Origin: Candidatus Woesearchaeota archaeon
Lineage (GTDB): Archaea; Nanobdellota; Nanobdellia; Woesearchaeales; GW2011-AR9
Assembly (NCBI GenBank): GCA_018696595.1
Contig: JABHQW010000008.1
Location: forward strand, 1 to 64,000
Length of the DNA stretch: 64,000 nt
Reading direction: 5' to 3'
Made by a program: the position numbers and the translations under genes. The notes below the pieces were generated by a model. The model had not been told where the DNA came from and made no database searches. It worked only from the letters and a program-made list of their open reading frames with translations. Shown here piece after piece: positions 1 through 64,000 of this stretch (the first letter of the stretch is position 1; every line of letters begins with the position of its first letter).

Positions 1-169
1 CTAATAAGCCAGTGTTCTTAGCGACTTTACCAAAAAGTTTGACATCTGCAGTATGTGCTTTATTACCAGCCATTAACTCAACTGCTCCATCTGCTTTGGC
101 AGAAAAAGGAGAAGCTAAAGTTACAGCAAGTGCCAGTGTTGTTAATCCTTTCTTCAATTTTTGTTTCAC
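1..169 (-). CDS. Partial (N-terminus only) secreted beta-barrel-like protein, paralogue of 28860-29552
   Basis: GTG start at 169 after GGAGG. Translates VKQKLKKGLTTLALAVTLASPFSAKADGAVELMAGNKAHTADVKLFGKVAKNTGLL and runs off the window edge. Signal peptide, then a segment matching GSVELMAGNEAVTLDAKLFGELAPKTNLL of the paralogue. Absent from the ORF track. Confidence 0.75.
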   Translation of the reverse strand, partial: MKQKLKKGLTTLALAVTLASPFSAKADGAVELMAGNKAHTADVKLFGKVAKNTGLL

Positions 170-178
170 TTTATTTTT

Positions 179-198
179 CCTCCGGCATTGCGCCAAAA
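179..198 (-). repeat. 20-bp leader element copy A (TTTTGGCGCAATGCCGGAGG)
   Basis: Identical to 829-848. Contains the SD GGAGG and a small GGC/GCC hairpin. Confidence 0.9.
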
Positions 199-209
199 TG
201 ATTTATTGT

Positions 210-548
210 TTATCCTCTGATATAACCAGTCACTCTTGCATCAACGGCATAATCTGGAAATTTTTCTTCTAGAACATCTCTAACCAGATTAATTGGTGGG
301 TTTCCAAAACTTCCGCTAGTCCCGTAAGTTTTGATGGTTTTATTCTGATGATTCATGGTCAAAATTCCTCCACCTAGAACTTCCATATGACTATTGTGGG
401 ATAAACTTCCAACAAATGCTCTGGCGATGCTGTCATGATAATCATAAGGTAAAGACACCAAAACATATTTTTCTTTTTCTCCCTCAACAACATGAGCGAA
501 GATGTATTTTTCATCACCATTGTGTTCGATGATTGCTTCAAGTTCCAT
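210..548 (-). CDS. Janus/Ocnus family protein (14-kDa phosphohistidine phosphatase PHPT1-like)
   Basis: Motifs follow PHPT1 in order: GDEKYIF (GVFKYVL), DYHDSI (EYHADI, catalytic His), EVLGGG (ECLGGG), KTIKTYGTSGSFG (KKIHVYGYSMAYG), EEKFPDYAV..GY (KAKYPDYEV..GY). Confidence 0.8.
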   Translation of the reverse strand: MELEAIIEHNGDEKYIFAHVVEGEKEKYVLVSLPYDYHDSIARAFVGSLSHNSHMEVLGGGILTMNHQNKTIKTYGTSGSFGNPPINLVRDVLEEKFPDYAVDARVTGYIRG

Positions 549-568
549 TTTTCATTTACCTCCGTATT

Positions 569-820
569 TTAGTTGTACCATCTCCTAGATTGAATTGCTG
601 AGTACACTTCTTTGTTTTGATATCCAGTAGCTTGTGCTAACCACGGAACCAACATCTGTCTTGCATGTGTAGAAGGTCCTAAAGGACAAGCTATTTGATT
701 TTCAGTTTTAAGTAAAAACGGATGTTTACTTCCACTTACAATTTCAATCCCTCCAATTTTTCTAATTAATTTAGTCAAATCTGAGATCTTGTGGCCGTCT
801 CGTGTTTTTTTTCCTCCCAT
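569..820 (-). CDS. Small basic protein, possibly HicA-like (dsRBD fold)
   Basis: Likely start is ATG at 820 after GGAGGTAAATGAA. The LIRKIGG...GSKHPF...CP...LVPWLAQATG pattern loosely resembles HicA. No HicB adjacent. Confidence 0.35.
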   Translation of the reverse strand: MGGKKTRDGHKISDLTKLIRKIGGIEIVSGSKHPFLLKTENQIACPLGPSTHARQMLVPWLAQATGYQNKEVYSAIQSRRWYN

Positions 821-828
821 TTCATTTA

Positions 829-848
829 CCTCCGGCATTGCGCCAAAA
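829..848 (-). repeat. 20-bp leader element copy B
   Basis: Identical to 179-198. Lies about 15-20 nt downstream of a minus-strand TATA-like TATAAAAA (862-870). Confidence 0.9.
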
Positions 849-876
849 GTAACAATTTTGCACTTTTTATATCAAA

Positions 877-903
877 GTTTGTTGTAGAAATAGCAACAAC
901 AGA
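877..903. promoter_or_regulatory. Palindromic operator TTGTTG-N9-CAACAA in the TrmB divergent promoter
   Basis: gtttgttgtagaaatagcaacaacaga, between the two divergent TATA boxes. A 25/27 match occurs at 2126-2152. Confidence 0.7.
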
Positions 904-941
904 CAGAAAGATTTAAATAAAACAACATTAAATTAAGAGTC

Positions 942-1664
942 ATGGCAAAAATAGAATCTGTTTTGGAAAACCTAGGTTTCTCACCCAATGAAATTAAAGT
1001 ATACTTAGCACTAAACGATCATGGTTCAAGCAAAGCAGGTAAAGTTTCAAAGATTGCTAAGATTGACCGAAGCAGTTGTTACAATACATTAAAATCTCTT
1101 ATCGAAAAAGGATTAGTAAGTTACGTTTCTATTGGCCAAATTAAATGGTTCCAATCTGCAGGACCAAAAAAGTTATTGCAATATATCAAAGAACAAGAAG
1201 AAGATATTAAAGAAATTATTCCAGACTTAGATGCGAGACACAAAGCTACAAAAACAAGCGGTCAAGTAAGATTATACAAAGGCCTAAAAGGAGTAAGAAC
1301 AATTTTCCAAGATATTATTTCTTCAAAAGCAAAAGAGAATCTTCTTTTCGGTAGCGAATCTCAATTAGAAGAACGTATGCCGGCATATCAAAAACAATTT
1401 GTTAGGCAATTGAAAGAAAATAAAATGTTGGTTAGAGAAATTGTTCGAGAAGATCGAGACAATAAAACATCTAATCCAAAACAAACAAGGTATGTTTCAA
1501 AAAATGTGATCTCTCCAGTAGCGACAAATATCTATGCTGATAAGATTGCTTTAGTCGTCTGGACAGATGAACCAGAAGGAATTATTATTGAGAACGAAGC
1601 GGCTGCAAAAGCTTACAGGAGCTATTTTGAGTTTATGTGGGAACATGCAAAAAAGAGAAAATAA
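942..1664 (+). CDS. TrmB family transcriptional regulator
   Basis: N-terminal wHTH (LGFSPNEIKVYLAL...DRSSCYNTLKSLIEKGLV) plus a C-terminal effector-like domain. TTTAAATA TATA box upstream. Confidence 0.85.
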   Translation: MAKIESVLENLGFSPNEIKVYLALNDHGSSKAGKVSKIAKIDRSSCYNTLKSLIEKGLVSYVSIGQIKWFQSAGPKKLLQYIKEQEEDIKEIIPDLDARHKATKTSGQVRLYKGLKGVRTIFQDIISSKAKENLLFGSESQLEERMPAYQKQFVRQLKENKMLVREIVREDRDNKTSNPKQTRYVSKNVISPVATNIYADKIALVVWTDEPEGIIIENEAAAKAYRSYFEFMWEHAKKRK

Positions 1665-1668
1665 TTTC

Positions 1669-1827
1669 TTAATGTTCTAAATAATTTTTTACTTCTTGAT
1701 ATTTTTCTAATTTATCTCCAACCGCAGCAGGATTTTTTAGATACTCTTGATTCCTCAACAACTTTTTCAAATGCATTACTTCATCATTAACAATCTCATA
1801 AAGTGTTTCTTTTATTTGTTGTTCCAT
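1669..1827 (-). CDS. Small hypothetical protein (52 aa, MEQQIKETLYEIVNDEV...)
   Basis: ATG with GGGAG SD. Third of three tandem small ORFs, convergent with TrmB. Confidence 0.6.
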   Translation of the reverse strand: MEQQIKETLYEIVNDEVMHLKKLLRNQEYLKNPAAVGDKLEKYQEVKNYLEH

Positions 1828-1841
1828 TTTTCATTCTCCCC

Positions 1842-1964
1842 CTACTGTATTATTCCGTGCACATTTACTGTGTGGATTCTGATTCTCATCCCGCTTTCTT
1901 CAAATTCTCCTTGCCTTCCTTCTATCATCTTCGCACAGATTTTATTCAGTTCGCTTAGTTCCAT
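1842..1964 (-). CDS. Small hypothetical protein (40 aa, MELSELNKICAKMIEG...)
   Basis: ATG lies 4 nt after the upstream stop, with GGAG SD. Confidence 0.5.
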   Translation of the reverse strand: MELSELNKICAKMIEGRQGEFEESGMRIRIHTVNVHGIIQ

Positions 1965-1968
1965 TGTT

Positions 1969-2091
1969 TTATCTCCAGCCCCTTATTCCCAGAGCTTGTT
2001 CTGCCATCCATCTTGCTTTATCTTGCGACCAGTTCGGGTGTTTTCTTAGCAAGATTTCTTCCACTCTTTGAATTTCTTTTTTGGTTTCCAT
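1969..2091 (-). CDS. Small hypothetical protein (40 aa, METKKEIQRVEEILLRKHPNWSQDKARWMAEQALGIRGWR)
   Basis: First ORF downstream of the operator at 2126-2152. Helical, Trp-rich. Confidence 0.55.
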   Translation of the reverse strand: METKKEIQRVEEILLRKHPNWSQDKARWMAEQALGIRGWR

Positions 2092-2125
2092 TTCAATAAT
2101 AAGAATTAAACTAAAGCATTTAATT

Positions 2126-2152
2126 GTTTGTTGTAGAAGTATCAACAACAGA
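2126..2152. promoter_or_regulatory. Second copy of the TTGTTG-N9-CAACAA operator
   Basis: gtttgttgtagaagtatcaacaacaga, 2 mismatches to 877-903. Upstream of the small-ORF trio. Confidence 0.7.
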
Positions 2153-2166
2153 ATGAAGTTAGAACT

Positions 2167-2682
2167 CTATGGTTCTTTTTGGTCGACAAATCTTCCAGAA
2201 TATTTTGCTTTACCAATAGTTTTTTGAAAAATGAATTGGCACATTTTAGTGCCTGCATGTAATCTTAATGAAACAGCGCCCATATTACTAATTTCTAAAA
2301 CTTGCCGATTACTTATTCCTGGTTGCATGAAACTAGCAGAAATATGTACTAAAAGTCCTAACCTGGCAAAACGACTTCTGCCTTCTAACCAACCACAAAG
2401 ATTTGAAGCTAAAGTTATTTTTTCTTGAGTAATTCCTAAAATTGTTTCTCCTGGTTTAACAACGATAGAATCAGTAGTTACCAGTTTAGTAATATCTTGA
2501 TAATTTAAATTTTCATTTGCGTCCATAACTTTTTTTAATTTTTTGAAAACCCTAAACTTGTTACTTAAAGTTAAATCTATTGATCCTGGGCCAAGAGCAG
2601 ACTTATTGAAAGGAATGATTTTTATTGATCCTTTCCTAACCTCTTTTAAAATTTCATTTTTAGTTAATATTGACATTTTCAA
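2167..2682 (-). CDS. dcd: dCTP deaminase
   Basis: PGSIDLTL, EGRSRFARLGL, QPG...LEISN, CQFIF motifs. The first ATG is at 2676. Confidence 0.85.
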   Translation of the reverse strand: MKMSILTKNEILKEVRKGSIKIIPFNKSALGPGSIDLTLSNKFRVFKKLKKVMDANENLNYQDITKLVTTDSIVVKPGETILGITQEKITLASNLCGWLEGRSRFARLGLLVHISASFMQPGISNRQVLEISNMGAVSLRLHAGTKMCQFIFQKTIGKAKYSGRFVDQKEP

Positions 2683-3194
2683 TTAATATAAACGTGAGCA
2701 GCGCCAACTAAAGTTTCTATGCTGCCAAACTTAAGCAAATATTCTTTTAAGAAATCAAACCCAAAAATAATTGCCACAATAATTAAAACAATTCCAAAAA
2801 AACCTAAAACCATTCCTAGAACTGCCATCCATTTGCCTTTCATATGCTCACGATGAGTTTGCATTAAACCACCAATGCCAAAAATTACTGCAAGTACGCT
2901 AAACAAAGGCAATATCAATCCAAATATCCCTAAAACTAAAGACATAAAAGAAAACTCTGAATGATATTTCTCTTCATAAGGGTTATGATGATACTTTTTT
3001 AAACGAGACTTTGAACCTTTAACACTTGCTTTTTGCTTTTCTTTAGATTCAGGGGCCACCTCTTCTTCAGTTTTCTCAGAAGCCTCACTACTTTCTCCAA
3101 GATTCAGATTAAAGTCTTCATTTGTTTCCAAGTCAAAATCTTTTACTGCTCTTTGAGAAGTTCTCTTTTCAAGTTCATCCATTGAATCGCCCAT
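2679..3194 (-). CDS. Membrane protein with acidic N-terminus and DUF4190-like two-TM C-terminus
   Basis: SLVLGIFGLI...AVIFGIGGL...KGKWMAVLGMVLG pattern. The start is probably 3194 rather than 3254. Confidence 0.65.
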   Translation of the reverse strand: MGDSMDELEKRTSQRAVKDFDLETNEDFNLNLGESSEASEKTEEEVAPESKEKQKASVKGSKSRLKKYHHNPYEEKYHSEFSFMSLVLGIFGLILPLFSVLAVIFGIGGLMQTHREHMKGKWMAVLGMVLGFFGIVLIIVAIIFGFDFLKEYLLKFGSIETLVGAAHVYIN

Positions 3195-3256
3195 TATTAA
3201 AACTAAATAAAAACAATATATAAATCTTGCCCCAATAGACAACAAAAAAAACATCT

Positions 3257-3378
3257 TTGTCTAGTGTCAAAGCGCTTCTAACCGATAAATTTTCTAGTTA
3301 AAAACAGTGATATATAAACCACTAGACACACTAGACAACCCCAGATAGCACTTATATATTACCTCTGACACTATTAGA
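3257..3378. promoter_or_regulatory. Divergent promoter region with repeated TGTCTAGTGT motif
   Basis: 11-bp inverted repeat at 3257-3267 and 3328-3338, partial copies at 3321-3328 and 3366-3373. TATA-like boxes near 3311 and 3352. Confidence 0.5.
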
Positions 3379-3401
3379 ATCATAAAAAAGAGGTGATCAA
3401 T

Positions 3402-3530
3402 ATGATTGATTTGTCAACAAAAACAATAAAAAAATTATTTGAGGAACAAGTTAGAGCTTTAACAATGCAAACTGTCGGAATAAAACAACAAACTTTTGAT
3501 TACCAATTTAGTGGAGGTTGGATAAGATGA
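3402..3530 (+). CDS. Small hypothetical protein (42 aa, MIDLSTKTIKKLFEEQVRAL...)
   Basis: Strong archaeal SD GAGGTGA at 3390-3396. Confidence 0.6.
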   Translation: MIDLSTKTIKKLFEEQVRALTMQTVGIKQQTFDYQFSGGWIR

Positions 3531-3628
3531 ACATGAAACAAAGAATAGCATATTTAATACAAAAATACGAAAACAATGAGTTTTTTAATCTCATTCCCAA
3601 TAAACAAACTTACTTAGATGAATATTAA
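3527..3628 (+). CDS. Small hypothetical protein (33 aa, MNMKQRIAYLIQKYENNEFF...)
   Basis: ATGA overlap with the upstream ORF and GGAGGT SD at 3513-3518. Confidence 0.55.
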   Translation: MNMKQRIAYLIQKYENNEFFNLIPNKQTYLDEY

Positions 3629-3666
3629 AACCTTCTAGCCAAGGCACACCACACCTCGAATTAATA

Positions 3667-4281
3667 TTGGGGGCAGAAAAAATTTATAAACTGCCCCTTC
3701 TATTTCTCTTTGTAATGAAAATATTAACAAAAGCTGAAGTACAATTACAATTTGAAGAACTTGCCAATAAAATAAAAACGGGCCAAGTATTCATCCACCC
3801 AACCGATACAATTTATGGCATTAGTTGTAACGCTACAAATGAAACTTCTGTTAAAAAAGTTAGAGACCTAAAAGAACGCCAGGAGAATCCATTTTCAATT
3901 TGGGCACCATCAATAAAGTGGATTGAAAAAAACTGCGTAATAGATCAAGAAGCCAAGAAATGGTTAAAAGAGTTACCTGGCCCTTATACTTTAATTCTTA
4001 AGTTGAAAAACAAAAAAGCAATTTCAAAGAATGTTAATCCAGGACCAGACACAATTGGAGTGAGAATTCCAAACCATTGGTTCTCTCGAGTTGTAGAAGC
4101 ATTAGGATTTCCAATCATCACAACTTCTGCCAATAAAGCAGGAAAACCATTTATGACCAATTTAGAAGACCTTGATTCTGAAATGAAAATGAAAGTTGAT
4201 TTTATTATTTATGAAGGAGAGAAGAAAGTTCGCCCTTCTAAGATCATTAACTTAGTTAAAGGTAACATTAAAGAAAGATAA
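3667..4281 (+). CDS. sua5: Threonylcarbamoyl-AMP synthase (YrdC/Sua5 domain only)
   Basis: HPTDTIYGI, LPGPYTLIL, GVRIP, TTSANKAG motifs. The real start is probably MKILTK at 3715. Confidence 0.9.
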   Translation: MGAEKIYKLPLLFLFVMKILTKAEVQLQFEELANKIKTGQVFIHPTDTIYGISCNATNETSVKKVRDLKERQENPFSIWAPSIKWIEKNCVIDQEAKKWLKELPGPYTLILKLKNKKAISKNVNPGPDTIGVRIPNHWFSRVVEALGFPIITTSANKAGKPFMTNLEDLDSEMKMKVDFIIYEGEKKVRPSKIINLVKGNIKER

Positions 4282-4283
4282 TA

Positions 4284-5330
4284 TCAAACACTAATTCTTT
4301 CACCATTAATAAAAATTTGCGGATTCTTAAAAATTTGATCGCCATGAAAAACAGTTTTGATCTCACCACCAAACCAAAAATTGCTACCAATTCCAATATG
4401 TGCGGTCCCTAAAACTTTCTCATCCATGATTGTAGAACCAATTAGTAGAGCCCCAGGATTAATTCCAATCCCCAATTCTCCGATATGCCTTACTCGATAA
4501 GGATATTTGGCCCGGTCTTCATATTTTTGAAAAGTTTCTTCCAAAAGAGATGCTTGTTTTCCTTCCAACTCAACGACTTTTCCTTCTTTAATAATCAACT
4601 TGACTGGTTCATCCAACAAAACCGTCCCCGTATTGGTTTTCATACTTCCATCAATTACCACAACCCCTTCAACGCCATAATATCCCTTGGGAGGAATGTA
4701 AACCTCACCAGCAGGCATATTTCCACCACTTCCTTGCACCTTATAATTACCAACATTAGCTAAAGCAGTCATGCCCATTACATTAAAAGTTACATCTGTG
4801 CCATTATCTGTTTTTATTCTGATAGTGTTAGCTTTATCCAATTTTCTCTTTAAAATTAACCCTTTCTTTTCCATCCGAGAATAGTTGATATTAATCGCTT
4901 CCATAAATAATTCAAAATGGCTCGTTCTAGCATCTGCTAATCCTGTTGCGGAGATAAATCTATGACCATTATCTCTACAAAAACCACGGAAACTTTTTGT
5001 CAACCCCATTCTTCCCAATTTGTTTGATACAGAAAGAATAATAATACTATTTGGGGATAAGTTCTCTAAAGCTTTAACAACATGTTCATCGGCATGCATA
5101 AACCCCTTCTTTACATTCTGAAAAAGTAGTGAGACATCCAGATCCTTTTTCTTAGCTGCCAAGTAATATCCGTAAGCTAACATGACAGATAATCTTTTAC
5201 TTTTCTCTCCATAATCAGAAATAATCAAAATATCTTCATTCTTAACTTTCAAACAACTTTTTAAGACTCTGTTGAACTGTGAACTATACTTTTCAACTTT
5301 TTCCGCAAAATCTTTAGTTAACCCAAACAT
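4284..5330 (-). CDS. Aminopeptidase, M29 (thermophilic metalloprotease) family
   Basis: GNMPAGEVYI, VIDGS, IGELGIGIN, DEKVLGTAHIGIG and HGD motifs. Confidence 0.8.
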   Translation of the reverse strand: MFGLTKDFAEKVEKYSSQFNRVLKSCLKVKNEDILIISDYGEKSKRLSVMLAYGYYLAAKKKDLDVSLLFQNVKKGFMHADEHVVKALENLSPNSIIILSVSNKLGRMGLTKSFRGFCRDNGHRFISATGLADARTSHFELFMEAININYSRMEKKGLILKRKLDKANTIRIKTDNGTDVTFNVMGMTALANVGNYKVQGSGGNMPAGEVYIPPKGYYGVEGVVVIDGSMKTNTGTVLLDEPVKLIIKEGKVVELEGKQASLLEETFQKYEDRAKYPYRVRHIGELGIGINPGALLIGSTIMDEKVLGTAHIGIGSNFWFGGEIKTVFHGDQIFKNPQIFINGERISV

Positions 5331-5396
5331 GTTTATTCTCAGAAAGAGAGGTATATTAAAAGATTTTGTTAGTTAATAGAATATATGTTAGAGAAG

Positions 5397-6347
5397 TCAG
5401 TTTTTTCTAATCTTGCAGACAAAGAAACCTTCTGTATCATTATCCTGTGGCCAGATACGCATTACATCCTTAACAGCAGAATTATACTTCTTTCCTTTAA
5501 ATTCCATTACTGATTTTGCCAACTTCAAACCAGGAAGTTTAACTTTAACAACTTCGGCATTGTCAAACTTCTCTAATAAATAATCCACAACCCCTTCATT
5601 TTCTTCAGGTTCAACAGAACAAGTGGAATACACCATTTCCCCACCAGACTTAAGATTCTCAAATGCACTTACAATAAGCTCTTTCTGCTGCCTGGCCAGT
5701 TTAGAGATCATACCTGGATTCCAAATACTAATTGTTTTCAAACTCTTACGAATTGTCCCTGTTCCAGAACAAGGAGCATCAACCAGAATCTTATCAAACT
5801 CAAACTCATGAAAACGTTTTCCTGACATTAAAGAAACGATTGTATTTGTCAACCCACTACGTTGTAAATTAATCCCCAAAGATTGTAATCTTGCTCCTTT
5901 GTAATCATTAGCAACAATTAATCCCTTATTTTTCATCATTACAGCCATTTGTGTTGTTTTGCTACCTGGAGCAGCACACATATCCAAAACAATCTCTCCT
6001 GGTTTAGGATTTAAAACAAGTGGAGGAATCATACTAGCAGCTTCTTGAACATAAATCTGTCCCAAATGATGTTCAAATAAATTTCCAACATCTCTCCGAT
6101 CTGGATGAAAAATCCAGAATCCTTCTTTACACCAAGGGATTGGATCAAGTTGCCATCCTTTTTCTTGAATAGACTTTTTAACTTCTGCAATGGAAGCAAG
6201 ATTAGTATTAATTCGAATACTTCTTCTTAAGAAAGATAAAGAATATTCCCTAAACTGGTCCCAATTTGTTAATTGAGAATATCTCTCAATAAATAAAGGT
6301 TTAAACTTCATATTTTCAGCGTTAGAGATTGGTTCCAATTTTGCCAT
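5397..6347 (-). CDS. RNA m5C methyltransferase, NOL1/NOP2/Sun family
   Basis: VQEAASM, LDMCAAPGSKT, ILVDAPCSGTG and YSTCSVEPEENE motifs. Confidence 0.92.
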   Translation of the reverse strand: MAKLEPISNAENMKFKPLFIERYSQLTNWDQFREYSLSFLRRSIRINTNLASIAEVKKSIQEKGWQLDPIPWCKEGFWIFHPDRRDVGNLFEHHLGQIYVQEAASMIPPLVLNPKPGEIVLDMCAAPGSKTTQMAVMMKNKGLIVANDYKGARLQSLGINLQRSGLTNTIVSLMSGKRFHEFEFDKILVDAPCSGTGTIRKSLKTISIWNPGMISKLARQQKELIVSAFENLKSGGEMVYSTCSVEPEENEGVVDYLLEKFDNAEVVKVKLPGLKLAKSVMEFKGKKYNSAVKDVMRIWPQDNDTEGFFVCKIRKN

Positions 6348-6428
6348 AATTGTCCTAATAAAGTAATCATTTAAAAAGTTTTATATAAGAGTCTTTCTTT
6401 ATTTAGAAATATAAAAGAGGTCAATAAA

Positions 6429-7424
6429 ATGGTTAACGTAGCAATCAATGGTTTTGGAAGAATCGGTAGAATGGTTCTTCGAGCAGGATGGAACGATAAA
6501 AAAATAAATTTTGTCGCTATTAACGATTTAACTGATACAAAAAACTTAGCATATTTATTACAATATGATTCTGTTCACGGAAAATTTGATCAAAAAATTT
6601 CTTATACAAAAGATTCATTAATTATTGGAAAGAAAAAAATAAAAATATATGCAGAAAAAGACCCTGCAAGTTTACCTTGGAAAAAACATAAAGTAGATGT
6701 TGTTGTAGAAAGCACAGGTAGATTTAGAACTAATGAATTATGTCAGTTACATCTTAAAGCAGGAGCAAAAAAAGTTCTTCTTTCCGCACCTTGTAAAGGT
6801 AATGACATTCCCATGTATGTTTATGGGGTCAATCATAAAAAATACAAAAAATCTGAAAAAATTATTTCTAACGCTTCTTGTACAACTAATGGCCTTGCAC
6901 CTTTAATCAAAGTAATCAATGACAAATTCGGAATTAAAAAAGGATTAATGACAACAGTGCACGCTTACACAAATGATCAAAGATTACTAGATTTGCCCCA
7001 CAAAGACTTGAGAAGAGGAAGAGCAGCTGCATTAAATATTATTCCAACAACTACAGGGGCAGCAAAAGCAATTGGGAAAATAATTCCTGAATTGGATGGC
7101 AAACTGAATGGTATGGCAATTAGGGTCCCAGTCGCAGATGGTTCTTTAATTGATTTGACGTTAGAACTTAAGAAAAAAGTTAATGGTTGCGGAATTGTAA
7201 ATGACGCTTTAATCAAAGCTTCTAAAAAAGAAATGAAAGGAATAATTGAACATAGTGATTTCCCTTTAGTCAGCAGTGATATCATTGGAAACCCCCATTC
7301 TTCCGTATTTGAATCAGATTGTACTTTAGAAATGGAAGGAAACTTAGTAAAAATTATTGCTTGGTATGATAACGAATGGGGCTATAGTAATAGGATGATA
7401 GACATGATAAAATTCATATCATGA
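6429..7424 (+). CDS. gap: Glyceraldehyde-3-phosphate dehydrogenase, bacterial type I
   Basis: NGFGRIGR, ASCTTN and WYDNEWGYS motifs. Confidence 0.95.
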   Translation: MVNVAINGFGRIGRMVLRAGWNDKKINFVAINDLTDTKNLAYLLQYDSVHGKFDQKISYTKDSLIIGKKKIKIYAEKDPASLPWKKHKVDVVVESTGRFRTNELCQLHLKAGAKKVLLSAPCKGNDIPMYVYGVNHKKYKKSEKIISNASCTTNGLAPLIKVINDKFGIKKGLMTTVHAYTNDQRLLDLPHKDLRRGRAAALNIIPTTTGAAKAIGKIIPELDGKLNGMAIRVPVADGSLIDLTLELKKKVNGCGIVNDALIKASKKEMKGIIEHSDFPLVSSDIIGNPHSSVFESDCTLEMEGNLVKIIAWYDNEWGYSNRMIDMIKFIS

Positions 7425-7433
7425 ATCAATTAA

Positions 7434-9329
7434 TCATTCAAAAAATACTTTCATAACACCTTTAACTTTAGTTACTCTCTTAACTAATTCTTTTAGATGT
7501 TCTAAATCTCGAGGTACAACCAAGAAATTACATTGAGCATGATCTAAATCAATCAGTTTTGCTTTCGCTTCTTTAACTTCAAAACCAGCATTAGCAATTG
7601 TGTGTAACAAATCTGCTAATAACCCACTCCGCTCATGAGCATTAACAAAAAACTTTATTTTTTGTCCAAAAGAATCTTTCCAATTAACTGGCACCCAACG
7701 ATTTTGTTCTTTCAAAGCAAGTCGACAATCATCTTTATGTACTGAAACAATTCTTCTTTTGGTTAGTATCCCCGCGATGTCCTCTCCAGGTAAAGCTTGA
7801 CAACATTTAGCTAAAACACAAGAAGCATTGGGAAACTCTTCAGATTCAGCCAGAAGCCCTTGTTCTTCTCGCATAATCGGTTTAAAAGAACGGAAATGAA
7901 AAGCAGGTAAGTCTTCATAATTCTTTAATGATTTTCTAATTTTTTGTCTGGCCTTGGCAGATTTAACAATCTTAATCCAACTTCTTCTTGGACGTTGATT
8001 TTTGTTAGTAACAACCTCAACCACATCACCATGAGCAACTTCTTTCTTTAAAGAAACAAACTTGCCGTTAATTCTTCCACCAACAGTTTTATTTCCAACT
8101 TCTTCATGAACTAAATAAGCAAAGTCCAAAATAGTTGCACCTATTGGCAATTCTTTTATGTCTCCTTTAGGAGTATAACAATAAATAATATCTCCAAAAA
8201 CATCAACCTTTGCTGCTTCTAAAAATTCTTTGTTACCACCCTCTTTCTGTAAATCCAAAATACCCTTCAACCAAGAGATTTTTTTTTCAAATGATTGTTC
8301 TGAAGACATTCCTTTGTAACGCCAATGGGCAGCTATTCCTTCTTCAGCCACTTCATTCATTTCAGGAGTCCTAATTTGTACTTCGGCGATTCTCCCATTA
8401 GAAAGTTTTAGACCCGTATGAATTGAACGATAAAGGTTTGGTTTAGGGTTCGCAATATAATCTTTTAACCTTCCTTGAAGAGGATCAAATACTTCATGCA
8501 ATAAACCTAATACAGAATAACAATCCTTTTCATCGGGAACAATTATCCTAATGCCAAATAAATCAAATAGTTTGTCCAATCGAACTTTCTTTTTCTTAAT
8601 CTTACGATAAATGCTATAAACATGTTTAGGCCTACCTTTAATCTCAATAACTTTAATCCTTTCACCAATAACTTTCTTAATCACGCGAATTGCTTCGACC
8701 ACATTTTTTTGTCTTTGTTCATTAGACTCTTTTAAGAAATTAGTAATTTCTCTATACTTACGAGGATTAATAATTTTAAATGACAATTCTTCTAACTCCA
8801 CCTTAATTTTCTCCAATCCTAAACGATAAGCCAGAGGGGCATAAATTTCTAAGACTTCATGTGCAATTCTTTCTTGTTCTTCTTTAGGTAACTGACCAAT
8901 TGTCCTGAGATTGTCTAATTTATTTGCTAACTTAATTAAAATTACACGCATATCTGTCAAAGCAGTAATTAAGATTCTTCTTAACACTTCTGCTTCGAGA
9001 TTGTTATTCTTTTGTTTGATCTCCCGGATCTCTTCAACTTCTTTAATTAAAGAAAAAACTTCAGAACCAAATAAATCCTTGATCTTATTTTTAGTGTCCT
9101 CATTTAAATGACCATGCAATAGTCCCGCAAGAACAACTTCTATTGCAGAACTGTTTTCTGCCAAGATATTAGCTACTCGTAAATTATGTTCAAAGAAAGA
9201 ATCACCAGAAATCCTTTTTTTTCCAGTAAGATCAGAACTAATTAATGTTATCGCTTGATTAAACTTTTCAATAGCTTCTTTAGTGTACTGATTATTATCA
9301 CATAAAAATAAAAATTCCTTAACTTTCAT
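7434..9329 (-). CDS. relA: Long RelA/SpoT homologue: degenerate HD, (p)ppGpp synthetase, TGS, ZFD/CC and ACT domains
   Basis: GRPKHVYSIYRK, DLFGIRII, KDYIANPKPNLYRSIHT, EVQIRT, GIAAHWRYK, YTPKGD...DFAYLVH (TGS), AKCC..PGEDI, ERSGLLADL (ACT). Confidence 0.92.
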   Translation of the reverse strand: MKVKEFLFLCDNNQYTKEAIEKFNQAITLISSDLTGKKRISGDSFFEHNLRVANILAENSSAIEVVLAGLLHGHLNEDTKNKIKDLFGSEVFSLIKEVEEIREIKQKNNNLEAEVLRRILITALTDMRVILIKLANKLDNLRTIGQLPKEEQERIAHEVLEIYAPLAYRLGLEKIKVELEELSFKIINPRKYREITNFLKESNEQRQKNVVEAIRVIKKVIGERIKVIEIKGRPKHVYSIYRKIKKKKVRLDKLFDLFGIRIIVPDEKDCYSVLGLLHEVFDPLQGRLKDYIANPKPNLYRSIHTGLKLSNGRIAEVQIRTPEMNEVAEEGIAAHWRYKGMSSEQSFEKKISWLKGILDLQKEGGNKEFLEAAKVDVFGDIIYCYTPKGDIKELPIGATILDFAYLVHEEVGNKTVGGRINGKFVSLKKEVAHGDVVEVVTNKNQRPRRSWIKIVKSAKARQKIRKSLKNYEDLPAFHFRSFKPIMREEQGLLAESEEFPNASCVLAKCCQALPGEDIAGILTKRRIVSVHKDDCRLALKEQNRWVPVNWKDSFGQKIKFFVNAHERSGLLADLLHTIANAGFEVKEAKAKLIDLDHAQCNFLVVPRDLEHLKELVKRVTKVKGVMKVFFE

Positions 9330-9368
9330 AAAGAAACTAAAAGAAAGCCTTATTTAAAAATTCTCTGT

Positions 9369-10628
9369 CTATTTTCGACTTAACAGTTCTTCAATTCTTA
9401 ATAACTGGTTATACTTAGCGGTTCTTTCTCCGCGACAAGGTGCTCCTGCTTTAATTTGTCCGCAATTAATACCTACAGCTAAGTCAGCAATAAAAGTGTC
9501 TTCAGTTTCCCCACTACGATGAGAGACCATAACCTTCCAACCATTATTATGGGCTAACCGAACTGCATTAAGAGCTTCAGTTAATGAACCAATCTGGTTA
9601 ACCTTTAACAATAAACAATCACAACTACCCTCACGAATTGCTTCTTCAATTCTGTCAACATTTGTTACAGTTAAGTCATCCCCAACAATTTGAACATTCA
9701 GTTTATTCTCCGCTAATTTCTTTTTTAATTCAGCAAAAGCAATAAAGTCTTCTTGATCAAAAGGATCTTCAATTGAAACAAGAGGATATTTCTTTGCCAA
9801 TTGAATGTAATGATTAGTTAATTGTTGTTTACTTAACTTTCTACCATCAACCAAATATTTTCCTCTCTTAAAAAATTCTGAAGCTGCACAATCCATAGCA
9901 ATATCCATTTTCCCAAAATAACCAGCATCTTTAATCGCTTTCATAAGAATCTTTAAAGCATCAGTAGATTTTTGCAATCTTTCAGGTGCGAAACCTCCTT
10001 CATCACCAACATTAGTTGATCCTTTCCCATATTTCTTATGCAAATCCTTCTTAAGAATGTGATAAACTTCGCCAGCTGCTTGTAAATTCTGTTTAAATGT
10101 TTTAAATTTAGGTGCAATCATAAATTCCTGAAAACTAAGTTTATTGTCGGCATGTTTGCCACCATTAATAACATTAAAGAATGGCCTTGGTAAAGATATA
10201 GGAAATTCTTTTTTATAGGGGCTTAATAACTTAGCAATGTGTTCAAACAGAAATAACTTTTTGTTGTTCGCTCCCGCTCTTGCACAAGCTAAAGAAACAG
10301 CAAGAATTGCATTAGCACCAAATCTACTTTTGTCATCAGTCCGATCTTTTTTAATCATCAGCAAATCGATTTCTTTTTGTTTAGTACAATCTTTACCAAC
10401 AATAAATTTAGAAATCTTATCTACATTACGAACAGCTTTTTGTACTCCTTTTCCTAAATAACGTTTAGTTTTATCTCTTAATTCTAAAGCTTCATGAATT
10501 CCAGTAGATGCACCAGAAGGAACAGAAGCACTATAAATCATATTTTTGGCAATAAGGTCTACTTCAATAGTGGGATTGCCCCGACTATCTAAAATTTCTC
10601 GTGCCTTTATTTTTTTTATTTTTGACAT
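9369..10628 (-). CDS. eno: Enolase
   Basis: DSRGNPT, VPSGASTGIHEA, GDEGGFAP, LLKVNQIGSLTE and SHRSGETED motifs. Confidence 0.97.
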   Translation of the reverse strand: MSKIKKIKAREILDSRGNPTIEVDLIAKNMIYSASVPSGASTGIHEALELRDKTKRYLGKGVQKAVRNVDKISKFIVGKDCTKQKEIDLLMIKKDRTDDKSRFGANAILAVSLACARAGANNKKLFLFEHIAKLLSPYKKEFPISLPRPFFNVINGGKHADNKLSFQEFMIAPKFKTFKQNLQAAGEVYHILKKDLHKKYGKGSTNVGDEGGFAPERLQKSTDALKILMKAIKDAGYFGKMDIAMDCAASEFFKRGKYLVDGRKLSKQQLTNHYIQLAKKYPLVSIEDPFDQEDFIAFAELKKKLAENKLNVQIVGDDLTVTNVDRIEEAIREGSCDCLLLKVNQIGSLTEALNAVRLAHNNGWKVMVSHRSGETEDTFIADLAVGINCGQIKAGAPCRGERTAKYNQLLRIEELLSRK

Positions 10629-10643
10629 CTTATTAACCTCTTT

Positions 10644-13253
10644 TTATTTTCCGGAAAGTGAAAAGTGCATAAAATCTTTTTGGTTTCCAGACCACTCCCC
10701 ACCCCATTTCCAACCAAGATTAACTAAATTTTGATATGCCGGTGAACTTTTAGTAATTGTTCCGGGAAATGATTGATCTCTTAATTTATTCTTACTTCCG
10801 CCATGGCTTAATGAACATTTACTTGAATCCCAAACATTACAATTATCATACAACCCATTATACTCTCGATTAATATCTACTGCCAAACCATAAGGATGTT
10901 GTCCAAACTTTGTTTTAGAACTATAAGTTCTTCCTTCTCTGAAACCCACAACATCAAAAATATTAAAACCAGAATTACAAATATTTTGAATAGCATTTTT
11001 TATTTGTGCTTCATATTTCCAACAGATTTTAAATGAAAGACTTTGCCCATTACAATTAACATTAATTTCTTTTTGATCTTCCCTACAAAGGGTACAACCA
11101 GAACCACTAGGATCAAATACTTCTCCACCGATTTCGGAGTACTTTTTCTGTTTAAGTCCATTATCTTCATAACTACAAGTTTGTGGAGTAACACGATTAG
11201 AATTTAGAGTATTACCAAAATTAGTATTAACACCAGAACTACTTCCAGCAGTTGGATCACAAAATTGTCCTTGTAATTGTTGAATCAAGTTTGTTGGATT
11301 CTGAATATCTTGGTGTTTTTTTGTTAAAGAATCAACTTTACAGTCAGTTGAATAACCATTATTAGGTTCCCACTTAATGTTTTCATCTTTCATGCCAGAA
11401 TACACTTCTAAATGTAACATGGCATCTTTACCATTCGTCCCACAATAACTAGCGACACCGATCTTTTGACCTGGAACAATTGAATCTCCTGGATTAACAG
11501 CAACTTTATCATTATCTATCTCGCCATAATTAATTGTTCTTTTCAATTGAGGATTGTAAACATAAACTGCGGACACTTTTTTATTAATTCCTTGTGCACC
11601 CCAACCATCCTTACATTCGTAAAAATTTTTGACAGCAACAACGGTTCCAGCTTCCAAAGCAACAACAATTCCAGGGGGTTTATTGTAAATATCTATGCCA
11701 ACATGACACCTAGTATTATCATCACGAGGATTACCCCAATTACTACTAATTTTAGTAAAACTATCACTTGTTAAAGGAAAACATTGTCCGGGAGAAGATA
11801 AGGCTAAAATCCCCCCTGGATTACTAAGACTATGAGGAGTACCATAAGAGGGAGAAGACCCCGCAGAACCTTGTTGAATAGTATAATAAACTTTCTTAAT
11901 ATCTTGCCAACTCCAAGCGTTTGTTAAAGTTTTATCCCAAACTTTTCCAACACCTTCACTAGCAACAAAATTACTAACCTTCAACCAAGCTTCATCAATC
12001 TCTTCCTGTCTTTTAGGAAGACCTTTAGGAACTTCCTTATTTTGTCCGCCAGGGGCTTGTTTTTGATATGAAGTAGGGCTGTTTGCAATTGTACCTGAAG
12101 GAGTTTGAACATTTGTCTGCCCGAGAGTAATTGCACCATAAGCAGATGACCCAGAATAAGTCCAAGCCATAGACATTTTTCCAATATTTTTATGACCAAT
12201 ATCTAAAGGGACATAATTAACATTAGGGTGCCCAGGAACTTTAAGTACTTGACCCGTAACTGCTCCAGGAGTTGAAGATTTTTCTTTATCTTTCGTATTC
12301 CATTTAACATTCTCAGTATACCAACTAGCTACCTGAGCATCATATTGGGCACCTAATTGTTTTACAGTAAGAATTGCAAATTGTGTTGGCCGATGAGCAC
12401 CCCTTCTACTTGGATCTTGCACTAACATGTACATCTCGGCATTTGAATTGTATTGTAAATAATGTTCATAAACAAGCAAGGCAGACGGTTGTTCTTCAAA
12501 TGGACTACTAGAACTAAAACCCCACCCATAATCAGAATCTGAGAAAACTATTTTATTCACACCAATAGATTTCAACGCATTATTACTTTTACTTGGACGA
12601 GTAGCACCATGTCTTAATGCTGCACCACCAGCACTATGTCCAACCATAGAAACATAACCAACATCAACCCCTGGATTAAAATTTTGTTTCAAAATATTTA
12701 TTGCATCTTGGTGTAATTGAATCAAATTAGAATCGCCATCCTTCCAAATATCATTTTGATTACTTCTTTTAGCAGTTCCTGCAGACCAGGGCATTTCCGG
12801 AAAAACAATAACGAAGTTTCTTCCTGAACCAGACAATATTTTAGCTTGAGGTGCTACTCTTAAATTCATGTCATTATAACTATCACCATTCCCGTGATAA
12901 GAGAAACCCGTTAAACCATGAAAAAAGTACATCACCTCGATTTTTTTACTGAAGTCAGTAGAACAAGGAACAAAAATAATTGTTTCCCTACCTGTGTCTA
13001 CACGATCATCATTATCATTAGGTCCATTAGATTGTAATTTCCCAATCCAACTTTTTCCCCCCAGGGTTTGTCCACTAATAGCAGCCTTCCAACCATTAAC
13101 AATTTCTTGTCGAGGATTATTCGATTCAATAACTTCATGATTTGTATTTGTACAAGTTGTCGCTCCGAAAGGAACACTTGCAGCTAAAGAGAATGAAGAA
13201 AAGAGAACTAATAGGAAAAATGACAATAAAATAATTATTTTTATTTTCTTCAT
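10644..13253 (-). CDS. Secreted multidomain protein: alpha/beta-hydrolase, shared linker, M23 peptidase, M15 peptidase
   Basis: Signal peptide; FFHG...GHSAGG elbow; HVGID (M23 HxxxD) and MLHLE; C-terminal QHPYGLAVDIN and DFMHFS (M15 Zn motifs). Confidence 0.8.
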   Translation of the reverse strand: MKKIKIIILLSFFLLVLFSSFSLAASVPFGATTCTNTNHEVIESNNPRQEIVNGWKAAISGQTLGGKSWIGKLQSNGPNDNDDRVDTGRETIIFVPCSTDFSKKIEVMYFFHGLTGFSYHGNGDSYNDMNLRVAPQAKILSGSGRNFVIVFPEMPWSAGTAKRSNQNDIWKDGDSNLIQLHQDAINILKQNFNPGVDVGYVSMVGHSAGGAALRHGATRPSKSNNALKSIGVNKIVFSDSDYGWGFSSSSPFEEQPSALLVYEHYLQYNSNAEMYMLVQDPSRRGAHRPTQFAILTVKQLGAQYDAQVASWYTENVKWNTKDKEKSSTPGAVTGQVLKVPGHPNVNYVPLDIGHKNIGKMSMAWTYSGSSAYGAITLGQTNVQTPSGTIANSPTSYQKQAPGGQNKEVPKGLPKRQEEIDEAWLKVSNFVASEGVGKVWDKTLTNAWSWQDIKKVYYTIQQGSAGSSPSYGTPHSLSNPGGILALSSPGQCFPLTSDSFTKISSNWGNPRDDNTRCHVGIDIYNKPPGIVVALEAGTVVAVKNFYECKDGWGAQGINKKVSAVYVYNPQLKRTINYGEIDNDKVAVNPGDSIVPGQKIGVASYCGTNGKDAMLHLEVYSGMKDENIKWEPNNGYSTDCKVDSLTKKHQDIQNPTNLIQQLQGQFCDPTAGSSSGVNTNFGNTLNSNRVTPQTCSYEDNGLKQKKYSEIGGEVFDPSGSGCTLCREDQKEINVNCNGQSLSFKICWKYEAQIKNAIQNICNSGFNIFDVVGFREGRTYSSKTKFGQHPYGLAVDINREYNGLYDNCNVWDSSKCSLSHGGSKNKLRDQSFPGTITKSSPAYQNLVNLGWKWGGEWSGNQKDFMHFSLSGK
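11815..12035. repeat. 221-bp direct repeat copy 1 (shared internal linker of two secreted enzymes)
   Basis: Aligns without gaps to 15802-16022. The 68-bp stretch 11953-12020 is identical to 15940-16007. Confidence 0.95.
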
Positions 13254-13284
13254 TTCTTTCCCAAATTAAATTATTTTCTAAATA

Positions 13285-14109
13285 TTATCTTTCTTTATAA
13301 TAAATAAAGTAAATTGCTAAAATCACAACTAACATTATCGCTAAAACAATAGCAAGATAAATTTGCCAAGCAGTTTTGGTTTGCTTTGTTTCTTGTATTT
13401 CTGATGATTGATATGTCCCCACAAAAAGTGTTTCTTCTGGGACATCTTGTCCATCAAAAGGATCAGTACCAACTTGCTTTTCATATGTGTCACTGTATTG
13501 GTCATGATCAGTATCTGCCCAACCAGGCAGGATATCTTCATTTAGACTGTTTGAATTGCCTCTCAACTCTGCTAAGTTACGGTAACCATCACTATCTAAA
13601 TCTATCCACCACGGCGTGGATTTAGGATTTTCTTTGTCTGTGTTAGAATTATGTTCTTCATAATTATAAAACCCATCTTCATCGGAATCTACACAATCAA
13701 TATCATAATCACCCAAATAATCAAAACATTCTTCTTCATACAATATCACACAAATATTGTCGTTTTGCACACACCAGTTTTCCTCATCTATTTCCCCATA
13801 ATATTCAATAGTATTAGGATTTTCAGTTGGGTCTTCTGGGTCAGTACCAATTACCAGCTCTTCTTCGTTACCAAACCAATCACCATCAGTGTCCCATTGT
13901 GATAAAAAAATATTACAGGCATCTAAATTATTAGCGAGAAGATAGTTTTCAAATCCTGTATCTAGTTCTTGCAATTCGTAACATAGTGCCAAAGTAAGTG
14001 TATCTTCACTAATTTCTGACCCAGATAGTGCCGTTACTAAATAAATCGAACAAAATAAAAATACAAGTACAATAATAGTTTGTTTTGTTTTCTTTTGTTT
14101 TGTTTTCAT
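13285..14109 (-). CDS. Membrane-anchored acidic protein with DxDxDG calcium-binding (thrombospondin type 3-like) repeats
   Basis: N-terminal signal; DTDGDW, DSDEDG, DLDSDG, DTDHDQ repeats each followed by E..GTDP-like segments; C-terminal TM helix. Confidence 0.7.
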   Translation of the reverse strand: MKTKQKKTKQTIIVLVFLFCSIYLVTALSGSEISEDTLTLALCYELQELDTGFENYLLANNLDACNIFLSQWDTDGDWFGNEEELVIGTDPEDPTENPNTIEYYGEIDEENWCVQNDNICVILYEEECFDYLGDYDIDCVDSDEDGFYNYEEHNSNTDKENPKSTPWWIDLDSDGYRNLAELRGNSNSLNEDILPGWADTDHDQYSDTYEKQVGTDPFDGQDVPEETLFVGTYQSSEIQETKQTKTAWQIYLAIVLAIMLVVILAIYFIYYKER

Positions 14110-14121
14110 TTGTTTTGTTTT
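14077..14121 (-). repeat. 3 x 15-bp tandem repeat (AAAACAAAACAAA-NN) spanning the start codon of 13285-14109
   Basis: Units AAAACAAAACAAATG, AAAACAAAACAAAAG, AAAACAAAACAAACT. Confidence 0.8.
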
Positions 14122-14153
14122 GATTAATTAGTGAATTAACTCCTAATTATTGG

Positions 14154-17100
14154 TTAAATATTAAATTGATCCAAAGTATTTCCATTTTCATCCTTAGCCA
14201 CACAATGTAAATTCGCATCGCAACGATAATACCCTCTTGTTTGTAAACAAAATACAGACCCTTGAGTAGGTAAACAGGATCTTGGATTTAGCATCGCACC
14301 AACTTCTAAATGTGTTACCCCCCCTCTAATTACTCTAGCTAATCCATGAGTGTGTCCAGCAAAAGCTAATACTTTATTCCCTTTATTTTTATGTTCCACT
14401 AATAATTCATGCCACTTTCTTGCGCAACCATTACTATGACTCCCAGTAATCTGTGGATAAGCAGGTTTATGATATCCCAACATAATATCTTTGTTAGGGT
14501 TCGCATTCAACTGTTGTTTTAAAAATTGAGTTTCGAAATTACAATTGCCCTCATTATTTAGAATGATTGCTATTAAATTAGAAGTTATAGGCACCACATG
14601 ATGACCACCATTAGACATTTGATTACGGATGTAAGGAAATTCATCACCTAAATTATCGGCAATTGCTTGGTGGCCTTTTCCTTTATAAGTACTCTTGCTT
14701 TCGTGATTCCCCACAATGGCATAAAGAGTCCCTTGCTTAATTAAATCACGTTCATAATTTAAAAACTTTTTCCAATGGTCTTTTCTACCACCATCATCAA
14801 CAAAATCTCCAACATGAAACAATGAAGGGTTGGCACATTCTTTCTTTATACTTTCAAGTGCTATTTTTTGTTTAAGCGTAGGGTTACGAGTATCACCATA
14901 TAATATCAAACAATTTGGATCTTTTACTTGTCCCTGGCCCACGTAAGTTGTTTGAGAAGGTGCTGTTGAACCAGAATTTTTAGCACTTGGACCAGTTGAA
15001 TAACCACTTTGAGATGCTTCCTTACATTTTGAAAAATAAACATAACGTTCTGGTCTATCACCTCCCACATATCTTTTAAAAACTTCTTTAATTTGTTCAG
15101 GAGTCTGTGCATTTTTAGCACCTTTTTTAATCAATTCATCAACCATAGCAACAATATTCTTATGAGGGTCAAAAAGATCACAAAGAGTATAAGTTATTCC
15201 CCCTTGCTCAATCGTAGTGGCCCCAAAATTAGAAGTTAATTGACCCAAACCAATCCCATATCGATAATTAGGATCAAATTTATTCCCATTATTATCACAA
15301 AAATGGGCTTTTGCTAAATTTGGATTGCTGGTAGGCACATTCAATGAATAAGTAGAAGTATCAAAAATTCCTTTAATACAAGGATCTTGTATTGCCTGAA
15401 TACATTGTGCTCTTAATTGTTGTCGTTCACTACTTGATAAACTCCTTCGATTCTCAACCAAATTAACACAACTAGAATGCTTATTTGCTTCAGCATTACA
15501 ATCATTCATCAATTTGCTAGTGCTTGCTTCTGAAAATGGACCATACTGATTTTGACATGCAGGAGATTTATCTAAAAGTAATCTTCTTCTTGCTGAAACA
15601 GTACATCTACCAACATTAGCATCATTACCTACTCTCCACCATTGACCACTAGATTCTTGTTTCACTGTTACCAAACCAAAACAAGGATCAATCCCTTTCT
15701 GTTTAGACACTTCTACAACCTCAGGCAAATAAGTAGTATCTTTATATCCACTAAGACCAGCAAAACTGCCAGATCCTGTTGAGGATAAAGGAAGTGGCCC
15801 GCCAGGATTACTTAAGCTAAATGGAGTCCCATAAGAGGGAGCAGAACCGATAGGAATTTGTTGAATGGTGTAATAAACTTTCTTAATGTCTTGCCAACTC
15901 CAAATGTTAGTCAAAGTTTTATCCCACACTTGATTAACCCCTTCACTAGCAACAAAATTACTAACCTTCAACCAAGCTTCATCAATCTCTTCCTGTCTTT
16001 TAGGAAGTCCCTTAGGAACCTCTTGAGTGGTAAATTGTTGTTGCTGTTGTTGAGAGTAAGGTTGTGCAAATTGCTGATTATTACTAGCCAACTTAGAACC
16101 AGGAGTTATTCCTTGTTGATTATTTGTCTGCTGTTTGATACAACTTGCAATCATCCCATTATGATCATTCTCTGTTACTTGTCCTTCTATCGGAGCAACT
16201 AATTCGACACTAAAAGGATTAAAATTTGCAACACTCTCTTTAGGAGCAAAATAATAATAAGCGTCAGTATTGTAAGCATAACGTAAACAATAAGCAACTG
16301 CCTTAACATGACGATGATCAGAAACAACTAACACTTTTTCTCCTGGTTGAATATAACCTTTTGAGTTTTGTAAGTTAGCAGCAGTGTCTCCAGACTTAGT
16401 TTCTTTAATGACGGCAATCTTAGAATGTATATTTTGGTCAAGTGTTAACAAATACGTTTCCATTTCTGTAGCTTCATTACAACCACCACTACAAGTCTGA
16501 CAGGTTGCATCTTTATCTGTTTCAACACAACCACCAGTTAAAATTAATTTTTTAAAATTATTTCCTACACTAATCAAATCATAACCTGCTCTTACTCGAT
16601 TTTCCATCTCTGAACGCAGATGTCTTCCAAGAATCATCATCGTATCAAACTCTTGCAAATTTGCCGAATTGGTTAAATAAGTACTTGTAGCTTGTTCTGT
16701 TGTTATTTGTCCCCCAAACACTTCGCTAAAAACTTTATTTGACATTGCTTGATATCCAGCAGTATTTGGATGAACATTGCCACAAGAAGAAGCATAATTT
16801 GAATTCATACAAGGTTCTTGACTAACAAGAAGTTGATAAAAATCTACCACACCACCAATATTCCCAATTTCTTTTTGTGTTCTTATCCAGACATTAATTT
16901 CTTTAACTACATTATTCTTTTCTACACTATTTTGTTTGTTATATGGGGGAATTGTTCCAGCTATGACCTTAATATTGTTATTTCTTGCTAAAAAATAGAT
17001 CTGTTCTAAATTTGCAATCACATCAGGGGCAGACTTGCCCCCACTAATATCATTAGTCCCACCAAGAACAATTAAATGAGTATATCCTTTATTAAGAATC

Positions 17101-17348
17101 TCTGATTTAAGTTTAGTTAACATCCAGGGAGTCCATTTCCCACTAACAGCATAATTAATGGGTTGATTTCCACAAGATTGAATAAATTGAGGACCCCAAC
17201 CAACAGTAATAGAATCACCTAATAAAGCAATTTTATTACTATTACAAGAATCAGCTAAGACAGAGAAAGATAACCAAGAAATAAATAAAAAAATAACAAC
17301 TAACAAAAACAATAATTTACCTTTCCCTCTTTTTCTGTCCCCAAACAT
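14154..17348 (-). CDS. Secreted multidomain protein: SGNH hydrolase, DUF218-like, shared linker, SLT/lysozyme-like, metallophosphoesterase
   Basis: GDSI/GTND/HPN (SGNH); GG...EA.EM..YL...ETKSGDTAAN...VSDHRH (DUF218-like); QESSG...GLGQL...LFDPHKNI (SLT-like); GDT/GDFVD/GNHE/GHTH (calcineurin-like). Confidence 0.8.
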   Translation of the reverse strand: MFGDRKRGKGKLLFLLVVIFLFISWLSFSVLADSCNSNKIALLGDSITVGWGPQFIQSCGNQPINYAVSGKWTPWMLTKLKSEILNKGYTHLIVLGGTNDISGGKSAPDVIANLEQIYFLARNNNIKVIAGTIPPYNKQNSVEKNNVVKEINVWIRTQKEIGNIGGVVDFYQLLVSQEPCMNSNYASSCGNVHPNTAGYQAMSNKVFSEVFGGQITTEQATSTYLTNSANLQEFDTMMILGRHLRSEMENRVRAGYDLISVGNNFKKLILTGGCVETDKDATCQTCSGGCNEATEMETYLLTLDQNIHSKIAVIKETKSGDTAANLQNSKGYIQPGEKVLVVSDHRHVKAVAYCLRYAYNTDAYYYFAPKESVANFNPFSVELVAPIEGQVTENDHNGMIASCIKQQTNNQQGITPGSKLASNNQQFAQPYSQQQQQQFTTQEVPKGLPKRQEEIDEAWLKVSNFVASEGVNQVWDKTLTNIWSWQDIKKVYYTIQQIPIGSAPSYGTPFSLSNPGGPLPLSSTGSGSFAGLSGYKDTTYLPEVVEVSKQKGIDPCFGLVTVKQESSGQWWRVGNDANVGRCTVSARRRLLLDKSPACQNQYGPFSEASTSKLMNDCNAEANKHSSCVNLVENRRSLSSSERQQLRAQCIQAIQDPCIKGIFDTSTYSLNVPTSNPNLAKAHFCDNNGNKFDPNYRYGIGLGQLTSNFGATTIEQGGITYTLCDLFDPHKNIVAMVDELIKKGAKNAQTPEQIKEVFKRYVGGDRPERYVYFSKCKEASQSGYSTGPSAKNSGSTAPSQTTYVGQGQVKDPNCLILYGDTRNPTLKQKIALESIKKECANPSLFHVGDFVDDGGRKDHWKKFLNYERDLIKQGTLYAIVGNHESKSTYKGKGHQAIADNLGDEFPYIRNQMSNGGHHVVPITSNLIAIILNNEGNCNFETQFLKQQLNANPNKDIMLGYHKPAYPQITGSHSNGCARKWHELLVEHKNKGNKVLAFAGHTHGLARVIRGGVTHLEVGAMLNPRSCLPTQGSVFCLQTRGYYRCDANLHCVAKDENGNTLDQFNI
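15802..16022. repeat. 221-bp direct repeat copy 2
   Basis: Encodes EVPKGLPKRQEEIDEAWLKVSNFVASEG...SLSNPGG, as in copy 1. Confidence 0.95.
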
Positions 17349-17369
17349 TTCATTTACAACCTTAAAAAA

Positions 17370-17978
17370 TTAACCAATTAATTCTTCATAATCTTCTTCG
17401 TAGTACTCTTCACTAAAATCTTCAACATAAACCACCTGGAATTTTTTAACCAAAGTAGTTTTCTTTGTCAACAATGGATTCTCAATAAATAATTCCATGG
17501 TGTATTCTCCTTCTGGCAATCCTTGATTAACAATAAAAAAGTCTTTGAATGTAACATCTTCAGTTTCCTTATTACTTGTCAGATCAAAATTAAAATTGTT
17601 ACTTTCATCAACCTCCAATAACAGTTCTCCGGTCGGACCTTTAATTCGATAGTTCTCCACTAACATAATATCCCCATTATAAGTGCTACTTTCAACAGTA
17701 AAAATAAAATGAATCTCCGAACCAAGATCAAAAGTTTCAATTTCATTCATACAATTATAATCAAAATCAATGAAATCACAAAACTTAAAATCCTTGATTG
17801 TCAAATATCCTTCCCTGGTAACAGGGATAAAATTAGCATTTAAAACTGAAACTTGTTCATTTTCTGCTTCAACTGTAATAGTTCCAGTTTGGACCAACAA
17901 TAAAATAATTGCACTCGTAATAACTACCACAATTAGCATTACTAAAATTTCAGTCATTACTTTTCCTTGTTTATTCAT
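17370..17978 (-). CDS. Pilin-like protein (probable class III signal peptide) with acidic beta-sandwich domain
   Basis: MNKQG-KVMTEILVMLIVVVITSAII N-terminus. Confidence 0.55.
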   Translation of the reverse strand: MNKQGKVMTEILVMLIVVVITSAIILLLVQTGTITVEAENEQVSVLNANFIPVTREGYLTIKDFKFCDFIDFDYNCMNEIETFDLGSEIHFIFTVESSTYNGDIMLVENYRIKGPTGELLLEVDESNNFNFDLTSNKETEDVTFKDFFIVNQGLPEGEYTMELFIENPLLTKKTTLVKKFQVVYVEDFSEEYYEEDYEELIG

Positions 17979-17986
17979 CTTTTATT

Positions 17987-20900
17987 TTATTCTGGGAGAC
18001 AACAATACATTATGGCACTACTACCGCACCCGTGTTCAAGACCTAAACTATCTGCCCACGCTTGTGTTGAATACATTCCCCTACTCCAACATTGTGGTGT
18101 AGTTGGCGGACTTCCAGGAAGGTTACTTGAAGATAATAATGCACCTCCAGTTGGAGTCCTACAAACATAAGTGTTCCAATTATTTGGTTGCCAACCAGCA
18201 GGATAATTTGTTGCGATTTGGAAATTTGCATCTTTATGACCACAAGTTCCTGTTACTGGAGAAGTTGTATCTAAAGAAGCACCATCAGTAACACCTGCAC
18301 CAGTAATATCAATATTACATTGTGCTTTATCTTTAATAATTGTTAAATATTTTCTAATCTTCTCATAATCTGGTTTCTCATTACCAAGTGTTCCAGTCAC
18401 ACCCTCTGGATAAGGTTGTCCAATGTTCCCAAACCCATAATCTCTTTCAAAGAATGTTTTTAACATACTACAAACTTTAAATTTAGAATCCTGATTTTGA
18501 ACCCAGTTTTCTCCTCCCAATAAAATATGACAAGCAGCAGAATAATACACAGCAATAGCATCTTCAACATCATTATTCTTCCGATCTAATATTTTTCCAG
18601 ACCGTGCTAAAACTTCTGCACAATTACCTACCATATAATCCTGATGTAATTGGCTAGCTTGCTGAGCAACTAAAGGTTGTAGTGTTAAAGTAATTGATTC
18701 AGTATGTTCCGACCTTCCAAACGTAGGGGCTTTGACCCCAATATTTGCATTGAAACAACCATTTTGTCCGTCTGGCATTAATAACTTAGCAGTTACTGAA
18801 ATTGAGCTTTGTCCTAATGAAGAAATTGACGAACCACCAGCAGAATAAACGCAAGATGTTTTGCCATTACCTACTGTTGGAGCACCAACAAGATTAGTAT
18901 ACTTCAAACCACCAAAATTAAATATTGTTGCTTTGATTTCTTGTGGAGTCAATAAGTCTTTGCCATCTTTTCTTAATACAGATTCTAATCCTTGTGGGAA
19001 TTCAGTATAACCGGCTGGACCTTCAACAGTTACTCCTGAAGGAAATTTAACACGATATTGGTTTCCAACTTTCTCAAAAATAAACGGATAATCTTTTGAT
19101 TGCACGGAAGCTCCAGAAGAACCATAAGCAAAAGGTTGACTACAACCTGGAGCACTACTTGATGTATCTAAAGTTAATTTCCCACTACCACCAGAAAACA
19201 TCCCTTCGTTAACTGTACCTAAACCTTGAATTTCAATTGCAAAAGGCCCAGGTAAACCCTTTGGAAGAGGATCAGCAGGAGGGAATTGAGATGAATAACT
19301 ATTTAGAGGATCAGACTGTTGATACAATCCAGAGACAGAAGTTCTTAAACAATAATCTCCACCATCAGTCATCATGTGTACTTTAACTCTTATTGGGTCT
19401 CCTTTTGAGAATACACCTGGAGTTTTACAACCAATCCAAGATTGTGTTCTTTGATCATAACAACTCATGTAAGGGTCTTCTAAATAAACCCCTGCCCCAG
19501 AACCAAACATTTTCTGAACCTCTGGGCAGAAGTATCTTCCCGTAGCAGGTTGTACTTGACAAATAAATTCTGCAGGTGCAGAAGTATCAATGATAGGATA
19601 ATAAAATACGCCATCGCGATAACCTTCATCAAAACATTTTTCCGATTCTTCATAAGCATCTAAGTTTAATTTTACAACAACATGATCATATCGATAACTG
19701 GAATCAACTTTTTGTGGTGCGGGTATTTCTAAATCAACAAATGAACCAGATTTAAGATCTCTAATTCTACCATGTTCAACATTATAAGTTTTTTCAGACT
19801 CTAAGTTACTAGACTCTTCTGTGATGTGTAAACAATCACAACCTTGCCCTTCACAGCTTACTCCGGGACGATCTAAATCTTCTTGCCCAACACATTTCAA
19901 GGAAACATCAACACTTTTAATCTTACATCCCGGAAGCACCATCGCGCCTAAGTTATAATTGTAAACTGCCGAACCTTTCTGGGGATTAAAAGTAGCTAAC
20001 TCTCTTTCAGCTGGGAAAACCATAACAGTAGTTTTTCCTGAAACAGCGTATGCAGAATCCAAAATGAAGTCTGTTCCCATCGGCCAATCATAACCAAATG
20101 CAGCCATACAAATTGATTGAGTAAATCCTTTAGAACCAGCAGCAAAATATTGGTTAAGTTGAGCATTACCATAATCACTTTTAATATCATCAATTGAAGA
20201 TTGCATTGCTTCTCCGATTGATTCAATTCCTGCTTTAAAACCAAAACCTAAGCTATCCAATAAACCGCCACTTTCTCCTTTGGCTTGATCACCAGCAGTA
20301 TTAGCGCTACAATCATTATAAAAATAAGCAATAATCTTGTAAACTAATCCACAGACGTGTTGTGAAAAAATAGTTTTACAAACTCCCGCATCTGTCAAAC
20401 CAGAAATCTTAGCTTCTTCGATACAATTTCTAAATCCTTCTAAGATGCTCTTCAATGTAATTAACTGGGCTCTAACTCTAGACAAACAAATTGTTTGGTA
20501 AGCTCCTAAAAATTGAGTGTGAGGATTAACTTCATGAACTTCTTTATTCTCTCCCTTCAAATAATCTAATAAATAATCTGCTCCAAAAGCTGAAGAAGTG
20601 TCTCTTACAGAATAATATCTCCATTCAGGATAGTAAGTCCCCCCATTACCAGAACTTTCTCTAAACAATGTTCCTTGCCTATAACTCCATCGTTCAGATT
20701 CCTCACCAACTTCTTTAGCCGCAACTCTGACACCACTATAACCTTTAGTGTTATTAATATCTTCAGCCACGCAAACACATTGTAATAATCCAGTGTAACC
20801 TGTGTCTGGTTTCTTAGCTACTAATGTGCTTGTTGAAGCTGTTTGTGTTACAACCCCTTCAACAATGCAAATATTATTTTTACCACAAAAAGAATTATTT

Positions 20901-23900
20901 CCAAGTTCTGTTTTACAAATTGCATCACTTTGACACTGAACTGTTGAGGCAGAAGCTTGTCCTGTTTGTTCCAAATCAACAAAACAATCCGAAGTATAAC
21001 CCGCAGGGTATCTTGGGCCTTTCAATAATCTGCCATTAGTGTCGTCTGCTGTTTCAGCTATTGGTTCACCTAAATTTGTTGAATCTTTAGAGTTTCCAGA
21101 CTGATCTGTAAGTTCGCCCTGCTCATTTTCTCTAATTATAATTGTCTGTTCATCAGAGTCGGCAGCAGGTTCAGGGATTTCCACTCCACCCTCTAAAACA
21201 ATATTCTTCCCAGAAAACTTTTCTGCATAACAGCCATGTTGTACGGCCCCTTTCTCTTGTTCATTAGCAATATTCTTCACACTTTTAGTAACATCATATT
21301 CATAACCCGGTTTCCTTAAACTTTGACAAACATATTCACAACTTCTATCTTGACCAACAATAAAGTTATTTGCTTTTGGAGGTTTGTAAGCAATTAATTT
21401 CTGAGGAACATCTTGAGCAATCGCACTTAAACCACCAGTATTTAATTTTCTTCCAAAGTCATAAATTAAACTTAACTCTCTAGTTTCTCCACCTCGTACC
21501 ACCGACTTTGAAGCCCCACCAGTATCTATATATAAACGATCATTGTAACGGTAACAAGTACTTCCTCCTTTACTGATAAACTCTGCAGTTCTTTGGTTAG
21601 GCATAGAAGAAACATGATTTTTTTCAATGATTTCATTACAATTCTCAATTTCTTGTAGTGGAACCCCTGAAGCAGAAACTGAACATTGACTTTGTTTAAG
21701 AACAACAGTATCAACTTCTGCTTTATCTTTTGATGCAGTCCAACCCGCAGGAACTGCTCGACAATAAACCCGATCACAAGTCCATTTGTATAATTGATCA
21801 AGAGCAGCCTCAGCTTTCCACATTCCTGCCGTGCTTGGACAAACATCATCTAAAGAATATCCTTCAGCATTCCAATCTTGTTTTACATTCCCGTCAGTGT
21901 ATCCAATAGAATCATAATCACCTGGATTAGTTCCTGGTTGATTGAATAAACCACTAACTTCACTCCAATGATCTACTGTTTTCTTCAATAATAAGTTACT
22001 TTGATCCTTGGGGCATTTTTTCCCTTCAGCATCAGCACCAACTGCACTTGAAACTTTAGAAGAATAAGATTCATATTTAGCAGTAAATATTCTTAACCAT
22101 CTTACAACCATCCTTCCAAGGAATGAACCAATACAAGCATAACCAGCCACAAGAACTGCATCTTCAATGTAAGGCAGGATATTATCTATTAAATTAATAG
22201 TTTCATCAACAACAGTTAATCCTTCATCAGCTAACCAATCTGGGATCATGTCTGCACTATCAATAGGAATATCAACAAAATAACTTAAATCATAACAAGA
22301 CGTTTGAGTTTTTACCGGCCCAAGATTCCCATTACCATCCCTCTCTTGATAACTAACTCTAATCTTCATCGGAAAAACTATTTGTCTTTTCTTGAAATCA
22401 TTCCAGAAATCGCCATCCTTATCACTTAACTTTTCTGCACTATGTAAATTATAAGTTAAGTACCAAGCAGTTTTATCATTGTTAGAAATCTTTCTAGGAT
22501 GTGGGGGCATAACATTACATCCCAACTTAGTACTTTCGTCTTCCATCATTCCTGATGTACACGCCCGATCAAAACTAACACTATTGACTTTAAATGCTTC
22601 ACCCTCTGGAAGAATCTGCCCAGAGTTCTGATCTTTCTTAGCCTGTCCAGAACCCCGATAACTCAAATTAAATACCGCGGTTGCTTCTTCCCTACCATCA
22701 TCCAATAACCCAGGATCTAAACGTAATGGTCTTTGAAATTCAGGAACTGAACGAATATCAAAATCCCAATCAGAGGAATAACAGGTGTTAACAGTAACAG
22801 TAGTTTGAGCAAAAGCAGTTTTTCCACTTTTATCTTCTGCAACTAAAAAAACATGATATGTCCATTGCTGTTGATCAACAACAGTAGAAGTTGGAAAGAT
22901 AGAATAATCTAACAAATTTTGAGGAACTTCTTTTGGGGCCAAATTTTCCAGACTTACTGGTTCGCTTTCAAAATCAACATCTTTAAATTTAAAAGTCCCA
23001 TTTTGGTCGGCAGTAACCTTTGCCCAAGCACGATCAAACTTAGGACTATAATCATAACCAATTGGCCGATAAACAAACAAGTAAATATCCGCCCCAGCTT
23101 CAGTCTCACCATCAATTGATGATTCTGCTCGGCCCTGATAATATTCCTGCCCTTTTGAAATGTCAAATTTAAGAGTTGGTGCTTTTGTATCTGCACCGAT
23201 AACTATTTCTTTAATCGTTTCCCAACCAGCCACATCTTTGGCAACAATCTTAATAATATTTTCACCTTCTTCTAAAGAGAGAGATTCTTTAATTTCAACT
23301 CCAGTCCCATCTGCTTCAGATTCATTATTGACAAAAACTTCATAATCAGATTCTTCAGAAATTGTTGCCACTAAATCAAAACTCCCTTGGTCAACTATTT
23401 CAGGAATATCAGCAACAGTTATTTGGGGCTTACTCCCATCTGCAAACACAGTTCCAGAGAATTGAGCAGAATTACCAGCAGCATCAATTACTTCTATTCC
23501 TATTTGATTATCCTTATCCTTGCCAACAATAACATTATTAAACACGAACTTACCATCCAAATTTTCTGGCTTGTCTTCCTCTTCTTTATCTTCTTGATTT
23601 TTATCCCATAAAGCTTTTCCATACGGCGCTTCTAAATAACTAAAACTAATTGCACTTCCAACTAAAGCTTTTTCCTGATCATAAATTTCATCAACAAAAT
23701 CTTTTTTGTTATTAAAACCTAATGCTGAAAAATCTAATCCCTTTTCATAAATAACGTAAGGAACATTTTCTCCATCTTCTTTTCGATTATAGCAACCATT
23801 AAGTCCTTCATACTTGTTCTCAGAAGCACAACTAGAATCAACAGTTGTAAAATAACCACCAGCAGGATCAACTGCTTTCCAAGCACCATCAATATAAACA

Positions 23901-24910
23901 TCCGCAAAAACATGACCTAAGAAAGGACTATCAACTTTTTCACCAGCATTAACTTTCTCTAAGAAATCCTGTTGGATCGTTTCAACATAAATTGCAGGAA
24001 TTCCTTTAGCTCTTGCTAAAGTTATAAACACTAATGCAAAATCAGTACAACCACTAAACTCTCCTTTTTCAATAATTTCTTCAGCAGTAAGACTTCCTTT
24101 AGCTAAAGAGTCAATATCTTTGTGTTCTAAATTGTCTTGGATCCAAGAAATAATATTCTCCGCAATCTCTTTATCAGAATCTCCAGTAATTAAATCGGCC
24201 ATTTTCTGGATTGCAGGAGTGACTTCTGTTTGTTCACCTGTTTGTAAATATTTAGTTGCTAAAGCAGGAAGTTCTTCTTCAGGAGTTTCACTTTCAATCA
24301 TTTCACTTTCATTTACTGGACCCTCAATTTCCTCTTCAACATCTTCAACAACAGTTTCTTTATTATCATCAAAAGCATCTTCAATAACTAAGTTTTCTTC
24401 AAACTCAGATTTAGCAACAGTACTACCAGCAAAAGCGTCGTTAACATAAAGCTTAACATTCATTCCTGGTTCGGTCCAACCAACAAGGTCAAATTTCCCG
24501 CCTGGAATCATTTTCGGAAGATTAACATAAACTTCGGGAGCAGTAGTGTCTGGAACTAATGTTCTGAATGAGTATAAGTTTCCAGAATTGTCATCAACAG
24601 TTCCAGAACTTTCAACATTGTAAAAATATTCCTGATCTTCATTAAGATTCTCTAACGACATCTCGTGCTCAGTTAATTCCTTAGCATCGCCTATCTTTTG
24701 CAAACTTTCTTTATTATCTCCGTAACTTACAAAACTACTTCCAGCTTCATCAGTATCCCATTTAATTACAGCACCATTCTCTGTAATATCTTCTGCACTA
24801 ATACCCGAAATTTCTAACGCGTTAACTAAAGGCAAATTAACAAATAGAGCAATAACTATCAAAACCAATAACTTCCTGTTCAGTATTCTTGTAAATTTTT
24901 CTCTCATCAT
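17987..24910 (-). CDS. Giant (2307 aa) secreted surface protein: FN3/Ig-like repeats, transglutaminase-like domain, Cys-rich regions
   Basis: Signal peptide; FN3-like (WDTDE...H...L.NL....YFY.V); GCTDF...GHVFADVY...D triad; D..GN Ig-like strands; C-terminal C...CC motif. Confidence 0.75.
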   Translation of the reverse strand: MMREKFTRILNRKLLVLIVIALFVNLPLVNALEISGISAEDITENGAVIKWDTDEAGSSFVSYGDNKESLQKIGDAKELTEHEMSLENLNEDQEYFYNVESSGTVDDNSGNLYSFRTLVPDTTAPEVYVNLPKMIPGGKFDLVGWTEPGMNVKLYVNDAFAGSTVAKSEFEENLVIEDAFDDNKETVVEDVEEEIEGPVNESEMIESETPEEELPALATKYLQTGEQTEVTPAIQKMADLITGDSDKEIAENIISWIQDNLEHKDIDSLAKGSLTAEEIIEKGEFSGCTDFALVFITLARAKGIPAIYVETIQQDFLEKVNAGEKVDSPFLGHVFADVYIDGAWKAVDPAGGYFTTVDSSCASENKYEGLNGCYNRKEDGENVPYVIYEKGLDFSALGFNNKKDFVDEIYDQEKALVGSAISFSYLEAPYGKALWDKNQEDKEEEDKPENLDGKFVFNNVIVGKDKDNQIGIEVIDAAGNSAQFSGTVFADGSKPQITVADIPEIVDQGSFDLVATISEESDYEVFVNNESEADGTGVEIKESLSLEEGENIIKIVAKDVAGWETIKEIVIGADTKAPTLKFDISKGQEYYQGRAESSIDGETEAGADIYLFVYRPIGYDYSPKFDRAWAKVTADQNGTFKFKDVDFESEPVSLENLAPKEVPQNLLDYSIFPTSTVVDQQQWTYHVFLVAEDKSGKTAFAQTTVTVNTCYSSDWDFDIRSVPEFQRPLRLDPGLLDDGREEATAVFNLSYRGSGQAKKDQNSGQILPEGEAFKVNSVSFDRACTSGMMEDESTKLGCNVMPPHPRKISNNDKTAWYLTYNLHSAEKLSDKDGDFWNDFKKRQIVFPMKIRVSYQERDGNGNLGPVKTQTSCYDLSYFVDIPIDSADMIPDWLADEGLTVVDETINLIDNILPYIEDAVLVAGYACIGSFLGRMVVRWLRIFTAKYESYSSKVSSAVGADAEGKKCPKDQSNLLLKKTVDHWSEVSGLFNQPGTNPGDYDSIGYTDGNVKQDWNAEGYSLDDVCPSTAGMWKAEAALDQLYKWTCDRVYCRAVPAGWTASKDKAEVDTVVLKQSQCSVSASGVPLQEIENCNEIIEKNHVSSMPNQRTAEFISKGGSTCYRYNDRLYIDTGGASKSVVRGGETRELSLIYDFGRKLNTGGLSAIAQDVPQKLIAYKPPKANNFIVGQDRSCEYVCQSLRKPGYEYDVTKSVKNIANEQEKGAVQHGCYAEKFSGKNIVLEGGVEIPEPAADSDEQTIIIRENEQGELTDQSGNSKDSTNLGEPIAETADDTNGRLLKGPRYPAGYTSDCFVDLEQTGQASASTVQCQSDAICKTELGNNSFCGKNNICIVEGVVTQTASTSTLVAKKPDTGYTGLLQCVCVAEDINNTKGYSGVRVAAKEVGEESERWSYRQGTLFRESSGNGGTYYPEWRYYSVRDTSSAFGADYLLDYLKGENKEVHEVNPHTQFLGAYQTICLSRVRAQLITLKSILEGFRNCIEEAKISGLTDAGVCKTIFSQHVCGLVYKIIAYFYNDCSANTAGDQAKGESGGLLDSLGFGFKAGIESIGEAMQSSIDDIKSDYGNAQLNQYFAAGSKGFTQSICMAAFGYDWPMGTDFILDSAYAVSGKTTVMVFPAERELATFNPQKGSAVYNYNLGAMVLPGCKIKSVDVSLKCVGQEDLDRPGVSCEGQGCDCLHITEESSNLESEKTYNVEHGRIRDLKSGSFVDLEIPAPQKVDSSYRYDHVVVKLNLDAYEESEKCFDEGYRDGVFYYPIIDTSAPAEFICQVQPATGRYFCPEVQKMFGSGAGVYLEDPYMSCYDQRTQSWIGCKTPGVFSKGDPIRVKVHMMTDGGDYCLRTSVSGLYQQSDPLNSYSSQFPPADPLPKGLPGPFAIEIQGLGTVNEGMFSGGSGKLTLDTSSSAPGCSQPFAYGSSGASVQSKDYPFIFEKVGNQYRVKFPSGVTVEGPAGYTEFPQGLESVLRKDGKDLLTPQEIKATIFNFGGLKYTNLVGAPTVGNGKTSCVYSAGGSSISSLGQSSISVTAKLLMPDGQNGCFNANIGVKAPTFGRSEHTESITLTLQPLVAQQASQLHQDYMVGNCAEVLARSGKILDRKNNDVEDAIAVYYSAACHILLGGENWVQNQDSKFKVCSMLKTFFERDYGFGNIGQPYPEGVTGTLGNEKPDYEKIRKYLTIIKDKAQCNIDITGAGVTDGASLDTTSPVTGTCGHKDANFQIATNYPAGWQPNNWNTYVCRTPTGGALLSSSNLPGSPPTTPQCWSRGMYSTQAWADSLGLEHGCGSSAIMYCCLPE

Positions 24911-26919
24911 TTTACTTCTGGTTTAGGCAAAATTAAACTATGTTCCTTTAACCCCAACATTAATTCCACCATTTCATCTTCATTTGGATTCTTTTTAGTA
25001 ATAGTATGGAAAATAATTTCGTTAACATTTTCTAATTTGTTCCAAGGAACAGTCCATTCTCCTTTATATCCACCAACAAACTCTTCTTCGTTAAAGACAT
25101 GTACTTCCACATCATAGGTAAAGTCTGCTTTAGCCATTAATTCAACTTTCTGATCCTCCAAGAATTGGTCACTTAATCCAGAAGAACGAACAAAGTTAAT
25201 ATCATGAGTAATTTCTTTCTCAGAATAATTCCATGGTTGAAGTTTCATGGTAATCAAAGCCAACTCATCTTGAGTCGCACTTTCTGCATTTCCAAATAAA
25301 AGATCCCCGCCAATAAATAATTCATGTTTGACAATCTTAATTTTGCTAAGCGGAACTTTAATAGTTGGTATTAAGTTTAATTCAACTTCTTGGCCATCTT
25401 TAGTAACAACCCGTTGCCAATCTTCTTTGTAACTATCTTTAGTTCCCCTCAGAATACCACCAACGCAATAAGGAAAGTTTGTTGAGAAACCAGCATAACC
25501 TAATCCCGCATAATCATATTCAGTTTTACCAATTTCACATTGATATTGTAAACAACTAAATTCAACATCAACTTCATCTAAATCTTCGGTGTAAGCTACA
25601 CCCTGACCATTTTCAACAAATTCATAAGTTTTTACAGTCATTGGAACTTTTCTTTGAACACAGTAATCTTCTAAAGTTTCAGTAGGGAACATGTAAGAAG
25701 GTCTTGATTCTGGATTACCTCTACTTGGCTGATTTGCAACTAAATGAACAGTAAAAGCCATGTTAAAATTATAACCTGTTGTTTCATCTCTTAAGTTTAC
25801 GGTTACTGGATACATTAAATCATAAGTGAACTTCCAACTTTGGATGCATAAGAAAGATAATTGTTCTGCCCCACCCAGACTAGAACTTTTTAATTTTGAG
25901 CCAGAAACTGGAGTTACTGCAAAAACATAAGGAAAACTAGAATCAAAATTAAAAATTACATTAACATCAGAATCAGCATAATCATCTCCTAAGTCCCAAA
26001 CATAATGATTATCATAATAAGTTAATCCGTCTTCATACGCTGGATAATAATTTGTTGGGAATTCAACAACATCTGTATCTTTAATTCTTAACTGTCTTAA
26101 ATTTACTCTCACTAATTCTAATAAAGTTTCTTCTGCTTCTTTAACACTCCAGGTTTTTTTGTTACAACTTAATGTCATTCCAGCAGCAGGAACTTTAGGA
26201 TGTTCTAAAGCAATTAAATCTTGAGTAAGGTCTTCAAGTTTAAGTGTATCCATCTCCTTTTCAATAATTCTCTCAGCCAATTTGTGTAAGCGTTTTAACT
26301 TGGCCGGATTCTCAGTTACGTGATTAATTACTTCGGAAACGACTTCTCCACCCTTATTTCTAACCTCAACATCCCAATGAACATTAAAAATAACTTTACT
26401 TTCTACAATTTCTGTATTCGCAGTGATGTCACTTTTTTCAATTAAATCATAAGATTCTTGAAAAGCTTCTAAATCAAATAAACAAGGTCTTAAATTTTCT
26501 TCGATATAAGTGTCAATTCTTTCCTTAATTAAAAGAATTGAAGGAACATTTACGTTCGGACCAGAAGCCCAAAATGGAACTGTATGTATTGGAGATATTT
26601 TTAACCCATAATTAGCATCATTAAGAGAATCTTCAGAGATTTTAATATATCCCCCTTGCGAACCAATAATTAACAACGCATCTTCTCCCACTTGATCCAT
26701 ACAAGTTGTAATGAAATTTTCAACTTTACCTTTCTCTGTAGGAATGATTTCTTCGGTTTTAAACGAGATTACTTCTTTCTTTAACGCTATTACTAAGACC
26801 AAAGCTAGTAACATTAAAATCCCAAGAATAATGAAAATAGTAATCTGGCCTTTCTTAGATCTAGGTTTAGCAGAAAAAGCTCTAATTACATCTAATTTAT
26901 ACCTCTTTTTGTTATTCAC
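24907..26919 (-). CDS. Large pilin-like protein with class III signal peptide
   Basis: SKKG-QITIFIILGILMLLALVLV, followed by paired Cys motifs (TTCMDQ, RPCL, CLQYQC). The stop overlaps the start of the giant gene. Confidence 0.7.
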   Translation of the reverse strand: MNNKKRYKLDVIRAFSAKPRSKKGQITIFIILGILMLLALVLVIALKKEVISFKTEEIIPTEKGKVENFITTCMDQVGEDALLIIGSQGGYIKISEDSLNDANYGLKISPIHTVPFWASGPNVNVPSILLIKERIDTYIEENLRPCLFDLEAFQESYDLIEKSDITANTEIVESKVIFNVHWDVEVRNKGGEVVSEVINHVTENPAKLKRLHKLAERIIEKEMDTLKLEDLTQDLIALEHPKVPAAGMTLSCNKKTWSVKEAEETLLELVRVNLRQLRIKDTDVVEFPTNYYPAYEDGLTYYDNHYVWDLGDDYADSDVNVIFNFDSSFPYVFAVTPVSGSKLKSSSLGGAEQLSFLCIQSWKFTYDLMYPVTVNLRDETTGYNFNMAFTVHLVANQPSRGNPESRPSYMFPTETLEDYCVQRKVPMTVKTYEFVENGQGVAYTEDLDEVDVEFSCLQYQCEIGKTEYDYAGLGYAGFSTNFPYCVGGILRGTKDSYKEDWQRVVTKDGQEVELNLIPTIKVPLSKIKIVKHELFIGGDLLFGNAESATQDELALITMKLQPWNYSEKEITHDINFVRSSGLSDQFLEDQKVELMAKADFTYDVEVHVFNEEEFVGGYKGEWTVPWNKLENVNEIIFHTITKKNPNEDEMVELMLGLKEHSLILPKPEVK

Positions 26920-27111
26920 TTTAATATTTTAAGTATATTATTTTTATTTATAAAGGTTTTGAAATGAGCCCCCTAAATTACAGAGGAAAAACCATCAGAA
27001 AATATACTTTTTTTGAAAGAAGCGCCAGAAAATGAAAGAATATTAACAAAATTTCTTAATTAGATTGCATTTAACCCAGCAAAAACCAGTGATTTTTTAG
27101 GTTGCTTAACA

Positions 27112-27918
27112 TCAACCAATATAACTCATATCCCTATCTTTTGCTTTCGCACCAGCTTGATTGGAACCCATTGCAGACATCCATTCCTTAGTTTTTTTCT
27201 TCAACTCTTTCTCAACTTCAATAATTTCTTTACTCATTTTCTTCAAATCATAACCAAACTTAAATTTCTTCTCAATAACTTTAAGAATTTCTTGTGCACC
27301 TTTAATCCCCAAATACATTGGATGGCCAAAAGTTTCTGCAAGTAAAGCCACCCCCTTGATATTTCTTTTCATTCCCAATCCAAGAAGGACTCCTGAAACT
27401 CCGACGATCGGACCAACAACACCAAAAATATCTTTCTCAACCAACATTCCTTTCTTCACATATTCTTTGAAAAGTTTTTCATCATTTCCAGTACAATAAA
27501 CTTTTGGTTTCTCTGGCAGAGATTGTAACCCGATGCCACCAGTAGTAATCATTTCTGCACATTTGAAATGTTTAACAATTTTAAGAATCTCTTCACAAAA
27601 AGTGTAACAACTTTCTTCATCAATCGGTTGAATATCACCAACTAAAAGAATTAGGTCTCTTTTGTTTTTATTTTTGAATTGTTTGTAATAAATTTCAACT
27701 TTAGGCATTTCTACTAGATTATTTTCCCCGACAAAAACGGAGTGAGGAAATTTATATGAGAAAAATGAATACAATTTCTTCGCTTTAAACTCCTCTACTA
27801 AAAAATCAACAGCAATCTTACCTACATTACCAATTCCAGGTAAACCTTCTACAAATAAAGGATTATTTAGCTTAGGTAACGTTTTTGTTTCTTGTGTAAC
27901 TTGCCAAGTCGAATTCAT
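27112..27918 (-). CDS. PAC2 family proteasome assembly chaperone
   Basis: EGLPGIGNVGK, GDIQP, TGGIG and GPIVGVSGVLLG motifs. Confidence 0.88.
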   Translation of the reverse strand: MNSTWQVTQETKTLPKLNNPLFVEGLPGIGNVGKIAVDFLVEEFKAKKLYSFFSYKFPHSVFVGENNLVEMPKVEIYYKQFKNKNKRDLILLVGDIQPIDEESCYTFCEEILKIVKHFKCAEMITTGGIGLQSLPEKPKVYCTGNDEKLFKEYVKKGMLVEKDIFGVVGPIVGVSGVLLGLGMKRNIKGVALLAETFGHPMYLGIKGAQEILKVIEKKFKFGYDLKKMSKEIIEVEKELKKKTKEWMSAMGSNQAGAKAKDRDMSYIG

Positions 27919-27962
27919 GGTTCGTTAGAAAGGGTTATTGTTTAAAAATGTTTGTTAAATCC

Positions 27963-28853
27963 TCACTTAAACTCATGCCGAGCAATTTCACGATGTAACT
28001 TAATTCTATCTTTCCAGGTTCTTCCTTTTAAATCAATATTATGTTCTACACAAACACTTGTTCCATTGCCATCTCGTTTTACAATTCCAACATTATAGTA
28101 AATCAAAGGATTCTGAGAACTTACTTCATCAACAAAACTCGAATACTTTCCCTGATAAACACTTTCTAAGAATTCTAAAGTACTAATGGAAGGAAGTACA
28201 TTTGTATAAACAATTGAAGGATCACCAGTTATTAATTGAGGGATGTATCTTAAAAACCTTGGCCCAAACTCATCTCCCAAACACATCTGATTAAAAAAGA
28301 GAATCCCATTTTCAGCTAAGTGATAATCTGCAATTGTTAATTGATTCTTAAACTCCCCTTGTCCATCACTTCCCCCTCGTGCGTGTTGAGGAATCTTTTC
28401 TTCAACAGAACTAGGATAAATATGATAAGGAGGGTACAACCCAATTACTTTTGCACTTCTTTCTGGAACAGAAGATTGACTATACACTCCGTGTTGTACT
28501 TGTAGCTCCAAACCATTTAATATTGCGTTTTTCTTTGCAAAGTCTACGGCTCGTTTACTTTTATCAATAGCTGTAACTCTTGCATTAAAATGTTTAGCCA
28601 TTAACAAACCAAAAACCCCGCTACCACAACCAACGTCTAAAAAATCTACGGTCCCAGTTGCTTCTATTAATGCTTCTTTAACATATGACTTAACAAATTG
28701 CCAAGTAAAAGGCTGTTCTTCATGAAAAATTGCCATAACATTATCATCACACTCATTTCTTTTCCGATCAATTCTATCAACTTGTAACCTCACACTATCT
28801 AATTCAACGTAATCATCGTACATAGTAGGGCTATTTGTTGTAAAGCTTTTCAT
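27963..28853 (-). CDS. Class I SAM-dependent methyltransferase, HemK/PrmC-like
   Basis: LDVGCGSG motif I, LYPPY (NPPY variant), GGSDG. Confidence 0.7.
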   Translation of the reverse strand: MKSFTTNSPTMYDDYVELDSVRLQVDRIDRKRNECDDNVMAIFHEEQPFTWQFVKSYVKEALIEATGTVDFLDVGCGSGVFGLLMAKHFNARVTAIDKSKRAVDFAKKNAILNGLELQVQHGVYSQSSVPERSAKVIGLYPPYHIYPSSVEEKIPQHARGGSDGQGEFKNQLTIADYHLAENGILFFNQMCLGDEFGPRFLRYIPQLITGDPSIVYTNVLPSISTLEFLESVYQGKYSSFVDEVSSQNPLIYYNVGIVKRDGNGTSVCVEHNIDLKGRTWKDRIKLHREIARHEFK

Positions 28854-28859
28854 TTTAAA

Positions 28860-29552
28860 CTAAAATTCTTTTTTAAAAAAACCACCAACATTGTAACCTA
28901 ATTCCCCATCATCACCAATTTGAATTAGATCCCCAGCAGCACCAAACTGGTAATCACCCACACCTAAACCCAGTCTTAATCTTTCAACACTAAAGTTATG
29001 TCCTAGTTCTCCAAAGTTAGTGACCGTTTCTATCTGTGTGATCAATTTCAAAGCATCACTTAATTTTGGTGTGTATTGCATTAAAGTAATGATTTCTCCA
29101 GTAGGATTTTCATCAACATTCACAGTTCCTAAAGCAAACAGACTAAAATCATTCCACTTACTAAAATATTGAACACCAGGTCGAGCAACAAAACCATCCG
29201 TTGGTGTAAATTGCATTTCTACTACAACATCCAAGCCACCAATTAGATGATATGATAAATCCACTAAAGTAAATGGGGCAAGATTATTTTCATAATCTGT
29301 TGTTAACCTAGTTCTTGCTAGAAGATTAGTTTTGGGAGCCAATTCTCCAAATAGTTTTGCATCTAAAGTAACTGCTTCATTACCTGCCATTAACTCTACA
29401 GAACCTCCTGCTGTTGCTGGTGTTGGGCTTAATGCCATTATTGCAGCCATTGCTGCTGTTGCTAATCCTTTTGGATTAATTTCTGTGGTTAGTGCATTTC
29501 CAACATATGGGATTTTACTAACTGTATCATTTAATTTTTTTCTTATATTCAT
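28860..29552 (-). CDS. Secreted protein with outer-membrane beta-barrel-like pattern
   Basis: Likely start MNIRKK at 29552 (GGAGGG SD). Signal-like AAMAAIMALSPTPATA, repeated alternating amphipathic strands, and a terminal YNVGGFFKKEF ending in Phe. Confidence 0.5.
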   Translation of the reverse strand: MNIRKKLNDTVSKIPYVGNALTTEINPKGLATAAMAAIMALSPTPATAGGSVELMAGNEAVTLDAKLFGELAPKTNLLARTRLTTDYENNLAPFTLVDLSYHLIGGLDVVVEMQFTPTDGFVARPGVQYFSKWNDFSLFALGTVNVDENPTGEIITLMQYTPKLSDALKLITQIETVTNFGELGHNFSVERLRLGLGVGDYQFGAAGDLIQIGDDGELGYNVGGFFKKEF

Positions 29553-29611
29553 TTTTAGTTCCCTCCGTCTTACTACATAATAGTCACAACAGAGAAACAT
29601 TTAAATACTCG

Positions 29612-29631
29612 CTACTATAGAAAGATAGTAG
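29612..29631. promoter_or_regulatory. Perfect palindrome CTACTAT-N6-ATAGTAG between the TATA box and start of TrmB (probable autoregulatory operator)
   Basis: TATA-like ATTTAAATA at 29599-29607; ATG at 29633. Confidence 0.6.
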
Positions 29632-29632
29632 G

Positions 29633-30391
29633 ATGGACAAGATACAACAGATATTAAGTAAGATTGGTTTAACAAAACAAGAGTCAAAAGTATATTTGTC
29701 TCTTTTAGAATTACAAGAAGCCCAGACTGGAAAATTGTGTAAGTTCACAAAAATTGCCAGCTCAAACATTTACAAGATATTAGAATCATTAATGGAAAAA
29801 GGATTAACACATTATCGTCTCCAAAATAACATCAAGGTTTTTATGCCTGCCCCCCCGGAATCATTAAATGAATTATTTCTACAAAAACAGAAAAAGTTAG
29901 ATGAAGAAAGAAAAGAAGTCAATAAATTAATTTCTAATTTAAAAAAAATCGAGGTTAAGAAAGAACCACATTCCAATTACAAATATTATGAAGGTTTGAT
30001 TGGATTAAAATCTATGTGGCATGAAATTAATTCTAACATAATCAAAGATACTAAATTGTATTATTACACCGCCAAAAAAGAAAGTTATGAACGGTTTGTA
30101 GGGTTTTTTACTGAACACCACAAAATTAGAACTAAAAAACAAGCAACTGGAAAAATGATTTTTCCTGAAGAAGATAGAAAATTAGCGAAAGAAAGAAAAA
30201 AAGCAGACAAAAGATTTGAGGCTAAATTTATAAATCTCAAAAATGATGCTGAATGGGGCATTATTGGTGATTTATTTTACATACAATACATTACTGGAAA
30301 GAACCCGCGAGGATTTCTAATTAAAGACAAAACTTTTGCAGATACATTTAAGCAAGTTTTCAAACAAATTTGGAAAGAAGCAAATAGATAA
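29633..30391 (+). CDS. TrmB family transcriptional regulator
   Basis: IGLTKQESKVYLSLL...SSNIYKILESLMEKGL wHTH. Confidence 0.85.
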   Translation: MDKIQQILSKIGLTKQESKVYLSLLELQEAQTGKLCKFTKIASSNIYKILESLMEKGLTHYRLQNNIKVFMPAPPESLNELFLQKQKKLDEERKEVNKLISNLKKIEVKKEPHSNYKYYEGLIGLKSMWHEINSNIIKDTKLYYYTAKKESYERFVGFFTEHHKIRTKKQATGKMIFPEEDRKLAKERKKADKRFEAKFINLKNDAEWGIIGDLFYIQYITGKNPRGFLIKDKTFADTFKQVFKQIWKEANR

Positions 30392-30396
30392 TTAAC

Positions 30397-30574
30397 TGCG
30401 GGGGACGAGACTTTCAAAAAAGTTGCACTTTTTTTAAATCATTAAGTACAACTTAATACTTGAACTCGCGCATCCACTAAGGAACAAGGCGTTTGCAACG
30501 TTAGGCGCGAGCCCCAGAAATCTATGATTTCTCGTGCCTCAACCTTGCGCATTTGACCACTCTGCCACCCCCGC
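30397..30574 (-). tRNA. tRNA-Leu(GAG) with two introns (37/38: 30491-30536; T-loop 59/60: 30411-30458)
   Basis: GCGGGGG/CCCCCGC-A acceptor region, D-loop AGTGGTCAAA, anticodon stem CAAGG/CCTTG with TT-GAG-G, long variable arm, T-arm GCGAG-TTCAAGT-CTCGT after splicing. Mature length 84 nt; CCA not encoded. Confidence 0.9.
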
Positions 30575-30602
30575 ATAAAAGGTAAAAAGAATAATTTCTT
30601 TA

Positions 30603-31178
30603 TTAAACTTTTTCTACAATTGAAACAATTTTAGTATGAACATCTTCTTTACTCAAAGAGCCATCAACAATAACACAGTCTTTAAAATTAGAATATGCTT
30701 GCTTCAAAGACTTTGCATAATCTCCAATTATAAAATCAATGAATTTGTCGTCTTGTTTTTCTAAGATTATTTCTTGTCTTTCTTTAGCAACTTCTAAATC
30801 AACAAGTAAACAAATAACTTTGTCAACATCTTCATTATATTCAGAGAAAGTAGTCATTAATTGATTAGCCCTCTCCTGAACAATATGTCCTTGGGTTCTT
30901 TCTGCTTCAATCCAAACTTTAAAATCTATCCAACCTCGTTCAATAATAATATAATCCACTTTATCTTTATGCTCAAAGTATTGATCTAAAGCTTTAGCTG
31001 CAAAAACTAGTTTGTAACCAACAATCTCTGTAAAAGGAATCTTTAAATCTTCTGCTCTTTCCCGATCATAAATTATTGCAACAGAGTATCCTTTACTTTT
31101 AAGAGAATTTTCAAGAAGTTCAACTTGGGTGCTTTTACCTGCTCGTCCCAATCCAATTATTTCAATAACCTTTGTCAT
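30603..31178 (-). CDS. tmk: Thymidylate kinase family protein
   Basis: P-loop GLGRAGKST, IIIERG, and C-terminal VDGSLSKEDVH. Confidence 0.7.
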   Translation of the reverse strand: MTKVIEIIGLGRAGKSTQVELLENSLKSKGYSVAIIYDRERAEDLKIPFTEIVGYKLVFAAKALDQYFEHKDKVDYIIIERGWIDFKVWIEAERTQGHIVQERANQLMTTFSEYNEDVDKVICLLVDLEVAKERQEIILEKQDDKFIDFIIGDYAKSLKQAYSNFKDCVIVDGSLSKEDVHTKIVSIVEKV

Positions 31179-31438
31179 TCTTCGTTCATTACTGCTTCAC
31201 AACTTCCAGAAACACATTTAATTTGTCCCTGCCCACAATCAATTGTACCAGGAGTACATTCTAAAGTGCAAAGTTGTCCAGCACAATCAGGAGCAAACTC
31301 CTTATTAACTGCATCCGCCGCATGACAACACTTTGCTTTGAAACAATCTTCATCCACAGAACAAACTTTTTCTGCTGGAACACAAGATATTAAAAATAAG
31401 ACCCCCAATAACATAAACAATAAAATAATCTTCTTCAT
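31175..31438 (-). CDS. Small Cys-rich lipoprotein
   Basis: Lipobox FLISC followed by C..D.DC...CC...C....C..C......C......C....C. Confidence 0.7.
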   Translation of the reverse strand: MKKIILLFMLLGVLFLISCVPAEKVCSVDEDCFKAKCCHAADAVNKEFAPDCAGQLCTLECTPGTIDCGQGQIKCVSGSCEAVMNEE

Positions 31439-32737
31439 TCAAATCCCCCCAATAAAATCTTTTTCAAAACTAATCTGTTCATTAATCTCTCCACGTAAAT
31501 TCTTTGCCATCAACTCTTTAGCCTCACTAATCGGATAATTTCCAAGTAACCAAGACAATTTAATAAAAGCAGTTTCAGGTAACATATCTCCACAAAAGAT
31601 ACAACCAATCTCAGACAATCTTCTTAAGTTAGTATAAACATAAGGGTGTACTGCTCCAAATAAACATTGAGAAGTTATAGCAACAACCCCTCCCTTTTTA
31701 ATAAAATGTTTCAAAGCTTCGTAATTCTTAAGATTAATTCCCACATTAGTAGGGGCATGTCCTAAACCCGTCCCTTCAATTACAAACGCCTTGTAATTCT
31801 CTGTAAAGAATTTAAACAATTGTGAACCAATACCCGGATGAACTTTTAACAAACCAACATTCTTTGAGAACTTTTCTTTAAGAATAGTCTCTTTATCTTT
31901 TGATTTTGTAGTATAATCATTTTTCAAAAACTTAACTTTTCTTTTATTATAATCCACTAAAGCAATCGGCGAATCATTTATTGCTTTAAACGCATCTCTT
32001 CTACTAGTATGCATTTTTCTTGTTTTTGTTGCAGGAAGAATCGCACAATAATCATCATTAGAAGAATTATGCATACAAATTGCTACACCAGCAAATTTAG
32101 TTTTTGTAATAAATTCTGCTGCGCAGATTAGATTTTGAGTTGCATCAGTACTTCCCCGATCAGAACTTCTTTGAGAACCAACAACCAACACAGGAATATT
32201 TATTTTTTCCAACATAAAAGATAAAGCAGCAGCAGTATATCCTAAAGTGTCTGTGCCATGCCCAACAATAATCCCTGCAATATTTTTCTTTGCATGTTTT
32301 TTAATTGCTTCAGCAATTTTCTGATAATTGCCAAACATCATATCTTCCGACATCATGTTAGAAACTAATTCCGTTTCAATGTTGGCAACCTCATTTAATT
32401 CAGGAAACATCTCAAGCAAATCTTCAGCAGTAAATTTAGCAGAAACAGCCCCGGTTTTATAATCAACTTTACTAGCAATAGTTCCACCGGTATGTAAAAT
32501 AACAATAGTTTTCTTTTTTTTATCAAAATTCTTTTCTTCTTTTTTAATTTCAGTTTCTTTTCTCTTTTCAATCAATTTGATACTGAGAATATCTTTTCTT
32601 TCAAAACCAAGGTTATAACCATTATCTAACTTAATAATAACCGCCTTCTCATCAGGATCAGGCATCAAGATACCTTGTTCTGTTTGTGCATGAGTTTTAA
32701 TCTCTACTAAGTCACCAGGTTGAGTCATGATTAACAA
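31439..32737 (-). CDS. gatD: Glutamyl-tRNA(Gln) amidotransferase subunit D
   Basis: IKLDNGYNLG N-domain, TGGTIAS, GHGTDT, GSQRSSDRGS, KMHTSRRDAF, DMLPETA. Confidence 0.95.
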   Translation of the reverse strand: MLIMTQPGDLVEIKTHAQTEQGILMPDPDEKAVIIKLDNGYNLGFERKDILSIKLIEKRKETEIKKEEKNFDKKKKTIVILHTGGTIASKVDYKTGAVSAKFTAEDLLEMFPELNEVANIETELVSNMMSEDMMFGNYQKIAEAIKKHAKKNIAGIIVGHGTDTLGYTAAALSFMLEKINIPVLVVGSQRSSDRGSTDATQNLICAAEFITKTKFAGVAICMHNSSNDDYCAILPATKTRKMHTSRRDAFKAINDSPIALVDYNKRKVKFLKNDYTTKSKDKETILKEKFSKNVGLLKVHPGIGSQLFKFFTENYKAFVIEGTGLGHAPTNVGINLKNYEALKHFIKKGGVVAITSQCLFGAVHPYVYTNLRRLSEIGCIFCGDMLPETAFIKLSWLLGNYPISEAKELMAKNLRGEINEQISFEKDFIGGI

Positions 32738-32776
32738 GAAATAAACTGAGTTTATATATTTTGTTAAAAAATATAA

Positions 32777-33085
32777 TTAAAGACCGGACAATTTAGATTC
32801 CAACAAATCATAAGCTTCAGGAGAACAAGTGTCTTTTAGTCCATCCAATATAGTTTGAACCTTCTTTTTCCTTCCCGATCTCTCTTCTTCAGCTTTTACT
32901 CCCGCAACATATTGATGATATGTCTTTAAGTCATCAATAGAAATAATTTGAGGTAAAGAATCCATTAAAGCATTATATTGTCTTGCCACGCCAGGAGAAC
33001 GATCTAATTCTTTAGCACTTTGAGGCATCGTTCTTTCTAAAACAGCAATTCTTTCTAAAGTGTCGTATAATTCTTTTGGGTTCAT
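32777..33085 (-). CDS. Hypothetical helical protein
   Basis: Clean 102-aa ORF in gene-sized gap; no motif recognised. Confidence 0.6.
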   Translation of the reverse strand: MNPKELYDTLERIAVLERTMPQSAKELDRSPGVARQYNALMDSLPQIISIDDLKTYHQYVAGVKAEEERSGRKKKVQTILDGLKDTCSPEAYDLLESKLSGL

Positions 33086-33231
33086 AAGGATTTAAGACCA
33101 TTTGTAGTTTAATAGTATTTTGTAATTAGAAAATATATTTACAATGATACTGATGTGAAATCTAAAACAACAATCTATTTAAATAAACCTAATAGATTAA
33201 TACAAATATCTAAACAAGAGGTAAACATAAA

Positions 33232-34641
33232 ATGGAAAATGAAAATAACGATTATAAAATTAAAGATATATCCCTAGCAGAATGGGGCAAGAAAGAAATT
33301 AAAATTGCAGAAAAAGAAATGCCTGGTTTAATGGCAGTTAGAGAAAAATATAAAGAAACTAAACCGCTCCAGGGTTCTAGAATCATGGGCAGTTTACATA
33401 TGACAATTCAAACTGCTGTTCTGATTGAAACACTAAAAGACTTAGGAGCAGAAGTTAGATGGGCTTCTTGTAATATTTTTTCAACTCAAGATCATGCTGC
33501 AGCAGCAATTGCAGCAACAGGAACACCAGTATTTGCTTGGAAAGGTGAATCTCTTAAAGAGTATTGGTGGTGTACAAAACAAGCTCTTGACTTTGCAGGC
33601 AAAGGACCAACAATAATTGTTGATGATGGCGGAGATGCCACGATGATGATTCATAAAGGAGTAGAAATTGAAAAAGATCAAAGTATCCTAGAACGAGACT
33701 TCTCTGGAGAAGGAGAAGATTTCAAAGAATTAATGATTTCATTAAAAGAAACATACCAAGAGGATAATCAACGTTGGACTAATGTTGCCAGAGAAGTTAA
33801 AGGCGTATCTGAAGAAACAACAACTGGAGTACACAGATTATATCAAATGGCTAAAGAGAACAAACTTTTATTCCCAGCAATTAACGTTAATGATTCTGTA
33901 ACAAAATCAAAATTTGATAACCTTTACGGATGTAGAGAATCATTAGTAGATGGAATTAAAAGAGCAACAGATGTAATGTTAGCGGGAAAAGTTGCTATCG
34001 TTGCAGGTTATGGAGATGTGGGAAAAGGTTGTTGTCAATCTTTGAAAGGTTATGGCTGCCGAGTTATTGTAACTGAAATTGATCCAATCAATGCCTTGCA
34101 AGCAGCAATGGAAGGTTACGAAGTTAAGAAAATGGATGACGCTGCAAAAGAAGGCGATCTCTTTGTAACAACAACAGGAAATTATCATGTTATTGTAGAT
34201 CGACATTTTCAGATGATGAAAGACCAAGCTATTGTTTGTAATATTGGACATTTTGATAATGAAATTGATATGGACTGGTTAGATAACAAATCAGGAGCAA
34301 CAAAAGAAAACATTAAACCACAATACGACAAATATACTTTGAATGGAAAAGAGATTTATATTCTTGCAGAAGGACGTTTAATTAATTTAGGTTGTGCTAC
34401 CGGACATCCAAGTTTTGTTATGTCAAATAGTTTTACTAATCAAGTTTTAGCGCAAATAGAATTGTGGACAAAAGAACATCAGATTGGTGTAACAGTTCTG
34501 CCAAAAGAATTAGACGAAGAAGTTGCTAGGTTACATCTAAAAAAGATTGGGGTAGAACTTGATGTAATGACCGAAGAACAATCTAAATATTTAGACGTTC
34601 CTAAAAAAGGACCGTATAAATCAGACCATTATCGGTATTAA
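33232..34641 (+). CDS. ahcY: Adenosylhomocysteinase (SAH hydrolase)
   Basis: [39 protein letters not shown] and GHPSFVMS motifs; includes the bacterial-type insertion. Confidence 0.97.
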
Positions 34642-34643
34642 AG

Positions 34644-35636
34644 ATGAAACAATACGATGTAATTGGTTTAGGAAATACTTTAATGGATTTCTTAATAGAA
34701 GTGGATGATGATAAACTAATTGAATTTGATTTAAAGAAAGGAGAGATGCATCTTGTTGATGAAGAGAAAGCCAAATTGGTTTTAGAAAAGATTAATCAAC
34801 ATCAGTTAGAAATTGAAACAATTCCGGGTGGAAGTTCTGCCAACACTTTGAAAGGAATTGCTCTTCTGGGAGGAAAAGCTATTCTCTGCGGAAAAGTTGG
34901 TGATGATCCGCATGGAGAAGTTTATGTTCAACAAATAGAAAATCATGGCGTTTCTTCAAGAATTAATAAACACCAAAATATTACTGGACACGCAGTAACA
35001 TTTATCACTCCCGATTCTGAAAGAACTTTTTCTGTCCATCTTGGAGCAGCTTTAGAATTGTACAAAGAAGACATCTTAGAAGAAGACATAAAACAAAGTA
35101 AAGTATTACATTTAGAAGGTTACCAAATTGAAGGGCCAACAAAAGAGACTATTATGCACGCCATTGAGTTGGCTAAAAAACATAACACTTTGGTTTCAAT
35201 TGATTTAGCAGACCCTGGTTTGATTAGAAGAAATAAAGAATTTTTGAAAGATTTAGTGATGAATCACGCAGATATTGTTTTTGTTAACGAAAAAGAAGCG
35301 GAAGAATTTACTGGTTTACCTCCAGAAGAAGCACTGAATGAAATTGCCAAACATACAAAAGTTGCTGTAGTTAAATTAGGAAAAAAAGGTTCTTTAATTA
35401 GTGCAGACGGAATTATTACAATGATTGATGCCCATTTAGTAGAAGCAGTTGACACAACTGGCGCAGGAGATTCTTATGCTGCTGGTTTCTTATATGGATA
35501 CACTAACGGGTTAAACATGGAACAATCTGGGAAGTTAGGTTCATTATTAGCAGCAAAAGTTGTGCAAGAGAAAGGTGTAGGATTCAAAGATATTAATGTG
35601 AATGAATTAAAGCAAATGGTGAATAACAATGACTAA
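34644..35636 (+). CDS. PfkB family kinase, adenosine kinase-like
   Basis: [17 protein letters not shown] and [12 protein letters not shown] motifs; operonic with ahcY. Confidence 0.85.
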
Positions 35637-36963
35637 AATCGGAATCATTGGTGGATCTGGATTAGACAATCCAGAGATTTTACAGGAAGCCCAAGATAAA
35701 GAAGTTGAAACAAAATATGGAAAACCAAGTTCACCATTAAAAGTGGGAAAGATTAATGGTGCTGATGTTGTTTTGTTAGCAAGACATGGAAGAAAACACG
35801 AAATCCCACCAACACAAGTTAATAATCAAGCCAATATTCAATCGTTGAAAGATGAAGGGTGCACACACATTTTAGCCACAACAGCATGCGGTAGTTTAAG
35901 AGAAGAGATTGGAAGAGGAGACTTTGTTATTTTAGACCAATTCATTGATTTTACAAGACATAGAAAAATTACATTTCATGAAGAATTTGTTAATGGAGAA
36001 ATTAAGCATACACCAATGGCCAAACCATTTAACAATAAGTTAAGAAAAGTATTAAACAAAACTGCAACAGATCTTGGATTAAAATGTCACAGTAAAGGCA
36101 CAGTGATTACAATTGAAGGCCCAAGATTTTCTACAAAAGCTGAATCGCATATGTTTAGATCATGGAATGCAGATGTTATTAACATGAGCATTGCACCAGA
36201 AGTTATCCTAGCTAATGAAATAGGAATCCCTTATGCAGCGGTTGCAATGTCCACAGATTATGATTGTTGGAAAGAAGAAGAGGAAGCTGTTACTTGGGAA
36301 GCTGTTCTAAAAGTATTTAAAGAAAATGTTAGTAAAGTAATGGAGTTATTAGTTAATGCAATACAAAAAATAAACTTTTGCCCAGGATTCCAATCAGGAG
36401 ATTGTTGTTCAACCACTATTGAAGAAGAGGAAGAAGAAACTTTTGATTTAAAATCAACCATAAGAACAATCCCTAACTGGCCTAAAGAAGGAATCATGTT
36501 CCGTGATATTACAACACTAATTGAAAACCCAAAAGCATTTTCTTATTGTATTGAAAAGTTTAAAGAGAAATATTCTGATTGTCAAATTGATAAAATTGCT
36601 GGTATTGAAGCCAGAGGGTTTATTTTCGGTGCCGCTTTAGCAAAAGATTTAGGATTACCTTTTGTTTTAATTCGAAAGAAGGGAAAATTACCAGGAGAAG
36701 TTGTTTCTCAAGAATATGAGTTAGAATATGGGACAGATAAAATTGAAATGCATATTGATTCTATTTCTGCTGGAGAAAAAGTTTTACTAATTGACGATTT
36801 ACTTGCTACTGGTGGAACTGCAAAAGCTTCTTGTCAACTAATTGAAAAAGTAGGTGGTAAAATTGTCAACATTGCTTTTGTTATCGATCTTCCAGATTTA
36901 AAAGGTGCAGAGAAACTCAAGAATTATAATTTATTTAAGTTAGTTAATTTTGAAGGAGAATAA
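35629..36963 (+). CDS. mtnP-apt: Fused methylthioadenosine phosphorylase (MtnP) and adenine phosphoribosyltransferase (Apt)
   Basis: N-half GIIGGSG, EGPRFST, MSTDYD. C-half [36 protein letters not shown]. One continuous ORF. Confidence 0.92.
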
Positions 36964-36965
36964 AT

Positions 36966-38003
36966 TCAAGCAACATAATTAGCTAAATTATCCTTTAACC
37001 CTTCTGCAACTTCATCAATATTATCAACAGTAATGGGGGCAGGATTAATGTAACCACCAATATTAGCTCTACCGCCACCACCGCAACTTTGAGAAAAATG
37101 ACTAGCATCAAAATCACATTCTGATAACATCATCACATTATTAACAGGATTACCTAAAGCTAAACAATAGATGTCTGCTTGTCCTGAAAACATTTTTGCC
37201 ATTTTTCTTAATCCATCTTTTTGTGGTAAGAGAGGATTACCATAAGCAAAAATTATTTTTAAATCATTACTCTCAAAAAGTTGAGCAGTACCATAAATTG
37301 TGTTTAAAGCGGATTTTTCCAATTCATCATACTTATCAATTAATCTCTGTAAACCCCTATTAAACTTCCCCTTAATAATTGCTCTTTCAAAAGACAAATT
37401 ATTTACTAGTCTTAACAAATTAAAATCCGCTGAAGCAACAGATTTAGCCCCATAATAGTTTAAAGAAATTATTTTTTGTAAATCATTTCCCAATTCTGGA
37501 TGAATACCATTTCCAGGATTATCATGTTCTAAGGCAATTTTACTCAACCAATCACAATAAGCATCACCATTAAGAAAGTTAGCATAAACTATTCGAGAGG
37601 AACATTGATTAATACCAGTTGCCAACATTAAGTCAACCCCCATTTCTTCTAAGTGCGGTTGTGCTCCTTTTGTAGTATCATGATGATCAACCCAATGAAG
37701 ATTGGTGTTATGGGCCAATTTTTTTATAACATTTTCGCCACTATCTTTTGCAGAGAGTAGATGGCCATTAATTCCTAAATCTAAAACATAAAAATCTTCA
37801 CCTAAACAGTTTTCTGAAAGTTTAGCTAAACCAATGAAAGTTTCAGAAATATTACTATACCTACCAAAACCAAAACTAGCAGAAACATTACAAGATCTAA
37901 GGTGACGCATTAAAAGCGCCATTGAAATTATCCCATCAGGATCTTCTCCATGTGAGATTACTATTGGCCTATTAATCATTTTTTGTTTAAGAACCCCCAT
38001 CAA
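36966..38003 (-). CDS. DHH family phosphoesterase
   Basis: HGEDPDG, LDLG, VDHH and C-terminal GGGGR motifs. The start is probably MINRP at 37979. Confidence 0.75.
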   Translation of the reverse strand: MMGVLKQKMINRPIVISHGEDPDGIISMALLMRHLRSCNVSASFGFGRYSNISETFIGLAKLSENCLGEDFYVLDLGINGHLLSAKDSGENVIKKLAHNTNLHWVDHHDTTKGAQPHLEEMGVDLMLATGINQCSSRIVYANFLNGDAYCDWLSKIALEHDNPGNGIHPELGNDLQKIISLNYYGAKSVASADFNLLRLVNNLSFERAIIKGKFNRGLQRLIDKYDELEKSALNTIYGTAQLFESNDLKIIFAYGNPLLPQKDGLRKMAKMFSGQADIYCLALGNPVNNVMMLSECDFDASHFSQSCGGGGRANIGGYINPAPITVDNIDEVAEGLKDNLANYVA

Positions 38004-38015
38004 TAAATTTAATAA

Positions 38016-39080
38016 TTAATTTCTAATTTTTTCTATTGCTTTCTTGATTTCATCTTCAAAACCTAAAGAACCATCTTCATCAGTATCTTTCTTTTCAGAA
38101 CCAATCTTAATAACTTCCGGTTTAACAATTAAAGTTTCTTCTTTCTTCGCTTCTTCTTTATATTTAACTTTCCAAGTTTTATCTTTTATCTTTTTCATAA
38201 CAGAGTCAACATCATAACTTGGCTGTTTTGCTTCCCACAATAAAGTTTTATTCAGCCCATCATCTTGTGATCTTGGTAAAATATGAACACACAATTTCCC
38301 TTCTGAATTGTCATCAGTAGTTCCAGATTTCAAGATAATGTTTGTTCCTTGAGAACCTAATCCCTCAAAAACTAAAGTTGCCGCTAATGAAGCAGTAGAG
38401 AATAAATGAAATGATTCTTCTATTGATAAATTTTCAATTAAACTTTTCTCAACTTTAGAATAAACTTCAATGTGTCCTTTAACAACACCTTTTTCTGGGA
38501 CAACACATAAAACTTGTTCATCCTCATAAAGAACATGACCATTTTCATAAACTTCTTTTAGAAAACTTGGTTGTTCGCCATTCCCAGTATGCCAACTCAT
38601 TGGATTTCTTTTGAAATGGTTGCCCATCATGATTGGGAAATTGTTTTGCAAAACTTTTAATTTTTCATCTTCTAAAGTTTCTTTTTGTTTCCAGAAAAAA
38701 TTGAAGAACCCATCGCCTTGATCTCTTGGAAAAATGTGCATTAAAAAATGTCCTGCTTGTTGTCCTGCTACTCCGCCAGAAGCAATAAAAACATTGCATG
38801 AGGTTGTGACCATAGCCTTTTTAACAGCTTCACACATTCCGGGAACTAAACCAAATAAATGTTTGAATTCTTCTTGTGGCATATAAGGAAGAATAGGATA
38901 ATGTTCTTTTGGTAAGAATAAAGTGTGCCCTTTGATTGCTGGATAAATATCAACCATTGCAACTGTAACGTCATCTTCAAAAACTTTCTTTGCTTCCATT
39001 TCTCCGGAGATCAATTTACAGAAGATACATTGTTTCTTTTGCTCTTGTAATTGAGCTTTCATTTCTGGTGTAAGATTCAT
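38016..39080 (-). CDS. Tandem HIT-domain protein with degenerate HIT triads
   Basis: CIFCK...DIYP..KGHTL...GQQAGHFLMHIFPR; second domain ends KLCVHILPR. Confidence 0.8.
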   Translation of the reverse strand: MNLTPEMKAQLQEQKKQCIFCKLISGEMEAKKVFEDDVTVAMVDIYPAIKGHTLFLPKEHYPILPYMPQEEFKHLFGLVPGMCEAVKKAMVTTSCNVFIASGGVAGQQAGHFLMHIFPRDQGDGFFNFFWKQKETLEDEKLKVLQNNFPIMMGNHFKRNPMSWHTGNGEQPSFLKEVYENGHVLYEDEQVLCVVPEKGVVKGHIEVYSKVEKSLIENLSIEESFHLFSTASLAATLVFEGLGSQGTNIILKSGTTDDNSEGKLCVHILPRSQDDGLNKTLLWEAKQPSYDVDSVMKKIKDKTWKVKYKEEAKKEETLIVKPEVIKIGSEKKDTDEDGSLGFEDEIKKAIEKIRN

Positions 39081-39083
39081 TTT

Positions 39084-39599
39084 TTATTTTAAGATTATTT
39101 TATGTCTTTCTTGAAGATCACTTAATAACACTTCCAATTTAGAGACATAAGGAATGGTATCATCAAAACCATTACAACATTTGATTAATTCTATGTTCCC
39201 TTGACCTTTTAAATAAGTATCATCTCCCCCAACTAAATAAATATATCCATGGCTTTTAATAGTTTTTTGATTAACACCATCAAGAGTTATAGGAAAACTG
39301 TGTTTTCTCTTTATTCTTGTAGGATATCTCAAATTTGTTCCTTCATTTGATAATACTGCTTTCAACAAAGCAACACTACCAAATTCTGTAAGATAAATAA
39401 TCCCCTCATCGTTAGATTTTATAGGGCCATCAAAATCACAATGAGAACCGTGTAACAAAAGTTGATGTTCAATATTTAGATAATCTAAAAAATCTTCAAC
39501 TAATAAGCCCCCTTTTCTTAATTCATCTAAATCATCAGAACTAATTACAGTGCCATTTTGAAAATCATGTTGACCCATAAATTGATTGAATTTTTCCAT
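39084..39599 (-). CDS. Hypothetical protein (LLHGS motif)
   Basis: Clean ORF packed between neighbours; family not recognised. Confidence 0.6.
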   Translation of the reverse strand: MEKFNQFMGQHDFQNGTVISSDDLDELRKGGLLVEDFLDYLNIEHQLLLHGSHCDFDGPIKSNDEGIIYLTEFGSVALLKAVLSNEGTNLRYPTRIKRKHSFPITLDGVNQKTIKSHGYIYLVGGDDTYLKGQGNIELIKCCNGFDDTIPYVSKLEVLLSDLQERHKIILK

Positions 39600-39649
39600 C
39601 TTCTATCTAGAACACCCACAACCACAAAATAATAAATTAAAAAAGAAAT

Positions 39650-40570
39650 TTACTTCTTCTTGCTTTTCTCAACTTCTTTAGTTAACTTCAACTTCTTAAT
39701 CAGTTCTTTATACCGATTTCGAATAGTTACTTCAGTAACTCCAGCAACATCAGCAACTTCTCTTTGAGTTCGTTTCTCACCATGAATAAGACTAGCAACA
39801 TAAAGTGCAGCCGCAGCAATTCCAGTTGGACCCCTACCAGAAGTTAATTCAATATCTCGAGCATGTTCAAGAATCTCAACAGACTTACTTTGAGTTTCTG
39901 CTGATAATTTCAAAGCAGAAGCAAACCGAGGGATATAATCTGCAGGATTTGAAGGTTTAATACTGATTTCTAGTTCTCTAGTAACAAATCTGTAAGTTCG
40001 ACCAATTTCTTTCTTCTCAATACCAGAAGCCTCACCCATTTCATCTAAAGTTCTAGGAACTTCATGTCTTCGACATGCTGCGTATAAAGCACCAGCAACA
40101 ACTGATTCCATGCTTCGGCCACGAACAAGACCTTTCTGAACAGCTTGCCTATATATTCTAGCAGCCTCTTCTTCAACTGATTTAGGTAATTTTAAGAATG
40201 AACTTACTCTTTTAAGTTCAGCTAAAGCAACTTTTAAGTTTCTTTCAATTGCAGTACTAATTCTGATATTCCATTTTCTTAATCTAAAGAATCTGTCCCT
40301 TTCCCGATCTGAGCTTAATTTATAGAAATCTGAGGTATTCCCGACTTCAGTGCCTAAACCCTGATCAAAAGAAGTTTCTGAAGTTGGAGCTCCAGTTCTA
40401 CGTTTAGTATTAGCATCATCTTCAAATGTACGCCATTCTTGGCCAAAGTCAACCATTCTGTCCTCAATAACTAACCCGCAATCTCTACAAATAGTTTCGC
40501 CTTTCTCTCGATCTCCAAATATATTCTTACTAGCACATTCAGGACATTCCTTCAGTTGTTTCCTTATCAT
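39650..40570 (-). CDS. tfb: Transcription initiation factor IIB
   Basis: CPEC...CRDCG Zn ribbon, EWRTF, two cyclin repeats, GVTEVTIRNRYKEL. Confidence 0.97.
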   Translation of the reverse strand: MIRKQLKECPECASKNIFGDREKGETICRDCGLVIEDRMVDFGQEWRTFEDDANTKRRTGAPTSETSFDQGLGTEVGNTSDFYKLSSDRERDRFFRLRKWNIRISTAIERNLKVALAELKRVSSFLKLPKSVEEEAARIYRQAVQKGLVRGRSMESVVAGALYAACRRHEVPRTLDEMGEASGIEKKEIGRTYRFVTRELEISIKPSNPADYIPRFASALKLSAETQSKSVEILEHARDIELTSGRGPTGIAAAALYVASLIHGEKRTQREVADVAGVTEVTIRNRYKELIKKLKLTKEVEKSKKK

Positions 40571-40736
40571 TTTTGAGTCACCTTTAGTATAGAACTATCA
40601 CCGTGTAATCGTTACATTTAAATATAAATTGCAACACCTCTTTATAAATGTTTCGGTAAAGCAACCCCAAACAGTCATTTTTTCTAAACTTAAACAGCCG
40701 ATACCTTTATATACTAAAAAGTAAACTCTCCAGACT

Positions 40737-40883
40737 ATGAAACTTACAAAAAGAGGTCAGTTAGGAATCATCGAATTTAAATATTTCATGGTGGGATTAG
40801 TTGTTGGAATAATTATTGCATTAGTCTTAGTTTATCTTGGAACCGCAGAAATTTTACCATTTAAAATTCCATTAGTCTGCTGA
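40737..40883 (+). CDS. 48-aa minimal pilin-like membrane protein
   Basis: MKLTKRG-QLGIIEFKYFMVGLVVGIIIALVLVYLG...C: class III cleavage motif plus one TM. TTTATATA box upstream. Absent from the ORF track. Confidence 0.7.
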   Translation: MKLTKRGQLGIIEFKYFMVGLVVGIIIALVLVYLGTAEILPFKIPLVC

Positions 40884-41011
40884 TAGAAATCAACTAGTTC
40901 TTTGTTTTTTAGATTATAATAGTTTTTAAAACCAATTAATATATCCCTGACAATAGAAAACGTTATAACTGAATTCTTTTTAATTAAACTACAAAAAACG
41001 AGGTACATACA

Positions 41012-41533
41012 ATGGATGTAGAAAGAATTCAAAAAGTTAACAATCTTGCTCTTGATTTAATGAAACAAGGCCTAGCACAAGACCGGGAAGAAGCAGTAAC
41101 TAAAGCCGAAGAGATTTTTAAAGAAAGAGATACAGAAGATTATGCTAATATTAGAGAAACAATGCAAGAAGGTAAAGAAAAGACAGAAGAACCAACACCA
41201 GAAACTCCCAAATCAGAACTATCTGAAGATAAAATTAAAGATATCCTGGGGAAAAACACACAGTTTATTATTAAAACATTCAAAGAATTTCAAGGGAAGT
41301 TAGATTCTATGCAAAGAGAAATTGAGTTTCTAAGAAATACTTCTGGAAGAAGCTCTGCGGTTAAACAGATTGTAACTAATGAAGTTAAAGACGTCCCCCC
41401 ACCAGTACAAGAACCAAAATCAGAAGTAACTCAAGAACAAAAACCGGCTAGTCAAGAGAGCCATCCACGTTCTGGAGATTATAAGGAAAACGACGTTTCA
41501 ATTGAAAAATTCTTCTATATGGGCAATAAATAA
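41012..41533 (+). CDS. Hypothetical coiled-coil protein
   Basis: Clean ORF with GAGGT SD; C-terminal DVSIEKFFY motif. Confidence 0.7.
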   Translation: MDVERIQKVNNLALDLMKQGLAQDREEAVTKAEEIFKERDTEDYANIRETMQEGKEKTEEPTPETPKSELSEDKIKDILGKNTQFIIKTFKEFQGKLDSMQREIEFLRNTSGRSSAVKQIVTNEVKDVPPPVQEPKSEVTQEQKPASQESHPRSGDYKENDVSIEKFFYMGNK

Positions 41534-41641
41534 GCCCTTTTTATTCTCTTTGTTTTTCTTAACTGTTTACTGACGAAAAACACCTTATTTCTAAAGTATA
41601 GTCTGCAGTATATAAATCTTTAAAAAACAAATTGACTACTC

Positions 41642-43153
41642 ATGAATAAAAACTCTGTGGGGTGGGTTAAAATTAAACTAAAAATACTTATTGGATTACT
41701 AGCAATTATACTTTTTATTAGTTCTTTTTCTGCTTTTGCAGATGCGCCTTTCGCAACAACAGGCATAGAAATCACTGAAAATGAAATTACAATAGACGTT
41801 GATTATGAAAAATTCAATGACGACAATCAAGATACTATTTCAGTTTTAACAAATCAGATTACAGTTAAAAACAATAACCCAACAGAAGTAAAAATCCTCT
41901 TAGATGTTTCTAATTTACCTTCTGACTATTCTTCTGAAAGCCAAGAACTAACAATTGCAGGAAATGCAAGCGTTAATGCTAACTTAAATCTTAATGTACC
42001 CCATGAAGAAGAACCAGGAAACTCAACTATTGGAGATGTAGTTGTTTTGGGCGAAGGCAACGTTGAATTAGACAAAGCAACCTTAACTCAAGAAACTAAA
42101 TCAATGTTAGAAATGACTCATATAAAAGTGAAATACTACATTGAAGCAGAAAATGAAGAGTCAGATTCATTTGATTCCGATACGGAAGACTCTTTTGAAT
42201 TGGATGAAAAAGTTCAAGTTTATAGTGAAATCACATTAGAAATTAAAATTAAAAACTTGTTAGATGATAAATACGATGTTGATATCGATAATGTTAAACT
42301 AACTATTGAAGCAGATGATAATGACTTATTTGAAAGCGGCTTTGATGAAGAATACGAATTAGATAACTTAAAAGGAGAAGAAAAAATAGAAGAAACAATC
42401 ACATTTATGATCGATGAAGAAGCTGATGTAAAAGAATATACTTTAGAACTTACCTTGGAAGGAGAAGATGAAGAAGGGATAGAATACAAACTTAAGAAAG
42501 AAATCACGTTTGAATTAGAAAGTAAAAAAGATGACATTCGGATTTTAAATGTTGAAACAGTTCCTGAAGAAATTACTCTTTGTGAAAGTCAAGTGACTTA
42601 TTCCGTTTCTTTAAAGAATCTGGGACATAAAGACCAAAAATATGTTGCCTTATCCATTTTCAATGAAGAACTTAAGATTAATGAGAATATCCAAACAATA
42701 AATCTTGAAGAACATGGCGATGAAGATTCTTGGGACAAAGAATTCACCCTTAACTTAAAAAATGTAAAAGCTAAAGATTACGATTTAGACATTACTACCT
42801 ATGTAGACAACGATGAACCTGTTGATTATGAACGGTTCAAGTTAGTTATAGGTAAGTGTATTAAAGAAACAGTTGAAAAAGTTGAAGTTAAAGAAGTGTC
42901 TAAAGAAGAAGAGATTGTAGAATCAGTTACAGAAGTAATTGTTAGTAACTTAGACACAGAACAAAACAACAAAGAAACAGTAACAACAACTACCTCAACA
43001 AACCAAGAGGGAGATCTTATTTCTTCATCTGCGGTTGTTGAAACAGTAGAAGACTCTTATAGCAAAGAAGACTTTATTGTAGGAGTTATGTTAGTTGCCA
43101 TTGTGATGATCTTAATTTTGATCATTGTATTCTTTGTAGTATTACTAAAATAA
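41642..43153 (+). CDS. Acidic S-layer-like surface protein with C-terminal TM anchor
   Basis: Signal peptide, D/E-rich Ig-like repeats homologous to those in 43200-47456, Thr-rich linker, TM helix. Confidence 0.7.
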   Translation: MNKNSVGWVKIKLKILIGLLAIILFISSFSAFADAPFATTGIEITENEITIDVDYEKFNDDNQDTISVLTNQITVKNNNPTEVKILLDVSNLPSDYSSESQELTIAGNASVNANLNLNVPHEEEPGNSTIGDVVVLGEGNVELDKATLTQETKSMLEMTHIKVKYYIEAENEESDSFDSDTEDSFELDEKVQVYSEITLEIKIKNLLDDKYDVDIDNVKLTIEADDNDLFESGFDEEYELDNLKGEEKIEETITFMIDEEADVKEYTLELTLEGEDEEGIEYKLKKEITFELESKKDDIRILNVETVPEEITLCESQVTYSVSLKNLGHKDQKYVALSIFNEELKINENIQTINLEEHGDEDSWDKEFTLNLKNVKAKDYDLDITTYVDNDEPVDYERFKLVIGKCIKETVEKVEVKEVSKEEEIVESVTEVIVSNLDTEQNNKETVTTTTSTNQEGDLISSSAVVETVEDSYSKEDFIVGVMLVAIVMILILIIVFFVVLLK

Positions 43154-43199
43154 GAGACGTGATAGTTGTTAAAAATTAAAGTTAATTGAGGTTAAAAAA

Positions 43200-46100
43200 A
43201 TGAAATATGGAAAAACATTACTGATTTTGTTCATCTTACTTGCAGCCCTATTTGTTACTGCAAAAGCAGCTTTAGGTGCAGTAGTAGTTGATGAAATTGA
43301 AGATCAAACTGCAGTAGAAGGAGTAGAGTTTGAACTACCCGTCACCGCACACAACGAAAATAACATTAATGTAGAGATATTTTCGATCTCTCAAGCAGAT
43401 TCTATATTAGAATGGCTAGGTTTAAAAAACGATGCGGAAGGTAATCTTCGTATCCTTTATGAAACACCAGAAAGCAATAATATTGGAACTAAAGAAATTT
43501 CGGTTGTAGTTAATGATGGAGTAGATTTATCTGAAGCTGAAACATTCAACTTAACAGTTAAACCCGCATTAGAAATTACCCAAATCACAATTGGCGGAAA
43601 AGTTTGGGATGGAGAATCAGAAGTAAATGTAACTCCCGGACAGAATGTAGAAGTTAAAGTCGAGTTTGTGAATAATTTTAACCAAGACATGGGACATGTT
43701 GACTTAGAAGCCAATACAAATCCAAATATTAATGAAGAATATTCAGTTGAACCTGGTGTTTGTGAAGGAGTAGATTGTAATGATGGAGATTGGTATTTAG
43801 GAAAGGAAAATGGTAAAGGAGAAGATGAATTTATTTTTCAAGTACCCTACATTATTGGTGAAGAATTTGATCTAAGCATCGAAACAACATATGATGATTT
43901 CTTATTATTTAATTGGTTCCCCTGGTTAGAGGGATTCTTTGATAATTATAAATACGAAAAAATCATCACATTCAACGTAGAAAAAGATTTAGCAGACATT
44001 TACTTAGATGAAGATGAAGAATTCACATTCTTGTATGATGAAGAATTAACTTGTGTAAAATCAACAGATTTAACATTACATCTATTCAACACTGGAGAAG
44101 AAATAATTACTCCCGAATTATTAATTTATAATAAAGAAGGAAATAATTTTAATTCTGTAACTGGTAAATTTTCTAGTTTCACTGGAGGAGAACCAGCAAT
44201 TAACATTGCAGAAGATTTAATCCCAATTGCTCCAGGAGATGACCCTTCGCTTGATTACGAGGATGTTGAAGGATTAAGATTAAACCTAACAGCACTTGAA
44301 GAAGGAGACCACACTTTGTATGTTTACATTGTAAACCCATACTTTGATGGTGAAACAAAACACATTGCTGGATTTACAACCTTTGATGTAACAGTAGGAC
44401 CTTGTTTAAATGTTGAAGCAATTGAAGAAGTTTTAACAATGAGTAAAGGTGGAGATGCACCAGAGAGTATTAATTTCTTTGAAGTTAATGCAGATAACGA
44501 ATATATTTACATCTTTGAAGATTACAAGATTGATGAAGTAGAACAAGTGTACGAAGATATCTTAACTTTCAATTTTGTTGAAGACAATGAAGAAGAAGGA
44601 ATCTTTGGCCAAAGTAACTTAGATTTGATTTCTTGTAGTGTTATAGACAACGTTTTAAGTTGTTTAAAACCAGTAGATAACGAAGCAGGAAGTTCAGAAC
44701 TATTAATTGAAGTTACTGCAGACACTTACCCTTCAGTTGTTGAAGAAACAGTTGAAGTAACTGTTGGAAACACTTTAGAAGTAACTGAAGTAAAGATTAA
44801 TGGAGTTTCTGTTGAAGAAGATGGAGAAAGTGTTTCTTTAGAACCATTACAAGAAACAAAGTTTCAGGTTACTTTTAAGAACCATTTAGACCATTACGTA
44901 ACAAATGTTGGTATGATGGTTTTTGTTGAAGGAGAAATGTTGTTAATAACAGGAAATGGTGAAAGTGTTAATATTGCACCAGGAAGTACAAAAACAATAA
45001 CTTTAACAGACAACTTACCAAAAGACATTGTTAGTAACATTTATCCAACAGACATTTTACTTGCGGGTGAAGATGAATTAAATAATGAAGAAATACAAAG
45101 TGATTTATTTAGTTTTAATTTAGTAGTAGAACTAGACCCTAATAACTTAATAATCTCAAAAGCAGAAATTGAAGAAGATGACTTAGAGATTATCTGTAAA
45201 ACTGAAGTGAATCTTTTCTTAGAACTTACCAATACTGGAAGTAATACAGAAAAAGATGTAATCATTAGCTTGTTAGGAAACGACTTAGATTGGTCAAGTT
45301 ATATGACTAATGAAGAAGGAGAAATCGAAGGAGAATTGATTACAATAAAAAGTGCTAAAGTTTGGGGAGATAATGAGAATGGAGAAGAAGGACATTTCAT
45401 AATCCCAACAGATGGATTCCATGTAGGAGAAAATACAATTACTATTGAAGTAAAATATACTGGATCAACAAGTAAAGACGGAGCATTACATAAAGAAACT
45501 GAACAAGTTACCATTAACAAAGCTTCATGTATTGCAGAAGAAATTCCAGAACATGACTTTTGGGTTCTAGCTAATGATATGACAATTAGTGACCCAGTAG
45601 AAATTCCAAATGGTTTAGAGATTGTCTTAGCAGAAGAAGGTTATGATAGTGAAGTTGTTTGGTATGTAAATGATGAGGAAGAAACAGAAGGACCAACAGA
45701 CAACACATACGATTTCTCATCCGATGTTGATGGAGAATATGAAATCTATGCAATGATTGGCGGAGAAAAAAGTATGGTCTGGACAATCTTTGTAACTGGT
45801 GTACCAATCTCAGATTCTGGATTATTCCCAGAAGATTACTTTGAAGATAAAGACGCTGGAAACGTAGAAGACTTTACTGTTGAAAATGGTTTTGGTAAAA
45901 TTGTTTTTAATGAAGCAGTAAATCTAAACAGTATCTTAAACATCGATGAAGTGATTAGTATTACTAATGGACAAGTTTCTGTTGATGCTGATTTTGCAAT
46001 AGAATTAGATGTTCCAGCAACAATTACTTTGAAAAAAGAATTCAGCCAACATGTAATTTTGTTAGCAGAAGAATATATTGACAACGAAAATATTAACTTT

Positions 46101-47456
46101 GCTCTTTGTCCAGAAGATGTTTGTCAGGGAATAAGCAATGACAATGGAGAATTTGTTTTCACAGTTCCTGGATTTTCAACTTACAAAGTAGTAGAAAATA
46201 AAGAAGCAAACTTCGAAGTGGCTGATGTTATTATTGCAGATGTTGATAGAGGAGATAATACTAGTGTTGAAGTAACTATTAACAATGTAGGGGTTCTAGA
46301 CTCCATTACTGGGGTTACCGTTGAATTAGAAGACTTTAGCAGTGATTACAGCGCAGTATTATCTGACAACATTCCAAGTACAGTTAAAGCTGGAGAGAAC
46401 TTCAAAGTAACTTTAGACTTAGCTGTCCCAGATGATGAAAACTCTGGCCAACATAAAGTTGGTAAGATTAAAGTTTCTGGTCAGAAGAACGGCGAAGCAG
46501 TTTCCACCACAGCAAATGTTTACTTAAACCCAATCAGTCACTTAAGTATTGAAAGTGTTAAGTTAAATGGTAAAACTAGTGGAGATTTATCTGTTGATGA
46601 AGATAATGAATTCAAAGTAAAAGTGCAAAACGATTACACTGAAGATTTAGAAGATGTTGTTGTTACTGTAACAGTTTTAGATGTTGACAATGATGACATT
46701 GAAGAAGAATCTGATGAATTTGATCTAAACAATGGAGATGATGACACAGTAGAAATTACTTTTGACTTATCTGGAGAGGAACTAGAAGACGATACTTATG
46801 ATGTTGAAATCAAAGTTGAAGGAGAAGCAGATGACGGAAGTGAACATGAGACTATTGAAATCATTACTGTAGACGTTGAAAGAGAAGATCATAAAGTTGT
46901 GATTAAAGAAGTTGACTTAAGTGCTAGCTTTGTAGAATGTAGCAGACATTCAACATTAGAAGTTACCGCAGAGAATGTTGGTAATAAGAATGAAGATGTT
47001 GAAGTAACTGTTAAGAACACTGCTCTTGGCTTAGAAGAAACTAAAGAAATGGATTTAGACAAGTACTCTGGAAGTGATCCAAAGGACAATGTTAAGTTCT
47101 TCTTAGATTCTTTCTTAGCTGACGCTGATGCAGGATCTTACCCATTAACCATTGAAGTTAGGTTCGATGATGGTGATGAGAAAGAAACTGAAAGTGTTAC
47201 TATTGAAGTTAAAGACTGTGGCACAACTAGTAGTGCTTCTCAAGGACAGAACCAGTTAGCTGATGATTTGTTAGCACTGCAATTACAACAGCAGTTACAA
47301 GACCAGTTAAACGCACAAAAAACAACTGTGGGAAAAAGTTCAGTTCAGTCTTCATTCAGAGAAAGTAATACCTACACATTATTGTTAGGAGTACTAATTG
47401 TCTTAGTATTGTTCGCAATGATCTTGGCTATTGCAGTAATGATGAAGAAGAAGTAA
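43200..47456 (+). CDS. Large acidic S-layer-like protein with repeated Ig-like domain pairs and C-terminal TM anchor
   Basis: Signal peptide; three repeats of the LEIT/LSIE...V.N......D...NTG module; terminal TM and KKK. Confidence 0.75.
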   Translation: MKYGKTLLILFILLAALFVTAKAALGAVVVDEIEDQTAVEGVEFELPVTAHNENNINVEIFSISQADSILEWLGLKNDAEGNLRILYETPESNNIGTKEISVVVNDGVDLSEAETFNLTVKPALEITQITIGGKVWDGESEVNVTPGQNVEVKVEFVNNFNQDMGHVDLEANTNPNINEEYSVEPGVCEGVDCNDGDWYLGKENGKGEDEFIFQVPYIIGEEFDLSIETTYDDFLLFNWFPWLEGFFDNYKYEKIITFNVEKDLADIYLDEDEEFTFLYDEELTCVKSTDLTLHLFNTGEEIITPELLIYNKEGNNFNSVTGKFSSFTGGEPAINIAEDLIPIAPGDDPSLDYEDVEGLRLNLTALEEGDHTLYVYIVNPYFDGETKHIAGFTTFDVTVGPCLNVEAIEEVLTMSKGGDAPESINFFEVNADNEYIYIFEDYKIDEVEQVYEDILTFNFVEDNEEEGIFGQSNLDLISCSVIDNVLSCLKPVDNEAGSSELLIEVTADTYPSVVEETVEVTVGNTLEVTEVKINGVSVEEDGESVSLEPLQETKFQVTFKNHLDHYVTNVGMMVFVEGEMLLITGNGESVNIAPGSTKTITLTDNLPKDIVSNIYPTDILLAGEDELNNEEIQSDLFSFNLVVELDPNNLIISKAEIEEDDLEIICKTEVNLFLELTNTGSNTEKDVIISLLGNDLDWSSYMTNEEGEIEGELITIKSAKVWGDNENGEEGHFIIPTDGFHVGENTITIEVKYTGSTSKDGALHKETEQVTINKASCIAEEIPEHDFWVLANDMTISDPVEIPNGLEIVLAEEGYDSEVVWYVNDEEETEGPTDNTYDFSSDVDGEYEIYAMIGGEKSMVWTIFVTGVPISDSGLFPEDYFEDKDAGNVEDFTVENGFGKIVFNEAVNLNSILNIDEVISITNGQVSVDADFAIELDVPATITLKKEFSQHVILLAEEYIDNENINFALCPEDVCQGISNDNGEFVFTVPGFSTYKVVENKEANFEVADVIIADVDRGDNTSVEVTINNVGVLDSITGVTVELEDFSSDYSAVLSDNIPSTVKAGENFKVTLDLAVPDDENSGQHKVGKIKVSGQKNGEAVSTTANVYLNPISHLSIESVKLNGKTSGDLSVDEDNEFKVKVQNDYTEDLEDVVVTVTVLDVDNDDIEEESDEFDLNNGDDDTVEITFDLSGEELEDDTYDVEIKVEGEADDGSEHETIEIITVDVEREDHKVVIKEVDLSASFVECSRHSTLEVTAENVGNKNEDVEVTVKNTALGLEETKEMDLDKYSGSDPKDNVKFFLDSFLADADAGSYPLTIEVRFDDGDEKETESVTIEVKDCGTTSSASQGQNQLADDLLALQLQQQLQDQLNAQKTTVGKSSVQSSFRESNTYTLLLGVLIVLVLFAMILAIAVMMKKK

Positions 47457-47561
47457 CTTCTTTCTTTTTATTTTTTATTTTTTATAATTTTCTATTTATT
47501 TTTCTAAACATCACTAAAAAACCATAACAAATATAAACAATCTAATTATTTTCCAACCTAA

Positions 47562-48101
47562 ATGATTCTTGGAACAGATAAAGTAAAGAAACTAATTGAT
47601 GAAGAAAAGCTAATTGAAGATCTTTGTGAACGTGAATTAAACAACCCGGAAAGTATTGTTATCGATTTAAGACTAAACAAACTATTCAAACTTAAAGGGA
47701 AAGGTTTTCTAGGCATAGATGAACGACAGACACCCGAAGCAGAAGAAATTATTAGTTATCATCCAGAAGAGAAAAGATCTTATATCATAAAACCAGGAGA
47801 ATATCTTATCGCAGAAACTATTGAAAAGATTAATGTTCCAAAAGATGTTTTCGTTCTATTTAAACCAAGAACAACATTACACAGAATGGGCATTATCATG
47901 CGAGGAACAATTGCAGATCCCGGCTTTGGCGGAATATTGCATCCAGCAATTTATAATGCTGGCCCTTGTGAAGTAGAAATAGAATTAGGAGCAAGATTCT
48001 TCCAATGCTTCTTTGTTAAAATTGATGGTGAATCTGTTTCTTACAGAGGCCAATGGCAAGGTGGCAGAGTTTTCACAGAAGAAAAGGAGAAACAGGTTTA
48101 A
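47562..48101 (+). CDS. dCTP deaminase/dUTPase family protein (second paralogue)
   Basis: IDLRL, KPRTTLHRMG, DPGFGG and ARFFQ motifs. Confidence 0.8.
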   Translation: MILGTDKVKKLIDEEKLIEDLCERELNNPESIVIDLRLNKLFKLKGKGFLGIDERQTPEAEEIISYHPEEKRSYIIKPGEYLIAETIEKINVPKDVFVLFKPRTTLHRMGIIMRGTIADPGFGGILHPAIYNAGPCEVEIELGARFFQCFFVKIDGESVSYRGQWQGGRVFTEEKEKQV

Positions 48102-48102
48102 A

Positions 48103-48837
48103 ATGAGAAACATAAAGAAAATTCTAATTGAACAAAAAACGGGGAAAAAACATTTTGTTAAAGATCTAGATGACAATTATCATACTTCCTCTGGAGTTAT
48201 CTTAAAAAAAGATTTAAAATCAAAGAAGAATATTATCAAGTCCGACAAAGGAAAAACTTTCTTTATGATTGAACCAACATTCCCAGATTTATGGGAATCA
48301 CTTAGCAGAGGCCCACAACTAATGTTACCAAAAGATATTGGGATGGTTATGGCTAAAACTGGAATTAACCATAATTCAAAAATCGTCGATGCCGGTGGTG
48401 GAACAGGAAGTTTATGTTTATCTCTAGCAAATATGTGTAAAGAAATTACTGTTTACGAAATTAATCCCGAACATTATGATGTTGTTGCTAAAAACATTAA
48501 ATTGTTTGGTTTTAAAAACATCAAATTAAAACACGATAGTATTTACAAAGGGATTAAAGAGAAAGATTTAGATTTAATCACTTTAGATCTTCCGGAACCA
48601 TGGCAAGTTATTGAACATGCAGAAAAATCCTTAAAACAAGGAGCACATTTAGTTGTTTATCTTCCAAATCTTAATCAAGTAAAAATGTTTATCGATTCTT
48701 GTAGAAGAAGCAATATCAAAGTCACAGAAACATTAGAACTTATTGAGCGTAAATGGAAAATCGAAGACAGGATCATGCGTCCAGAGTTCCAAATGTTAGG
48801 ACATACTGGGTTCTTAATATTTTGTAGGAAATTCTAG
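48103..48837 (+). CDS. trmI: tRNA (adenine-57/58-N1) methyltransferase
   Basis: RGPQLMLPKD, DAGGGTGSL, LDLPEPW, RP...MLGHTGFL. Real start at 48103. Confidence 0.92.
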   Translation: MRNIKKILIEQKTGKKHFVKDLDDNYHTSSGVILKKDLKSKKNIIKSDKGKTFFMIEPTFPDLWESLSRGPQLMLPKDIGMVMAKTGINHNSKIVDAGGGTGSLCLSLANMCKEITVYEINPEHYDVVAKNIKLFGFKNIKLKHDSIYKGIKEKDLDLITLDLPEPWQVIEHAEKSLKQGAHLVVYLPNLNQVKMFIDSCRRSNIKVTETLELIERKWKIEDRIMRPEFQMLGHTGFLIFCRKF

Positions 48838-50336
48838 AGAATTAAATATCCATGATTCTTTTTAGCAAACTCTTTAGCCAGACCCAACTTAAATTTATTC
48901 TCTGCAAAGATAGTATAAAGAACCTCTCCTTTCTTAATTGGGTGATGAATTTTTTTATTAATATATAAACCTGAACCCTTATCTTGAGGCGCACCAGCAA
49001 TCCGGGCAATCTTAGAAATTATTTCGTTATCAATCTCTTTAACCCGACCAATTTTTGTTGACTTTACAATATGTTGATAATAACCAATTTTAACTTTTTT
49101 TTGTTTTCCTTGTAATTCAATAATTTCGTTCATCTTTTTAAGAGCTTTACCACTTTCAAGAATTTCATGTGCTACTTTCAAACCTTTACCTTTTCGGTAC
49201 TTGCCAGTCATTTCTAATAAAGCTCCCGCCATAATTAAGGCTTTATGTTTCAAATCCTGTGGAGCCAAAACATCATCTTTTAAAACTTGCATCACATCCA
49301 TAGCTTCTAAAAATGGACCAATCCCATTACCAATAGGTTGAGAACCATCGGTAATAACAACTTTAACATTCATTCCTAATTTTTTTCCAATCAACATAAA
49401 CATTTTCTTGAAATGTTTTGCTTGTTTCCAATTCTTTGCTTTAACCTGTTTACCCATAGGAATATCTATCAAAACATGATTAGCAGAAACAGAAAACTTC
49501 TTTGCCATAACTGAAGCCAAGAGCTGTCCTTCTGCGTCGATAGATAATGGATGTTCAACATCAATAATTTTGTCATCGGCTGGAGCCAGGTTCATGCTAC
49601 CACCATGAACAATACAGGACTTAGCTTTTTTTACAATTTGTTTGATCTTTTTTTCAGGAAGTTCAACCCTGGCAAGACATTCCATAGTATCTGCAGTTCC
49701 TGCCGGACTTGTAATTGCCCTACTAGAAGTTTTAGGAATTGTAAAACCAGCAGCTGCAACAATGGGGATAACAATCATAGTGGTTCTGTTTCCCGGAACC
49801 CCGCCAATGCAATGTTTATCTAATGTTATTCCCGAGAACTTTAATTTATACCCCGTCTTCACCATTGCTCGAGTCATATCAACAACTTCTTCATTGTTCC
49901 AGCCATTAACAAATCCCGCAGCTACAAAATAAGTTTTTTCAATATCGGTTAATCGATCATTTGTAATATCATCAATAATATGTAATAATTCTGTGTAAGA
50001 CAAACGTTTCCCATAAAGTTTACTTCTAATATGTTTTACAGATTCTGGTTTACCAGTAAATTTTAATTGTACAGCACTATCTTTTTTAACGTTTAATTTC
50101 TTAAGAACTTCTTCAAATAATCCAATTTTGCCTTCGGGAACGGCTTTTTGACTCTCAGAAATATCTAAGATGCAAACTTGTTCCCTGCCATCAGTTTTAA
50201 GTAGAATTCTATCCCCAGAATGTAAATCTAATTTGTGTGCGTCTTTAGTATTAAGAATGGCCACTAAAGTGCCGCCCGTAGCAATATCCATATCTTTAAC
50301 TTTAAACTTAAGACTGTGATTCTTCTTAGACTTCAT
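48834..50336 (-). CDS. deoA: AMP phosphorylase (thymidine phosphorylase family)
   Basis: DKHCIGGVPGN, KTSSRAITSPAGTAD, ASVMAKK and N-terminal archaeal extension. Confidence 0.92.
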   Translation of the reverse strand: MKSKKNHSLKFKVKDMDIATGGTLVAILNTKDAHKLDLHSGDRILLKTDGREQVCILDISESQKAVPEGKIGLFEEVLKKLNVKKDSAVQLKFTGKPESVKHIRSKLYGKRLSYTELLHIIDDITNDRLTDIEKTYFVAAGFVNGWNNEEVVDMTRAMVKTGYKLKFSGITLDKHCIGGVPGNRTTMIVIPIVAAAGFTIPKTSSRAITSPAGTADTMECLARVELPEKKIKQIVKKAKSCIVHGGSMNLAPADDKIIDVEHPLSIDAEGQLLASVMAKKFSVSANHVLIDIPMGKQVKAKNWKQAKHFKKMFMLIGKKLGMNVKVVITDGSQPIGNGIGPFLEAMDVMQVLKDDVLAPQDLKHKALIMAGALLEMTGKYRKGKGLKVAHEILESGKALKKMNEIIELQGKQKKVKIGYYQHIVKSTKIGRVKEIDNEIISKIARIAGAPQDKGSGLYINKKIHHPIKKGEVLYTIFAENKFKLGLAKEFAKKNHGYLIL

Positions 50337-50458
50337 GATCTACCTCTTTTTGATATTAGAATTAAAGTTTTATGTTTTATAAGGTTTTTGGAAATCTTTA
50401 ATTTCCTAAATACTTAATAGTATTAGATTTTTGAAAAAAAGAAAAAGTAAAAAAAAAG

Positions 50459-51649
50459 TTATTTGCTCAATAAACTCTTAATTCTTTCTGTTTCTTCTAA
50501 AGTTAATTCAGGGTTATTAGGAAAATAAAACCCGAACTGGTGAATCTTTCTAGCATTAGGACAACTAAAACTTAATCCCTTTTCTGATAAATAATTCCTA
50601 AAGAAAGGTTGCTCAACAATTGAACCCCCAACAATGGGTCTTATTTCAACATTATTCTCTTCAAACTTATTCCTATAACTGTTGAAAGTTTCTAAGTCTT
50701 TACAAATTAAAGGAAAAGCAAAATTTGAAACTAGGCTCATGTGGCCTACATTTAGTTTTTCAAAATCTGAGTTTGTCCCTGCAGTAATACTAAACTCTTT
50801 AAAATTATTTTCTCTTGCCAAATTTATTTCTTCAGCATACTTAAGTTGTTCCACACCAATAAATCCGGTAATCTCGGTTGGTCGCAAATTATATGCTGGG
50901 AAAAAGAATGCATAACGAGAATAAAACCCATCAATATTATTCTCTGCCCTTAATTTAGTCTGTGTTTCTTGATCTAGATTTCTGTCCCAGCCATGCGCTC
51001 TAACCATCAAAAGCATGTCATGTAACTCTTTATCGTTAGTACAAACCATGCCCCCCTCGATTGTAGAAAGATGATGCCCCACAAACGTAGAGAAAGTTCC
51101 CGCCAACCCAAAACTACCTAGCTTAGTATTATTTAACTCGCTACCAAAAGATTCACAATTATCTTCTATTAAAACAATCCCTTTTTGTTCACAGACTGCT
51201 TTTATTTTATCTAAATCCCCACTAAAACCAAGAAGATTAGTAATGAAAAGAACTTTCATGTCAGTATTCTCTAATGTTCTTAATAATGTTTCAGAACTTA
51301 CGTTTAAAGTTTCTAAAGAAACATCAACGGGAACTGGATTTAATCCTAATTGTAATAAAGGCATGACATTAGTGGCCCAAGTTAAAGCAGAAAAACCCAC
51401 TTTATCTTCTTTTCTAAGAATGTTAAGATTAAGTAAAGATTGTATTAAAGCAAGGTTAGCAGAACTACCACTGTTAAAAAGTACAGAATATTCTTGATTT
51501 TGAAATTTGCTAAATTCATTTTCAAATTCTGCACATTTATGGCTCATGCTCAGCTGTTCTTTTTCCATAATAAATTTGCACAATTTCTCTTTAACTTCTT
51601 GTTCATGATAGAATGTTGATTTCATTAACCTAATTTTGCTATCTGTCAT
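50459..51649 (-). CDS. DegT/DnrJ family PLP enzyme, ColD/E1-like (His at the Schiff-base position)
   Basis: FNSGSSAN, LIEDNCES, FSTFVGHHLSTIEGG, YNLRPTE. Confidence 0.8.
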   Translation of the reverse strand: MTDSKIRLMKSTFYHEQEVKEKLCKFIMEKEQLSMSHKCAEFENEFSKFQNQEYSVLFNSGSSANLALIQSLLNLNILRKEDKVGFSALTWATNVMPLLQLGLNPVPVDVSLETLNVSSETLLRTLENTDMKVLFITNLLGFSGDLDKIKAVCEQKGIVLIEDNCESFGSELNNTKLGSFGLAGTFSTFVGHHLSTIEGGMVCTNDKELHDMLLMVRAHGWDRNLDQETQTKLRAENNIDGFYSRYAFFFPAYNLRPTEITGFIGVEQLKYAEEINLARENNFKEFSITAGTNSDFEKLNVGHMSLVSNFAFPLICKDLETFNSYRNKFEENNVEIRPIVGGSIVEQPFFRNYLSEKGLSFSCPNARKIHQFGFYFPNNPELTLEETERIKSLLSK

Positions 51650-51687
51650 TTTTAGTATCTCCTTTTAATTTGATTTCATCTAATCTC

Positions 51688-52830
51688 TTAACAATCCTTA
51701 TCAACACACTCGCCAGCATCTAACTTCTTGCCAACTTCACATTTGTCTTTAACAAACGCACCCAACTTCTCTTTACCAGAATCATGTTCTTTGCCATTGC
51801 CATTAACTTTTACAGTTTTATCTTTTCCAGCATTGGAAACTTTAACGCCAGCACTTAACCTGGCCTTATCGCCTAGAACAGAATCACTAACTTCACAACC
51901 CTCTTCCAAATCGCAGCCAGCACCAACAATAGTATTTTTTAATTTAACATTGTCACCGATTCTAGAACCATCACCAATAGCAGTGAAACCTTCCAAAATA
52001 CAATTTTCACCGATTAAACATCCTCTGCCAATAACAATATTTCCTTTCAATACACAACCATCTTCTATAATTGATCCTTCACCAATGTCAACAGAACCTT
52101 CAATAATAACGTCTTTTCCTAACTTACCTTTAATTGAGATTTCATCTTTTTCATTCAATAATTTTTCAGTTGCATCTAAAACATGCCAAGGATATCCGAC
52201 AGGGATCCAATAACCTTTAACTTCTTCTGCATGCATTTTTCCTTGCTTAGCCAAAACTTTAACCGCATCCGTCAATTCATATTCACCCCGAATGGAAGGT
52301 TCTAACCCCTGTAAGATTGCAAAAACTTCTGGACTAAAACAATACATTCCTGCATTTACGTAATTAGAAACAAACTCTTTAGATTTCTCAACAATATCTT
52401 TAACTTTTCCATTCTCAATAACTACTGCCCCGAAAGCAGATGCATCTCTTTTATATTTTATTAAGATACAGTTTTCATATTTAGAAATATTCCCCATATC
52501 TTTACGGGAGAATAAATCATCCCCATTCAGAACTAAAAACTTTTCATTAACAAATTCTTTAGCCATTAGAACAGCGTGGCCAGTTCCTAATTGTTCTTCT
52601 TGAACAACATAAGTTATCTTGATTCCTTTGTAATTATTACCAAACCGATTAATGATCATGTCTTTCTTGTAACCAACAATAATAACCACTTCTTCTACTA
52701 ACCCTAACATTTGTTCAAGGTTGTGTTCCAAAACCGGTTTGTTAGCAACCTCAATTAATGGTTTAGGTTTATCAACTGCTAATGGATACATTCTTGTTCC
52801 TTTTCCGGCCGCTAATATTACTGCTTGCAT
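51688..52830 (-). CDS. Sugar-phosphate nucleotidyltransferase with hexapeptide (acetyltransferase-like) domain, archaeal GlmU-like
   Basis: ILAAGKGTRM, PKPL, QLGTGHA, RGEYELTD and C-terminal LbH repeats. Confidence 0.88.
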   Translation of the reverse strand: MQAVILAAGKGTRMYPLAVDKPKPLIEVANKPVLEHNLEQMLGLVEEVVIIVGYKKDMIINRFGNNYKGIKITYVVQEEQLGTGHAVLMAKEFVNEKFLVLNGDDLFSRKDMGNISKYENCILIKYKRDASAFGAVVIENGKVKDIVEKSKEFVSNYVNAGMYCFSPEVFAILQGLEPSIRGEYELTDAVKVLAKQGKMHAEEVKGYWIPVGYPWHVLDATEKLLNEKDEISIKGKLGKDVIIEGSVDIGEGSIIEDGCVLKGNIVIGRGCLIGENCILEGFTAIGDGSRIGDNVKLKNTIVGAGCDLEEGCEVSDSVLGDKARLSAGVKVSNAGKDKTVKVNGNGKEHDSGKEKLGAFVKDKCEVGKKLDAGECVDKDC

Positions 52831-53297
52831 TTTAAGACTTCATTCAATTCTGTAAATTCTTCAATTTTGTGATCTGGAACTTCAAAATCATCTTTTGCTT
52901 TTAAAGTTTTATATTTTCCTTGATTTAGTAAGACAGTTTTAAGTCCCAATTCTTTCCCATAACGGATTTCTGAAGTTATTTTATTGCCAACAACTAAAAA
53001 ATGATAAGAAGGATATTTCTGCATTATCTTTCTAAAACAATTAATTTTGTTTTTATCTTCTAAAGGATAAAAGATTTCATCAAAAAAGTTTTTGATTCCT
53101 AAAATATTAATCTTCTCTTCTTGAATCTCTTTATTTCCTTTGGTAACTAAAATTTTCTTAGAATCGTCATTGATTAAAAATTCTCTCACTCCCAGAAATG
53201 GTTTTATTTCATTAAGATTAGAATAATCTGGTTTCACAACATTAGAACATAAATAGAGGGTATCATCAAGATCAAAAATGATTAACCTAGATTTCAT
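52818..53297 (-). CDS. HAD-superfamily hydrolase
   Basis: FDLDDTL motif I; VVGN..TSEI. Confidence 0.8.
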   Translation of the reverse strand: MKSRLIIFDLDDTLYLCSNVVKPDYSNLNEIKPFLGVREFLINDDSKKILVTKGNKEIQEEKINILGIKNFFDEIFYPLEDKNKINCFRKIMQKYPSYHFLVVGNKITSEIRYGKELGLKTVLLNQGKYKTLKAKDDFEVPDHKIEEFTELNEVLKCKQ

Positions 53298-54255
53298 GGA
53301 TAATCCCCATCAGAATTTGAGTTAGCTTCTTACGATCATGTCGAATAAGATTCCTAGCCATTAAGTCAACTTTATCTGCTTGTTTCAGTTTACTGCTTAA
53401 CAAATCTGCAACAATAACTCTTTCCTCTTCCATTAAATCGTTTTCAATTAGTTCCCCTTCTTTAGCATAAACCTCCACTAATTCTTGAGGGGGTTTACCA
53501 TCATTAACAACAATGAAATCAAAAACATCTTTACCTAAATAACGTCTAATTTCTTTAAGATACCCATTAGTTGTAAAACCGGTAGTTTGACCTTTACGGT
53601 TCATTAGATTTACTACAAAAACTTTTTCAGCCTTAGTTTCTCTTAAAGCTTTACTTACCCCTTCAACTAATAGAAGAGGAATTAAACTGCTATATAGGCC
53701 ACCGGGCCCGAGAACAATTAAATCAGCATTCATGATTGCATCAATTGCTCGTTGGTTAACTTTAGGAATTGGTTCTAAAAAAATACTTCTAAAACCTTGA
53801 TCAATTTCTTCAGACAAATAAATTTCTCCTTCACCATTGAGAATCTTATTGTTATCTAGAATCATTTTCAAACGAACTTCGTTTGTAGTTATCGGAAGGA
53901 CCTTTCCTTTAATATTCATTATTCGGCTTACTTCTTCAACCGAAGTTTCAAAACTGCCAGTAACTTTCTCTAATGCAGATAATAAAAGGTTACCAAAACT
54001 GTGGCCTTGTAAACAACCATTGTCAAAACGATAATTCATTAAATTTCTCATTAACTTACTAGAATCTGATAAAGCTACTAAACATTGTCTCACATCTCCC
54101 GGAGGAAGAACACCTAACTCATCTCTTAAAACTCCTGTTGAACCACCATCATCAGCCATTGAGACTACTGCAGTTAAATCTAAAGGATATTTCTTTAAAC
54201 CTCTGAGAACGGTAAAATTACCTGTACCGCCACCTAAAGTCACTACCTTTTTCAT
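53287..54255 (-). CDS. yvcK: YvcK/GlmR (CofD-like) UDP-sugar-binding protein
   Basis: LGGGTG, DDGGSTG.LR, PPGDVR, HSFGNL and GPGGLYSS motifs. Confidence 0.88.
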   Translation of the reverse strand: MKKVVTLGGGTGNFTVLRGLKKYPLDLTAVVSMADDGGSTGVLRDELGVLPPGDVRQCLVALSDSSKLMRNLMNYRFDNGCLQGHSFGNLLLSALEKVTGSFETSVEEVSRIMNIKGKVLPITTNEVRLKMILDNNKILNGEGEIYLSEEIDQGFRSIFLEPIPKVNQRAIDAIMNADLIVLGPGGLYSSLIPLLLVEGVSKALRETKAEKVFVVNLMNRKGQTTGFTTNGYLKEIRRYLGKDVFDFIVVNDGKPPQELVEVYAKEGELIENDLMEEERVIVADLLSSKLKQADKVDLMARNLIRHDRKKLTQILMGIIHEI

Positions 54256-54316
54256 AGTGTTTTTAGAGAGATTTAGTTTTTAAAAGTTGTGAAAAAGAAG
54301 CAATCATTAAAAAGAA

Positions 54317-55090
54317 TTATTCTTTCCTGATTCTTACCATCATAGCATAATCATAAGTGTCAAGAAGGATAAAAGAAAAGTTTTCTTTTTTGACAAAACT
54401 GAGATAATCATAAACTCTTTGTTTAGTGAATCTTTGAGACCACCATCCTTCTTTAGTTGCTGTGAAACAATCTCTTTCATCAGTTATAACTGTCCAACCA
54501 AAATTCCTATAAGAATCTTCTTGCTTTTTTCTAGTTTCTTCATTGTCAATATACATTGAACCAATTACTAATTCCCCATTTGGTTTTAACATCCCATAAG
54601 CTTGTTTAATAATTGTTATGATTTTATCATTTGTAGACAGATCTAGTCCTGGTTTGAATTTTTCTAAATCAAAATTTGAAGGATAAAAAGTTCCTATAGT
54701 AAACCAAGTAGAAATTATTAGATCATATTTTTGATTTAAAGAGTCTAACTTTGTTGCATCCAATAATTGAACATTAGATTTATCCCCAATGTCTAAATCT
54801 GCGATAACTTTCTGAGAAAGATTAATACAATTTTGGGCAATATCAATTCCTTCATAATGTTCAATAGCATTCCAGATTTCTTTTATTCCAACAAGATGTT
54901 TTAATATTCTTGCATCACCAATACCAATATCTAAAACCCTTAGCGGCGATCCCTTCTTTTGATAAAGTTCAGTAATTGCCTTTTTTAATTCAATAAGTTC
55001 GGCCCATTGTGCTTGTAATAAATATTCAGTAAGGTTATTCTCATTAAAAGTGTCCTTTACGTGTTGAGGTTTGTCATACATTTCTTCCAT
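54317..55090 (-). CDS. Class I SAM-dependent methyltransferase
   Basis: VLDIGIG, GIDI, DATKL and LKPNG motifs. Confidence 0.75.
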   Translation of the reverse strand: MEEMYDKPQHVKDTFNENNLTEYLLQAQWAELIELKKAITELYQKKGSPLRVLDIGIGDARILKHLVGIKEIWNAIEHYEGIDIAQNCINLSQKVIADLDIGDKSNVQLLDATKLDSLNQKYDLIISTWFTIGTFYPSNFDLEKFKPGLDLSTNDKIITIIKQAYGMLKPNGELVIGSMYIDNEETRKKQEDSYRNFGWTVITDERDCFTATKEGWWSQRFTKQRVYDYLSFVKKENFSFILLDTYDYAMMVRIRKE

Positions 55091-55171
55091 AAGAACAAAA
55101 AAATAAGGTTAATATATAAATTTTCAGGTATAAAAATTAAAAAAAGAAAAAAAGAAAAAAAATAAAGAACT

Positions 55172-55777
55172 TTATTCTTCAGTAAAGTCTTCGATACTTG
55201 CAGACATTTCTTCATTACCAGCTAACATACCTTTCTTTTGCATGTATTCTCTAGCAATCAAGTAAAAGATTAAACCAATAGATTTCTTACCTTTATTGTT
55301 ACAAGGAATTACTAAATCTAATTTGTTAGACTGGTTGTTTGTATCACATAAAGCAATTACAGGCACACCAATCTTGAAAGCATCTTCAACAGCATTTTTG
55401 TCTGGCCACGGGTCACAAACAAAAACAACTTGTGGTTCTGTAAAAGTTTCCAAGTTAGGGTTTGTCATAATTCCTGGCGGATATCTTCCAGGTAAAACTT
55501 TGATTCCAGTTAATTCTCCCAATTTCTTAAGAGCTTTCCAACCATTTTCCCTTCTACAAGTTATTAAGATTTGTTCTGGTTCGTATTGTGCTAAAAAGTT
55601 AGCAGCAATAGCAACTCGTTCATCAATCTGTTTTAAGTTTAAAACAGATAAACCGTCTGGCCTAGTTTTGTAAATAAATTTAGCCATGTACTTGGTTTTA
55701 AATTTAGTTCCAATATGAATTCCTGATTTCAGGTATTCTTTGGATTCTATTAGTAAATTTTCTTGTTCTTCTCCCAT
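55172..55777 (-). CDS. rps2: 30S ribosomal protein uS2
   Basis: GIHIGT, RPDGL, RYPPG.MTNP, IALCDT and PCNNKG motifs. Confidence 0.96.
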   Translation of the reverse strand: MGEEQENLLIESKEYLKSGIHIGTKFKTKYMAKFIYKTRPDGLSVLNLKQIDERVAIAANFLAQYEPEQILITCRRENGWKALKKLGELTGIKVLPGRYPPGIMTNPNLETFTEPQVVFVCDPWPDKNAVEDAFKIGVPVIALCDTNNQSNKLDLVIPCNNKGKKSIGLIFYLIAREYMQKKGMLAGNEEMSASIEDFTEE

Positions 55778-55790
55778 TTTAATTTTCCTC

Positions 55791-56063
55791 CTATTTCAGT
55801 AATGATTCTTTTGTACTTTTTTCTTTACTCTTATCCCAAACATTTTCAAACTCTTCTTTACTGATTTCAATGTAAGTGGGTTTTGGGGGTTCTTCACCAA
55901 ATAAACTGTGGTCTGAAGAAGAACAAGCTTGAAAAAAATCTTTTGCAGACCCTTTAGTTGAATCTCCATTTTCTTCTTGACAAACTACTCTCCCCATATT
56001 TCCTTCTGACAAAATCTCTTCAAAATAAACTTTATCATTAACTGTTTCTTTAATATATTTCAT
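55791..56063 (-). CDS. Hypothetical protein
   Basis: 90-aa ORF directly upstream of rps2; no motif recognised. Confidence 0.55.
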   Translation of the reverse strand: MKYIKETVNDKVYFEEILSEGNMGRVVCQEENGDSTKGSAKDFFQACSSSDHSLFGEEPPKPTYIEISKEEFENVWDKSKEKSTKESLLK

Positions 56064-56065
56064 TT

Positions 56066-56160
56066 TTCAGATAACAAATAAGAACTAAATCTTATCTGCG
56101 TATTTCTTTTGCCTCACGCAGCTATGCTTCACCCTACAACAGGTAAGCGTCGGCTATGTT
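56066..56160 (-). ncRNA. Candidate structured 5' leader or ncRNA
   Basis: GC-enriched intergenic patch with three hairpins, about 20 nt downstream of a TTTATAAA box. Confidence 0.3.
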
Positions 56161-56238
56161 GTTTATTTTAGAGAGGGGTTTATAAATGTTTCTAGAATTT
56201 ACTATTAGATTCTAAAACCACAGAAAAATCTTCATTTT

Positions 56239-57006
56239 TTAACAGCTTCTTATAAGTTCTAAAAGATTCTCTTGATCAAGTACTGTTGCACCAAGCCTTG
56301 CTGCTGCTTCTTGTTGTTTCTCGGTGTTATAACCCCATGGGGCCATTACAAGATTAACCCCCAGGTCATGTAATCTAATAACTTCAGGTAGACTGTCCTC
56401 AATCATCGTTATATCTTCCAAACCCACACCTTCTCTTTCTGCAATCTCTCTCAAATGATCAGCTTTTTTCTTACCATGTGTTGCTTTTGTAAAAATATTT
56501 TCTTCATTGATATCGAAACCCAACATCTTCAATCTTTTTTGTGCCATTTGGTTTGAAGAAGAAACATACACTGGACCATTTTCCTTTGCAGCATTAATAA
56601 TATTACGAATACCTATGTAAACAATTAATAAATTAATTATTTCTTGTGAGTGTTCATATGGTAAACAGCTACGCACATCAGTAAAAGCTAAACAGAACTG
56701 ATTATATTCACTATCACCTACTTTGTCCCTATACTTAGCCACTTCAGTCTCAAATTGTTCTCTACTCTCGACGTTCGGAGATGTTTCTCTAAAATGAGCA
56801 CATATTGCTAAAAATTCATGGCCATGAACTAAGAAAGGTCTGTATTGATTAATAGCTTTTTCAAATCCAGGATAAGCCAGTTCAGTAGCTTCCAATGATA
56901 AAATTCTATTACTTGGTTCAGTTCCACGAAGAGCATTAACAGCTTCAATACCCCCCAATATTGCTGAATTGGTTAATACTCCATCCATATCAAATACAGA
57001 TATCAT
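56239..57006 (-). CDS. HAD-superfamily hydrolase
   Basis: FDMDGVL, KK, IEDS and APWGYN motifs. Confidence 0.75.
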   Translation of the reverse strand: MISVFDMDGVLTNSAILGGIEAVNALRGTEPSNRILSLEATELAYPGFEKAINQYRPFLVHGHEFLAICAHFRETSPNVESREQFETEVAKYRDKVGDSEYNQFCLAFTDVRSCLPYEHSQEIINLLIVYIGIRNIINAAKENGPVYVSSSNQMAQKRLKMLGFDINEENIFTKATHGKKKADHLREIAEREGVGLEDITMIEDSLPEVIRLHDLGVNLVMAPWGYNTEKQQEAAARLGATVLDQENLLELIRSC

Positions 57007-57008
57007 GA

Positions 57009-58730
57009 TTAACCTCCTTTTTTTGTAACTAAAAATTCTCCTATCGCCAGGTACTTAACATCTTCTGACTCAAGAAAAGCATGGATAGCTTGTTGAGAAT
57101 TATTTACAATCGGCAAACCTTTAATATTGAGTGATGTATTTATGAAAAGTGGAATTCCACTTATCTTTGAATACTCTTCTAATAAAGAATAATAAATATC
57201 ATCAGATTCTTCATTAACAGTGTGAACACGAACACTTCCATCAACATGCTGAGCAACTGGAACTATACTTTTAAATTTAGGTTTTATTGAATCAACTAAT
57301 AACATATAGGGAGACTTAGTTCCCCTCACAAGCCACTTCTTAGCTTCAGTTTCAAGAATAGTAATGGCAAATGGACGGAATTGTTCTCTTTGCTTAATAT
57401 TATTTAGTTTCTCTTGCATATTCTTATCTACGGCAGATGCCAGAATGCTTCTTGACCCTAAAGCCCGTGGACCAAATTCTAACCTTCCTTGAAACCACAT
57501 AACAACTTCTCCTTTGTGCAATAATTTCGCTACTGTTTTATGAATTGCTTTGTCTTTAGAAAATTCTAGTTCATATTTTTTCAAAACATCTTCAATCTCT
57601 CTCAATGAATATTCGGGACCAAGAGATGCATTTTTCATTGGTTCTGGTTTAACACCTTTATTAGATTCTTGTTGTAATAGATATGCAGCTCCGATAGCTA
57701 CACCTGCGTCATGTGATGCAGGTTGTATAAAAACTTCTTTAAATGGAGTTTTTTCCAATATAAATCCGTTAGTTACAGAATTCAAACAAACTCCGCCAGC
57801 CATTACTAATTTTGTTTTTCTCGTCTTTTTATGAATGTTATTAAGTTTTCCAAGTATGATCTCTTCAGTATACTTTTGCCATGTAGCAGCCACGTCACAA
57901 TGGACCTGCAGATATTTTCCTGATTTAGCAGAAAGTGCACCAATCAGTTTCTCAAATTTTTCTTTAACTTGGCCTTTACAATCAGCTATTTTAAAGTAAT
58001 CTTTATCTATGCTCAACCAATCTTTACCTTTTTCAGGGAAAAATTTAATCATTTTCTTAAATTCCTTCATGTATTTCGGCTTTCCTAATGCTGCTAAACC
58101 CATTGTAACACCAGCTCTTTGCCATCCGGGAACAAAACCACAGTATTCACTGATTGCTCCCCAAATACAACCTAATGAGTTGGGGTGGCATATTGATCCT
58201 TTTACTTGTATTCCACTGTAATAATCAACCTTACCCCATAAACTACTCTTGTATTCACCTCTTGCATCAATTGTTAAGAATGCAGCATCATTAAATCCAG
58301 AAGCATAAAATGCTGAAGCAGCATGTGCTTTGTGGTGAGAAAAGAACTTTATTTTCAGGTTTGTAGGAAGTTTTCCAATATTTCTTTCAAAAACTTTCCT
58401 TATCCCTAATAATCTCAATAACTTTTTTATGGTCTTAGCAAAAACATAGTAGGGAGGGCGAAACTGAAACATGTACTCCTTTATCACCCTATCAAAAAAT
58501 AGTTCTTTTGGATTCCAACCTACTGCTATACCTTTCAAATTTTTAGGTAATATTCCTGCTTCTTTCAAACAGAACTTAATGGCATTTTTTGGAAAAAGAG
58601 AGTAGTGTTTTATTTGTCTAAAGCGTTCTTCTTCAGCCGCTGCTATAATATTGCCTTGTTCATCCATGAGACAAGCACTGCTGTCATGCGAATAAGCATT
58701 TAATCCTAAATAATAATGTTTATTTTTCAT
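57009..58730 (-). CDS. Carbamoyltransferase, NodU/CmcH family
   Basis: HDSSA, EEERF..IKH, HH.AHAASA, GGVCLN, EFGPRALG, HVDGS.R, NTSLN. Confidence 0.92.
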   Translation of the reverse strand: MKNKHYYLGLNAYSHDSSACLMDEQGNIIAAAEEERFRQIKHYSLFPKNAIKFCLKEAGILPKNLKGIAVGWNPKELFFDRVIKEYMFQFRPPYYVFAKTIKKLLRLLGIRKVFERNIGKLPTNLKIKFFSHHKAHAASAFYASGFNDAAFLTIDARGEYKSSLWGKVDYYSGIQVKGSICHPNSLGCIWGAISEYCGFVPGWQRAGVTMGLAALGKPKYMKEFKKMIKFFPEKGKDWLSIDKDYFKIADCKGQVKEKFEKLIGALSAKSGKYLQVHCDVAATWQKYTEEIILGKLNNIHKKTRKTKLVMAGGVCLNSVTNGFILEKTPFKEVFIQPASHDAGVAIGAAYLLQQESNKGVKPEPMKNASLGPEYSLREIEDVLKKYELEFSKDKAIHKTVAKLLHKGEVVMWFQGRLEFGPRALGSRSILASAVDKNMQEKLNNIKQREQFRPFAITILETEAKKWLVRGTKSPYMLLVDSIKPKFKSIVPVAQHVDGSVRVHTVNEESDDIYYSLLEEYSKISGIPLFINTSLNIKGLPIVNNSQQAIHAFLESEDVKYLAIGEFLVTKKGG

Positions 58731-58831
58731 TTTAATTCTCTTTATTACTTGATAGTGATTATTACTCTAATAGGCATATTAAATTATTCCTTGTTTTTCT
58801 TAATTAACCACAAGATTTAAATAAGGTTTCT

Positions 58832-59845
58832 GTGTTATATGAGAATATGAACTTAAATGCTAAAGACAAAAAAATACTAGCAGAATTAGATTTAAATGCC
58901 AGAGCCCCATTTCAGGAGCTAGGAAAAAAAACAAGATTATCAAAGGAAACAGTTATTTATAGAATTAAAAATCTTGAAAAAAAAGGAATTATACAAAGAT
59001 ATACAACATTAGTGAATTGGGGGAAATTAGGATATACCGGATTTGGAGTTTACAATCGGTTTCAAAATGTTAATGAGAGTTTGAAAAAAGAGATAATTGA
59101 ATATCTAAGCAAAATCCCTGAACTTTATTGGATAGCCACAATTGGAGGGAAATTTGATATAGTCTTTGGAGTTATAGCAAAAAGTGTCTATGAATTTAAC
59201 ACTATCCATTACCAGATTCTTGCAAAGTACGGAAATCATCTTGTTGACAATAGTGTAACCATAAGAACAGAGTTAAGACAAAACAAAAGAGATTACTTAA
59301 CAGGAAATAAACCCAAATTATTCAAACCTCCTTACTTTGGAAAGAAACCAGAGATTGAAGAACTTGATGAGTTAGATTCTATAGTCTTATCATTAATGTC
59401 AAATAATGCTCGTATGAGCATAATAAAACTTGCCCAGATTATTAAAAAACCAGCTAGTACTATCGCTTTGAGAATTAAGAATTTAGAAAAAAGAGGCATA
59501 ATACAAGCATACACTACTTACATAAAATCGCAAAATTATGGCATGCAAAGTTATCGGTTATTGTTTAACTTGCAAAATATGGAAGAAAAAGTAAGAAGCA
59601 GTCTTTTCTCTTATGCATATTCAAATCCAAAGATGGTTTTAGCAATAGAAACTGTAGGGAAATGGAACTTTGAAATCACTATAGAAGTTGAATCGCAGGA
59701 GGAATTACAAAAAGAAATCTCAAAGTTAAGAAGAGAATTTAGTGACATTATAAAAAATGTAGAATTCATAGTTATGTTTGAAAACGATTTAATTTATGAC
59801 CCTTATCCTCTTAAAAAAGTAGAAAGAGAGAAACTACTAAAATAA
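58832..59845 (+). CDS. Tandem (duplicated) Lrp/AsnC family regulator
   Basis: Two HTH-RAM units (KDKKIL.EL..NAR...; LDSIVL..NAR...). Confidence 0.85.
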   Translation: MLYENMNLNAKDKKILAELDLNARAPFQELGKKTRLSKETVIYRIKNLEKKGIIQRYTTLVNWGKLGYTGFGVYNRFQNVNESLKKEIIEYLSKIPELYWIATIGGKFDIVFGVIAKSVYEFNTIHYQILAKYGNHLVDNSVTIRTELRQNKRDYLTGNKPKLFKPPYFGKKPEIEELDELDSIVLSLMSNNARMSIIKLAQIIKKPASTIALRIKNLEKRGIIQAYTTYIKSQNYGMQSYRLLFNLQNMEEKVRSSLFSYAYSNPKMVLAIETVGKWNFEITIEVESQEELQKEISKLRREFSDIIKNVEFIVMFENDLIYDPYPLKKVEREKLLK

Positions 59846-59860
59846 TATCTTTAGTATAAA

Positions 59861-60577
59861 CTAAACACCTTCAATACCTTCGCCAATAATCTTGAACTTG
59901 AACTCAAGACCTTCAGGAAGTGAACGATGTTTCCGCAATATTAAACCACGGCAGTTAGAAAAGCTTCTCAATTCAATTAAACATTTCGAACCATACTTCA
60001 ACAAATCGCCACCAACCATCTTAACTTGATCTCTGTTATCGAAATCAGAATAAACTTGATTTGTTATCAACACAGGAATTTTCTTACGCCGAGCAATCTC
60101 AACCAAATAAGCAATCTGCCGACCCAAAGAAGCATTGACATCATAAACTTCAGTTGACCGACCCAATTCCAAACGATACAACATAGAAATAGAATCAACT
60201 ACAATCATGCCAATGGTTTCGTTAATCATGCCCCGAAGAGTTTCAAAAATCTCGTTCTGTTCAATAAAGTTAACTGGATTAAAGAAAACAATATTCTTCA
60301 ACACAGAATCATAATTTTTAGTTAACTGCTTAATTCTTTCCACACAGATACCACCTTCAGTATCAATAAATATTACCTTTTTGCCAGACTCCACTACTTT
60401 AACAGCAGAAACTAAACAAAGATTAGTTTTCCCAGTTCCAGAAGGCCCATAAATGGTTGTGATTATATCTGTATCGTAACCACCTGAAAGCAATTTGTCC
60501 AGTACTGAAGACCCAGTAGAAACTTTGTTCATGAGAAATAACCAGATTCTCCAAGTTATAAAGATTTCTAGTTTCAA
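59861..60577 (-). CDS. radB: DNA repair and recombination protein RadB
   Basis: GPSGTGKT, FIDTE, VVDSI, TNQV and KHR motifs. The start is probably MNKVSTG at 60532. Confidence 0.93.
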   Translation of the reverse strand: MKLEIFITWRIWLFLMNKVSTGSSVLDKLLSGGYDTDIITTIYGPSGTGKTNLCLVSAVKVVESGKKVIFIDTEGGICVERIKQLTKNYDSVLKNIVFFNPVNFIEQNEIFETLRGMINETIGMIVVDSISMLYRLELGRSTEVYDVNASLGRQIAYLVEIARRKKIPVLITNQVYSDFDNRDQVKMVGGDLLKYGSKCLIELRSFSNCRGLILRKHRSLPEGLEFKFKIIGEGIEGV

Positions 60578-61539
60578 CTATAATTGACTGGTTCTTTTCC
60601 AATTTGCATAATCTCTTCTTCTAATGGTCCAAAAACTTTGTCTAAGACAGGTTCAAGTAATTTTTCGTAAGCATCTTCAATTAAAAACTCTGGTGGTACT
60701 GGCAATTCTAGAGGCCCCAATTTCTTGATAAATTTTTTACGATATACCTCCAATCGCTGACTTGAAGTTAATGGATAATAAGAAAAAGCTGCTTCAATTC
60801 CCCAACAAACTTGATTCAGGTTACATTTCTCTTTTCGTTGTTTTCTTGTTATCTTTAATGGAAATAAACTAAATCCCCCCAATCTTTCTCCCTCCTGCTG
60901 AATTGATTTTCTTAATACTGCATTCCCTGTTATGTTTAAATAATTCGCAAAAGAAGATACATCTAATTCTTTAAACCAACCCTCATAAACTATTCCTTTC
61001 TCTTCTAAATCCTTAAAAATAACCTTATTGCTTAATTCTCTTGGCAAATCTATTCTTAAAACAGAATCCTGATAATAAACAAATTGTGTAGGGTCCGCAC
61101 CCACAAAATTAATTTTCACTTTCTCTCGAAGATTATTAGACATCCTTTCAGCAACAACCATAAGATCGTCAATTTTAGATTTTTCATAAACTTCTATATG
61201 TAAATCCCATCCATATATACGATGAGGATAATGAGTATTACTACTCTTTGCAATGATTGGTTCTGTAACAATCCTAGCGACCGTTTTCTTTTTCCAGGGA
61301 GGTAATCCTTCTGTCTCTTTCTCTTCAATCAGATGATCTTTCAGAATATCCCACGAAGCAGTTGAACCCAATAAACTTACAATGCCACTAGTCTTTTGAA
61401 TATAAAAATGACTCAGTCCCACTTTGTTCAATTCATTTTCAAAAACAGAATCATATTCTTCAACACAAATCTCTTCAAGTCTACCAACCATTATCCAACT
61501 AGGACCAAACCCAAATTCTATTTGATATTCTTCAACCAT
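60574..61539 (-). CDS. Hypothetical protein
   Basis: 321-aa clean ORF, divergent from the Lrp regulator; no family recognised. Confidence 0.65.
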   Translation of the reverse strand: MVEEYQIEFGFGPSWIMVGRLEEICVEEYDSVFENELNKVGLSHFYIQKTSGIVSLLGSTASWDILKDHLIEEKETEGLPPWKKKTVARIVTEPIIAKSSNTHYPHRIYGWDLHIEVYEKSKIDDLMVVAERMSNNLREKVKINFVGADPTQFVYYQDSVLRIDLPRELSNKVIFKDLEEKGIVYEGWFKELDVSSFANYLNITGNAVLRKSIQQEGERLGGFSLFPLKITRKQRKEKCNLNQVCWGIEAAFSYYPLTSSQRLEVYRKKFIKKLGPLELPVPPEFLIEDAYEKLLEPVLDKVFGPLEEEIMQIGKEPVNYS

Positions 61540-61642
61540 TTTTAATTACTCACTAATAGCAGTTCACCACAATAAATAACTTCCCCTCAGAACTTACCCC
61601 AAAACAGCAAGATTTAAATAATAATTACCCCATCAAGGCAAT

Positions 61643-62620
61643 ATGGACGAAATTAAGCTTGATGTTAAAGATAGAAAGATTTTGTATTATCTAGATATTG
61701 ATGCAAGACAACCATCCTCAAAAATCGCTAAGAAAGTTGGATTAAGTAAAGACGCTGTTAATTACAGAATCCAGAAGATGTTGAGATTAGGAATAATAAA
61801 ACATTTTTATACAGTTCTTAACACACCACAATTAGGTTTTATGCATTTTAACACCTTGTTTAGGTTTAGAAATATAAACCAAACAATAAAGAACAATTTT
61901 GTAAATTATTGCAAAAATAACCAAAAAGTTATTTGGTGCACTTCTTGTTATGGTGGTTGGGATTTTGGAGTTTCGTTTCTTGCAAAAGACTTGAACGAGT
62001 ATAATGAGTTTATTCAAGAAGTTCTTAATCAATTTGGAAAAAACATCCATGAAAAATCAATGTCCATGATATTAGATAGTCCAACATATTCACGAGAATA
62101 TTTGAAAGGAGGAAAAATTGGAAAAGAGTTCAAATATAAAGTATCAAAAAAAAATACTTTAGATCAAACTGAAAAAAAGATTTTATCAATTATTTCACAA
62201 AACGCGGAATTAACCGCTATTGAAATTGCTAACAAATTAAAACTAACAACAGATATTGTTCGTTACAGAATTAAACAATTAAAAAAGAAGAATATTATCC
62301 AGGGGTTTAGAATCTCTATTGATTTAGAAAAGATTGGTTACACATACTATAAACTATTATTTACACTTAAAGATTTAACAATTAAAAAAGAGAATGAACT
62401 TCGAGAATATTGTAAAACCCACCCTTACATAATCCAATTCATCAAATACTTAGGAAATTGGGAAATTCAAATAGAATTAGAAGTCCCTTCTGAAAAAAAG
62501 TTATTTGTGATTCTTGAAGACCTTAGAAACAGATTTGCAGAGATTATAAAAACTTATGAGGTTCTGCGACTTAAAGAAGAAAAACTTAATTATTATCCTT
62601 TCGAAGTTCAAACAACTTAA
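61643..62620 (+). CDS. Tandem Lrp/AsnC family regulator
   Basis: Two HTH-RAM units; paralogue of 58832-59845. Confidence 0.85.
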   Translation: MDEIKLDVKDRKILYYLDIDARQPSSKIAKKVGLSKDAVNYRIQKMLRLGIIKHFYTVLNTPQLGFMHFNTLFRFRNINQTIKNNFVNYCKNNQKVIWCTSCYGGWDFGVSFLAKDLNEYNEFIQEVLNQFGKNIHEKSMSMILDSPTYSREYLKGGKIGKEFKYKVSKKNTLDQTEKKILSIISQNAELTAIEIANKLKLTTDIVRYRIKQLKKKNIIQGFRISIDLEKIGYTYYKLLFTLKDLTIKKENELREYCKTHPYIIQFIKYLGNWEIQIELEVPSEKKLFVILEDLRNRFAEIIKTYEVLRLKEEKLNYYPFEVQTT

Positions 62621-62662
62621 AACTAAACACCTTTATATAAAAATAAACAATTTACACAAAAG

Positions 62663-64000
62663 ATGGAAAAAAAAGTAAAATATTGGTTGTTAGCGATATT
62701 CATCATTACGCTAACTGTAAGGTTAGTCCTAGCTTTTACAAGCCCTAATTTAACTTATGAATCATATTTTCATTTAAGACAAGTAGAACAAATTACAGAA
62801 ACAGGATTACCACAATACCAAGATACTTTATCGTATGGTGGCAGAGAAATGATTTTTCCGCCAGCGTTCCATTATCTAGCAGCTTTCTTCAACCTGTTCT
62901 TACCGTTAGGGTTTGTAGCTAAGCTCCTACCAAATCTTCTCATAGCATCCCTAACATTAATAGTTTATTTAATCAGCAAAAAAATAACTAACAACAACAA
63001 CGCCGCCTTAGGTTCAGCATTAATAACTGGTTTCTTACCAGTTTTATTCTCTACAAACTCCTTCACCCCAAACTCTTTATTTTTGCCATTAATTTTTCTA
63101 ACAGTTTATGCCTTCATAAATATTAAAGCAAAGAATGCATTATACATTTACATCGCCACCTTTTTCATAGCTTCCTTAACTAGCTCAGCAACAATCCTAC
63201 TATTATTAGGGTTTGCAATTTATCTTATCCTTTCATTATCAGAAAATAAAAAAATCAAACAAGCAGAATTAGAAGTGATGATTTTCTCGGTCTTCTTCTT
63301 CATTTGGATCCAGTTTTTATTCTATAAAAATATTTTTCTAAAACAAGGATTAGGTTTCATTTGGCAAAACATTCCAACACAAATTGTTCAACAATATTTC
63401 CCCCAAGTATCAATCCCACAAGCAATATTATTGGTAAGTGTTGTGCCTTTCTTGATAGGAGTAGTTGTTGCTTACCGGGCCTTATTTAAATTAAAAACAG
63501 AAAAATCATTTTTATTAATCAGTTTCGTTATTTCAACTACAGCATTAGCTTGGTTTAAATTGATTGAGTTCCATTTATCTTTATCTTTCTTTGCTATAAT
63601 TTTAGCAATTCTTTTCGCATCATTTTATCATGACATCACTAATTATATGAAAAAAACAAAAGCACCAAAATTAATAAAATATCTACAGGCAGCGTTAATT
63701 ATTCTAATACTAGCAACAACAATTTATCCAGCAATAAACGTAAGTCTTAAACAAGATCTACCATTAAAAGAAGAGATAGATGCTTTCCGTTGGTTACAAT
63801 ATAACTCCCCTCAGAATGCGGGAGTGGTTTCTTTATTAAAAGAAGGACATTTGATTACCCATTATAGTAAAAGAAAAAACTTAATGGACGACCATTTTAA
63901 TCTAATTGAAAAAGTTGAGGAAAGATTTACAGATTTAAACTCCTTATTCACAACTAAATTTAAAACTCAAGCACTACAAATCTTAGATAAATATCAAATC
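62663..64000 (+). CDS. Partial multi-pass membrane protein, GT-C (ArnT/PMT/STT3-like) glycosyltransferase-like
   Basis: MEKKVKYWLL...ESYFHLRQVE...D.LSYGGR..PPAFHY followed by many TM segments. Open to the window end, so missing from the ORF track. Confidence 0.65.
   Translation, partial: MEKKVKYWLLAIFIITLTVRLVLAFTSPNLTYESYFHLRQVEQITETGLPQYQDTLSYGGREMIFPPAFHYLAAFFNLFLPLGFVAKLLPNLLIASLTLIVYLISKKITNNNNAALGSALITGFLPVLFSTNSFTPNSLFLPLIFLTVYAFINIKAKNALYIYIATFFIASLTSSATILLLLGFAIYLILSLSENKKIKQAELEVMIFSVFFFIWIQFLFYKNIFLKQGLGFIWQNIPTQIVQQYFPQVSIPQAILLVSVVPFLIGVVVAYRALFKLKTEKSFLLISFVISTTALAWFKLIEFHLSLSFFAIILAILFASFYHDITNYMKKTKAPKLIKYLQAALIILILATTIYPAINVSLKQDLPLKEEIDAFRWLQYNSPQNAGVVSLLKEGHLITHYSKRKNLMDDHFNLIEKVEERFTDLNSLFTTKFKTQALQILDKYQI

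Follow-up and report, generated by a model that had tools for sequence, protein, structure and literature searches.

Does an archaeon make (p)ppGpp with an enzyme of the kind that bacteria use and, if that enzyme has lost its hydrolase site, what takes the alarmone apart? Reviews describe archaea as being without (p)ppGpp signalling (PMC10249747, PMC8646023), and the reference survey of RSH enzymes did not find a long RSH in archaea (PMC3153485). The question is raised by a gene (here called P0001) in a window of 64,000 nt from a Candidatus Woesearchaeota archaeon (assembly GCA_018696595.1, contig JABHQW010000008.1, positions 1-64,000), which an earlier note, made from the sequence alone, had read as a full-length RelA/SpoT protein with intact synthetase, TGS, zinc-finger and ACT signatures and a degenerate hydrolase motif. 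The answer that we prefer, with a probability of about 0.68, is that P0001 is a vertically inherited compact archaeal RSH, a RelA-like synthetase in which the hydrolase is dead, and that (p)ppGpp is probably degraded by a separate protein, for which P0280 is the best candidate.

A long RSH gene resident in an archaeal family

P0001 is a long RSH of full length, encoded by a DPANN archaeon. Its HD_4 (1e-33, 116.6 bits) and RelA_SpoT (2e-39, 134.7 bits) matches lie far over the Pfam cut-offs, TGS (4e-18) and ACT_4 (6.9e-9) are also matched, PF28438 RelA_RIS is recorded on its orthologues, and the best solved relative is Bacillus subtilis Rel (6yxa; 402 bits, E 3.5e-119). The motifs LLHGHLNED (residues 70-78) and DFAYLVH (402-408) and a CC...H...C finger (C509, C510, H531, C535) are in place, and four of the five C-terminal elements are kept: TGS, the CCHC finger/RIS and ACT are present, and the AH domain is cut to about one helix. 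This domain, which bacteria place between the TGS and the zinc finger, is approximately 77 residues shorter in the archaeal copies, where the segment measures 59 residues (50-64) in 52 sequences, compared to 136 (111-153) in 24 bacterial ones. In the AF2 model of P0001 the AH remnant consists of a single helix (458-471) and a low-confidence linker, and the ACT/RRM domain has a beta-alpha-beta-beta-alpha-beta pattern. The coordinates of all features are collected in Table 1.

Table 1. Features of the P0001 locus and of the candidate partner genes, with the basis of each assignment. Positions are those of the window unless a contig is named.
Feature	Position	Strand	Basis
P0001 gene, 631-aa compact long RSH	7434..9329	-	ORF list, translation, Pfam, 6yxa match
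HD_4 predicted pseudo-hydrolase domain, residues 34-172	8814..9230	-	Pfam, column counts
RelA_SpoT synthetase domain, residues 232-340	8310..8636	-	Pfam, invariant columns, motif table
TGS domain, residues 382-441, H408 invariant	8007..8186	-	Pfam, invariant columns
AH domain remnant, residues 442-499	7833..8006	-	Segment lengths, AF2 model
ZFD/RIS domain, residues 500-552	7674..7832	-	Invariant C509, C510, H531, C535; PF28438 on orthologues
ACT/RRM domain, residues 559-628	7446..7655	-	Pfam ACT_4, AF2 model
TATA-like box TTTTTAAATA	9351..9360	-	Ends 21 nt before P0001 ATG; read from sequence
Enolase gene (context)	9369..10628	-	Same strand, upstream of P0001 gene
GAPDH gene (context)	6429..7424	+	Convergent with P0001 gene; stop codons 9 bp apart
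P0280, 395-aa stand-alone RSH-hydrolase-fold protein	G000:C6:54718-55905	-	Profile, fold
P0280 paralogue	C2:30919-31935		

The gene lies between gap and eno, as the earlier note had stated. Gap is also the convergent neighbour of the RSH gene in relatives that are 64% and 61% identical, and enolase adjoins it in one relative but no longer in another. Nudix genes are absent from the flanks of the RSH gene at the P0001 locus. The TATA-like box upstream of the start codon suggests that the P0001 gene is transcribed from a promoter of its own, into an mRNA with no leader or a very short one.

The host of the gene is archaeal, since the same window carries TFB, GatD, PAC2 and TrmB and the close homologues of P0001 bear the names Woesearchaeota or Nanoarchaeota. 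That the contig is a bacterial contaminant, or the gene a very recent bacterial import, is hardly credible: the enzyme family is typically bacterial and one of the genes nearby codes for peptidoglycan peptidase domains, but these points are set against the archaeal markers, a GC content that is uniform along the contig (0.29-0.38), orthologues with conserved synteny across the host family, and the tree described below, and we rejected this explanation. Intact full-length frames of the long RSH occur in 33 of the 35 genomes of the host family, and the copies of this family form a single clade (SH-aLRT 99). Because of this distribution, the conserved gap synteny and the single family clade, we regard the gene as resident in its family. 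At the level of the phylum, a long RSH is found in 135 of 301 high-quality genomes, most of them with an intact hydrolase motif, and the description of such enzymes as rare in archaea, which the earlier note had adopted, does not hold for this phylum. The novelty is lowered further by a prior report of RelA/SpoT in 41.7% of Woesearchaeota (Li et al. 2021, PMC8407392). We found no account in the literature of the architecture, catalytic state or partners of DPANN RelA/SpoT proteins.

The archaeal copies all group together, away from the bacteria that were sampled. In a tree computed under LG+G4 with a short search, the branch that separates the archaeal sequences from 24 named bacterial sequences, drawn from many phyla and including proteobacteria, has a support of 100, and FastTree agrees, giving the archaeal/bacterial split a support of 99 (122 bacterial-length sequences). 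The named outgroups came from a related-locus search of contigs, in which the matches listed were mostly bacteria, with one archaeal locus. Branching of the archaeal sequences with proteobacterial RelA was not seen among the sampled proteobacterial rows, which carry LLHD and look SpoT-like.

Residue states of the synthetase, sensor and hydrolase domains

The synthetase of P0001 appears complete. R233, K235, K243, D256, K296, Y300, H304, E316 and Q318 are invariant in the archaeal and bacterial sequences of alignments A1 and A3, and the long-RSH set (the Mg-binding Asp, the catalytic Glu of EVQIRT, GRPKH/KD and the stacking Tyr) is thereby present in full, with D256, E316, R233, K235, K296, Y300 and H304 as the invariant catalytic residues. 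The synthetase charge motif reads RLKD in P0001 and RLKD or KLKD across its clade; in bacteria, RLKD goes with bifunctional Rel and not with RelA, and the ExDD motif linked to monofunctional RelA is absent from P0001 and its clade. Equally invariant in A1 and A3 are H408 of the TGS domain and C509, C510, H531 and C535 of the zinc finger. The invariance of the TGS His and of the CCHC finger makes the sensing of ribosomes or tRNA that the earlier note had proposed plausible for P0001. However, most of the AH domain is missing from the archaeal enzymes, and the bacterial ribosome-docking geometry therefore cannot be assumed for them; its loss could even have abolished ribosome-dependent activation.

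The conservation of these domains also bears on whether catalysis matters at all. P0001 might be a tRNA- or ribosome-binding regulator that persists because of its C-terminal domains, or a relic in decay, and both ideas would fit with C-terminal domains that are as well conserved as the synthetase in the P0001 clade and with the fact that we know of no alarmone target in archaea. We consider this very unlikely, because the synthetase and TGS domains are the most conserved regions of the clade (73% mean pairwise identity) with every catalytic residue invariant, and because intact full-length frames across nearly the whole family are not the pattern of a relic.

In contrast to the synthetase, the HD domain has a degenerate catalytic site. 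For the H...HD...ED...D pattern we take the RelSeq numbering to be H53, H77, D78, E81, D82 and D144. P0001 retains H48 and H72, and D73 is replaced by Gly, D136 by Asn and H139 by Asp, so that P0001, like its clade in general, lacks the complete site of bifunctional Rel [HS]. An E-D pair does occur in P0001, one residue out of register, but a relative that is 92% identical reads NNET there; the pair is thus not conserved even at this distance and does not qualify as a catalytic pair that has survived. Column counts in 119 members of the P0001 clade and in 30 archaeal enzymes with a canonical hydrolase motif show the same at the level of the population. In the canonical enzymes D73, E76 and D136 are found in 100% and D77 and H139 in 29 of 30, whereas in the P0001 clade position 73 is Gly in 100 of 119 members (Asp in 6), an acidic residue is never the majority at positions 76 and 77, Asp is found at position 136 in none (Asn in 79, Thr in 23), and position 139 is Asp in 115. 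H48 is kept in 100% and H72 in 92% of the clade, and N140, R39, D126 and R128 are also kept. The degeneracy that the earlier note had seen in the motif is therefore common to 119 close homologues and to the whole GTDB family and is not a one-off. Relative to the synthetase domain, identity in the HD domain is 0.79 in the P0001 clade and 0.93 in the intact-motif group, and that of the TGS, ZFD and ACT domains is 0.9-1.0 in the P0001 clade, which indicates stronger drift in the HD domain than in the other domains. Judged by its residues, the HD domain is a predicted pseudo-hydrolase throughout the GTDB family of the host, and the site appears to have been lost inside the archaeal clade, independently of RelA.

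Since H48 and H72 are kept and Asp139, which lies one helical turn from the lost Asp136, is newly conserved, the domain may still bind metal to some degree or hydrolyse at an altered site. Carried further, P0001 could still be bifunctional and hydrolyse (p)ppGpp through a remodelled site of H48, H72, N136 and D139, in which case a separate hydrolase would not be needed; the retention of N140, R39, D126 and R128 and the RLKD motif of the bifunctional type would agree with this. We nevertheless regard it as unlikely. In all sampled archaeal and bacterial enzymes with the canonical motif, the Asp of HD and both residues of ED vary hardly or not at all; here they have been lost with no conserved replacement in that loop, and the family has gained a separate protein, P0280, in which the canonical residues are all kept. 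Furthermore, according to Jimmy et al. (10.1101/575399), hydrolysis is abolished when an active-site Asp of a small hydrolase, homologous to a RelSeq residue, is mutated.

P0280, a candidate partner hydrolase

The earlier note had argued that a synthetase-only enzyme would need a separate hydrolase, and that Mesh1/SAH should be looked for in the genome. In the host genome, which is 97% complete, there is no HD_4 or RelA_SpoT match beyond P0001 at Pfam thresholds, and an initial conclusion that the genome holds no hydrolase anywhere was dropped once P0280 came to light. P0280, which standard annotation calls hypothetical, scores 16.6 bits with Pfam HD_4, under the threshold of 27.2 bits, and is a divergent SAH-like protein with all of the catalytic residues; a candidate for the separate hydrolase thus exists. 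Among 28 family members, including the paralogue, the catalytic set R57, H66, H91-D92, E95-E96, D190 and H193 is invariant and N194 nearly so. When the P0280 profile was compared with the PDB, all 18 matches were RSH hydrolase domains (RelSeq 2e-6, Mesh1 6e-5), and hhalign against the RSH alignment gave a probability of 97%. The AF2 model (pLDDT 90) led to the same fold: its top 33 Foldseek matches were hydrolase domains of Rel or SpoT, Mesh1 and small alarmone hydrolases, with TM scores of up to 0.73 normalised to the target; for the small alarmone hydrolases and Mesh1 the scores were 0.6-0.73, at a Foldseek probability of 1.00. The HD domain of P0280 contains an insertion of approximately 40 residues and EE in place of ED, and is followed by an all-helical C-terminal extension of approximately 170 residues for which no match was found (best score 0.77 in an ESM Atlas feature search). 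Two generic HD-domain proteins (G000:C6:57683-58240 and C4:72449-73066) are not of the RSH type, their best PDB matches being unrelated HD hydrolases or none, and Ppx/GppA has no match in the host genome.

The P0280 family is present in 31 of the 35 host-family genomes; elsewhere in the phylum, 265 genomes gave two weak matches. Within the family the pairing is imperfect: the RSH stands without a P0280-like gene in three genomes, a P0280-like gene without the RSH in one, and both are absent from one. Because the hydrolase-dead RSH and P0280 go together in one family, their association amounts in essence to a single phylogenetic event and is weak as statistics. In the deeper hydrolase-degenerate relatives G121 and G048 the P0280 query found no P0280-like gene, and the neighbourhood of P0280 showed no linkage to the RSH gene and no consistent linkage to Nudix genes. 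The host genome has eight Nudix genes, one of them divergent to P0280; a linkage between the two was discarded, since the adjacency is missing in three relatives. Overall, P0280 is our best candidate for the separate (p)ppGpp hydrolase.

The fold of P0280 also touches on the product of P0001. P0001 could make something other than (p)ppGpp, such as (p)ppApp or pGpp, or pyrophosphorylate the 3' end of tRNA as some small RSH toxins do, with P0280 reversing the product. Specificity is not readable from sequence, and among the structural matches of P0280 are a (p)ppApp hydrolase (7smg) and Mesh1, an enzyme that has NADPH as a further substrate. However, the residues common to the synthetase domains of bacterial Rel, RelA and SpoT are all kept, the Y300 loop included, and P0001 is 40-45% identical to bona fide Rel over the catalytic half, and we consider a different product improbable.

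A proposed alarmone cycle and its likeness to known systems

From the computed architecture, residue states, conservation, phylogenetic grouping, co-distribution and P0280 fold we infer every enzymatic activity, trigger and target in what follows. Enzymes of the P0001 clade have the order HD-SYNTH-TGS-(AH mostly deleted)-ZFD/RIS-ACT. P0001 would move pyrophosphate from ATP onto GDP or GTP to give (p)ppGpp and, being RelA-like, would be unable to break it down. The conserved TGS, zinc-finger and ACT domains would most likely gate the synthetase, and the likeliest signal would be uncharged tRNA, on or off the ribosome, with a docking that differs from the bacterial one because AH is missing. Degradation would probably be left to other proteins, best of all the family-specific P0280, and one of the eight Nudix hydrolases could contribute. 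More tentatively, and as something that we hold possible though not probable, the two genes would form a complete alarmone cycle that arose inside Archaea, in which an AH-less, hydrolase-dead RSH is triggered by uncharged tRNA on archaeal ribosomes, a breaker of the P0280 type carries a novel C-terminal domain, and the targets lie in archaeal transcription and translation. If true, the domain Archaea would gain its first (p)ppGpp signalling system, one in which labour is divided much as it is between RelA and SpoT in Proteobacteria.

P0001 and P0280 offer a concrete two-gene system with which to ask whether any archaeon uses (p)ppGpp and, since both genes are small and should be expressible in E. 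coli relA/spoT strains, this question is accessible to ordinary assays without culturing the host. In addition, the clade of AH-less archaeal long RSHs is relevant to the sensing of tRNA and ribosomes by the C-terminal half, and the apparently independent, family-wide loss of the hydrolase site is a natural experiment parallel to RelA.

Outside the archaea, the sequences closest to P0001 are the bifunctional Rel enzymes (B. subtilis 6yxa/8acu, RelSeq 1vj7 of S. equisimilis, M. smegmatis 8fr8), which have the same domain order; identity across HD-SYNTH-TGS is 40-45%, and the RxKD-type motif (RLKD), the TGS His, the CCHC finger and ACT are common to both. Unlike these enzymes, P0001 has lost hydrolase residues (D73G, ED unconserved, D136N), lacks approximately 77 AH residues and belongs to an archaeal group apart from all sampled bacteria. 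Its true nearest relatives are the compact long RSHs with intact motifs from other archaeal families of the same order and class (36-44% identity), which are also approximately 630-660 residues long, share the AH deletion and fall with P0001 in the archaeal part of the tree; in contrast to P0001, they keep LLHDxxED and KLADRLHNMRT, are presumably bifunctional, and occur in genomes without the P0280 family. With E. coli RelA [hS] (5iqr, 5kpv) P0001 is expected to share the logic of a pseudo-hydrolase domain that serves as a scaffold, a synthetase that is active and a C-terminal half that regulates it, with hydrolysis by another protein, which is SpoT in E. coli and perhaps P0280 here. P0001 is, however, not a RelA orthologue: it has RLKD where RelA has ExDD, it lacks the AH domain, and its candidate partner is a stand-alone HD-fold protein and not a long RSH paralogue. 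P0280 in turn shares its fold and the catalytic constellation R...H...HD..E[ED]...D..HN with the SAH/Mesh1 enzymes (P. aeruginosa 6yvc, C. glutamicum RelH 7qoc, human MESH1 5vxa), and differs from them in its sub-threshold HD_4 score, in EE for ED, in its insertion and helical extension, in a length of 395 residues compared to approximately 180-200 for a single-domain SAH, and in being confined essentially to one archaeal family.

Catalytic state of P0001

P0001, the compact long RSH encoded in the window, is read from an intact open reading frame with four Pfam domains, and precomputed annotation places the zinc-finger family RelA_RIS on its orthologues as well. Among solved structures its best match was B. 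subtilis Rel (6yxa, 402 bits); mycobacterial Rel and E. coli RelA came next. The contig is archaeal: the window encodes TFB, GatD, PAC2 and TrmB, base composition is even along the contig, and close homologues of P0001 carry Woesearchaeota or Nanoarchaeota labels. The earlier note's description of a full-length long RSH in an archaeon, lying between gap and eno, was thus borne out, with the GAPDH gene convergent and the enolase gene upstream and co-directional. Synteny with the convergent gap was kept in orthologues down to 61% identity and enolase was sometimes lost as a neighbour; we read this conserved gene order as inherited, with no functional tie to glycolysis. A TATA-like box ending 21 nt before the ATG suggests that the gene has its own promoter. 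The genes directly upstream of enolase encode large secreted proteins that combine several enzyme domains, peptidoglycan hydrolases among them, which is odd for an archaeon.

Coordinates of the genes and domains discussed
Feature	Location	Strand	Remarks
P0001 gene	window 7434-9329	-	631 residues
HD_4	P0001 residues 34-172		Pfam, well above threshold
RelA_SpoT	P0001 residues 232-340		Pfam, well above threshold
TGS	P0001 residues 382-441		Pfam, well above threshold
ACT_4	P0001 residues 559-628		Pfam, well above threshold
P0280, candidate stand-alone hydrolase	G000:C6:54718-55905 (= L141:171-1358)	-	395 aa
P0280 paralogue	G000:C2:30919-31935 (= L152:3399-4571)	-	
Nudix gene divergent to P0280	L151:5531-5950	+	
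Two long RSH genes in one genome	L016 (G023:C13:2400-4700)		
Secreted multi-enzyme proteins	window 10644-17348	-	M23 plus M15; SGNH, DUF218, metallophosphoesterase
Fused nucleoside phosphorylase and phosphoribosyltransferase	window 35629-36963	+	
AMP-phosphorylase-like protein	window 48834-50336	-	glycosyl transferase family 3

In alignments with bacterial and archaeal relatives, the synthetase residues (R233, K235, K243, D256, K296, Y300, H304, E316 and Q318), the TGS histidine H408 and the CCHC zinc finger (C509, C510, H531 and C535) were all invariant, in agreement with the intact synthetase, TGS and zinc finger previously proposed. The hydrolase site was compared between 30 archaeal long RSHs with the canonical motif and 119 full-length sequences from the query's clade (identity of 60% or more). 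The degenerate hydrolase motif first noticed in P0001 proved to be a property of the whole clade, affecting D73, the ED pair and D136. The E77-D78 pair of P0001 is shifted by one residue from the canonical register and is already absent from a 92%-identical relative.

Hydrolase-site residues in archaeal long RSHs
P0001 position	Canonical motif (n=30)	Query's clade (n=119)
39, 48	Arg, His invariant	Arg 99%, His 100%
72	His invariant	His 109/119
73 (Asp of HD)	Asp invariant	Gly 100/119
76, 77 (ED pair)	Glu 30/30, Asp 29/30	acidic residue not conserved
136 (second metal Asp)	Asp invariant	never Asp; Asn 79, Thr 23
139	His 29/30	Asp 115/119
140	Asn invariant	Asn invariant

The HD domain has also drifted more, with an HD/synthetase identity ratio of 0.79 in the query's clade against 0.93 in the intact-motif group, while TGS, zinc finger and ACT are as conserved as the synthetase. 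Since hydrolase residues are lost and the HD has drifted beside a conserved synthetase, TGS, zinc finger and ACT, the sequence carries the signature of a pseudo-hydrolase that, as in RelA, is probably retained as a scaffold next to a putatively working synthetase and its sensor module. It is conceivable that the retained H48 and H72 form a remodelled metal site together with D139; the pseudo-hydrolase reading is the one followed here.

A candidate separate hydrolase

No further match to HD_4 or RelA_SpoT was found at Pfam thresholds in the source assembly (G000; 1.19 Mb, 8 contigs, 97% complete). The earlier note had reasoned that P0001 would need a separate hydrolase and had proposed a genome search for Mesh1/SAH; a candidate, P0280, is present, a divergent SAH-like protein that keeps all catalytic residues and is invisible at the curated threshold because it scores only 16.6 bits against HD_4. 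Its family comprises ~320 "hypothetical proteins" of ~390 aa from Woesearchaeota and Nanoarchaeota, and in 28 members, including the paralogue, R57, H66, H91-D92, E95-E96, D190 and H193 were invariant and N194 nearly so. Every PDB match of the family profile was to an RSH hydrolase domain (RelSeq at 2e-6, SpoT, Lmo0812, and Mesh1 at 6e-5), and hhalign against the long-RSH alignment gave 97% probability. Consistently, the AF2 model (pLDDT 90) had almost no matches other than Rel/SpoT hydrolase domains, Mesh1 and small alarmone hydrolases, with TM up to 0.73 on the target. The C-terminal helical domain ends in a Cys cluster in the family, and no match was found to this ~170-residue extension.

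In an even sample of the phylum (301 high-quality genomes), P0280-like genes occurred in 31 of the 35 genomes of the window's GTDB family, with two weak matches in 265 others, so that the P0280 family is all but confined to this GTDB family. Within the family, 30 genomes had both a long RSH and a P0280-like gene, three the RSH only (likewise of the degenerate HD type), one the hydrolase-like gene only and one neither. Thus, loss of the hydrolase site in the long RSH and possession of a stand-alone protein of RSH-hydrolase fold with a full set of catalytic residues fall in the same family. As this co-distribution amounts to a single evolutionary event, it is suggestive but does not count as statistical proof. 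On the chromosome, the two genes are unlinked.

Two generic HD proteins of G000 were ruled out as the missing hydrolase, not being RSH-like. The genome has eight Nudix genes (on C1, C4, C6 and C8), one of them divergent to P0280, an adjacency not kept in three relatives examined; no Ppx/GppA was found. The window also encodes two nucleotide-salvage enzymes of a kind inhibited by (p)ppGpp in bacteria, which are therefore possible alarmone targets.

Distribution and descent

A full-length P0001 orthologue was present in 21/23 family genomes in one survey and in 33/35 in the 301-genome sample. FastTree (177 sequences) and IQ-TREE (76 sequences, including 24 named bacteria of many phyla; short search, LG+G4) each parted all archaeal from bacterial long RSHs by a single branch (support 99 and 100, respectively), both trees being unrooted and their bacterial sequences best hits only. 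Family copies formed a clade (support 99), which a somewhat broader clade of hydrolase-degenerate copies (support 96) encloses. Given this branch and this nesting, the predicted hydrolase loss in P0001 is secondary, inside Archaea and independent of proteobacterial RelA. Among 50 archaeal long RSH genes fetched from outside or the edge of the family, most look bifunctional because they keep LLHDxxED and KLADRLHNMRT; degenerate copies were not confined to the query's clade but occurred in at least one further lineage.

That second group (L105, L112, L114 and L118; LMHGILNKG / KLCDKIVNLRE), from a single family in a different order of the class, was placed outside the support-96 clade. The branch joining the two has weak support (SH-aLRT 61), and a separate loss is possible. 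A search with P0280 found no similar gene in these genomes. One family genome (G023) has two long RSH genes, one of the hydrolase-degenerate type and the other (622 aa, intact LLHDVVEDT) clustering with other families' copies; the latter may have been acquired by transfer, kept as a paralogue or binned wrongly. A 58%-identical degenerate orthologue (L019, CAYIEX010000061.1) comes from a MAG that bears the name 'uncultured Methanosarcinales archaeon', probably a mis-binned or mis-labelled DPANN contig.

Architecture and relation to known RSH classes

From the TGS end (W451) to the zinc-finger Cys pair (C509), 52/52 archaeal sequences had 50-64 residues compared to 111-153 in 24 bacterial enzymes, with the remaining segments of equal length; the deletion removes the body of the alpha-helical domain (AH). 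In the AF2 model of P0001 (individual domains confident, mean pLDDT 81) the AH region was one helix (458-471) followed by a low-confidence linker. In RelA-ribosome structures the AH bridges the TGS, at the tRNA 3' end, to the zinc finger and RRM at the A-site finger, and bacterial-type ribosome docking cannot be assumed for archaeal RSHs in which this span is deleted.

Long RSHs were not found in archaea by Atkinson et al. in 2011 (PMC3153485), nor was (p)ppGpp according to reviews of 2021 and 2023 (PMC8646023, PMC10249747). According to Li et al. (2021), 41.7% of Woesearchaeota carry RelA/SpoT genes, as do other DPANN phyla, and these are bacterial transfers (PMC8407392). The presence of long RSHs in Woesearchaeota is therefore already known and, with 135/301 genomes of the phylum positive, the rarity earlier supposed did not hold; the earlier interpretation was partly supported, its observation on P0001 being confirmed. 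Our literature searches turned up no account of the hydrolase degeneration, the AH deletion or the SAH-like family. P0001 departs from described long RSHs in its catalytic asymmetry, in lacking the AH and in having a candidate outsourced hydrolase, and its predicted activities can be tested by experiment.

P0001 does not qualify as a bifunctional Rel, given its lost hydrolase residues, or as a member of the RelA subfamily, given its phylogeny and RLKD motif. Among archaeal long RSHs the RxKD/ExDD motif is no guide to hydrolase status: EFDD occurs in several copies with an intact HD motif (L099, L100, L104, L106, L109 and L113, from other orders of the same class) and RLKD in the hydrolase-dead clade, the reverse of the association in bacteria. 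By descent, P0001 is one of the compact long RSHs of archaea, a group closest among bacteria to Rel enzymes (40-45% identity), whereas its closest functional analogue is E. coli RelA with a separate hydrolase.

Follow-up and report, generated by a model that had tools for sequence, protein, structure and literature searches.

The 64,000-nucleotide stretch analysed here (the window) carries on its minus strand a locus of six tightly packed ORFs, separated by -4 to 44 bp and, judged from their conserved order, probably co-transcribed. All six genes that an earlier note on this DNA had described as co-oriented and closely packed are present:

10644-26919, minus strand: the whole locus, six co-oriented ORFs
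24907-26919, minus strand: P6, 670 aa, first operon gene; class III (prepilin-type) signal peptide and large beta-rich ectodomain
17987-24910, minus strand: P5, 2307 aa, secreted giant; Sec signal peptide, 55 Cys, conserved blocks at aa 500-1100 and 1400-1800
17370-17978, minus strand: P4, 202 aa, pilin-like
14154-17348, minus strand: P0003, 1064 aa, predicted four-enzyme protein with signal peptide; first gene of the variable slot
13285-14109, minus strand: P0002, 274 aa, acidic; signal peptide, four DxDxDG repeats, C-terminal transmembrane anchor
10644-13253, minus strand: P0001, 869 aa, predicted three-enzyme protein with signal peptide; second gene of the variable slot

Genes for TFB, GatD, PAC2 and TrmB in the window, together with database matches named Woesearchaeota or Nanoarchaeota, confirm an archaeal/DPANN origin and dispose of the possibility, raised in the earlier note, that the contig is bacterial. 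The source genome measures 1.19 Mb and is 97% complete. Multidomain lysins beside giant proteins do recall phage virion-associated lysins and fibres, and the nearest Atlas cluster of the P0001 alpha/beta-hydrolase domain is viral, as might be expected of a provirus lysis or tail module; alternatively, a bacterial fragment could have been mis-binned into an archaeal genome. However, GC content is even throughout the window, no integrase or capsid gene was found among the neighbouring genes, and the locus lies between PAC2 on one side and enolase/RelA on the other, with gene order unchanged across a dozen genomes. The exact P0001 protein also occurs, with unchanged neighbours, on 23 contigs (up to 0.2-1 Mb) from several independent marine samples. 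We therefore regard a viral or mis-binned origin as highly improbable.

The first three genes form a conserved core. P6 has a homologue in 59 of the 60 genomes of the order, and its N-terminus (...KKGQ-ITIFIILGI...) follows a pattern, [KR][KR]GQ[VI]T[IV]FIILG, kept in 17 homologues; it matches no Pfam family, and its Atlas clusters consist entirely of Woesearchaeota/Nanobdellota hypotheticals. P5 follows P6 throughout the order in the sampled loci; in the family it is a Cys-rich secreted giant of 1800-2300 aa. The source genome's P5 additionally contains

23864-24184, minus strand: transglutaminase-like core, P5 aa 243-349 (Pfam PF01841, E 3.9e-11)

within an insertion (aa ~176-454) that is particular to this genome and missing from all 12 aligned P5 proteins of the family. 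This core and the alpha/beta-hydrolase domain of P0001 are additions to the domain list of the earlier note. P4, about 190 aa family-wide, begins with K-Q-G and a hydrophobic helix bearing Glu at +5, followed by a ~150-aa domain with two invariant Cys; it is single-copy in 34 of 35 family genomes, with just weak matches elsewhere (4 of 24 other families). The class III-type N-termini of both P6 and P4 are kept across relatives, bearing out the two class III signal-peptide proteins previously noticed alongside a 2307-aa surface-type giant, which is indeed present with its Sec signal peptide. The locus itself contains neither an assembly ATPase nor a platform gene for a pilus; a prepilin peptidase and two T2SSE-type ATPases are encoded elsewhere in the source genome. 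It may be that P6 and P4 are just surface proteins anchored in the membrane.

Thirteen sampled loci show the order PAC2-P6-P5-P4-slot, many with a 4-bp overlap between P4 and the slot gene. The synteny search that the earlier note had proposed revealed P6-P5-P4-hydrolase repeated in ~30 genomes of the family, so the link between hydrolases and pilin-like or giant proteins is not a single-genome coincidence. This conserved order proves co-inheritance, not physical association. No RNA run contained the locus. Other families of the order have P6-P5 without any hydrolase in the slot, indicating that the core operon serves a purpose apart from the hydrolases.

Right after P4, the slot holds one or two Sec-secreted multidomain proteins, all with secretion signals, whose domains vary by genome: SLT, GH25, Amidase_2, M15, M23, M74 and M14, with esterases and phosphoesterases. 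Among 29 family genomes scanned, 20 slots contain a murein-cleaving domain above the Pfam cut-off (SLT, GH25, Amidase_2, M15_4/M15, M23 or M74), five more contain one by weak or fold evidence, and four have none that is recognised. M14 sits next to M74. One slot protein (G009) reaches 3116 aa and is of the large extracellular murein-hydrolase type, of which AR20 (Castelle 2015) is reportedly an earlier case in the lineage. Every scanned genome has its own slot architecture, the sole matching pair being the source genome (G000) and G027. Even within one genus the contents differ: G002 carries deacetylase+SLT+EEP where G000 carries P0003 and P0001, despite flanking P6, P4 and enolase that are 62-70% identical.

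The source genome's two slot proteins have the following domains:

16734-17231, minus strand: SGNH/GDSL esterase domain, P0003 aa 40-205 (Pfam PF13472, 57.7 bits; PDB GDSL-like matches, E 1e-12)
16266-16646, minus strand: DUF218 domain, P0003 aa 235-361 (Pfam PF02698, 43.3 bits)
15837-16046, minus strand: family-specific module copy 1, P0003 aa 435-504, consensus C..RC.EIDEVW...(V/I)WD...W..F..Y
14988-15773, minus strand: SLT-like domain, P0003 aa 526-787, divergent predicted lysozyme fold, lytic-transglycosylase-like
14268-14870, minus strand: calcineurin-like metallophosphoesterase domain, P0003 aa ~827-1027 (Pfam PF00149, 30 bits, cut-off 21.5)
12138-13181, minus strand: alpha/beta-hydrolase (esterase-like) domain, P0001 aa 25-372, invariant GHSxGG (GHSAGG in P0001)
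11850-12059, minus strand: family-specific module copy 2, P0001 aa 399-468, 87% identical to copy 1 over 83 aa
11274-11786, minus strand: variant M23 (LytM-type) domain, P0001 aa ~490-660 (Pfam 22.2 bits, under the cut-off of 28.7)
10647-11138, minus strand: M15_4 (VanY / phage L-Ala-D-Glu peptidase type) domain, P0001 aa ~706-869 (Pfam PF13539, 41.9 bits, cut-off 25)

The domains named in the earlier note largely hold up. In P0003, SGNH, DUF218 and Metallophos all exceed their Pfam cut-offs. The SLT-like domain is matched by no sequence in Pfam or the PDB and has just 23 representatives in 1.8 billion proteins; it is assigned by motifs together with a predicted fold, the protein being helical and Z about 11. 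The AF2 model (pLDDT 82.8) aligns best in VIA with the lytic transglycosylases MltF (Z 11.3), MltC (10.5) and MltE (10.3), and the top 50 are nearly all lysozyme-superfamily proteins, including chitinases. An invariant Glu565-Ser566 and a GLGQ motif are separated by a large Cys-rich helical insertion. On this model, the domain is a rare lysozyme-fold domain nearest to lytic transglycosylases.

In P0001, the alpha/beta-hydrolase domain weakly matches CE1 feruloyl esterases and has Atlas features of alpha/beta-hydrolase/esterase clusters at 0.91-0.96. The M23 domain, sub-threshold in Pfam, is confirmed by fold (Foldseek lysostaphin/LytM probability 1.0; VIA LytM Z 13.4). Its Zn ligands HxxxD and last His are intact, and YGEI and MLH stand where the two catalytic His residues normally lie, a feature conserved within the subfamily. 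It could be non-catalytic, like EnvC/NlpD-type LytM domains, which usually lack Zn ligands too. The M15_4 domain carries HPYGxAxD and a terminal MHF His, with weak structural matches (Z 4-5) to VanXYg, LdcB, Ply500 and MepA. Like M23, M15_4 is a module typical of phage lysins. Between the two slot genes, P0002 was correctly recognised as an anchored DxDxDG Ca-binding protein: its thrombospondin-type-3 repeats score above the cut-off (Pfam TSP3_bac, 29.2 bits), and homologues occupy the same position in G016 and G027.

Family or predicted fold thus supports classing the slot enzymes as peptidoglycan hydrolases, and the earlier proposal that they act on a wall other than the archaeon's own also stands. 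In the 97%-complete source genome neither a PBP transpeptidase nor a SEDS polymerase was found, and there is only one gene of Mur-ligase type (Mur_ligase_M), so the substrate is not the archaeon's own wall; with AnmK and NagB likewise not found there, and the sole MurQ model match far under its cut-off, it should be foreign murein. The lone ligase gene might hint at a murein-like wall remodelled by these enzymes as autolysins. Against this stand the PBP and SEDS results just given and the turnover of whole slot architectures within one genus; we know of no autolysins whose entire domain architecture is normally replaced among members of a genus. We give this explanation very little credence.

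The enzymes might instead target something other than murein, for example an archaeal host's coat of glycan or peptide, chitin-like polymers or the cell's own envelope, with bacterial-type domains recruited to a new substrate. Known DPANN hosts are archaea (PMC8204110; bioRxiv 2025.11.11.687807). Moreover, M23 has a non-canonical active site, the SLT-like domain has diverged strongly, and chitinases also use the lysozyme fold. However, slots across the family hold many independent murein-specific families (Amidase_2, GH25, M15, M74, SLT, and M14 beside M74), and convergent retargeting of every one is unlikely. To our knowledge, MurNAc-L-Ala and D-amino-acid peptide bonds occur in neither archaeal envelopes nor pseudomurein. 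A non-murein target is accordingly improbable.

A second family-specific feature is a ~55-aa module (EIDEVW...VWD...W) found in 16 of 17 slot proteins just N-terminal of the murein-cleaving domain, whatever that domain's fold. It is present in 29 of 35 family genomes and in none of 24 other families of the order; a phylum-wide search found it in 31 of 35 family genomes versus 1 of 265 others. Of 35 module matches, 33 are on the strand of P4 and 85-8187 bp downstream of it, and for the remaining two P4 falls at a contig end. At the DNA level, copies 1 and 2 form a 249-nt repeat (82%). The module either tethers its proteins to the surface structure or is a new element that binds murein.

The second option would suit freely released enzymes that kill competitors, bacteriocin-like, or degrade wall debris, in which case the slot position would reflect shared regulation of secreted proteins only. 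Halophilic archaea do secrete bacteria-killing peptidoglycan hydrolases (PMC12352652). The module's placement fits a substrate-binding element, the slot proteins lack any known domain for wall binding (LysM, SH3 or PG_binding), and P6-P5 can exist without hydrolases. Yet the module is confined to one or two slot genes per genome and is missing from the further SLT-type genes that these genomes carry (for example G000:C6), and its distribution is as narrow as that of P4, within the same family. Feeding on debris is further disfavoured by the lack of a recognised muropeptide or amino-sugar use pathway in the source genome. Small DPANN genomes with few biosynthetic genes, such as this 1.2-Mb one, are expected to be partner-dependent (PMC8204110). 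Free release is possible, but we consider it unlikely.

Taking the explanation as a whole, we lean slightly towards reading this region as one instance of a locus that marks out a single DPANN family of Woesearchaeales type, in which conserved P6-P5-P4 is paired with a variable hydrolase slot for opening bacterial walls. We infer surface display of the slot enzymes and a bacterial host. The enzymes would be produced alongside the P6-P5-P4 surface structure and would act outside the cell, at or near that structure, on bacterial murein, opening the wall of a partner or prey at the contact site. In the source genome, the SLT-like domain would cut glycan strands and the variant M23 and M15_4 would be stem-peptide or cross-bridge metallopeptidases; three esterase-type accessory domains (SGNH, DUF218 and alpha/beta-hydrolase) could strip wall modifications, and a putative phosphoesterase is also encoded. 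Slot turnover may reflect adaptation to differing wall chemotypes or bacterial counter-measures.

As to the bacterial-host idea, the earlier note overstated its novelty: large extracellular murein hydrolases of Woesearchaeota/Pacearchaeota and the inference of bacterial hosts are in print (PMC8204110, PMC9723730, PMC10936187, PMC12352652). Murein attack by Woesearchaeota was proposed by Castelle 2021 (PMC8204110), Vigneron 2022 (PMC9723730) and Strock 2025 (PMC12352652), and Vigneron et al. reported GH23 genes. These proteins resemble ours in lineage, secretion, size (up to ~3000 aa) and inferred bacterial-wall attachment or attack, but the reports give them as lists of genes. What appears new here, at the level of sequence, is the conserved P6-P5-P4 operon, the slot with genome-specific enzymes and the shared ~55-aa module. 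Literature searches, including full text, turned up no account of the fixed location behind P6-P5-P4, catalytic-domain replacement or the module, nor of the non-SLT members (M23, M15, M74, M14, Amidase_2, GH25).

Strock et al. 2025 found modular peptidoglycan hydrolases prominent in Nanoarchaeota, and their Halobacteriales zoocin A homologues (PMC12352652) are likewise archaeal, patchy and shuffled, with M23 and other hydrolase domains of bacterial type. Those proteins were defined by the pairing of a known wall-binding domain (PG_binding_1, others) with a single catalytic domain, whereas slot proteins lack a known binding domain, combine two to four enzyme domains and are linked to a conserved operon. 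Saccharibacteria, ultra-small episymbionts, use type IV filament proteins for host binding (PMC11623550); in P6 and P4 the resemblance lies in class III signal peptides alone, with assembly genes elsewhere in the genome, and a filament would be hypothetical. Phage endolysins, virion-associated lysins and predatory-bacterium lysins (such as the Bdellovibrio MltA-like transglycosylase, PMC10127604) similarly breach a foreign wall externally with mixes of glycosidase, amidase and endopeptidase. The slot proteins differ in being chromosomal, vertically inherited in an archaeon and equipped with Sec signal peptides, and holin or virion genes were not found. In bacterial polymorphic effector systems, variable toxin domains are joined to a conserved trafficking or adaptor domain and encoded beside delivery-apparatus genes. 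The slot locus lacks immunity genes, for which a producer without murein would have no use, and has no known secretion machine; its module is internal rather than terminal, and delivery via the core proteins is hypothetical. The two nonetheless share a conserved short module, variable enzymatic cargo, a fixed site beside apparatus-like genes and rapid cassette turnover.

Comparison across relatives of the source archaeon showed that P6, P5 and P4 form a vertically inherited unit of three conserved surface proteins, and that the position directly after P4 (the slot) holds a rapidly exchanged cassette of secreted murein hydrolases tagged with a shared module. All six ORFs of the cluster proposed in the earlier note are present at 10644-26919 on the minus strand, with gaps of -4 to 44 bp; one of them, P5, contains an insertion that is listed with them:

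10644-13253, minus strand: P0001, 869-aa slot protein
13285-14109, minus strand: P0002, 274-aa anchored Ca-repeat protein
14154-17348, minus strand: P0003, 1064-aa slot protein
17370-17978, minus strand: P4, 202-aa pilin-like protein
17987-24910, minus strand: P5, 2307-aa giant protein
~23549-24385, minus strand: insertion in P5 (aa 176-454) with a transglutaminase core
24907-26919, minus strand: P6, 670-aa class III signal-peptide protein (predicted)

The surroundings of the locus include the following genes, of which TFB, GatD, PAC2 and TrmB identify the window as archaeal:

7434-9329: full-length RelA/SpoT-type protein (HD_4, RelA_SpoT, TGS and ACT domains), directly downstream of the locus together with enolase
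9369-10628: enolase
27112-27918: PAC2 proteasome chaperone
29633-30391: TrmB regulator
31439-32737: GatD
39650-40570: TFB

The GC content of the window is uniform at about 0.32-0.37, the assembly comprises 1.19 Mb in 8 contigs at 97% completeness, and relatives of the locus proteins carry the source names Candidatus Woesearchaeota or Nanoarchaeota. Because an identical 869-aa P0001 occurs on 23 contigs (of up to 0.2-1 Mb), its neighbours unchanged each time, and these come from independent marine samples that include oxygen-deficient waters, the locus is not mis-assembled. Searches of the 64-kb window with ARAGORN and Rfam yielded no RNA genes, tRNA included, and NCBIfam returned nothing useful for the six locus proteins. 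Elsewhere in the window (43200-47456), a 1418-aa protein combines Ig-like domains with a match to the Nup98-type autopeptidase S59 domain (30.9 bits, above cut-off), a domain unusual in an archaeon.

Homologues of P6 were found in 59 of 60 genomes of the order, always with a P5 homologue as the next gene. Within the family, the gene order is PAC2 - P6 - P5 - P4 - large secreted protein(s), then often enolase and RelA, with a 4-bp overlap frequent between P4 and the gene that follows; the P6-P5-P4 unit is probably co-transcribed. Among public sequencing runs, none of RNA was listed as carrying the locus. Of 35 family genomes, 34 carry one copy of P4; beyond the family, P4 matched only weakly, in 4 of 24 other families. 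The RelA/SpoT-type gene and enolase are conserved neighbours of the locus in many family genomes; in two relatives (G011 and G007), enolase lies between P4 and the module-bearing gene.

We scanned the slot in 29 family genomes, with the following result.

Murein-cleaving domains in the post-P4 slot of 29 family genomes. Counts for individual Pfam families overlap, since some genomes carry several murein-cleaving families.
Murein-cleaving domain by Pfam above cut-off: 20/29 genomes
Murein-cleaving domain sub-threshold or by fold (new SLT-like family, variant M23, Hydrolase_2): 5/29 genomes
No recognised murein-cleaving domain: 4/29 genomes
SLT above cut-off: 11 genomes
M15_4 or M15 above cut-off: 7 genomes
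Amidase_2 above cut-off: 3 genomes
M74 above cut-off: 3 genomes
GH25 above cut-off: 1 genome
M23 above cut-off: 1 genome

The accessory domains of the slot vary too, spanning SGNH, DUF218, polysaccharide deacetylase, alpha/beta-hydrolase, metallophosphoesterase, endonuclease/exonuclease/phosphatase (EEP), M14 carboxypeptidase and PGA_cap. Each scanned genome has a slot architecture of its own, except that the source genome (G000) and one relative (G027) share theirs. In a relative of the same genus (G002), the slot encodes a deacetylase, SLT and EEP, and P6, P4 and enolase are 62-70% identical to those of the source genome. SLT-type genes are also present outside the slot in family genomes, and about one in three SLT-bearing ORFs of the family sits in this one position of ~10 kb.

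Two relatives illustrate the range of slot content. The slot protein of G009 (L060 807-10157, G009:C10) reaches 3116 aa. Besides EF-hand-like Ca motifs and a weak Amidase_2 match, it carries the module, SLT and a VanX-type M15 domain, and it is probably a member of the published transglycosylase family with proteins of 'up to 3000 aa'. Three slot genes in G031 (L056 621-7589, G031:C30) encode Metallophos, SGNH and the module; PGA_cap (CapA-like); and the module with M74 and an M14 zinc carboxypeptidase. The source genome also has a second wall-hydrolase-like pair outside the locus (L048 2933-5565, G000:C6:264932-267564), neither member of which has the module. One, of 423 aa, bears a Cys/His papain-like motif at its C-terminus; the other, of 468 aa, has a canonical SLT domain (80.5 bits). 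This pair lies ~8 kb from the prepilin peptidase gene, with a 181-aa pilin-like ORF nearby.

The module emerged from a stretch of 83 residues shared by P0001 and P0003 at 87% protein identity (a 249-nt DNA repeat, 82%), from which a profile defined a motif of ~55 residues with the consensus C..RC.EIDEVW...(V/I)WD...W..F..Y. In P0003 the motif-bearing module occupies aa 435-504. The motif was present in 16 of the 17 slot proteins compared and in practically every database homologue. Genome searches across the order found it in 29 of 35 family genomes versus none of 24 other families, and across the phylum in 31 of 35 family genomes versus 1 of 265 other genomes, with one or two copies per genome. 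Of the 35 module hits, 33 share the strand of P4 and follow it downstream at a distance of 85-8187 bp; at the two exceptions, P4 is at a contig end. A word-index search with the module profile, weak as a survey, returned 13 proteins, all of the same lineage where named. Within proteins, the module stands directly N-terminal of the murein-cleaving domain, whatever the fold of the latter. Judged from these patterns, the module may either tether its protein to the surface proteins or be a new element that binds murein: its confinement to the slot and its distribution in common with P4 favour the tether, and its fixed place beside the catalytic domain favours the binding element. A complex prediction for the P4 ectodomain with the module scored 0.00 ('no answer'), which is neither support nor counter-evidence.

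P0001 begins with a Sec signal peptide, followed by alpha/beta-hydrolase, module, M23 and M15_4 domains. Of these, M23 covers aa 490-660 and M15_4 aa 706-869. The alpha/beta-hydrolase domain has an invariant GHSxGG (alignment A6), a weak CE1 esterase match, and esterase-type clusters in the Atlas clustered protein database. The M15 domain called in the earlier note stands, with PF13539 at 41.9 bits against a gathering cut-off of 25 and an intact Zn-binding H-x6-D and C-terminal His (HPYGLAVD and FMHF, conserved in alignment A3). For a possible Hedgehog/DD-peptidase fold, the structure comparison gave only Z 4-5 to VanXYg, LdcB, Ply500 and MepA, in a part of the model with pLDDT 50-80, and phmmer with the M15 half found nothing significant in the PDB. 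For the M23 domain, the proposed fold holds but the Pfam score falls short: PF01551 matched at 22.2 bits, below its gathering cut-off of 28.7, and the homologous domain in one relative (G025) is above it at 31 bits. The model of this region (pLDDT 65.7 overall, 80-89 in the core) matched lysostaphin, LytM, LytU and EnpA in Foldseek (probability 1.0, E about 2e-5) and LytM in VIA, an exhaustive structure comparison (Z 13.4, rmsd 3.0, 125 residues aligned), and is thus predicted to have the LytM/lysostaphin beta-fold. The zinc ligands, HxxxD and the last His of HxH, are kept (RCHVGID and MLH-L-E, conserved in A3). The two catalytic His residues (of Yx-H-L and the first of HxH) are missing throughout the subfamily, which reads YGEI and MLH (A3), and since Glu and Met occupy both usual catalytic His positions, activity is uncertain. 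This adds to M23 a subfamily with Glu and Met where the catalytic His is usual.

In P0003, a signal peptide precedes SGNH, DUF218 and metallophosphoesterase domains, each above its Pfam cut-off, as had been proposed. The SGNH/GDSL domain (PF13472, 57.7 bits) has GDS, GTND and HPN blocks readable in the translation. The SLT-like domain claimed for the same protein is borne out by fold and motifs, but not as a member of the Pfam SLT family: the 260-aa region (aa 505-815 scanned) had no Pfam hit, PF01464 included. The family profile gave chance matches only against PDB sequences, a near-length word-index search recovered P0003 itself and nothing else, and Foldseek found no PDB match to the model at E <= 0.001. 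The domain itself covers aa 526-787. Its AF2 model (mean pLDDT 82.8) aligned best in VIA to MltF (Z 11.3), MltC (10.5) and MltE (10.3), with Slt70 at 8.2, and almost all of the top 50 chains belonged to the lysozyme superfamily. E565-S566 and G-L-G-Q are invariant in 20 sequences and correspond to SLT motifs I and II, set ~130 aa apart by a Cys-rich insertion that canonical SLT domains lack. With 23 representatives in 1.8 billion clustered proteins, the family represents a rare branch of the lysozyme/lytic-transglycosylase fold that had not been recognised before.

P0002 combines a signal peptide with four thrombospondin-type-3 DxDxDG repeats above the Pfam cut-off and a C-terminal membrane anchor, in agreement with its description as an anchored Ca-binding protein. 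The two proteins noted as bearing class III signal peptides, P6 and P4, both have the features we looked for, namely a short charged N-terminus, a [KR][GA] cleavage motif and a hydrophobic helix of ~20 aa. P6 starts ...KKGQ-ITIFIILGILMLLALVLVIAL, with a 20-residue hydrophobic helix, and 17 homologues keep its [KR][KR]GQ[VI]T[IV]FIILG; we read this N-terminus as a predicted signal peptide of the prepilin (class III) type. In P4, K-[KQR]-[GA] comes with a hydrophobic helix and Glu/Gln at +5, a pattern that 14 homologues conserve. Across the order, the first ~200 residues of P6 also define a multi-copy paralogue family (2-11 hits per genome, e.g. G000:C6:174508-176049), with members from ~260 aa up to 700-860 aa, all with a class III-type N-terminus. 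A prepilin peptidase is encoded on another contig (PF01478, 59.4 bits, G000:C6:275304-275645), as are two T2SSE-type ATPases on other contigs. An ATPase and a platform protein encoded with the pilins, by which a type IV filament is recognised, are missing at the locus: no pilus assembly ATPase or platform protein was found in the window around it.

P5 has a Sec signal peptide, 55 Cys and a transglutaminase-core domain (Pfam E 3.9e-11). The insertion carrying this domain is absent from 12 of 12 aligned family relatives, one of them of the same genus, and on this alignment it looks like a recent acquisition in the source genome. An Atlas search with the C-terminal 1400 aa gave no usable match. 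A hydrophobic segment at ~aa 918 was considered as a membrane span and rejected; it is conserved, but too weakly hydrophobic. P5 as a possible S-layer protein, and P6 and P4 as possible true pilins, were also considered.

Whose wall would these enzymes cut? No PBP transpeptidase or SEDS polymerase was found in the 97%-complete source genome, and only one Mur-ligase-type gene, so this archaeon is not reshaping its own murein wall. Amidase_2, GH25, SLT, M15 and M74 target MurNAc-L-Ala, MurNAc-beta-1,4-GlcNAc and D-amino-acid peptide bonds, which are features of bacterial murein; to our knowledge, pseudomurein and archaeal S-layers lack them. The substrate of the slot enzymes is therefore most likely bacterial murein encountered outside the cell. 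AnmK and NagB were not found in the genome and a match to the MurQ model was far below threshold, so there is no recognised route for feeding on muropeptides. The main rival reading is that the hydrolases are freely secreted for competition or scavenging and that the gene order reflects co-regulation only; we consider this unlikely.

We lean slightly towards a coupled attack, in which the hydrolases act with P6-P5-P4 on a bacterial wall. The enzymes would work at or near the P6-P5-P4 structure and open up the wall of a bacterium, be it partner or prey; wall modifications that block the glycan cutters would be stripped by esterases and the deacetylase, and the phosphoesterases may act on teichoic acids, lipids or nucleic acids. 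Turnover of the cassette would then correspond to differing target chemotypes or to counter-defence. Whether any DPANN archaeon lives on bacteria is an open question in the field, and we know of no Woesearchaeote cultured so far. What has been published amounts to a list of murein hydrolase genes, which our analysis turns into a defined locus with a three-gene surface module, one replaceable enzyme slot and a lineage-specific tag. Slot content may predict the wall chemotype of the host, the tag could be used for partner pull-down or to stain candidate host cells, and assays of the enzymes can be run on different sacculi.

Large extracellular murein-like transglycosylase proteins were described in Woesearchaeota and Pacearchaeota by Castelle et al. 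2021, who proposed episymbiosis with bacteria (PMC8204110), and predatory, 'vampiristic' Woesearchaeota were proposed by Vigneron et al. 2022 (PMC9723730). Murein transglycosylases have likewise been noted in DPANN genomes from oxygen-deficient zones, and Strock et al. 2025 showed experimentally that archaeal peptidoglycan hydrolases kill bacteria and noted that these are abundant in Nanoarchaeota (PMC12352652). The idea of an attack on bacterial walls, raised in the earlier note, is partly supported by our domain and comparative evidence, and its central inference is not new. In the papers we read and in our full-text searches, we came across no account of the conserved setting P6-P5-P4, of a single hypervariable slot, of the family-specific module, or of the SLT-like family and the variant M23 subfamily, both divergent from the known forms.

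The locus is best filed as archaeal (DPANN) murein hydrolases that form a polymorphic, module-tagged cassette within a conserved operon for surface proteins. A further reading, doubtful in our judgement, is that P6-P5-P4 could be a dedicated cell-surface (possibly filament-based) contact apparatus of one Woesearchaeales family, used on the murein of bacterial hosts, with the module as an adaptor loading interchangeable wall-degrading effectors whose turnover tracks host wall chemistry. If true, the adaptor reading would make the locus an archaeal counterpart of bacterial polymorphic-effector delivery. The likeness to a polymorphic effector system lies in a conserved, adaptor-like module carried on variable cargo and adjoining conserved, apparatus-like genes.

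Follow-up and report, generated by a model that had tools for sequence, protein, structure and literature searches.

Why should two neighbouring genes that encode otherwise unrelated secreted enzymes carry the same stretch of DNA in their interiors? The question arises in a 1.19-Mb genome of a Woesearchaeota-like DPANN archaeon, from which a stretch of 64,000 nt (the window) was analysed. Large secreted murein hydrolases are encoded by DPANN archaea, although these, to our knowledge, have no peptidoglycan of their own. A sequence-only reading of the window had proposed that the repeated segment is a hinge at which N- and C-terminal modules are swapped by recombination, or else a motif that docks cargo onto a pilus or surface scaffold. 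The analysis below makes it likely that the repeat consists of two copies of an undescribed module in adjacent secreted multi-enzyme peptidoglycan hydrolases, homogenised by gene conversion and serving as an adaptor.

Two adjacent hydrolase genes share an in-frame segment

The genes and the segments discussed in this section are as follows.

10644-13253, minus strand: P0001, secreted protein of 869 aa
11787-12035, minus strand: copy A of the shared unit (P0001 residues 407-489)
11871-12035, minus strand: copy A mini-domain core, 55 codons
11787-11870, minus strand: copy A disordered Ser/Gly/Pro linker, 28 codons
13285-14109, minus strand: P0026, a 274-aa bacterial-TSP3-repeat protein with a C-terminal membrane anchor, between P0001 and P0002
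14154-17348, minus strand: P0002, secreted protein of 1064 aa
15774-16022, minus strand: copy B of the shared unit (P0002 residues 443-525)
15858-16022, minus strand: copy B core
15774-15857, minus strand: copy B linker
11953-12020 = 15940-16007, minus strand: exact 68-nt run, encoding LPKRQEEIDEAWLKVSNFVASEG, the long helix of the module

Pairwise alignment of 11787-12035 with 15774-16022 is gap-free over 249 nt at 82.3% identity, and within it 11815-12035 and 15802-16022 are identical at 189 of 221 nt (85.5%). The 221-bp gap-free alignment at an offset of 3987 and its 68-bp exact run, as first described, are thereby confirmed and lengthened to 249 nt; the label 'near-identical' overstates a nucleotide identity of 82-86%. 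Both copies are coding, lie on the minus strand in direct orientation and share a reading frame because the offset of 3987 equals 3 x 1329. The edge of the repeat on the protein N-terminal side is sharp, matches falling from 25/30 to 11/30 at 12035/12036, and the sequence on either side of the repeat matches no better than chance. The runner-up direct repeat within the 10-kb region spans 33 nt at 76%, and these two module copies are the only ones in the 1.19-Mb genome. At the protein level, 72 of the 83 residues of the unit are shared (87%, BLASTP E 7e-41) and the motifs AWLKV, VWD and WSWQD are present in the copies. Nothing aligned by BLASTP between P0001 and P0002 outside the unit, in agreement with the view that the host genes are otherwise unrelated.

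An assembly artefact, which had been raised as a possibility, was ruled out: 15-17 contigs drawn from several archives encode identical or almost identical proteins, and Logan contigs collapse and break at the 68-nt run, ending precisely there at both copies in three independent seawater runs (X6, X7, X8). No recombinant junction at the offset of 3987 appeared among the Logan contigs, which break at the 68-nt repeat; the two joints listed (12666>16551 and 13247>16413) have another offset and, with a shorter side of 21 nt, are weak. RNA structure was not detected as a cause of the exact run (z-scores +0.07, -0.58, +1.33 and +0.89), and Rfam and tRNA scans of the window returned no matches. A 114-codon plus-strand ORF over copy B (15858-16202) was taken as spurious because the conserved frame is that of the minus strand.

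In both proteins the unit sits between an N-terminal enzyme block and a C-terminal wall-lytic block, as had been noted from the sequence. P0001 consists of a signal peptide, an esterase-like alpha/beta-hydrolase (GHSAGG), the module, an M23-like domain (517-620, a match below the Pfam gathering score) and M15_4 (781-865). P0002 consists of a signal peptide, SGNH (40-205), DUF218 (235-361), the module, a divergent SLT-like region (~518-783) and Metallophos (842-1002). Pfam gave no match to P0002 residues 528-800, the SLT threshold being unreached on this protein. When P0002 was aligned to Pfam-recognised SLT domains, E565 (the catalytic Glu of the E-S motif) and one Tyr were invariant. In VIA-align a model of the region scored Z 9.1 against both MltF and a phage endolysin and Z 7.7 against MltC, and nearly all of the top rows were lysozyme-like; Foldseek with the module-plus-SLT model returned insignificant rows only. 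With its catalytic Glu and predicted lysozyme-like fold, the block after copy B can be assigned to SLT/GH23.

The shared segment is predicted to contain a folded mini-domain

AlphaFold models residues 1-55 of the module at pLDDT 83-90 as a helix (8-21), a beta-hairpin and a short helix, whereas residues 56-83 are predicted to be a disordered linker of 28 residues. This fold was recovered again when the module was modelled jointly with the SLT region. The shared segment is thus a predicted alpha/beta mini-domain of ~55 residues followed by a flexible linker, and the earlier term 'linker' suits only the 28-residue tail. The core has the consensus VPKNLPQRxKEIDExWxKIS..VGG.G...VWD..LG.W.W..F..VY. 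Between the two cores of this genome dN is 0.043 and dS 0.45 (dN/dS ~0.1), and between those of the L025 pair dN is 0.12 and dS 1.38; the linker, with a dN of 0.29, is yet clearly homologous between the copies. These substitution rates indicate that the module core evolves under purifying selection between conversions.

The module is a previously undescribed, lineage-restricted protein domain for which the searches returned no Pfam, PDB or fold match. A Pfam search with 21 module sequences returned 0 families, even at E <= 5. Among 1.84 billion representative proteins just 14 matched the module at E <= 1e-3, and no bacterial or phage homologue was present in that set. A word-based protein search with the 83-aa unit returned the two proteins of this genome and nothing else, and the top match of a profile search against PDB sequences was an insignificant one to the LpoA N-terminal domain (E 0.22-0.28). 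Searches with the fold, which have little power for so small a domain, gave 0 matches in Foldseek/PDB, a best Z of 2.8 in a wide VIA-align search and a TM of <= 0.40 in an ESM Atlas shape search; an ESM Atlas feature search with the module produced nothing usable.

The module recurs before many different lytic domains

The module was detected in 61 of the family's 113 genomes and in none of the 247 from the order's other families, and a wider profile recovered a diverged copy in six of eight genomes that had seemed to be module-less. Most genomes have one detectable copy. It always lies within secreted multi-domain peptidoglycan hydrolases, of which ~19 distinct architectures were seen, and the domain after it, where recognisable, cleaves peptidoglycan. 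Upstream partners are SGNH, DUF218, polysaccharide deacetylase, esterase and Metallophos; downstream partners are SLT, M23, M15_4, M74+M14, Amidase_2 and Hydrolase_2. The decoration-removing domains (SGNH, deacetylase, esterase and DUF218) are mostly on the N-terminal side of the module. The segment therefore behaves as the discrete conserved unit that the sequence-only reading had supposed, and its upstream and downstream domains vary among relatives rather than being the same partners throughout. Shuffling also occurs away from the module, as in the alternation of C-terminal Metallophos with Exo_endo_phos and in the permuted domain orders of G025 and G031. We infer that the module has no catalytic role and serves as the one fixed part, an adaptor, of a set of enzyme domains that is otherwise shuffled freely.

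The arrangement of two genes with a module in each is found also in L025, L035 and L036, where the shared tracts measure 153-178 nt and are likewise sharp-edged. On the contig of P0006 the two-gene arrangement is kept, and the module was confirmed in P0006, the one of the two genes with sequence to inspect.

The two copies are old and have been repeatedly homogenised

Orthologues of both host genes hold the module at the equivalent position. P0001 aligns with P0006 and P0016 at 44-45% over the esterase and the module, and P0002 aligns with P0014, P0030, P0031 and a 1073-aa ORF of L015 through SGNH-DUF218 and the module. These comparisons indicate that the module was already present in both gene lineages when the genera split. 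The copies within a genome are nonetheless more alike than orthologues are: core identity is 0.94 in this genome, 0.85 in L025, 0.76 in G031 and ~0.77 in G336 (the last by our own count from the alignments), whereas orthologous cores of different genera are 0.4-0.7 identical. On the tree, the two copies of a genome come out as sisters (support 93/85, 94/63 and 99/96). In AU tests, for which the orthology groups were named after the identity matrix had been inspected, trees that group the modules according to the orthology of their host genes were rejected (p 3e-4 and 2e-61). A clade of the P0001 module with P0006 was not rejected (p 0.29), so the last full homogenisation in this lineage is only loosely dated.

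Permutation tests reject chance as the source of the 68-nt exact run, whether nucleotides (p 1e-5) or codons (p 1.3e-4) are permuted or the test is confined to the core (p 0.005). Outside this run the dS of the unit is ~1 here and ~1.4 in L025, and the same 68-nt stretch varies synonymously in L025. Comparison of L025 with L036 further revealed loop variants that have been exchanged between the gene types. Third-position identity in L025 is 0.63, against 0.59 expected under randomised codons. The high dS and the near-random third positions imply that much of the present likeness is held by selection on the protein and not by recent conversion. The within-genome pairs of G027 and G030 are not alike, and homogenisation is therefore sporadic.

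All three features looked for in gene conversion were observed: paralogues more alike than orthologues, a sharp-edged tract, and unevenly distributed differences with mosaic variants. Taken together, the trees, identities and tracts indicate that copies within a genome have been repeatedly homogenised by non-allelic gene conversion, episodically and in at least four lineages. The difference-free tract of 68 nt is read as a later, short conversion, the most recent one. The high identity of the pair is accordingly ascribed to conversion between two ancestral copies and not to a recent swap.

Alternative explanations for the repeat

The hinge first proposed would make the segment persist chiefly as a patch of homology for swapping the N- and C-terminal enzyme blocks between genes. 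Its geometry is sound: the repeats are direct and in frame, and a crossover between them would fuse SGNH-DUF218 to M23-M15 and would delete P0026, an orthologue of which is equally placed in G027 and L036. The module is also the sole constant element across the ~19 architectures, loop variants have moved between both gene types, and the homology of P0002 to the second G027 gene (DUF218-module-Amidase_2) stops inside the module. We nevertheless regard a primary hinge role as improbable. The segment encodes a domain that is predicted with confidence to fold and that evolves under purifying selection (dN/dS ~0.1), and because most genomes contain a single detectable copy, a hinge would there have no partner to recombine with. 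Moreover, joints far from the module are shuffled as well (Metallophos versus Exo_endo_phos; the permuted proteins of G025 and G031), and the predicted SGNH-DUF218-module-M23-M15 fusion is absent among the relatives examined.

Selection could in principle produce similar copies with no exchange of DNA, through parallel substitutions that fit both modules to one fast-evolving partner or to a host-specific wall ligand. Lineage-specific signatures in at least four lineages agree with this, as does an amino-acid likeness of 85-94% despite synonymous sites close to saturation in L025 and outside the exact run. Such selection would have to account for 68 nt with 0 synonymous changes where ~5-7 are expected (our own estimate from the rate of the unit), in a run that permutation finds non-random and a stretch that does vary synonymously in another lineage. 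It would also have to account for a weakly constrained disordered linker that is common to both copies (dN 0.29), for entire loop variants swapped between gene types and for the divergent pairs of G027 and G030; as a complete explanation it is quite improbable. Least credible, and very improbable indeed, is a single recent transfer by which one gene lately took the segment from the other, so that it would not be ancestral in both. The sharp boundaries and the unalignable remainder of the two proteins are what such a transfer would leave, but orthologues of both genes in other genera hold the module at the equivalent position with alignments running through it, and in L025, L035 and L036 both genes of the pair have a module.

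A conserved pilin-like gene and a giant gene lie upstream

If the module is a constant adaptor homogenised by conversion, what might it bind? Upstream of P0002 lie three further genes of the cluster.

17370-17978, minus strand: P0025, pilin-like protein of 202 aa; N-terminus KQG/KVMTE followed by a hydrophobic helix
17987-24910, minus strand: giant surface protein of 2307 aa with a transglutaminase-like core
24907-26919, minus strand: P0027, 670 aa, first gene in the cluster; N-terminus KKGQITIF followed by a hydrophobic stretch

Directly upstream of the module-bearing hydrolase gene lies the conserved P0025, with the giant gene upstream of P0025 in all loci examined; the order giant gene, pilin-like gene, module hydrolase was kept in all loci fetched. 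The N-terminus of P0027 appears to resemble an archaeal class III signal peptide. Pfam gave no matches to P0025 or P0027. Where a module hit shares a contig with a pilin-like gene, it is on the same strand and 0.1-5.6 kb downstream in every case (58 of 58; median 0.83 kb). This regularity lends circumstantial support to the suggestion that the segment is a docking motif for a pilin or surface scaffold.

The mechanism that we tentatively prefer is dockerin-like docking onto the surface structure encoded upstream. The module would attach the enzymes to a structure composed of the pilin-like P0025 and the giant transglutaminase-like protein, and conversion would keep both cargo enzymes fitted to one lineage-specific receptor. 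For the giant protein as the receptor, genomic adjacency is the link seen. Against docking, P0025 is conserved at 38-66% identity, well above the module, which is not expected of a co-varying pair. Complex prediction with P0025 residues 34-202 and module residues 1-60 gave a score of 0.00; run without controls, it counts neither way on binding.

The second most likely role, itself a possibility rather than an expectation, is that of a domain targeting the cell wall, comparable to the binding domains of phage endolysins. The placement of the module strictly before the lytic domain suits substrate targeting at least equally well. The module is without bacterial homologues though the catalytic domains are of bacterial type, an observation that speaks against wall binding.

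The most elaborate form of the docking proposal is that an archaeal counterpart of the dockerin loads exchangeable enzymes for wall degradation onto a scaffold encoded in the same operon, either a pilin-like fibre or the giant transglutaminase-like protein, with conversion matching all cargo to a lineage-specific receptor. We consider it unlikely in this full form; if true, it would amount to a surface-bound wall-attack machine with which ultra-small archaea open their bacterial hosts or prey. The module is in any case the single constant, lineage-specific element of this hydrolase family and is tied to a conserved pilin-like/giant-protein locus, and its constancy together with that tie makes it the obvious experimental handle on how the enzymes are aimed or held.

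Comparison with known systems

Polymorphic toxins, to which the locus had been likened, are also modular secreted proteins in which a conserved internal segment lies beside variable enzymatic modules. Here the variability is on both sides of the module and not at the C-terminus alone, and it affects wall hydrolases instead of toxins with partner immunity genes. The ORF map shows no array of orphan cassettes, and the gene between the hydrolases encodes the TSP3-repeat membrane protein. Since both sides of the module vary and the immunity-cassette pattern was not seen, the analogy does not hold.

The dockerins of cellulosomal enzymes bind cohesins on a giant scaffoldin. The present module resembles them as a constant unit of ~55-70 residues that occurs in many different enzymes and is encoded beside a giant surface protein, and in that the copies of one organism are more alike than those of different organisms. 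The dockerin fold is a duplicated calcium-binding helix pair, whereas the module is predicted to be alpha/beta (one long helix and a small sheet) with no internal duplication. The module is also internal rather than terminal, and the Pfam dockerin profile (type I/II, PF00404) did not match it.

Among wall-binding domains, Cpl-7 accompanies two catalytic domains in the lambdaSa2 lysin (PMC5075790). Cpl-7, LysM, SH3b and PG_binding_1 share with the module the character of a small non-catalytic unit joined by linkers to wall-cleaving domains, in proteins with at least two catalytic activities, heavy domain shuffling and lineage-specific sequence. They differ from it in that the searches revealed no sequence or fold likeness of the module to them and in that the module is confined to one archaeal family; none of its 21 sequences was matched by the Pfam profiles LysM, SH3b, PG_binding_1-3, Cpl-7, SPOR, CW_binding and ChW. 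A survey in the literature took a known binding domain as a requirement for archaeal peptidoglycan hydrolases (PMC12352652) and would therefore have missed these proteins, and surveys keyed to known binding domains will in general overlook the family.

Large extracellular lytic-transglycosylase proteins of Woesearchaeota and Pacearchaeota have been noted for their SLT domain in the portions of two reports considered here (PMC8204110, PMC9723730). As far as those portions go, the organisms, the secreted multi-domain type, the bacterial-type SLT/GH23 and the proposed attack on bacterial walls are shared with the present proteins, whereas the mini-domain, its concerted evolution and the giant/pilin-like/hydrolase gene order are not mentioned in them.

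The closest parallel for the conversion itself is that between mtrA-1 and mtrA-2 of methanogens, archaeal operon paralogues in which gene conversion is limited to a domain (PMC4632066). In both cases the genes are neighbours, one domain is repeatedly homogenised while the rest differs, and the copies of a lineage group together on trees. The present case differs in its very short tract (150-250 nt), in host genes that encode multi-domain hydrolases unrelated outside the module, and in the sporadic nature of the homogenisation, divergent pairs being found in some genomes. The locus thus provides a clean, small case of domain-limited conversion between unrelated neighbours, one that recurs in several archaeal lineages.

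A repeated unit in two neighbouring hydrolase genes

Positions 11815–12035 and 15802–16022 of the window are identical at 189 of 221 positions (85.5%), and the alignment made from the sequence alone, with an offset of 3987 (divisible by three), is thus borne out; an exact 68-nt run lies inside it. The repeat reaches 249 nt (11787–12035 and 15774–16022, 82.3% identity) and has a sharp edge at 12035/12036, where matches per 30 nt fall from 25 to 11; the runner-up among the region's direct repeats has 33 nt and 76% identity. Both copies lie in frame on the minus strand within two long open reading frames, and they are the only copies in the whole 1.19-Mb genome. The encoded hydrolases, P0001 and P0002, share 72 of 83 residues in the unit (E = 7e-41) and have no protein similarity to each other outside it.

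Features of the locus
10644–13253, minus strand: P0001, 869 aa; shared unit at residues 407–489
13285–14109, minus strand: P0026, bacterial TSP3 repeats and a C-terminal membrane anchor
14154–17348, minus strand: P0002, 1064 aa; shared unit at residues 443–525
17370–17978, minus strand: P0025, conserved pilin-like protein, its gene always flanked by the giant gene and the hydrolase gene
11953–12020 = 15940–16007, minus strand: exact 68-nt run

P0002 contains SGNH esterase, DUF218 and Metallophos domains, and the region between the unit and Metallophos is a divergent SLT-like domain. In alignment with Pfam-recognised SLT domains the catalytic Glu (E565) is invariant, as is a Tyr, and a model of residues 440–800 matches MltF and a phage endolysin (Z 9.1) and MltC (Z 7.7), nearly all top structural matches being lysozyme-like. 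The P0001 N-terminus appears to be an esterase-like alpha/beta-hydrolase, with a GHSAGG motif and a weak match to CE1 feruloyl esterase (E = 0.005); a P0001 orthologue has a weak Esterase match. After the unit come an M23-like domain (22 bits, under the Pfam cut-off) and M15_4. Both proteins begin with signal-peptide-like N-termini. Two earlier papers already describe large extracellular SLT proteins in Woesearchaeota (PMC8204110, PMC9723730). The window stretch is present in seawater metagenomes of 15 studies. P0024, a strain variant of P0002, is 98% identical to it, and all 21 amino acid differences fall in P0002 residues 932–1064 (14154–14560), the last 133 residues at the Metallophos end, which looks like a mosaic, recombined C-terminus.

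The unit is a small domain with a disordered tail

AlphaFold modelling with a 21-sequence alignment gave residues 1–55 of the unit pLDDT values of 83–90, with a predicted long helix (8–21), a β-hairpin (32–34/42–44), a short helix and short edge strands, while residues 56–83 were disordered; modelled jointly with the SLT region, the unit kept the same fold, with a low-confidence linker in between. The unit, which had been labelled a linker, is therefore a mini-domain followed by a linker. No Pfam family matches any member of the module, PDB sequences gave no significant match, and fold searches gave no credible one. Among 1.84 billion representative proteins, scanned exhaustively with HMMER, only 14 reached E ≤ 1e-3. 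The core profile detected the module in 61 of 113 genomes and 32 of 58 genera of the window's family, whereas all 247 genomes sampled across the order's other families lacked a match to it; a broader profile found a diverged copy in six of eight genomes that seemingly had no module. We conclude that the module is a real feature, an undescribed small domain family of DPANN wall hydrolases.

Module partners and the hinge proposal

The sequence-only reading was to count as refuted if the unit kept to the partners it has here; that condition fails, since the module occurs with many other partners in relatives, and wherever the next domain after it is recognisable, that domain cleaves peptidoglycan.

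Domain architectures around the module
SGNH-module-SLT
SGNH-module-SLT-Amidase_2
deacetylase-SGNH-module-SLT
deacetylase-module-SLT-Exo_endo_phos
SGNH-DUF218-module-SLT-Metallophos
module-SLT-Metallophos
DUF218-module-Amidase_2
module-M74-M14
Metallophos-SGNH-module
SGNH-module-Hydrolase_2
module-M23-esterase
esterase-module-M15_4

Shuffling also takes place away from the module, with the C-terminal phosphoesterase switching between Metallophos and Exo_endo_phos and with domain orders permuted. The alternation among P0002 orthologues (window 14154–14900; contigs of P0006 and P0029; L025 3113–5467; L020 6143–8686) swaps one domain for another at a joint that has nothing to do with the module. 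One relative (G025, L018 7406–9658) has the order module-M23-esterase versus esterase-module-M23 in the window's genome, and in another (G031, L016 6966–10106) the order is permuted to Metallophos-SGNH-module.

The sequence-only reading had proposed a recombination hinge, a patch that swaps N- and C-terminal blocks between genes. Its geometry holds: with direct, in-frame repeats, a crossover would join SGNH-DUF218 to M23-M15, at the cost of the SLT-Metallophos part, P0026 and the esterase. The variety of architectures is genuine too. A hinge role is nevertheless unlikely, given that the unit is a folded domain under selection, that most genomes have one detectable copy, and that domain shuffling uses other joints as well. 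No recombinant form appears in the contigs, but these break at the 68-nt repeat and therefore cannot show one.

Gene conversion between the two copies

The P0001 orthologues P0006 and P0016 align to P0001 at 44–45% straight through esterase and module, and alignments of the P0002 orthologues (P0014, P0030, P0031 and a 1073-aa reading frame of L015) are continuous across SGNH-DUF218 and module; both genes therefore carried the module before these genera split. Core identity within genomes is nevertheless 0.94 in the window's genome, 0.85 in L025, 0.76 in G031 and about 0.77 in G336 (our count from alignments), against 0.4–0.7 between genera. In a maximum-likelihood tree such alike within-genome pairs are sisters (support 93/85, 94/63 and 99/96), and an AU test rejects grouping by host-gene orthology (p = 3e-4 and 2e-61), the orthology groups having been named after inspection of the identity matrix. 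Within the L025/L035/L036 clade the loop variants G[FI]PVRGSIL and GNTIR[QN]S.L are swapped between SGNH-type and esterase-type genes across genomes; the closest pairs are L036_S/L025_E (0.87) and L036_E/L025_S (0.88). Non-allelic gene conversion leaves this pattern, which recurs in at least four lineages. The G027 and G030 pairs are divergent, so conversion is sporadic. Episodic gene conversion keeps the domain alike in neighbouring genes, and domain-limited conversion has an archaeal precedent in mtrA-1/mtrA-2 (PMC4632066).

For the window's pair, dN and dS are 0.043 and 0.45 in the core and 0.29 and 1.1 in the linker; the rest of the unit without the 68-nt run has a dS of about 1 (our arithmetic from the dN/dS figures). 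In L025 the core values are dN 0.12 and dS 1.38, and third-position identity there (0.63) lies close to the value for randomly chosen synonymous codons (0.59), so much of the likeness is held by selection. The 68-nt run is not a chance outcome (p = 1e-5 for nucleotides, 1.3e-4 for codons and 0.005 inside the core) and includes non-preferred codons; L025 has synonymous variation in the matching stretch, and no RNA structure that would explain the run was found. An old homogenisation of the full-length unit was probably followed by purifying selection on the core and then by a recent, short conversion tract, the 68-nt run.

Genomic setting and possible roles of the module

Every locus examined has the same gene order: a giant transglutaminase-like protein, a pilin-like protein of ∼200 aa (the P0025 family) and one or more module hydrolases, with enolase and RelA/SpoT genes coming next in close relatives. 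Of the 113 genomes of the window's family, 102 have exactly one member of the P0025 family, and all 58 module matches on a contig with it are on the same strand, 0.1–5.6 kb downstream (median 0.83 kb). P0025 matches nothing in Pfam or NCBIfam; its N-terminus has Gly at −1 and Glu at +5, its body is β-rich and includes two invariant Cys, and its tail is acidic.

P0026 matches an Amuc_1099 pilus-like system protein family weakly (34.5 bits versus a cut-off of 50); its gene separates the two hydrolase genes in the window, G027 and L036, but not in the P0006 contig. Over its gene (13400–14350), contigs from seawater run X8 are 5–10% divergent from the window, at a depth of 170–250 versus about 6 elsewhere; a similar gene lies either in a far more abundant relative or in a shared mobile or variable segment. 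A PAC2 (proteasome-assembly-chaperone) family protein adjoins the cluster (27112–27918, minus strand). Downstream lies a full-length RelA/SpoT protein (7434–9329, minus strand), unusual in an archaeon, with synteny conserved in relatives.

The module alone stays constant while the rest of the enzyme set varies, and it is lineage-restricted. These properties, its tie to the pilin-like and giant genes and its place ahead of a lytic domain fit two readings. It may quite possibly be a dockerin-like adaptor that would dock the enzymes onto a surface structure encoded by the locus, although P0025 is much better conserved than the module; were the module to dock enzymes to a surface attack apparatus, it would be of much greater interest. 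Wall targeting is a nearly as likely role, against which stands the lack of a bacterial homologue among the 1.84 billion proteins; in that role the module would resemble the wall-targeting domains of endolysins and other hydrolases (PMC5075790, PMC12352652).

Follow-up and report, generated by a model that had tools for sequence, protein, structure and literature searches.

A putative four-domain hydrolase of bacterial envelopes in a conserved surface locus of a Woesearchaeota-type archaeon

Results

A conserved surface locus in a murein-free archaeon

The gene P0001 (14154..17348, minus strand; ORF list and translation) encodes a protein of 1064 aa and is hydrolase 1 of a six-gene surface locus that is syntenic among relatives, with orthologues at the same syntenic position in the loci L001, L002, L021, and L022. 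Hydrolase 2 (P0014, 869 aa; 10644..13253, minus strand) combines an M23-like with an M15_4 peptidase according to Pfam and carries a 55-aa module shared with P0001. Between the two hydrolase genes, in a conserved position, lies the gene for a 274-aa TSP3-repeat (DxDxDG) protein with a C-terminal transmembrane anchor (13285..14109, minus strand; Pfam, NCBIfam, translation, and synteny). Upstream in the locus (17370..26919, minus strand; ORFs, Pfam, translations, and synteny) are genes for a 202-aa N-terminally anchored protein, a 2307-aa giant surface protein with a transglutaminase core and a Pur_ac_phosph_N domain in Pfam, and a 670-aa protein. In all relatives the locus is flanked by housekeeping genes, PAC2 on one side and enolase/RelA on the other. 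The window, by which we mean the whole 64,000-nucleotide stretch analyzed, also carries salvage-type genes (an AMP phosphorylase-like gene, a PfkB kinase, and a phosphorylase-PRTase fusion), and an Rfam search of it found no family.

The host is a Woesearchaeota-type DPANN archaeon. Genes for TFIIB (TFB), GatD, PAC2, and TrmB are present on the same contig as P0001, whose named relatives are Candidatus Woesearchaeota, and a bacterial contaminant or a mobile element is ruled out by these archaeal markers together with uniform GC and the flanking genes common to all relatives. The host genome is 1.19 Mb in size and 97% complete, and searching it for GT51, PBP transpeptidase, and SEDS yielded nothing, while bacterial controls were positive; its single Mur_ligase_M match is uninformative, since archaeal control genomes match this family too. 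Remodeling of a wall of its own is thereby ruled out, and the murein targeted by P0001 would therefore be foreign.

Domain composition of P0001

Pfam matches, fold comparison, and motifs together show that an SGNH esterase, a DUF218 domain, an SLT-like domain, and a phosphoesterase are indeed joined in one polypeptide, as had been read from the DNA in a preliminary description. Residues 1–32 (17253..17348, minus strand), in which a basic n-region, a hydrophobic core at 12–30, and V-L-A preceding D33 can be read from the translation, are a predicted signal peptide or anchor. P0001 contains 28 cysteines, eight of them conserved within its GH23 domain, which fits an extracellular, disulfide-bonded protein.

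The SGNH/GDSL esterase domain (aa 35–215; 16704..17246, minus strand) was assigned by Pfam PF13472 (57.7 bits against a curated cut-off of 32.9, E 2.8e-15) and PDB matches. S46 of the block I GDS, G70 (II), N99 (III), and H193 (V) are present and conserved in orthologues. The triad Asp of the block V DxxH is absent, the position being G190 in P0001 and N or D in orthologues; SGNH enzymes with a Ser-His dyad exist. The PDB matches include 3p94 (E 1.4e-12) and the acetyl-xylan esterases 7tog/7toj; among proteins of solved structure, the domain is closest to acylhydrolases from Bacteroidetes and to acetyl-xylan esterases. No Ape1 chain was found among the PDB matches at E ≤ 1. O-acetylation at MurNAc C6 stops lytic transglycosylases (LTs) as well as lysozymes, a block that SGNH esterases lift (PMC6174289), and in Neisseria Ape1 and an LT cooperate physically (PMC7083599). 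Of the Ape1-type removal of O-acetyl groups suggested earlier, the block itself is known (PMC6174289); the P0001 domain is not detectably an Ape1 relative. The two systems share an SGNH esterase linked with an LT and the rationale that an LT can act only once C6 has been de-O-acetylated (PMC6174289, PMC7083599); in P0001, however, the two domains are covalently fused, and its SGNH domain has no detectable similarity to Ape1, is without the triad Asp, and has carbohydrate acetyl-esterases as its closest matches.

The DUF218/Upr-like domain (aa 225–400; 16149..16676, minus strand) matches PF02698 with 43.3 bits (curated cut-off 27.6, E 4.2e-11; 47.5 bits in the genome scan) and contains a Cys-rich insert with C274, C283, C286, and C290. 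It was aligned with E. coli SanA and ElyC using MAFFT, with a register uncertain by ± 1 at the His site. R251, E292, and T322 are invariant from E. coli SanA through the archaeal proteins, T322 corresponding to the catalytic SanA T125, and the catalytic Arg (SanA R152) is K349, always K or R. The catalytic His (SanA H149) has no conserved counterpart: it aligns with R346, in a column reading R/D/N/E/K/P/H among relatives, and a His on either side of it, at 345 and 347, appears in one subgroup only; the region around the catalytic Glu (SanA E182) is unalignable, even between SanA and ElyC. According to a preprint (10.64898/2026.10.14.759067), DUF218 (Upr) enzymes hydrolyze the bond that joins C55-PP to the sugar in lipid II and in nascent glycan. 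To the earlier description of DUF218 as envelope-related this adds a biochemical activity of the family; in P0001 the catalytic set is only partly conserved. UprA/SanA, UprB/ElyC, and UprC/YgjQ (10.64898/2026.10.14.759067) resemble the P0001 domain in being extracytoplasmic DUF218 proteins with the catalytic Thr, with Arg matched by Lys/Arg, and with an association with murein metabolism; P0001 differs in the catalytic His, the unalignable Glu, and the Cys-rich insertion, and in being an archaeal protein, predicted to be secreted, with DUF218 fused to hydrolases, whereas the Upr proteins are housekeeping periplasmic enzymes. A mention of DUF218 in a paper on polymorphic toxins (PMC3482391) actually concerns DUF2185 and is irrelevant.

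A Gln-rich low-complexity linker (aa 405–443; 16020..16136), the Trp-rich 55-aa module (aa 444–498; 15855..16019; BLASTP, alignment A6, and DNA repeat), and a Ser/Gly/Pro-rich linker (aa 499–537; 15738..15854) follow, and a Ser/Thr/Gly-rich linker (aa 784–812; 14913..14999) lies farther downstream, all on the minus strand, with the linkers read from the translation. The module, for which no family match was found, has P, EID, W, K, WD, W, and Y as invariants in alignment A6 and is present in one copy per hydrolase gene in the compared syntenic loci, hydrolase 2 of L002 excepted. P0001 and P0014 are 68% identical over 119 aa around it by BLASTP, and their two copies, also seen as a DNA repeat, are 94% identical over a 54-aa core, compared with 38–52% between genomes. 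Co-folding of the module with the TSP3 protein or the 202-aa protein scored 0.01, which speaks neither for nor against docking.

A divergent GH23 domain that escapes profile libraries

The Cys-rich GH23/SLT-like domain (aa 538–783; 15000..15737, minus strand) is recognizable by E565-S566, GLGQ (700–703), DPHKNI (727–732), and YVGG (760–763); ES and GLGQ are separated by a conserved, Cys-rich helical insertion of ~ 130 aa. Pfam gave no family at E ≤ 1 for residues 380–830, and neither on this middle region nor on the whole protein did Pfam or NCBIfam show an SLT match or NCBIfam any family. The one gene matched in a genome scan with PF01464 (SLT) is a different one, located on contig C6. When the profile of alignment A2 was searched against PDB sequences, only a chance match to YaxA emerged. 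A structure model and structural alignments nevertheless place the domain in the goose-type lysozyme/LT fold, so that the lysozyme fold of the SLT-like region, which had been set beforehand as a check, was borne out. Bacterial LTs rather than chitinases gave the best fold matches; GH23 also includes chitinases, such as 3w6b. E565-S566 and G-L-G-Q are invariant among the 20 family members in A2, Y and G of YVGG are conserved in at least 90%, and hhalign against the canonical SLT domains of relatives gave a probability of 73.5% and E 3e-5 over GLGQ..YVGG. E565-S566 falls at the end of helix 26–37 in the domain model, and in the structural alignments Glu565 lies, by residue offset, at most two residues from MltE E64 and P. 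aeruginosa Slt E503; the titles of the matched PDB entries name MltE-E64Q and Slt E503Q. Compared with family 1 LTs (MltC, MltE, MltF, and Slt70; PF01464, GH23), to which the P0001 domain has no Pfam or PDB sequence match, it is distinguished by the insertion, the eight conserved cysteines, and an archaeal host.

The C-terminal metallophosphoesterase and a possible degeneracy of domains

The calcineurin-like metallophosphoesterase domain (aa 813–1064; 14157..14912, minus strand) matches PF00149 with 30.0 bits against a curated cut-off of 21.5. At the five metal-binding motifs of the family (DxH, GDxxD, GNH[DE], H, and GHxH), P0001 reads GD819(TR), GD848FVD, GN881HE, H960, and GH999TH1001. It thus has motifs II, III, and V, and close orthologues retain H960; motif I (GDTR) keeps the Asp without the His, and four of seven close orthologues have Asp in place of the first motif V His, with the second His kept. 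This metal-binding pattern resembles that of purple acid phosphatases, which also lack the motif I His. The AF2 model is poor (pLDDT 61), and Foldseek with this low-confidence model gave weak matches to purple acid phosphatases/phytases, PP5, and Rv0805. A PDB profile search of the domain returned weak or chance matches only, and the ESM Atlas only generic Metallophos clusters.

The non-conserved Upr His, the two deviating His positions of the metallophosphoesterase, and the poor C-terminal model raise the question of whether only some of the domains are catalytic, with DUF218 and/or the metallophosphoesterase serving as degenerate binding or spacer modules. This explanation deserves some weight, though we think it unlikely. 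No part of P0001 is better conserved than the C-terminal domain (75–88% identity among orthologues), which, as in purple acid phosphatases, keeps GD, GDxxD, GNH, H960, and the second motif V His; in DUF218, the three invariant residues likewise argue against decay.

Module shuffling and rarity of the architecture

In relatives, the same catalytic modules are permuted between the two adjacent hydrolase genes, with canonical SLT, Amidase_2, M15_4, M23, CE4, DUF2272, and Hydrolase_2 as partner domains, which are murein-specific or wall-related. SGNH, the 55-aa module, and SLT form a recurring minimal unit in P0036, P0038, and P0012, and the near-identical module in both hydrolase genes may be a recombination hinge.

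Rarity of the full architecture, another check set beforehand, was also found: it is rare rather than common, with ~ 15 protein clusters in 5.8 billion, and absent from 300 other genomes of the host's order. Close orthologues of P0001 are present, unannotated, in public metagenomes. The statement that the architecture occurs in no described protein holds only narrowly, as large extracellular murein-transglycosylase proteins have been published for Woese/Pacearchaeota (PMC8204110, PMC9723730).

Discussion

P0001 is probably a secreted modular enzyme that degrades the bacterial envelope together with its M23/M15 partner, breaking through or digesting the wall of a bacterium that is host, prey, or neighbor to the archaeon. 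Four catalytic modules and the small Trp-rich module would be carried on flexible low-complexity linkers. The SGNH domain would act as a carbohydrate O-deacetylase that frees the MurNAc C6-OH, and the divergent GH23 domain would then cut the MurNAc-β-1,4-GlcNAc bond with Glu565 as the single acid/base; the recurrent SGNH-SLT pairing would be explained because LT chemistry needs a free C6-OH. The DUF218/Upr-like domain may act on a sugar-1-phosphate (phosphoacetal) linkage, for example C55-PP-MurNAc of lipid II or nascent strands, and the purple-acid-phosphatase-like metallophosphoesterase may remove phosphate esters; a teichoic-acid or capsule phosphodiester, as proposed for it at the outset, is a conceivable substrate. 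P0001 would work with the adjacent M23/M15 peptidase, both being encoded in the conserved surface locus. Sequential action on a bacterial wall, as first proposed, is reasonable given the recurrence of SGNH and SLT in relatives, the O-acetyl block (PMC6174289), and the lack of murein synthesis genes, while the order of the steps is one that we infer.

This places P0001 as a rare variant of already reported murein-attacking DPANN proteins, a concept that is itself published. Murein transglycosylase proteins of Woese/Pacearchaeota have been read as tools of attack or attachment (PMC8204110, 2021; Vigneron et al. 2022, PMC9723730), with Rinke 2013 and Castelle 2015 cited there as earlier reports. 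The members of that family (fam00969 in PMC8204110) reach 3000 aa and were recognized by a canonical LT domain. They share with P0001 a DPANN host, predicted extracellular location, a GH23-type domain, and an interpretation as binding or degrading the bacterial wall (PMC8204110, PMC9723730); going by the descriptions, P0001 is set apart by its length of ~ 1000 aa, an LT domain that escapes Pfam, and the additional SGNH, DUF218, and metallophosphoesterase domains. Archaeal peptidoglycan hydrolases kill bacteria (Strock et al. 2025, PMC12352652), and these, like phage endolysins and T6SS/bacteriocin murein effectors, are modular glycan- and peptide-cleaving wall hydrolases directed against other cells. 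P0001 differs from them in predicted chemistry, with four activities in one chain, two of them on phospho-linkages, and its gene is chromosomal and syntenic, without phage or T6SS context. A murein-free producer would need no immunity protein.

The same chemistry could serve feeding rather than attack if it were applied to free wall debris (necromass) of bacteria, from which an archaeon of reduced metabolism would gain amino sugars, acetate, and phosphate. The small genome and the salvage-type genes are consistent with this, as is the apparent secretion of P0001 without a C-terminal anchor, and the PAP-like phosphatase and the deacetylase would yield usable phosphate and acetate. Feeding on debris nevertheless appears distinctly unlikely, as the gene is located in a conserved surface locus with a giant adhesin-like protein and membrane-anchored proteins, which fits contact-dependent action.

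A farther-reaching version of the attack, which we regard as quite improbable, would make the four modules one machine for clearing MurNAc C6 substituents, all of which block LT chemistry, combined with a weapon against the lipid carrier. The Upr-like DUF218 domain, of a type known to cleave sugar-C1-O-phosphate bonds, would detach wall teichoic acid or secondary polymers by breaking the GlcNAc-1-P-6-MurNAc linkage; alternatively, it would release lipid II and nascent strands from C55-PP in the membrane of the victim. After this step, the residual 6-phosphate would be removed by the PAP-like phosphatase and the 6-O-acetyl by SGNH, leaving the glycan to be cut by the Cys-rich GH23 domain. If true, no Upr-type enzyme would have been seen before in an offensive role or outside bacteria, and the antibacterial mode of action would be new.

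A target other than murein, whether another acetylated β-1,4 glycan (chitin or exopolysaccharide) or surface glycans of the cell itself or of an archaeal host, such as Dol-PP-linked glycans for DUF218, seems very improbable: the acetyl-xylan esterases nearest to the SGNH domain, the chitinases within GH23, the known DPANN hosts, which are archaea, and small stand-alone DUF218 proteins, which 43 of 300 further genomes from the order encode and which indicate use of this domain in murein-free cells as well, are outweighed by the bacterial LTs as best fold matches, by the murein-peptide specificity of the domains swapping into the same scaffold (Amidase_2, M15_4, and M23), and by the β-1,3 links and exclusively L-amino acids of pseudomurein.

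A large part of archaeal diversity belongs to the DPANN archaea. A murein-directed enzyme set in a murein-free genome supports interaction with bacteria, be it attack, attachment, or feeding, beyond archaeal hosts alone, and the locus shows how such weapons may diversify, with two neighboring genes trading modules from one constant catalytic repertoire. Current profile libraries miss a GH23 subfamily whose large insertion is rich in disulfides, and archaeal LT counts based on Pfam/CAZy are therefore underestimates. Given the lipid II cleavage newly reported for its family, the extracellular DUF218/Upr-like domain that P0001 joins to wall hydrolases is a candidate for a new antibacterial enzyme activity.

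Domain composition and rarity of hydrolase 1

The gene on the minus strand at 14154-17348 was found to be a single unbroken open-reading frame of 1064 codons, separated from the upstream co-oriented gene by 21 nt. When Pfam domains were counted only above the curated thresholds, its product, hydrolase 1 (P0001), contained three, Lipase_GDSL_2 (the SGNH domain, residues 43-201, E 2.8e-15), DUF218 (residues 235-361, E 4.2e-11), and Metallophos (residues 842-1002, E 8.8e-7), and these together with a GH23-type middle confirm the composite protein proposed in the preliminary description; each of the SGNH, SLT-like, and phosphoesterase motifs it named was present at the expected position. The N-terminus has a basic stretch and a hydrophobic core followed by V-L-A preceding Asp33, and thus looks like a Sec signal peptide; the 28 Cys residues would also fit an extracellular protein. 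The architecture is rare, with 15 proteins recovered from 5.8 billion clusters by searching at near length and four loci by a scan of 185,579 species with one genome each, and no description of this four-domain combination was found in the literature. A sample of 300 further genomes of this order yielded no divergent GH23 domain.

The SLT-like middle domain

Residues 380-830 gave no Pfam match, even at E ≤ 1, and no solved structure was matched by the sequence of the SLT-like middle. An exhaustive phmmer search of 1.84 billion representatives with residues 440-815 recovered just 31 proteins, and the 20 covering residues 530-800 were aligned (alignment A2). The Glu-Ser pair E565-S566 is invariant in this alignment, as is the G-L of GLGQ (700-703), with its G-Q conserved in at least 90%, and DLFDPxKNI and YVGG blocks and eight conserved Cys are also present. 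The spacing from ES to GLGQ is ~130 residues, as against ~15 in P0012 and similar relatives with a canonical SLT. In a profile-profile comparison with Pfam-positive canonical SLT domains from the same position in paralogue-type relatives, the GLGQ..YVGG region paired with GLMQ..YNxG (probability 73.5%, E 3e-5). An AlphaFold2 model from A2 was confident (pLDDT 91.4, pTM 0.84). Foldseek of this model against the PDB returned no significant match; an alignment-everything search ranked lytic transglycosylases at the top (MltF 10.7, MltE 10.6, Slt 10.0, g-type lysozyme 8.9, Slt70 8.6, MltD 8.6), with a lysozyme-like fold in nearly all of the 50 chains listed, and the closest ESM Atlas clusters were SLT transglycosylases. 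When the offset is counted from where the aligned ranges begin, E565 (residue 36 of the model) lies within two residues of MltE E64 and P. aeruginosa Slt E503, which are sites of inactivating mutations according to the PDB entry titles. The proposed lysozyme fold was not refuted, since model and structural alignment place the region among the lytic transglycosylases, and the middle of P0001 is a GH23-type fold that retains the predicted catalytic Glu-Ser pair. It represents a divergent GH23 subfamily with an insertion, which current profiles miss.

A third type of middle domain, also without a Pfam match, occurs in P0004, P0005, and P0008 (L001:10001-13036, L002:9992-13198); it keeps an ES motif and several Cys, aligns neither with canonical SLT nor with A2, and could represent a further hidden domain of lysozyme-like type. 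The divergent GH23 group has a distant member in the metagenomic protein P0040 (494 aa), where it is fused to a T4SS_pilin domain, suggesting that in another lineage the domain may also be used by machinery for secretion or conjugation. Elsewhere, the window's own genome has a second gene, a 470-aa open frame (G000:C6:266998-267417, L010), with a canonical SLT domain recognised by Pfam (80.5 bits).

The flanking catalytic domains

The SGNH domain contains Ser46, Gly70, Asn99, and His193, and the position of the triad Asp is Gly190, which is N or D in orthologues. Its closest solved structures are uncharacterised Bacteroidetes acylhydrolases and the acetyl-xylan esterases 7TOG/7TOJ (PMC9105624); Ape1 is absent from these. 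Assignment as a putative carbohydrate O-deacetylase is well supported, and we infer O-acetyl-MurNAc specificity from context. Lytic transglycosylases are known to be blocked by 6-O-acetylation (PMC6174289), and a minimal architecture of SGNH, module, and SLT recurs in P0036, P0038, and P0012.

The DUF218 enzymes SanA, ElyC, and YgjQ were renamed UprA, UprB, and UprC in an October 2026 preprint and are reported there to cleave lipid II by hydrolysis at its C55-PP-sugar phosphoacetal bond, UprA acting also on that bond in nascent glycan strands, through a Thr-His-Arg-Glu cluster (T125, H149, R152, and E182 in SanA) (10.64898/2026.10.14.759067). When E. coli sanA and elyC were aligned with the archaeal domains, T125 corresponded to an invariant T322 in P0001 and R152 to K349, in a column of only K or R, whereas H149 fell in a variable column (R346 in P0001) and was not conserved; in one subgroup His residues lie on either side of this column (345 and 347), and in another they are missing, and the region of E182 was not alignable. 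The domain is thus an Upr-family member with an only partly conserved catalytic set and a putative activity. Elsewhere in the order, DUF218 was found in 43 of 300 other genomes, only in open frames of ~150-310 aa, and such small stand-alone Upr-like proteins are fairly common (44 of 301 genomes with the window's own, e.g., L011-L020, and including the unpublished genome G245). The organisms carrying them are without murein, and these proteins may act on archaeal lipid-linked glycans.

The metallophosphoesterase domain retains GD, GDFVD, GNHE, H960, and GHTH, and its motif I is GDTR, lacking the His that is likewise absent from purple acid phosphatases. These phosphatases were the top, weak Foldseek matches of a low-confidence model (pLDDT 61). 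The same slot in the relatives P0010, P0011, and P0033 is occupied by an endonuclease/exonuclease/phosphatase domain, which argues for a putative phospho-ester-cleaving function at this C-terminal position.

Module shuffling at a conserved locus

Gene order at the locus was the same in every relative examined: PAC2, a protein of ~660 aa, a giant surface protein of 1700-2300 aa, an N-terminally anchored protein of ~200 aa, hydrolase 1, a C-terminally anchored TSP3-repeat protein of ~270 aa, hydrolase 2, enolase, and RelA/SpoT. The catalytic modules of the two hydrolases are permuted between genomes. Across the orthologous loci compared (L021:10001-16644, L002:9992-16114, L022:10001-16216), DUF218 lies in the first hydrolase gene, the second, or both, and the middle slot is occupied by a canonical SLT, the divergent Cys-rich SLT, or the third type. 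In L021, hydrolase 1 is SGNH, the same divergent GH23 domain as in P0001, and Metallophos without DUF218, which sits in hydrolase 2; L002 has DUF218 in both. P0001 with its four domains is thus a single arrangement drawn from a shuffled toolkit and not an obligate fusion.

A Trp-rich 55-aa module belonging to no family (residues 444-498 of P0001) is present as one copy in each hydrolase gene of L021, L022, and the window. L002 has one in hydrolase 1, and none was detected in its hydrolase 2. The window's two copies share 94% protein identity, compared to 38-52% between genomes, indicating gene conversion or recent recombination. Module and linker form a ~250-nt repeat (11787-12035 and 15774-16022; ungapped DNA identity 82%, and ~90% within the module core, which includes ~68 consecutive identical nt) in hydrolase genes that are otherwise unrelated.

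This archaeon encodes a full-length RelA/SpoT-type protein (7434-9329, minus strand; HD_4, RelA_SpoT, TGS, ACT), and its gene adjoins the locus in relatives too (L022, L023). Another large surface-type protein, of 1418 aa, with Ig-like domains and a weak Nup98-type autopeptidase S59 match is encoded at 43200-47456 on the plus strand.

Host and target

The contig belongs to an archaeon, encoding TFIIB, GatD, PAC2, and TrmB around the P0001 gene at an even GC of ~33%, and relatives with names are Candidatus Woesearchaeota. Three MAGs with close orthologues (L001-L003) have records titled 'uncultured Methanosarcinales archaeon', which look like generic or wrong labels because their gene content and synteny fit a Woesearchaeota-type locus. 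The genome (1.19 Mb, 8 contigs, 97% complete, 0.4% contaminated) yielded no GT51 glycosyltransferases, PBP transpeptidases, or SEDS proteins; each family was found in 10 of 14 control genomes, all 10 bacterial. The archaeon therefore makes no murein, and the substrate of P0001 must be foreign. The domains interchanging in its relatives, canonical SLT, Amidase_2, M15_4, M23, polysaccharide deacetylase, DUF2272, and SleB-type Hydrolase_2, are murein-specific or wall-related.

Large extracellular murein transglycosylase proteins of Woese- and Pacearchaeota have been read as wall-binding or wall-degrading tools against bacteria (PMC8204110, PMC9723730), and archaeal peptidoglycan hydrolases were shown to kill bacteria (PMC12352652). 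New relative to these studies are the domain combination, a GH23 subfamily invisible to profiles, an Upr-like domain inside a secreted archaeal hydrolase, and the shuffling of modules at a fixed locus. The function first proposed, successive de-O-acetylation, glycan cutting, and phosphodiester hydrolysis, is partly supported: the GH23 fold and the O-deacetylase-type SGNH domain fit it, Ape1 was not among the solved relatives of the SGNH domain, and the phosphodiester step is hypothetical. We consider it reasonably probable that P0001 is a secreted multi-enzyme that would strip and cut bacterial murein, with the adjacent peptidase as its working partner.
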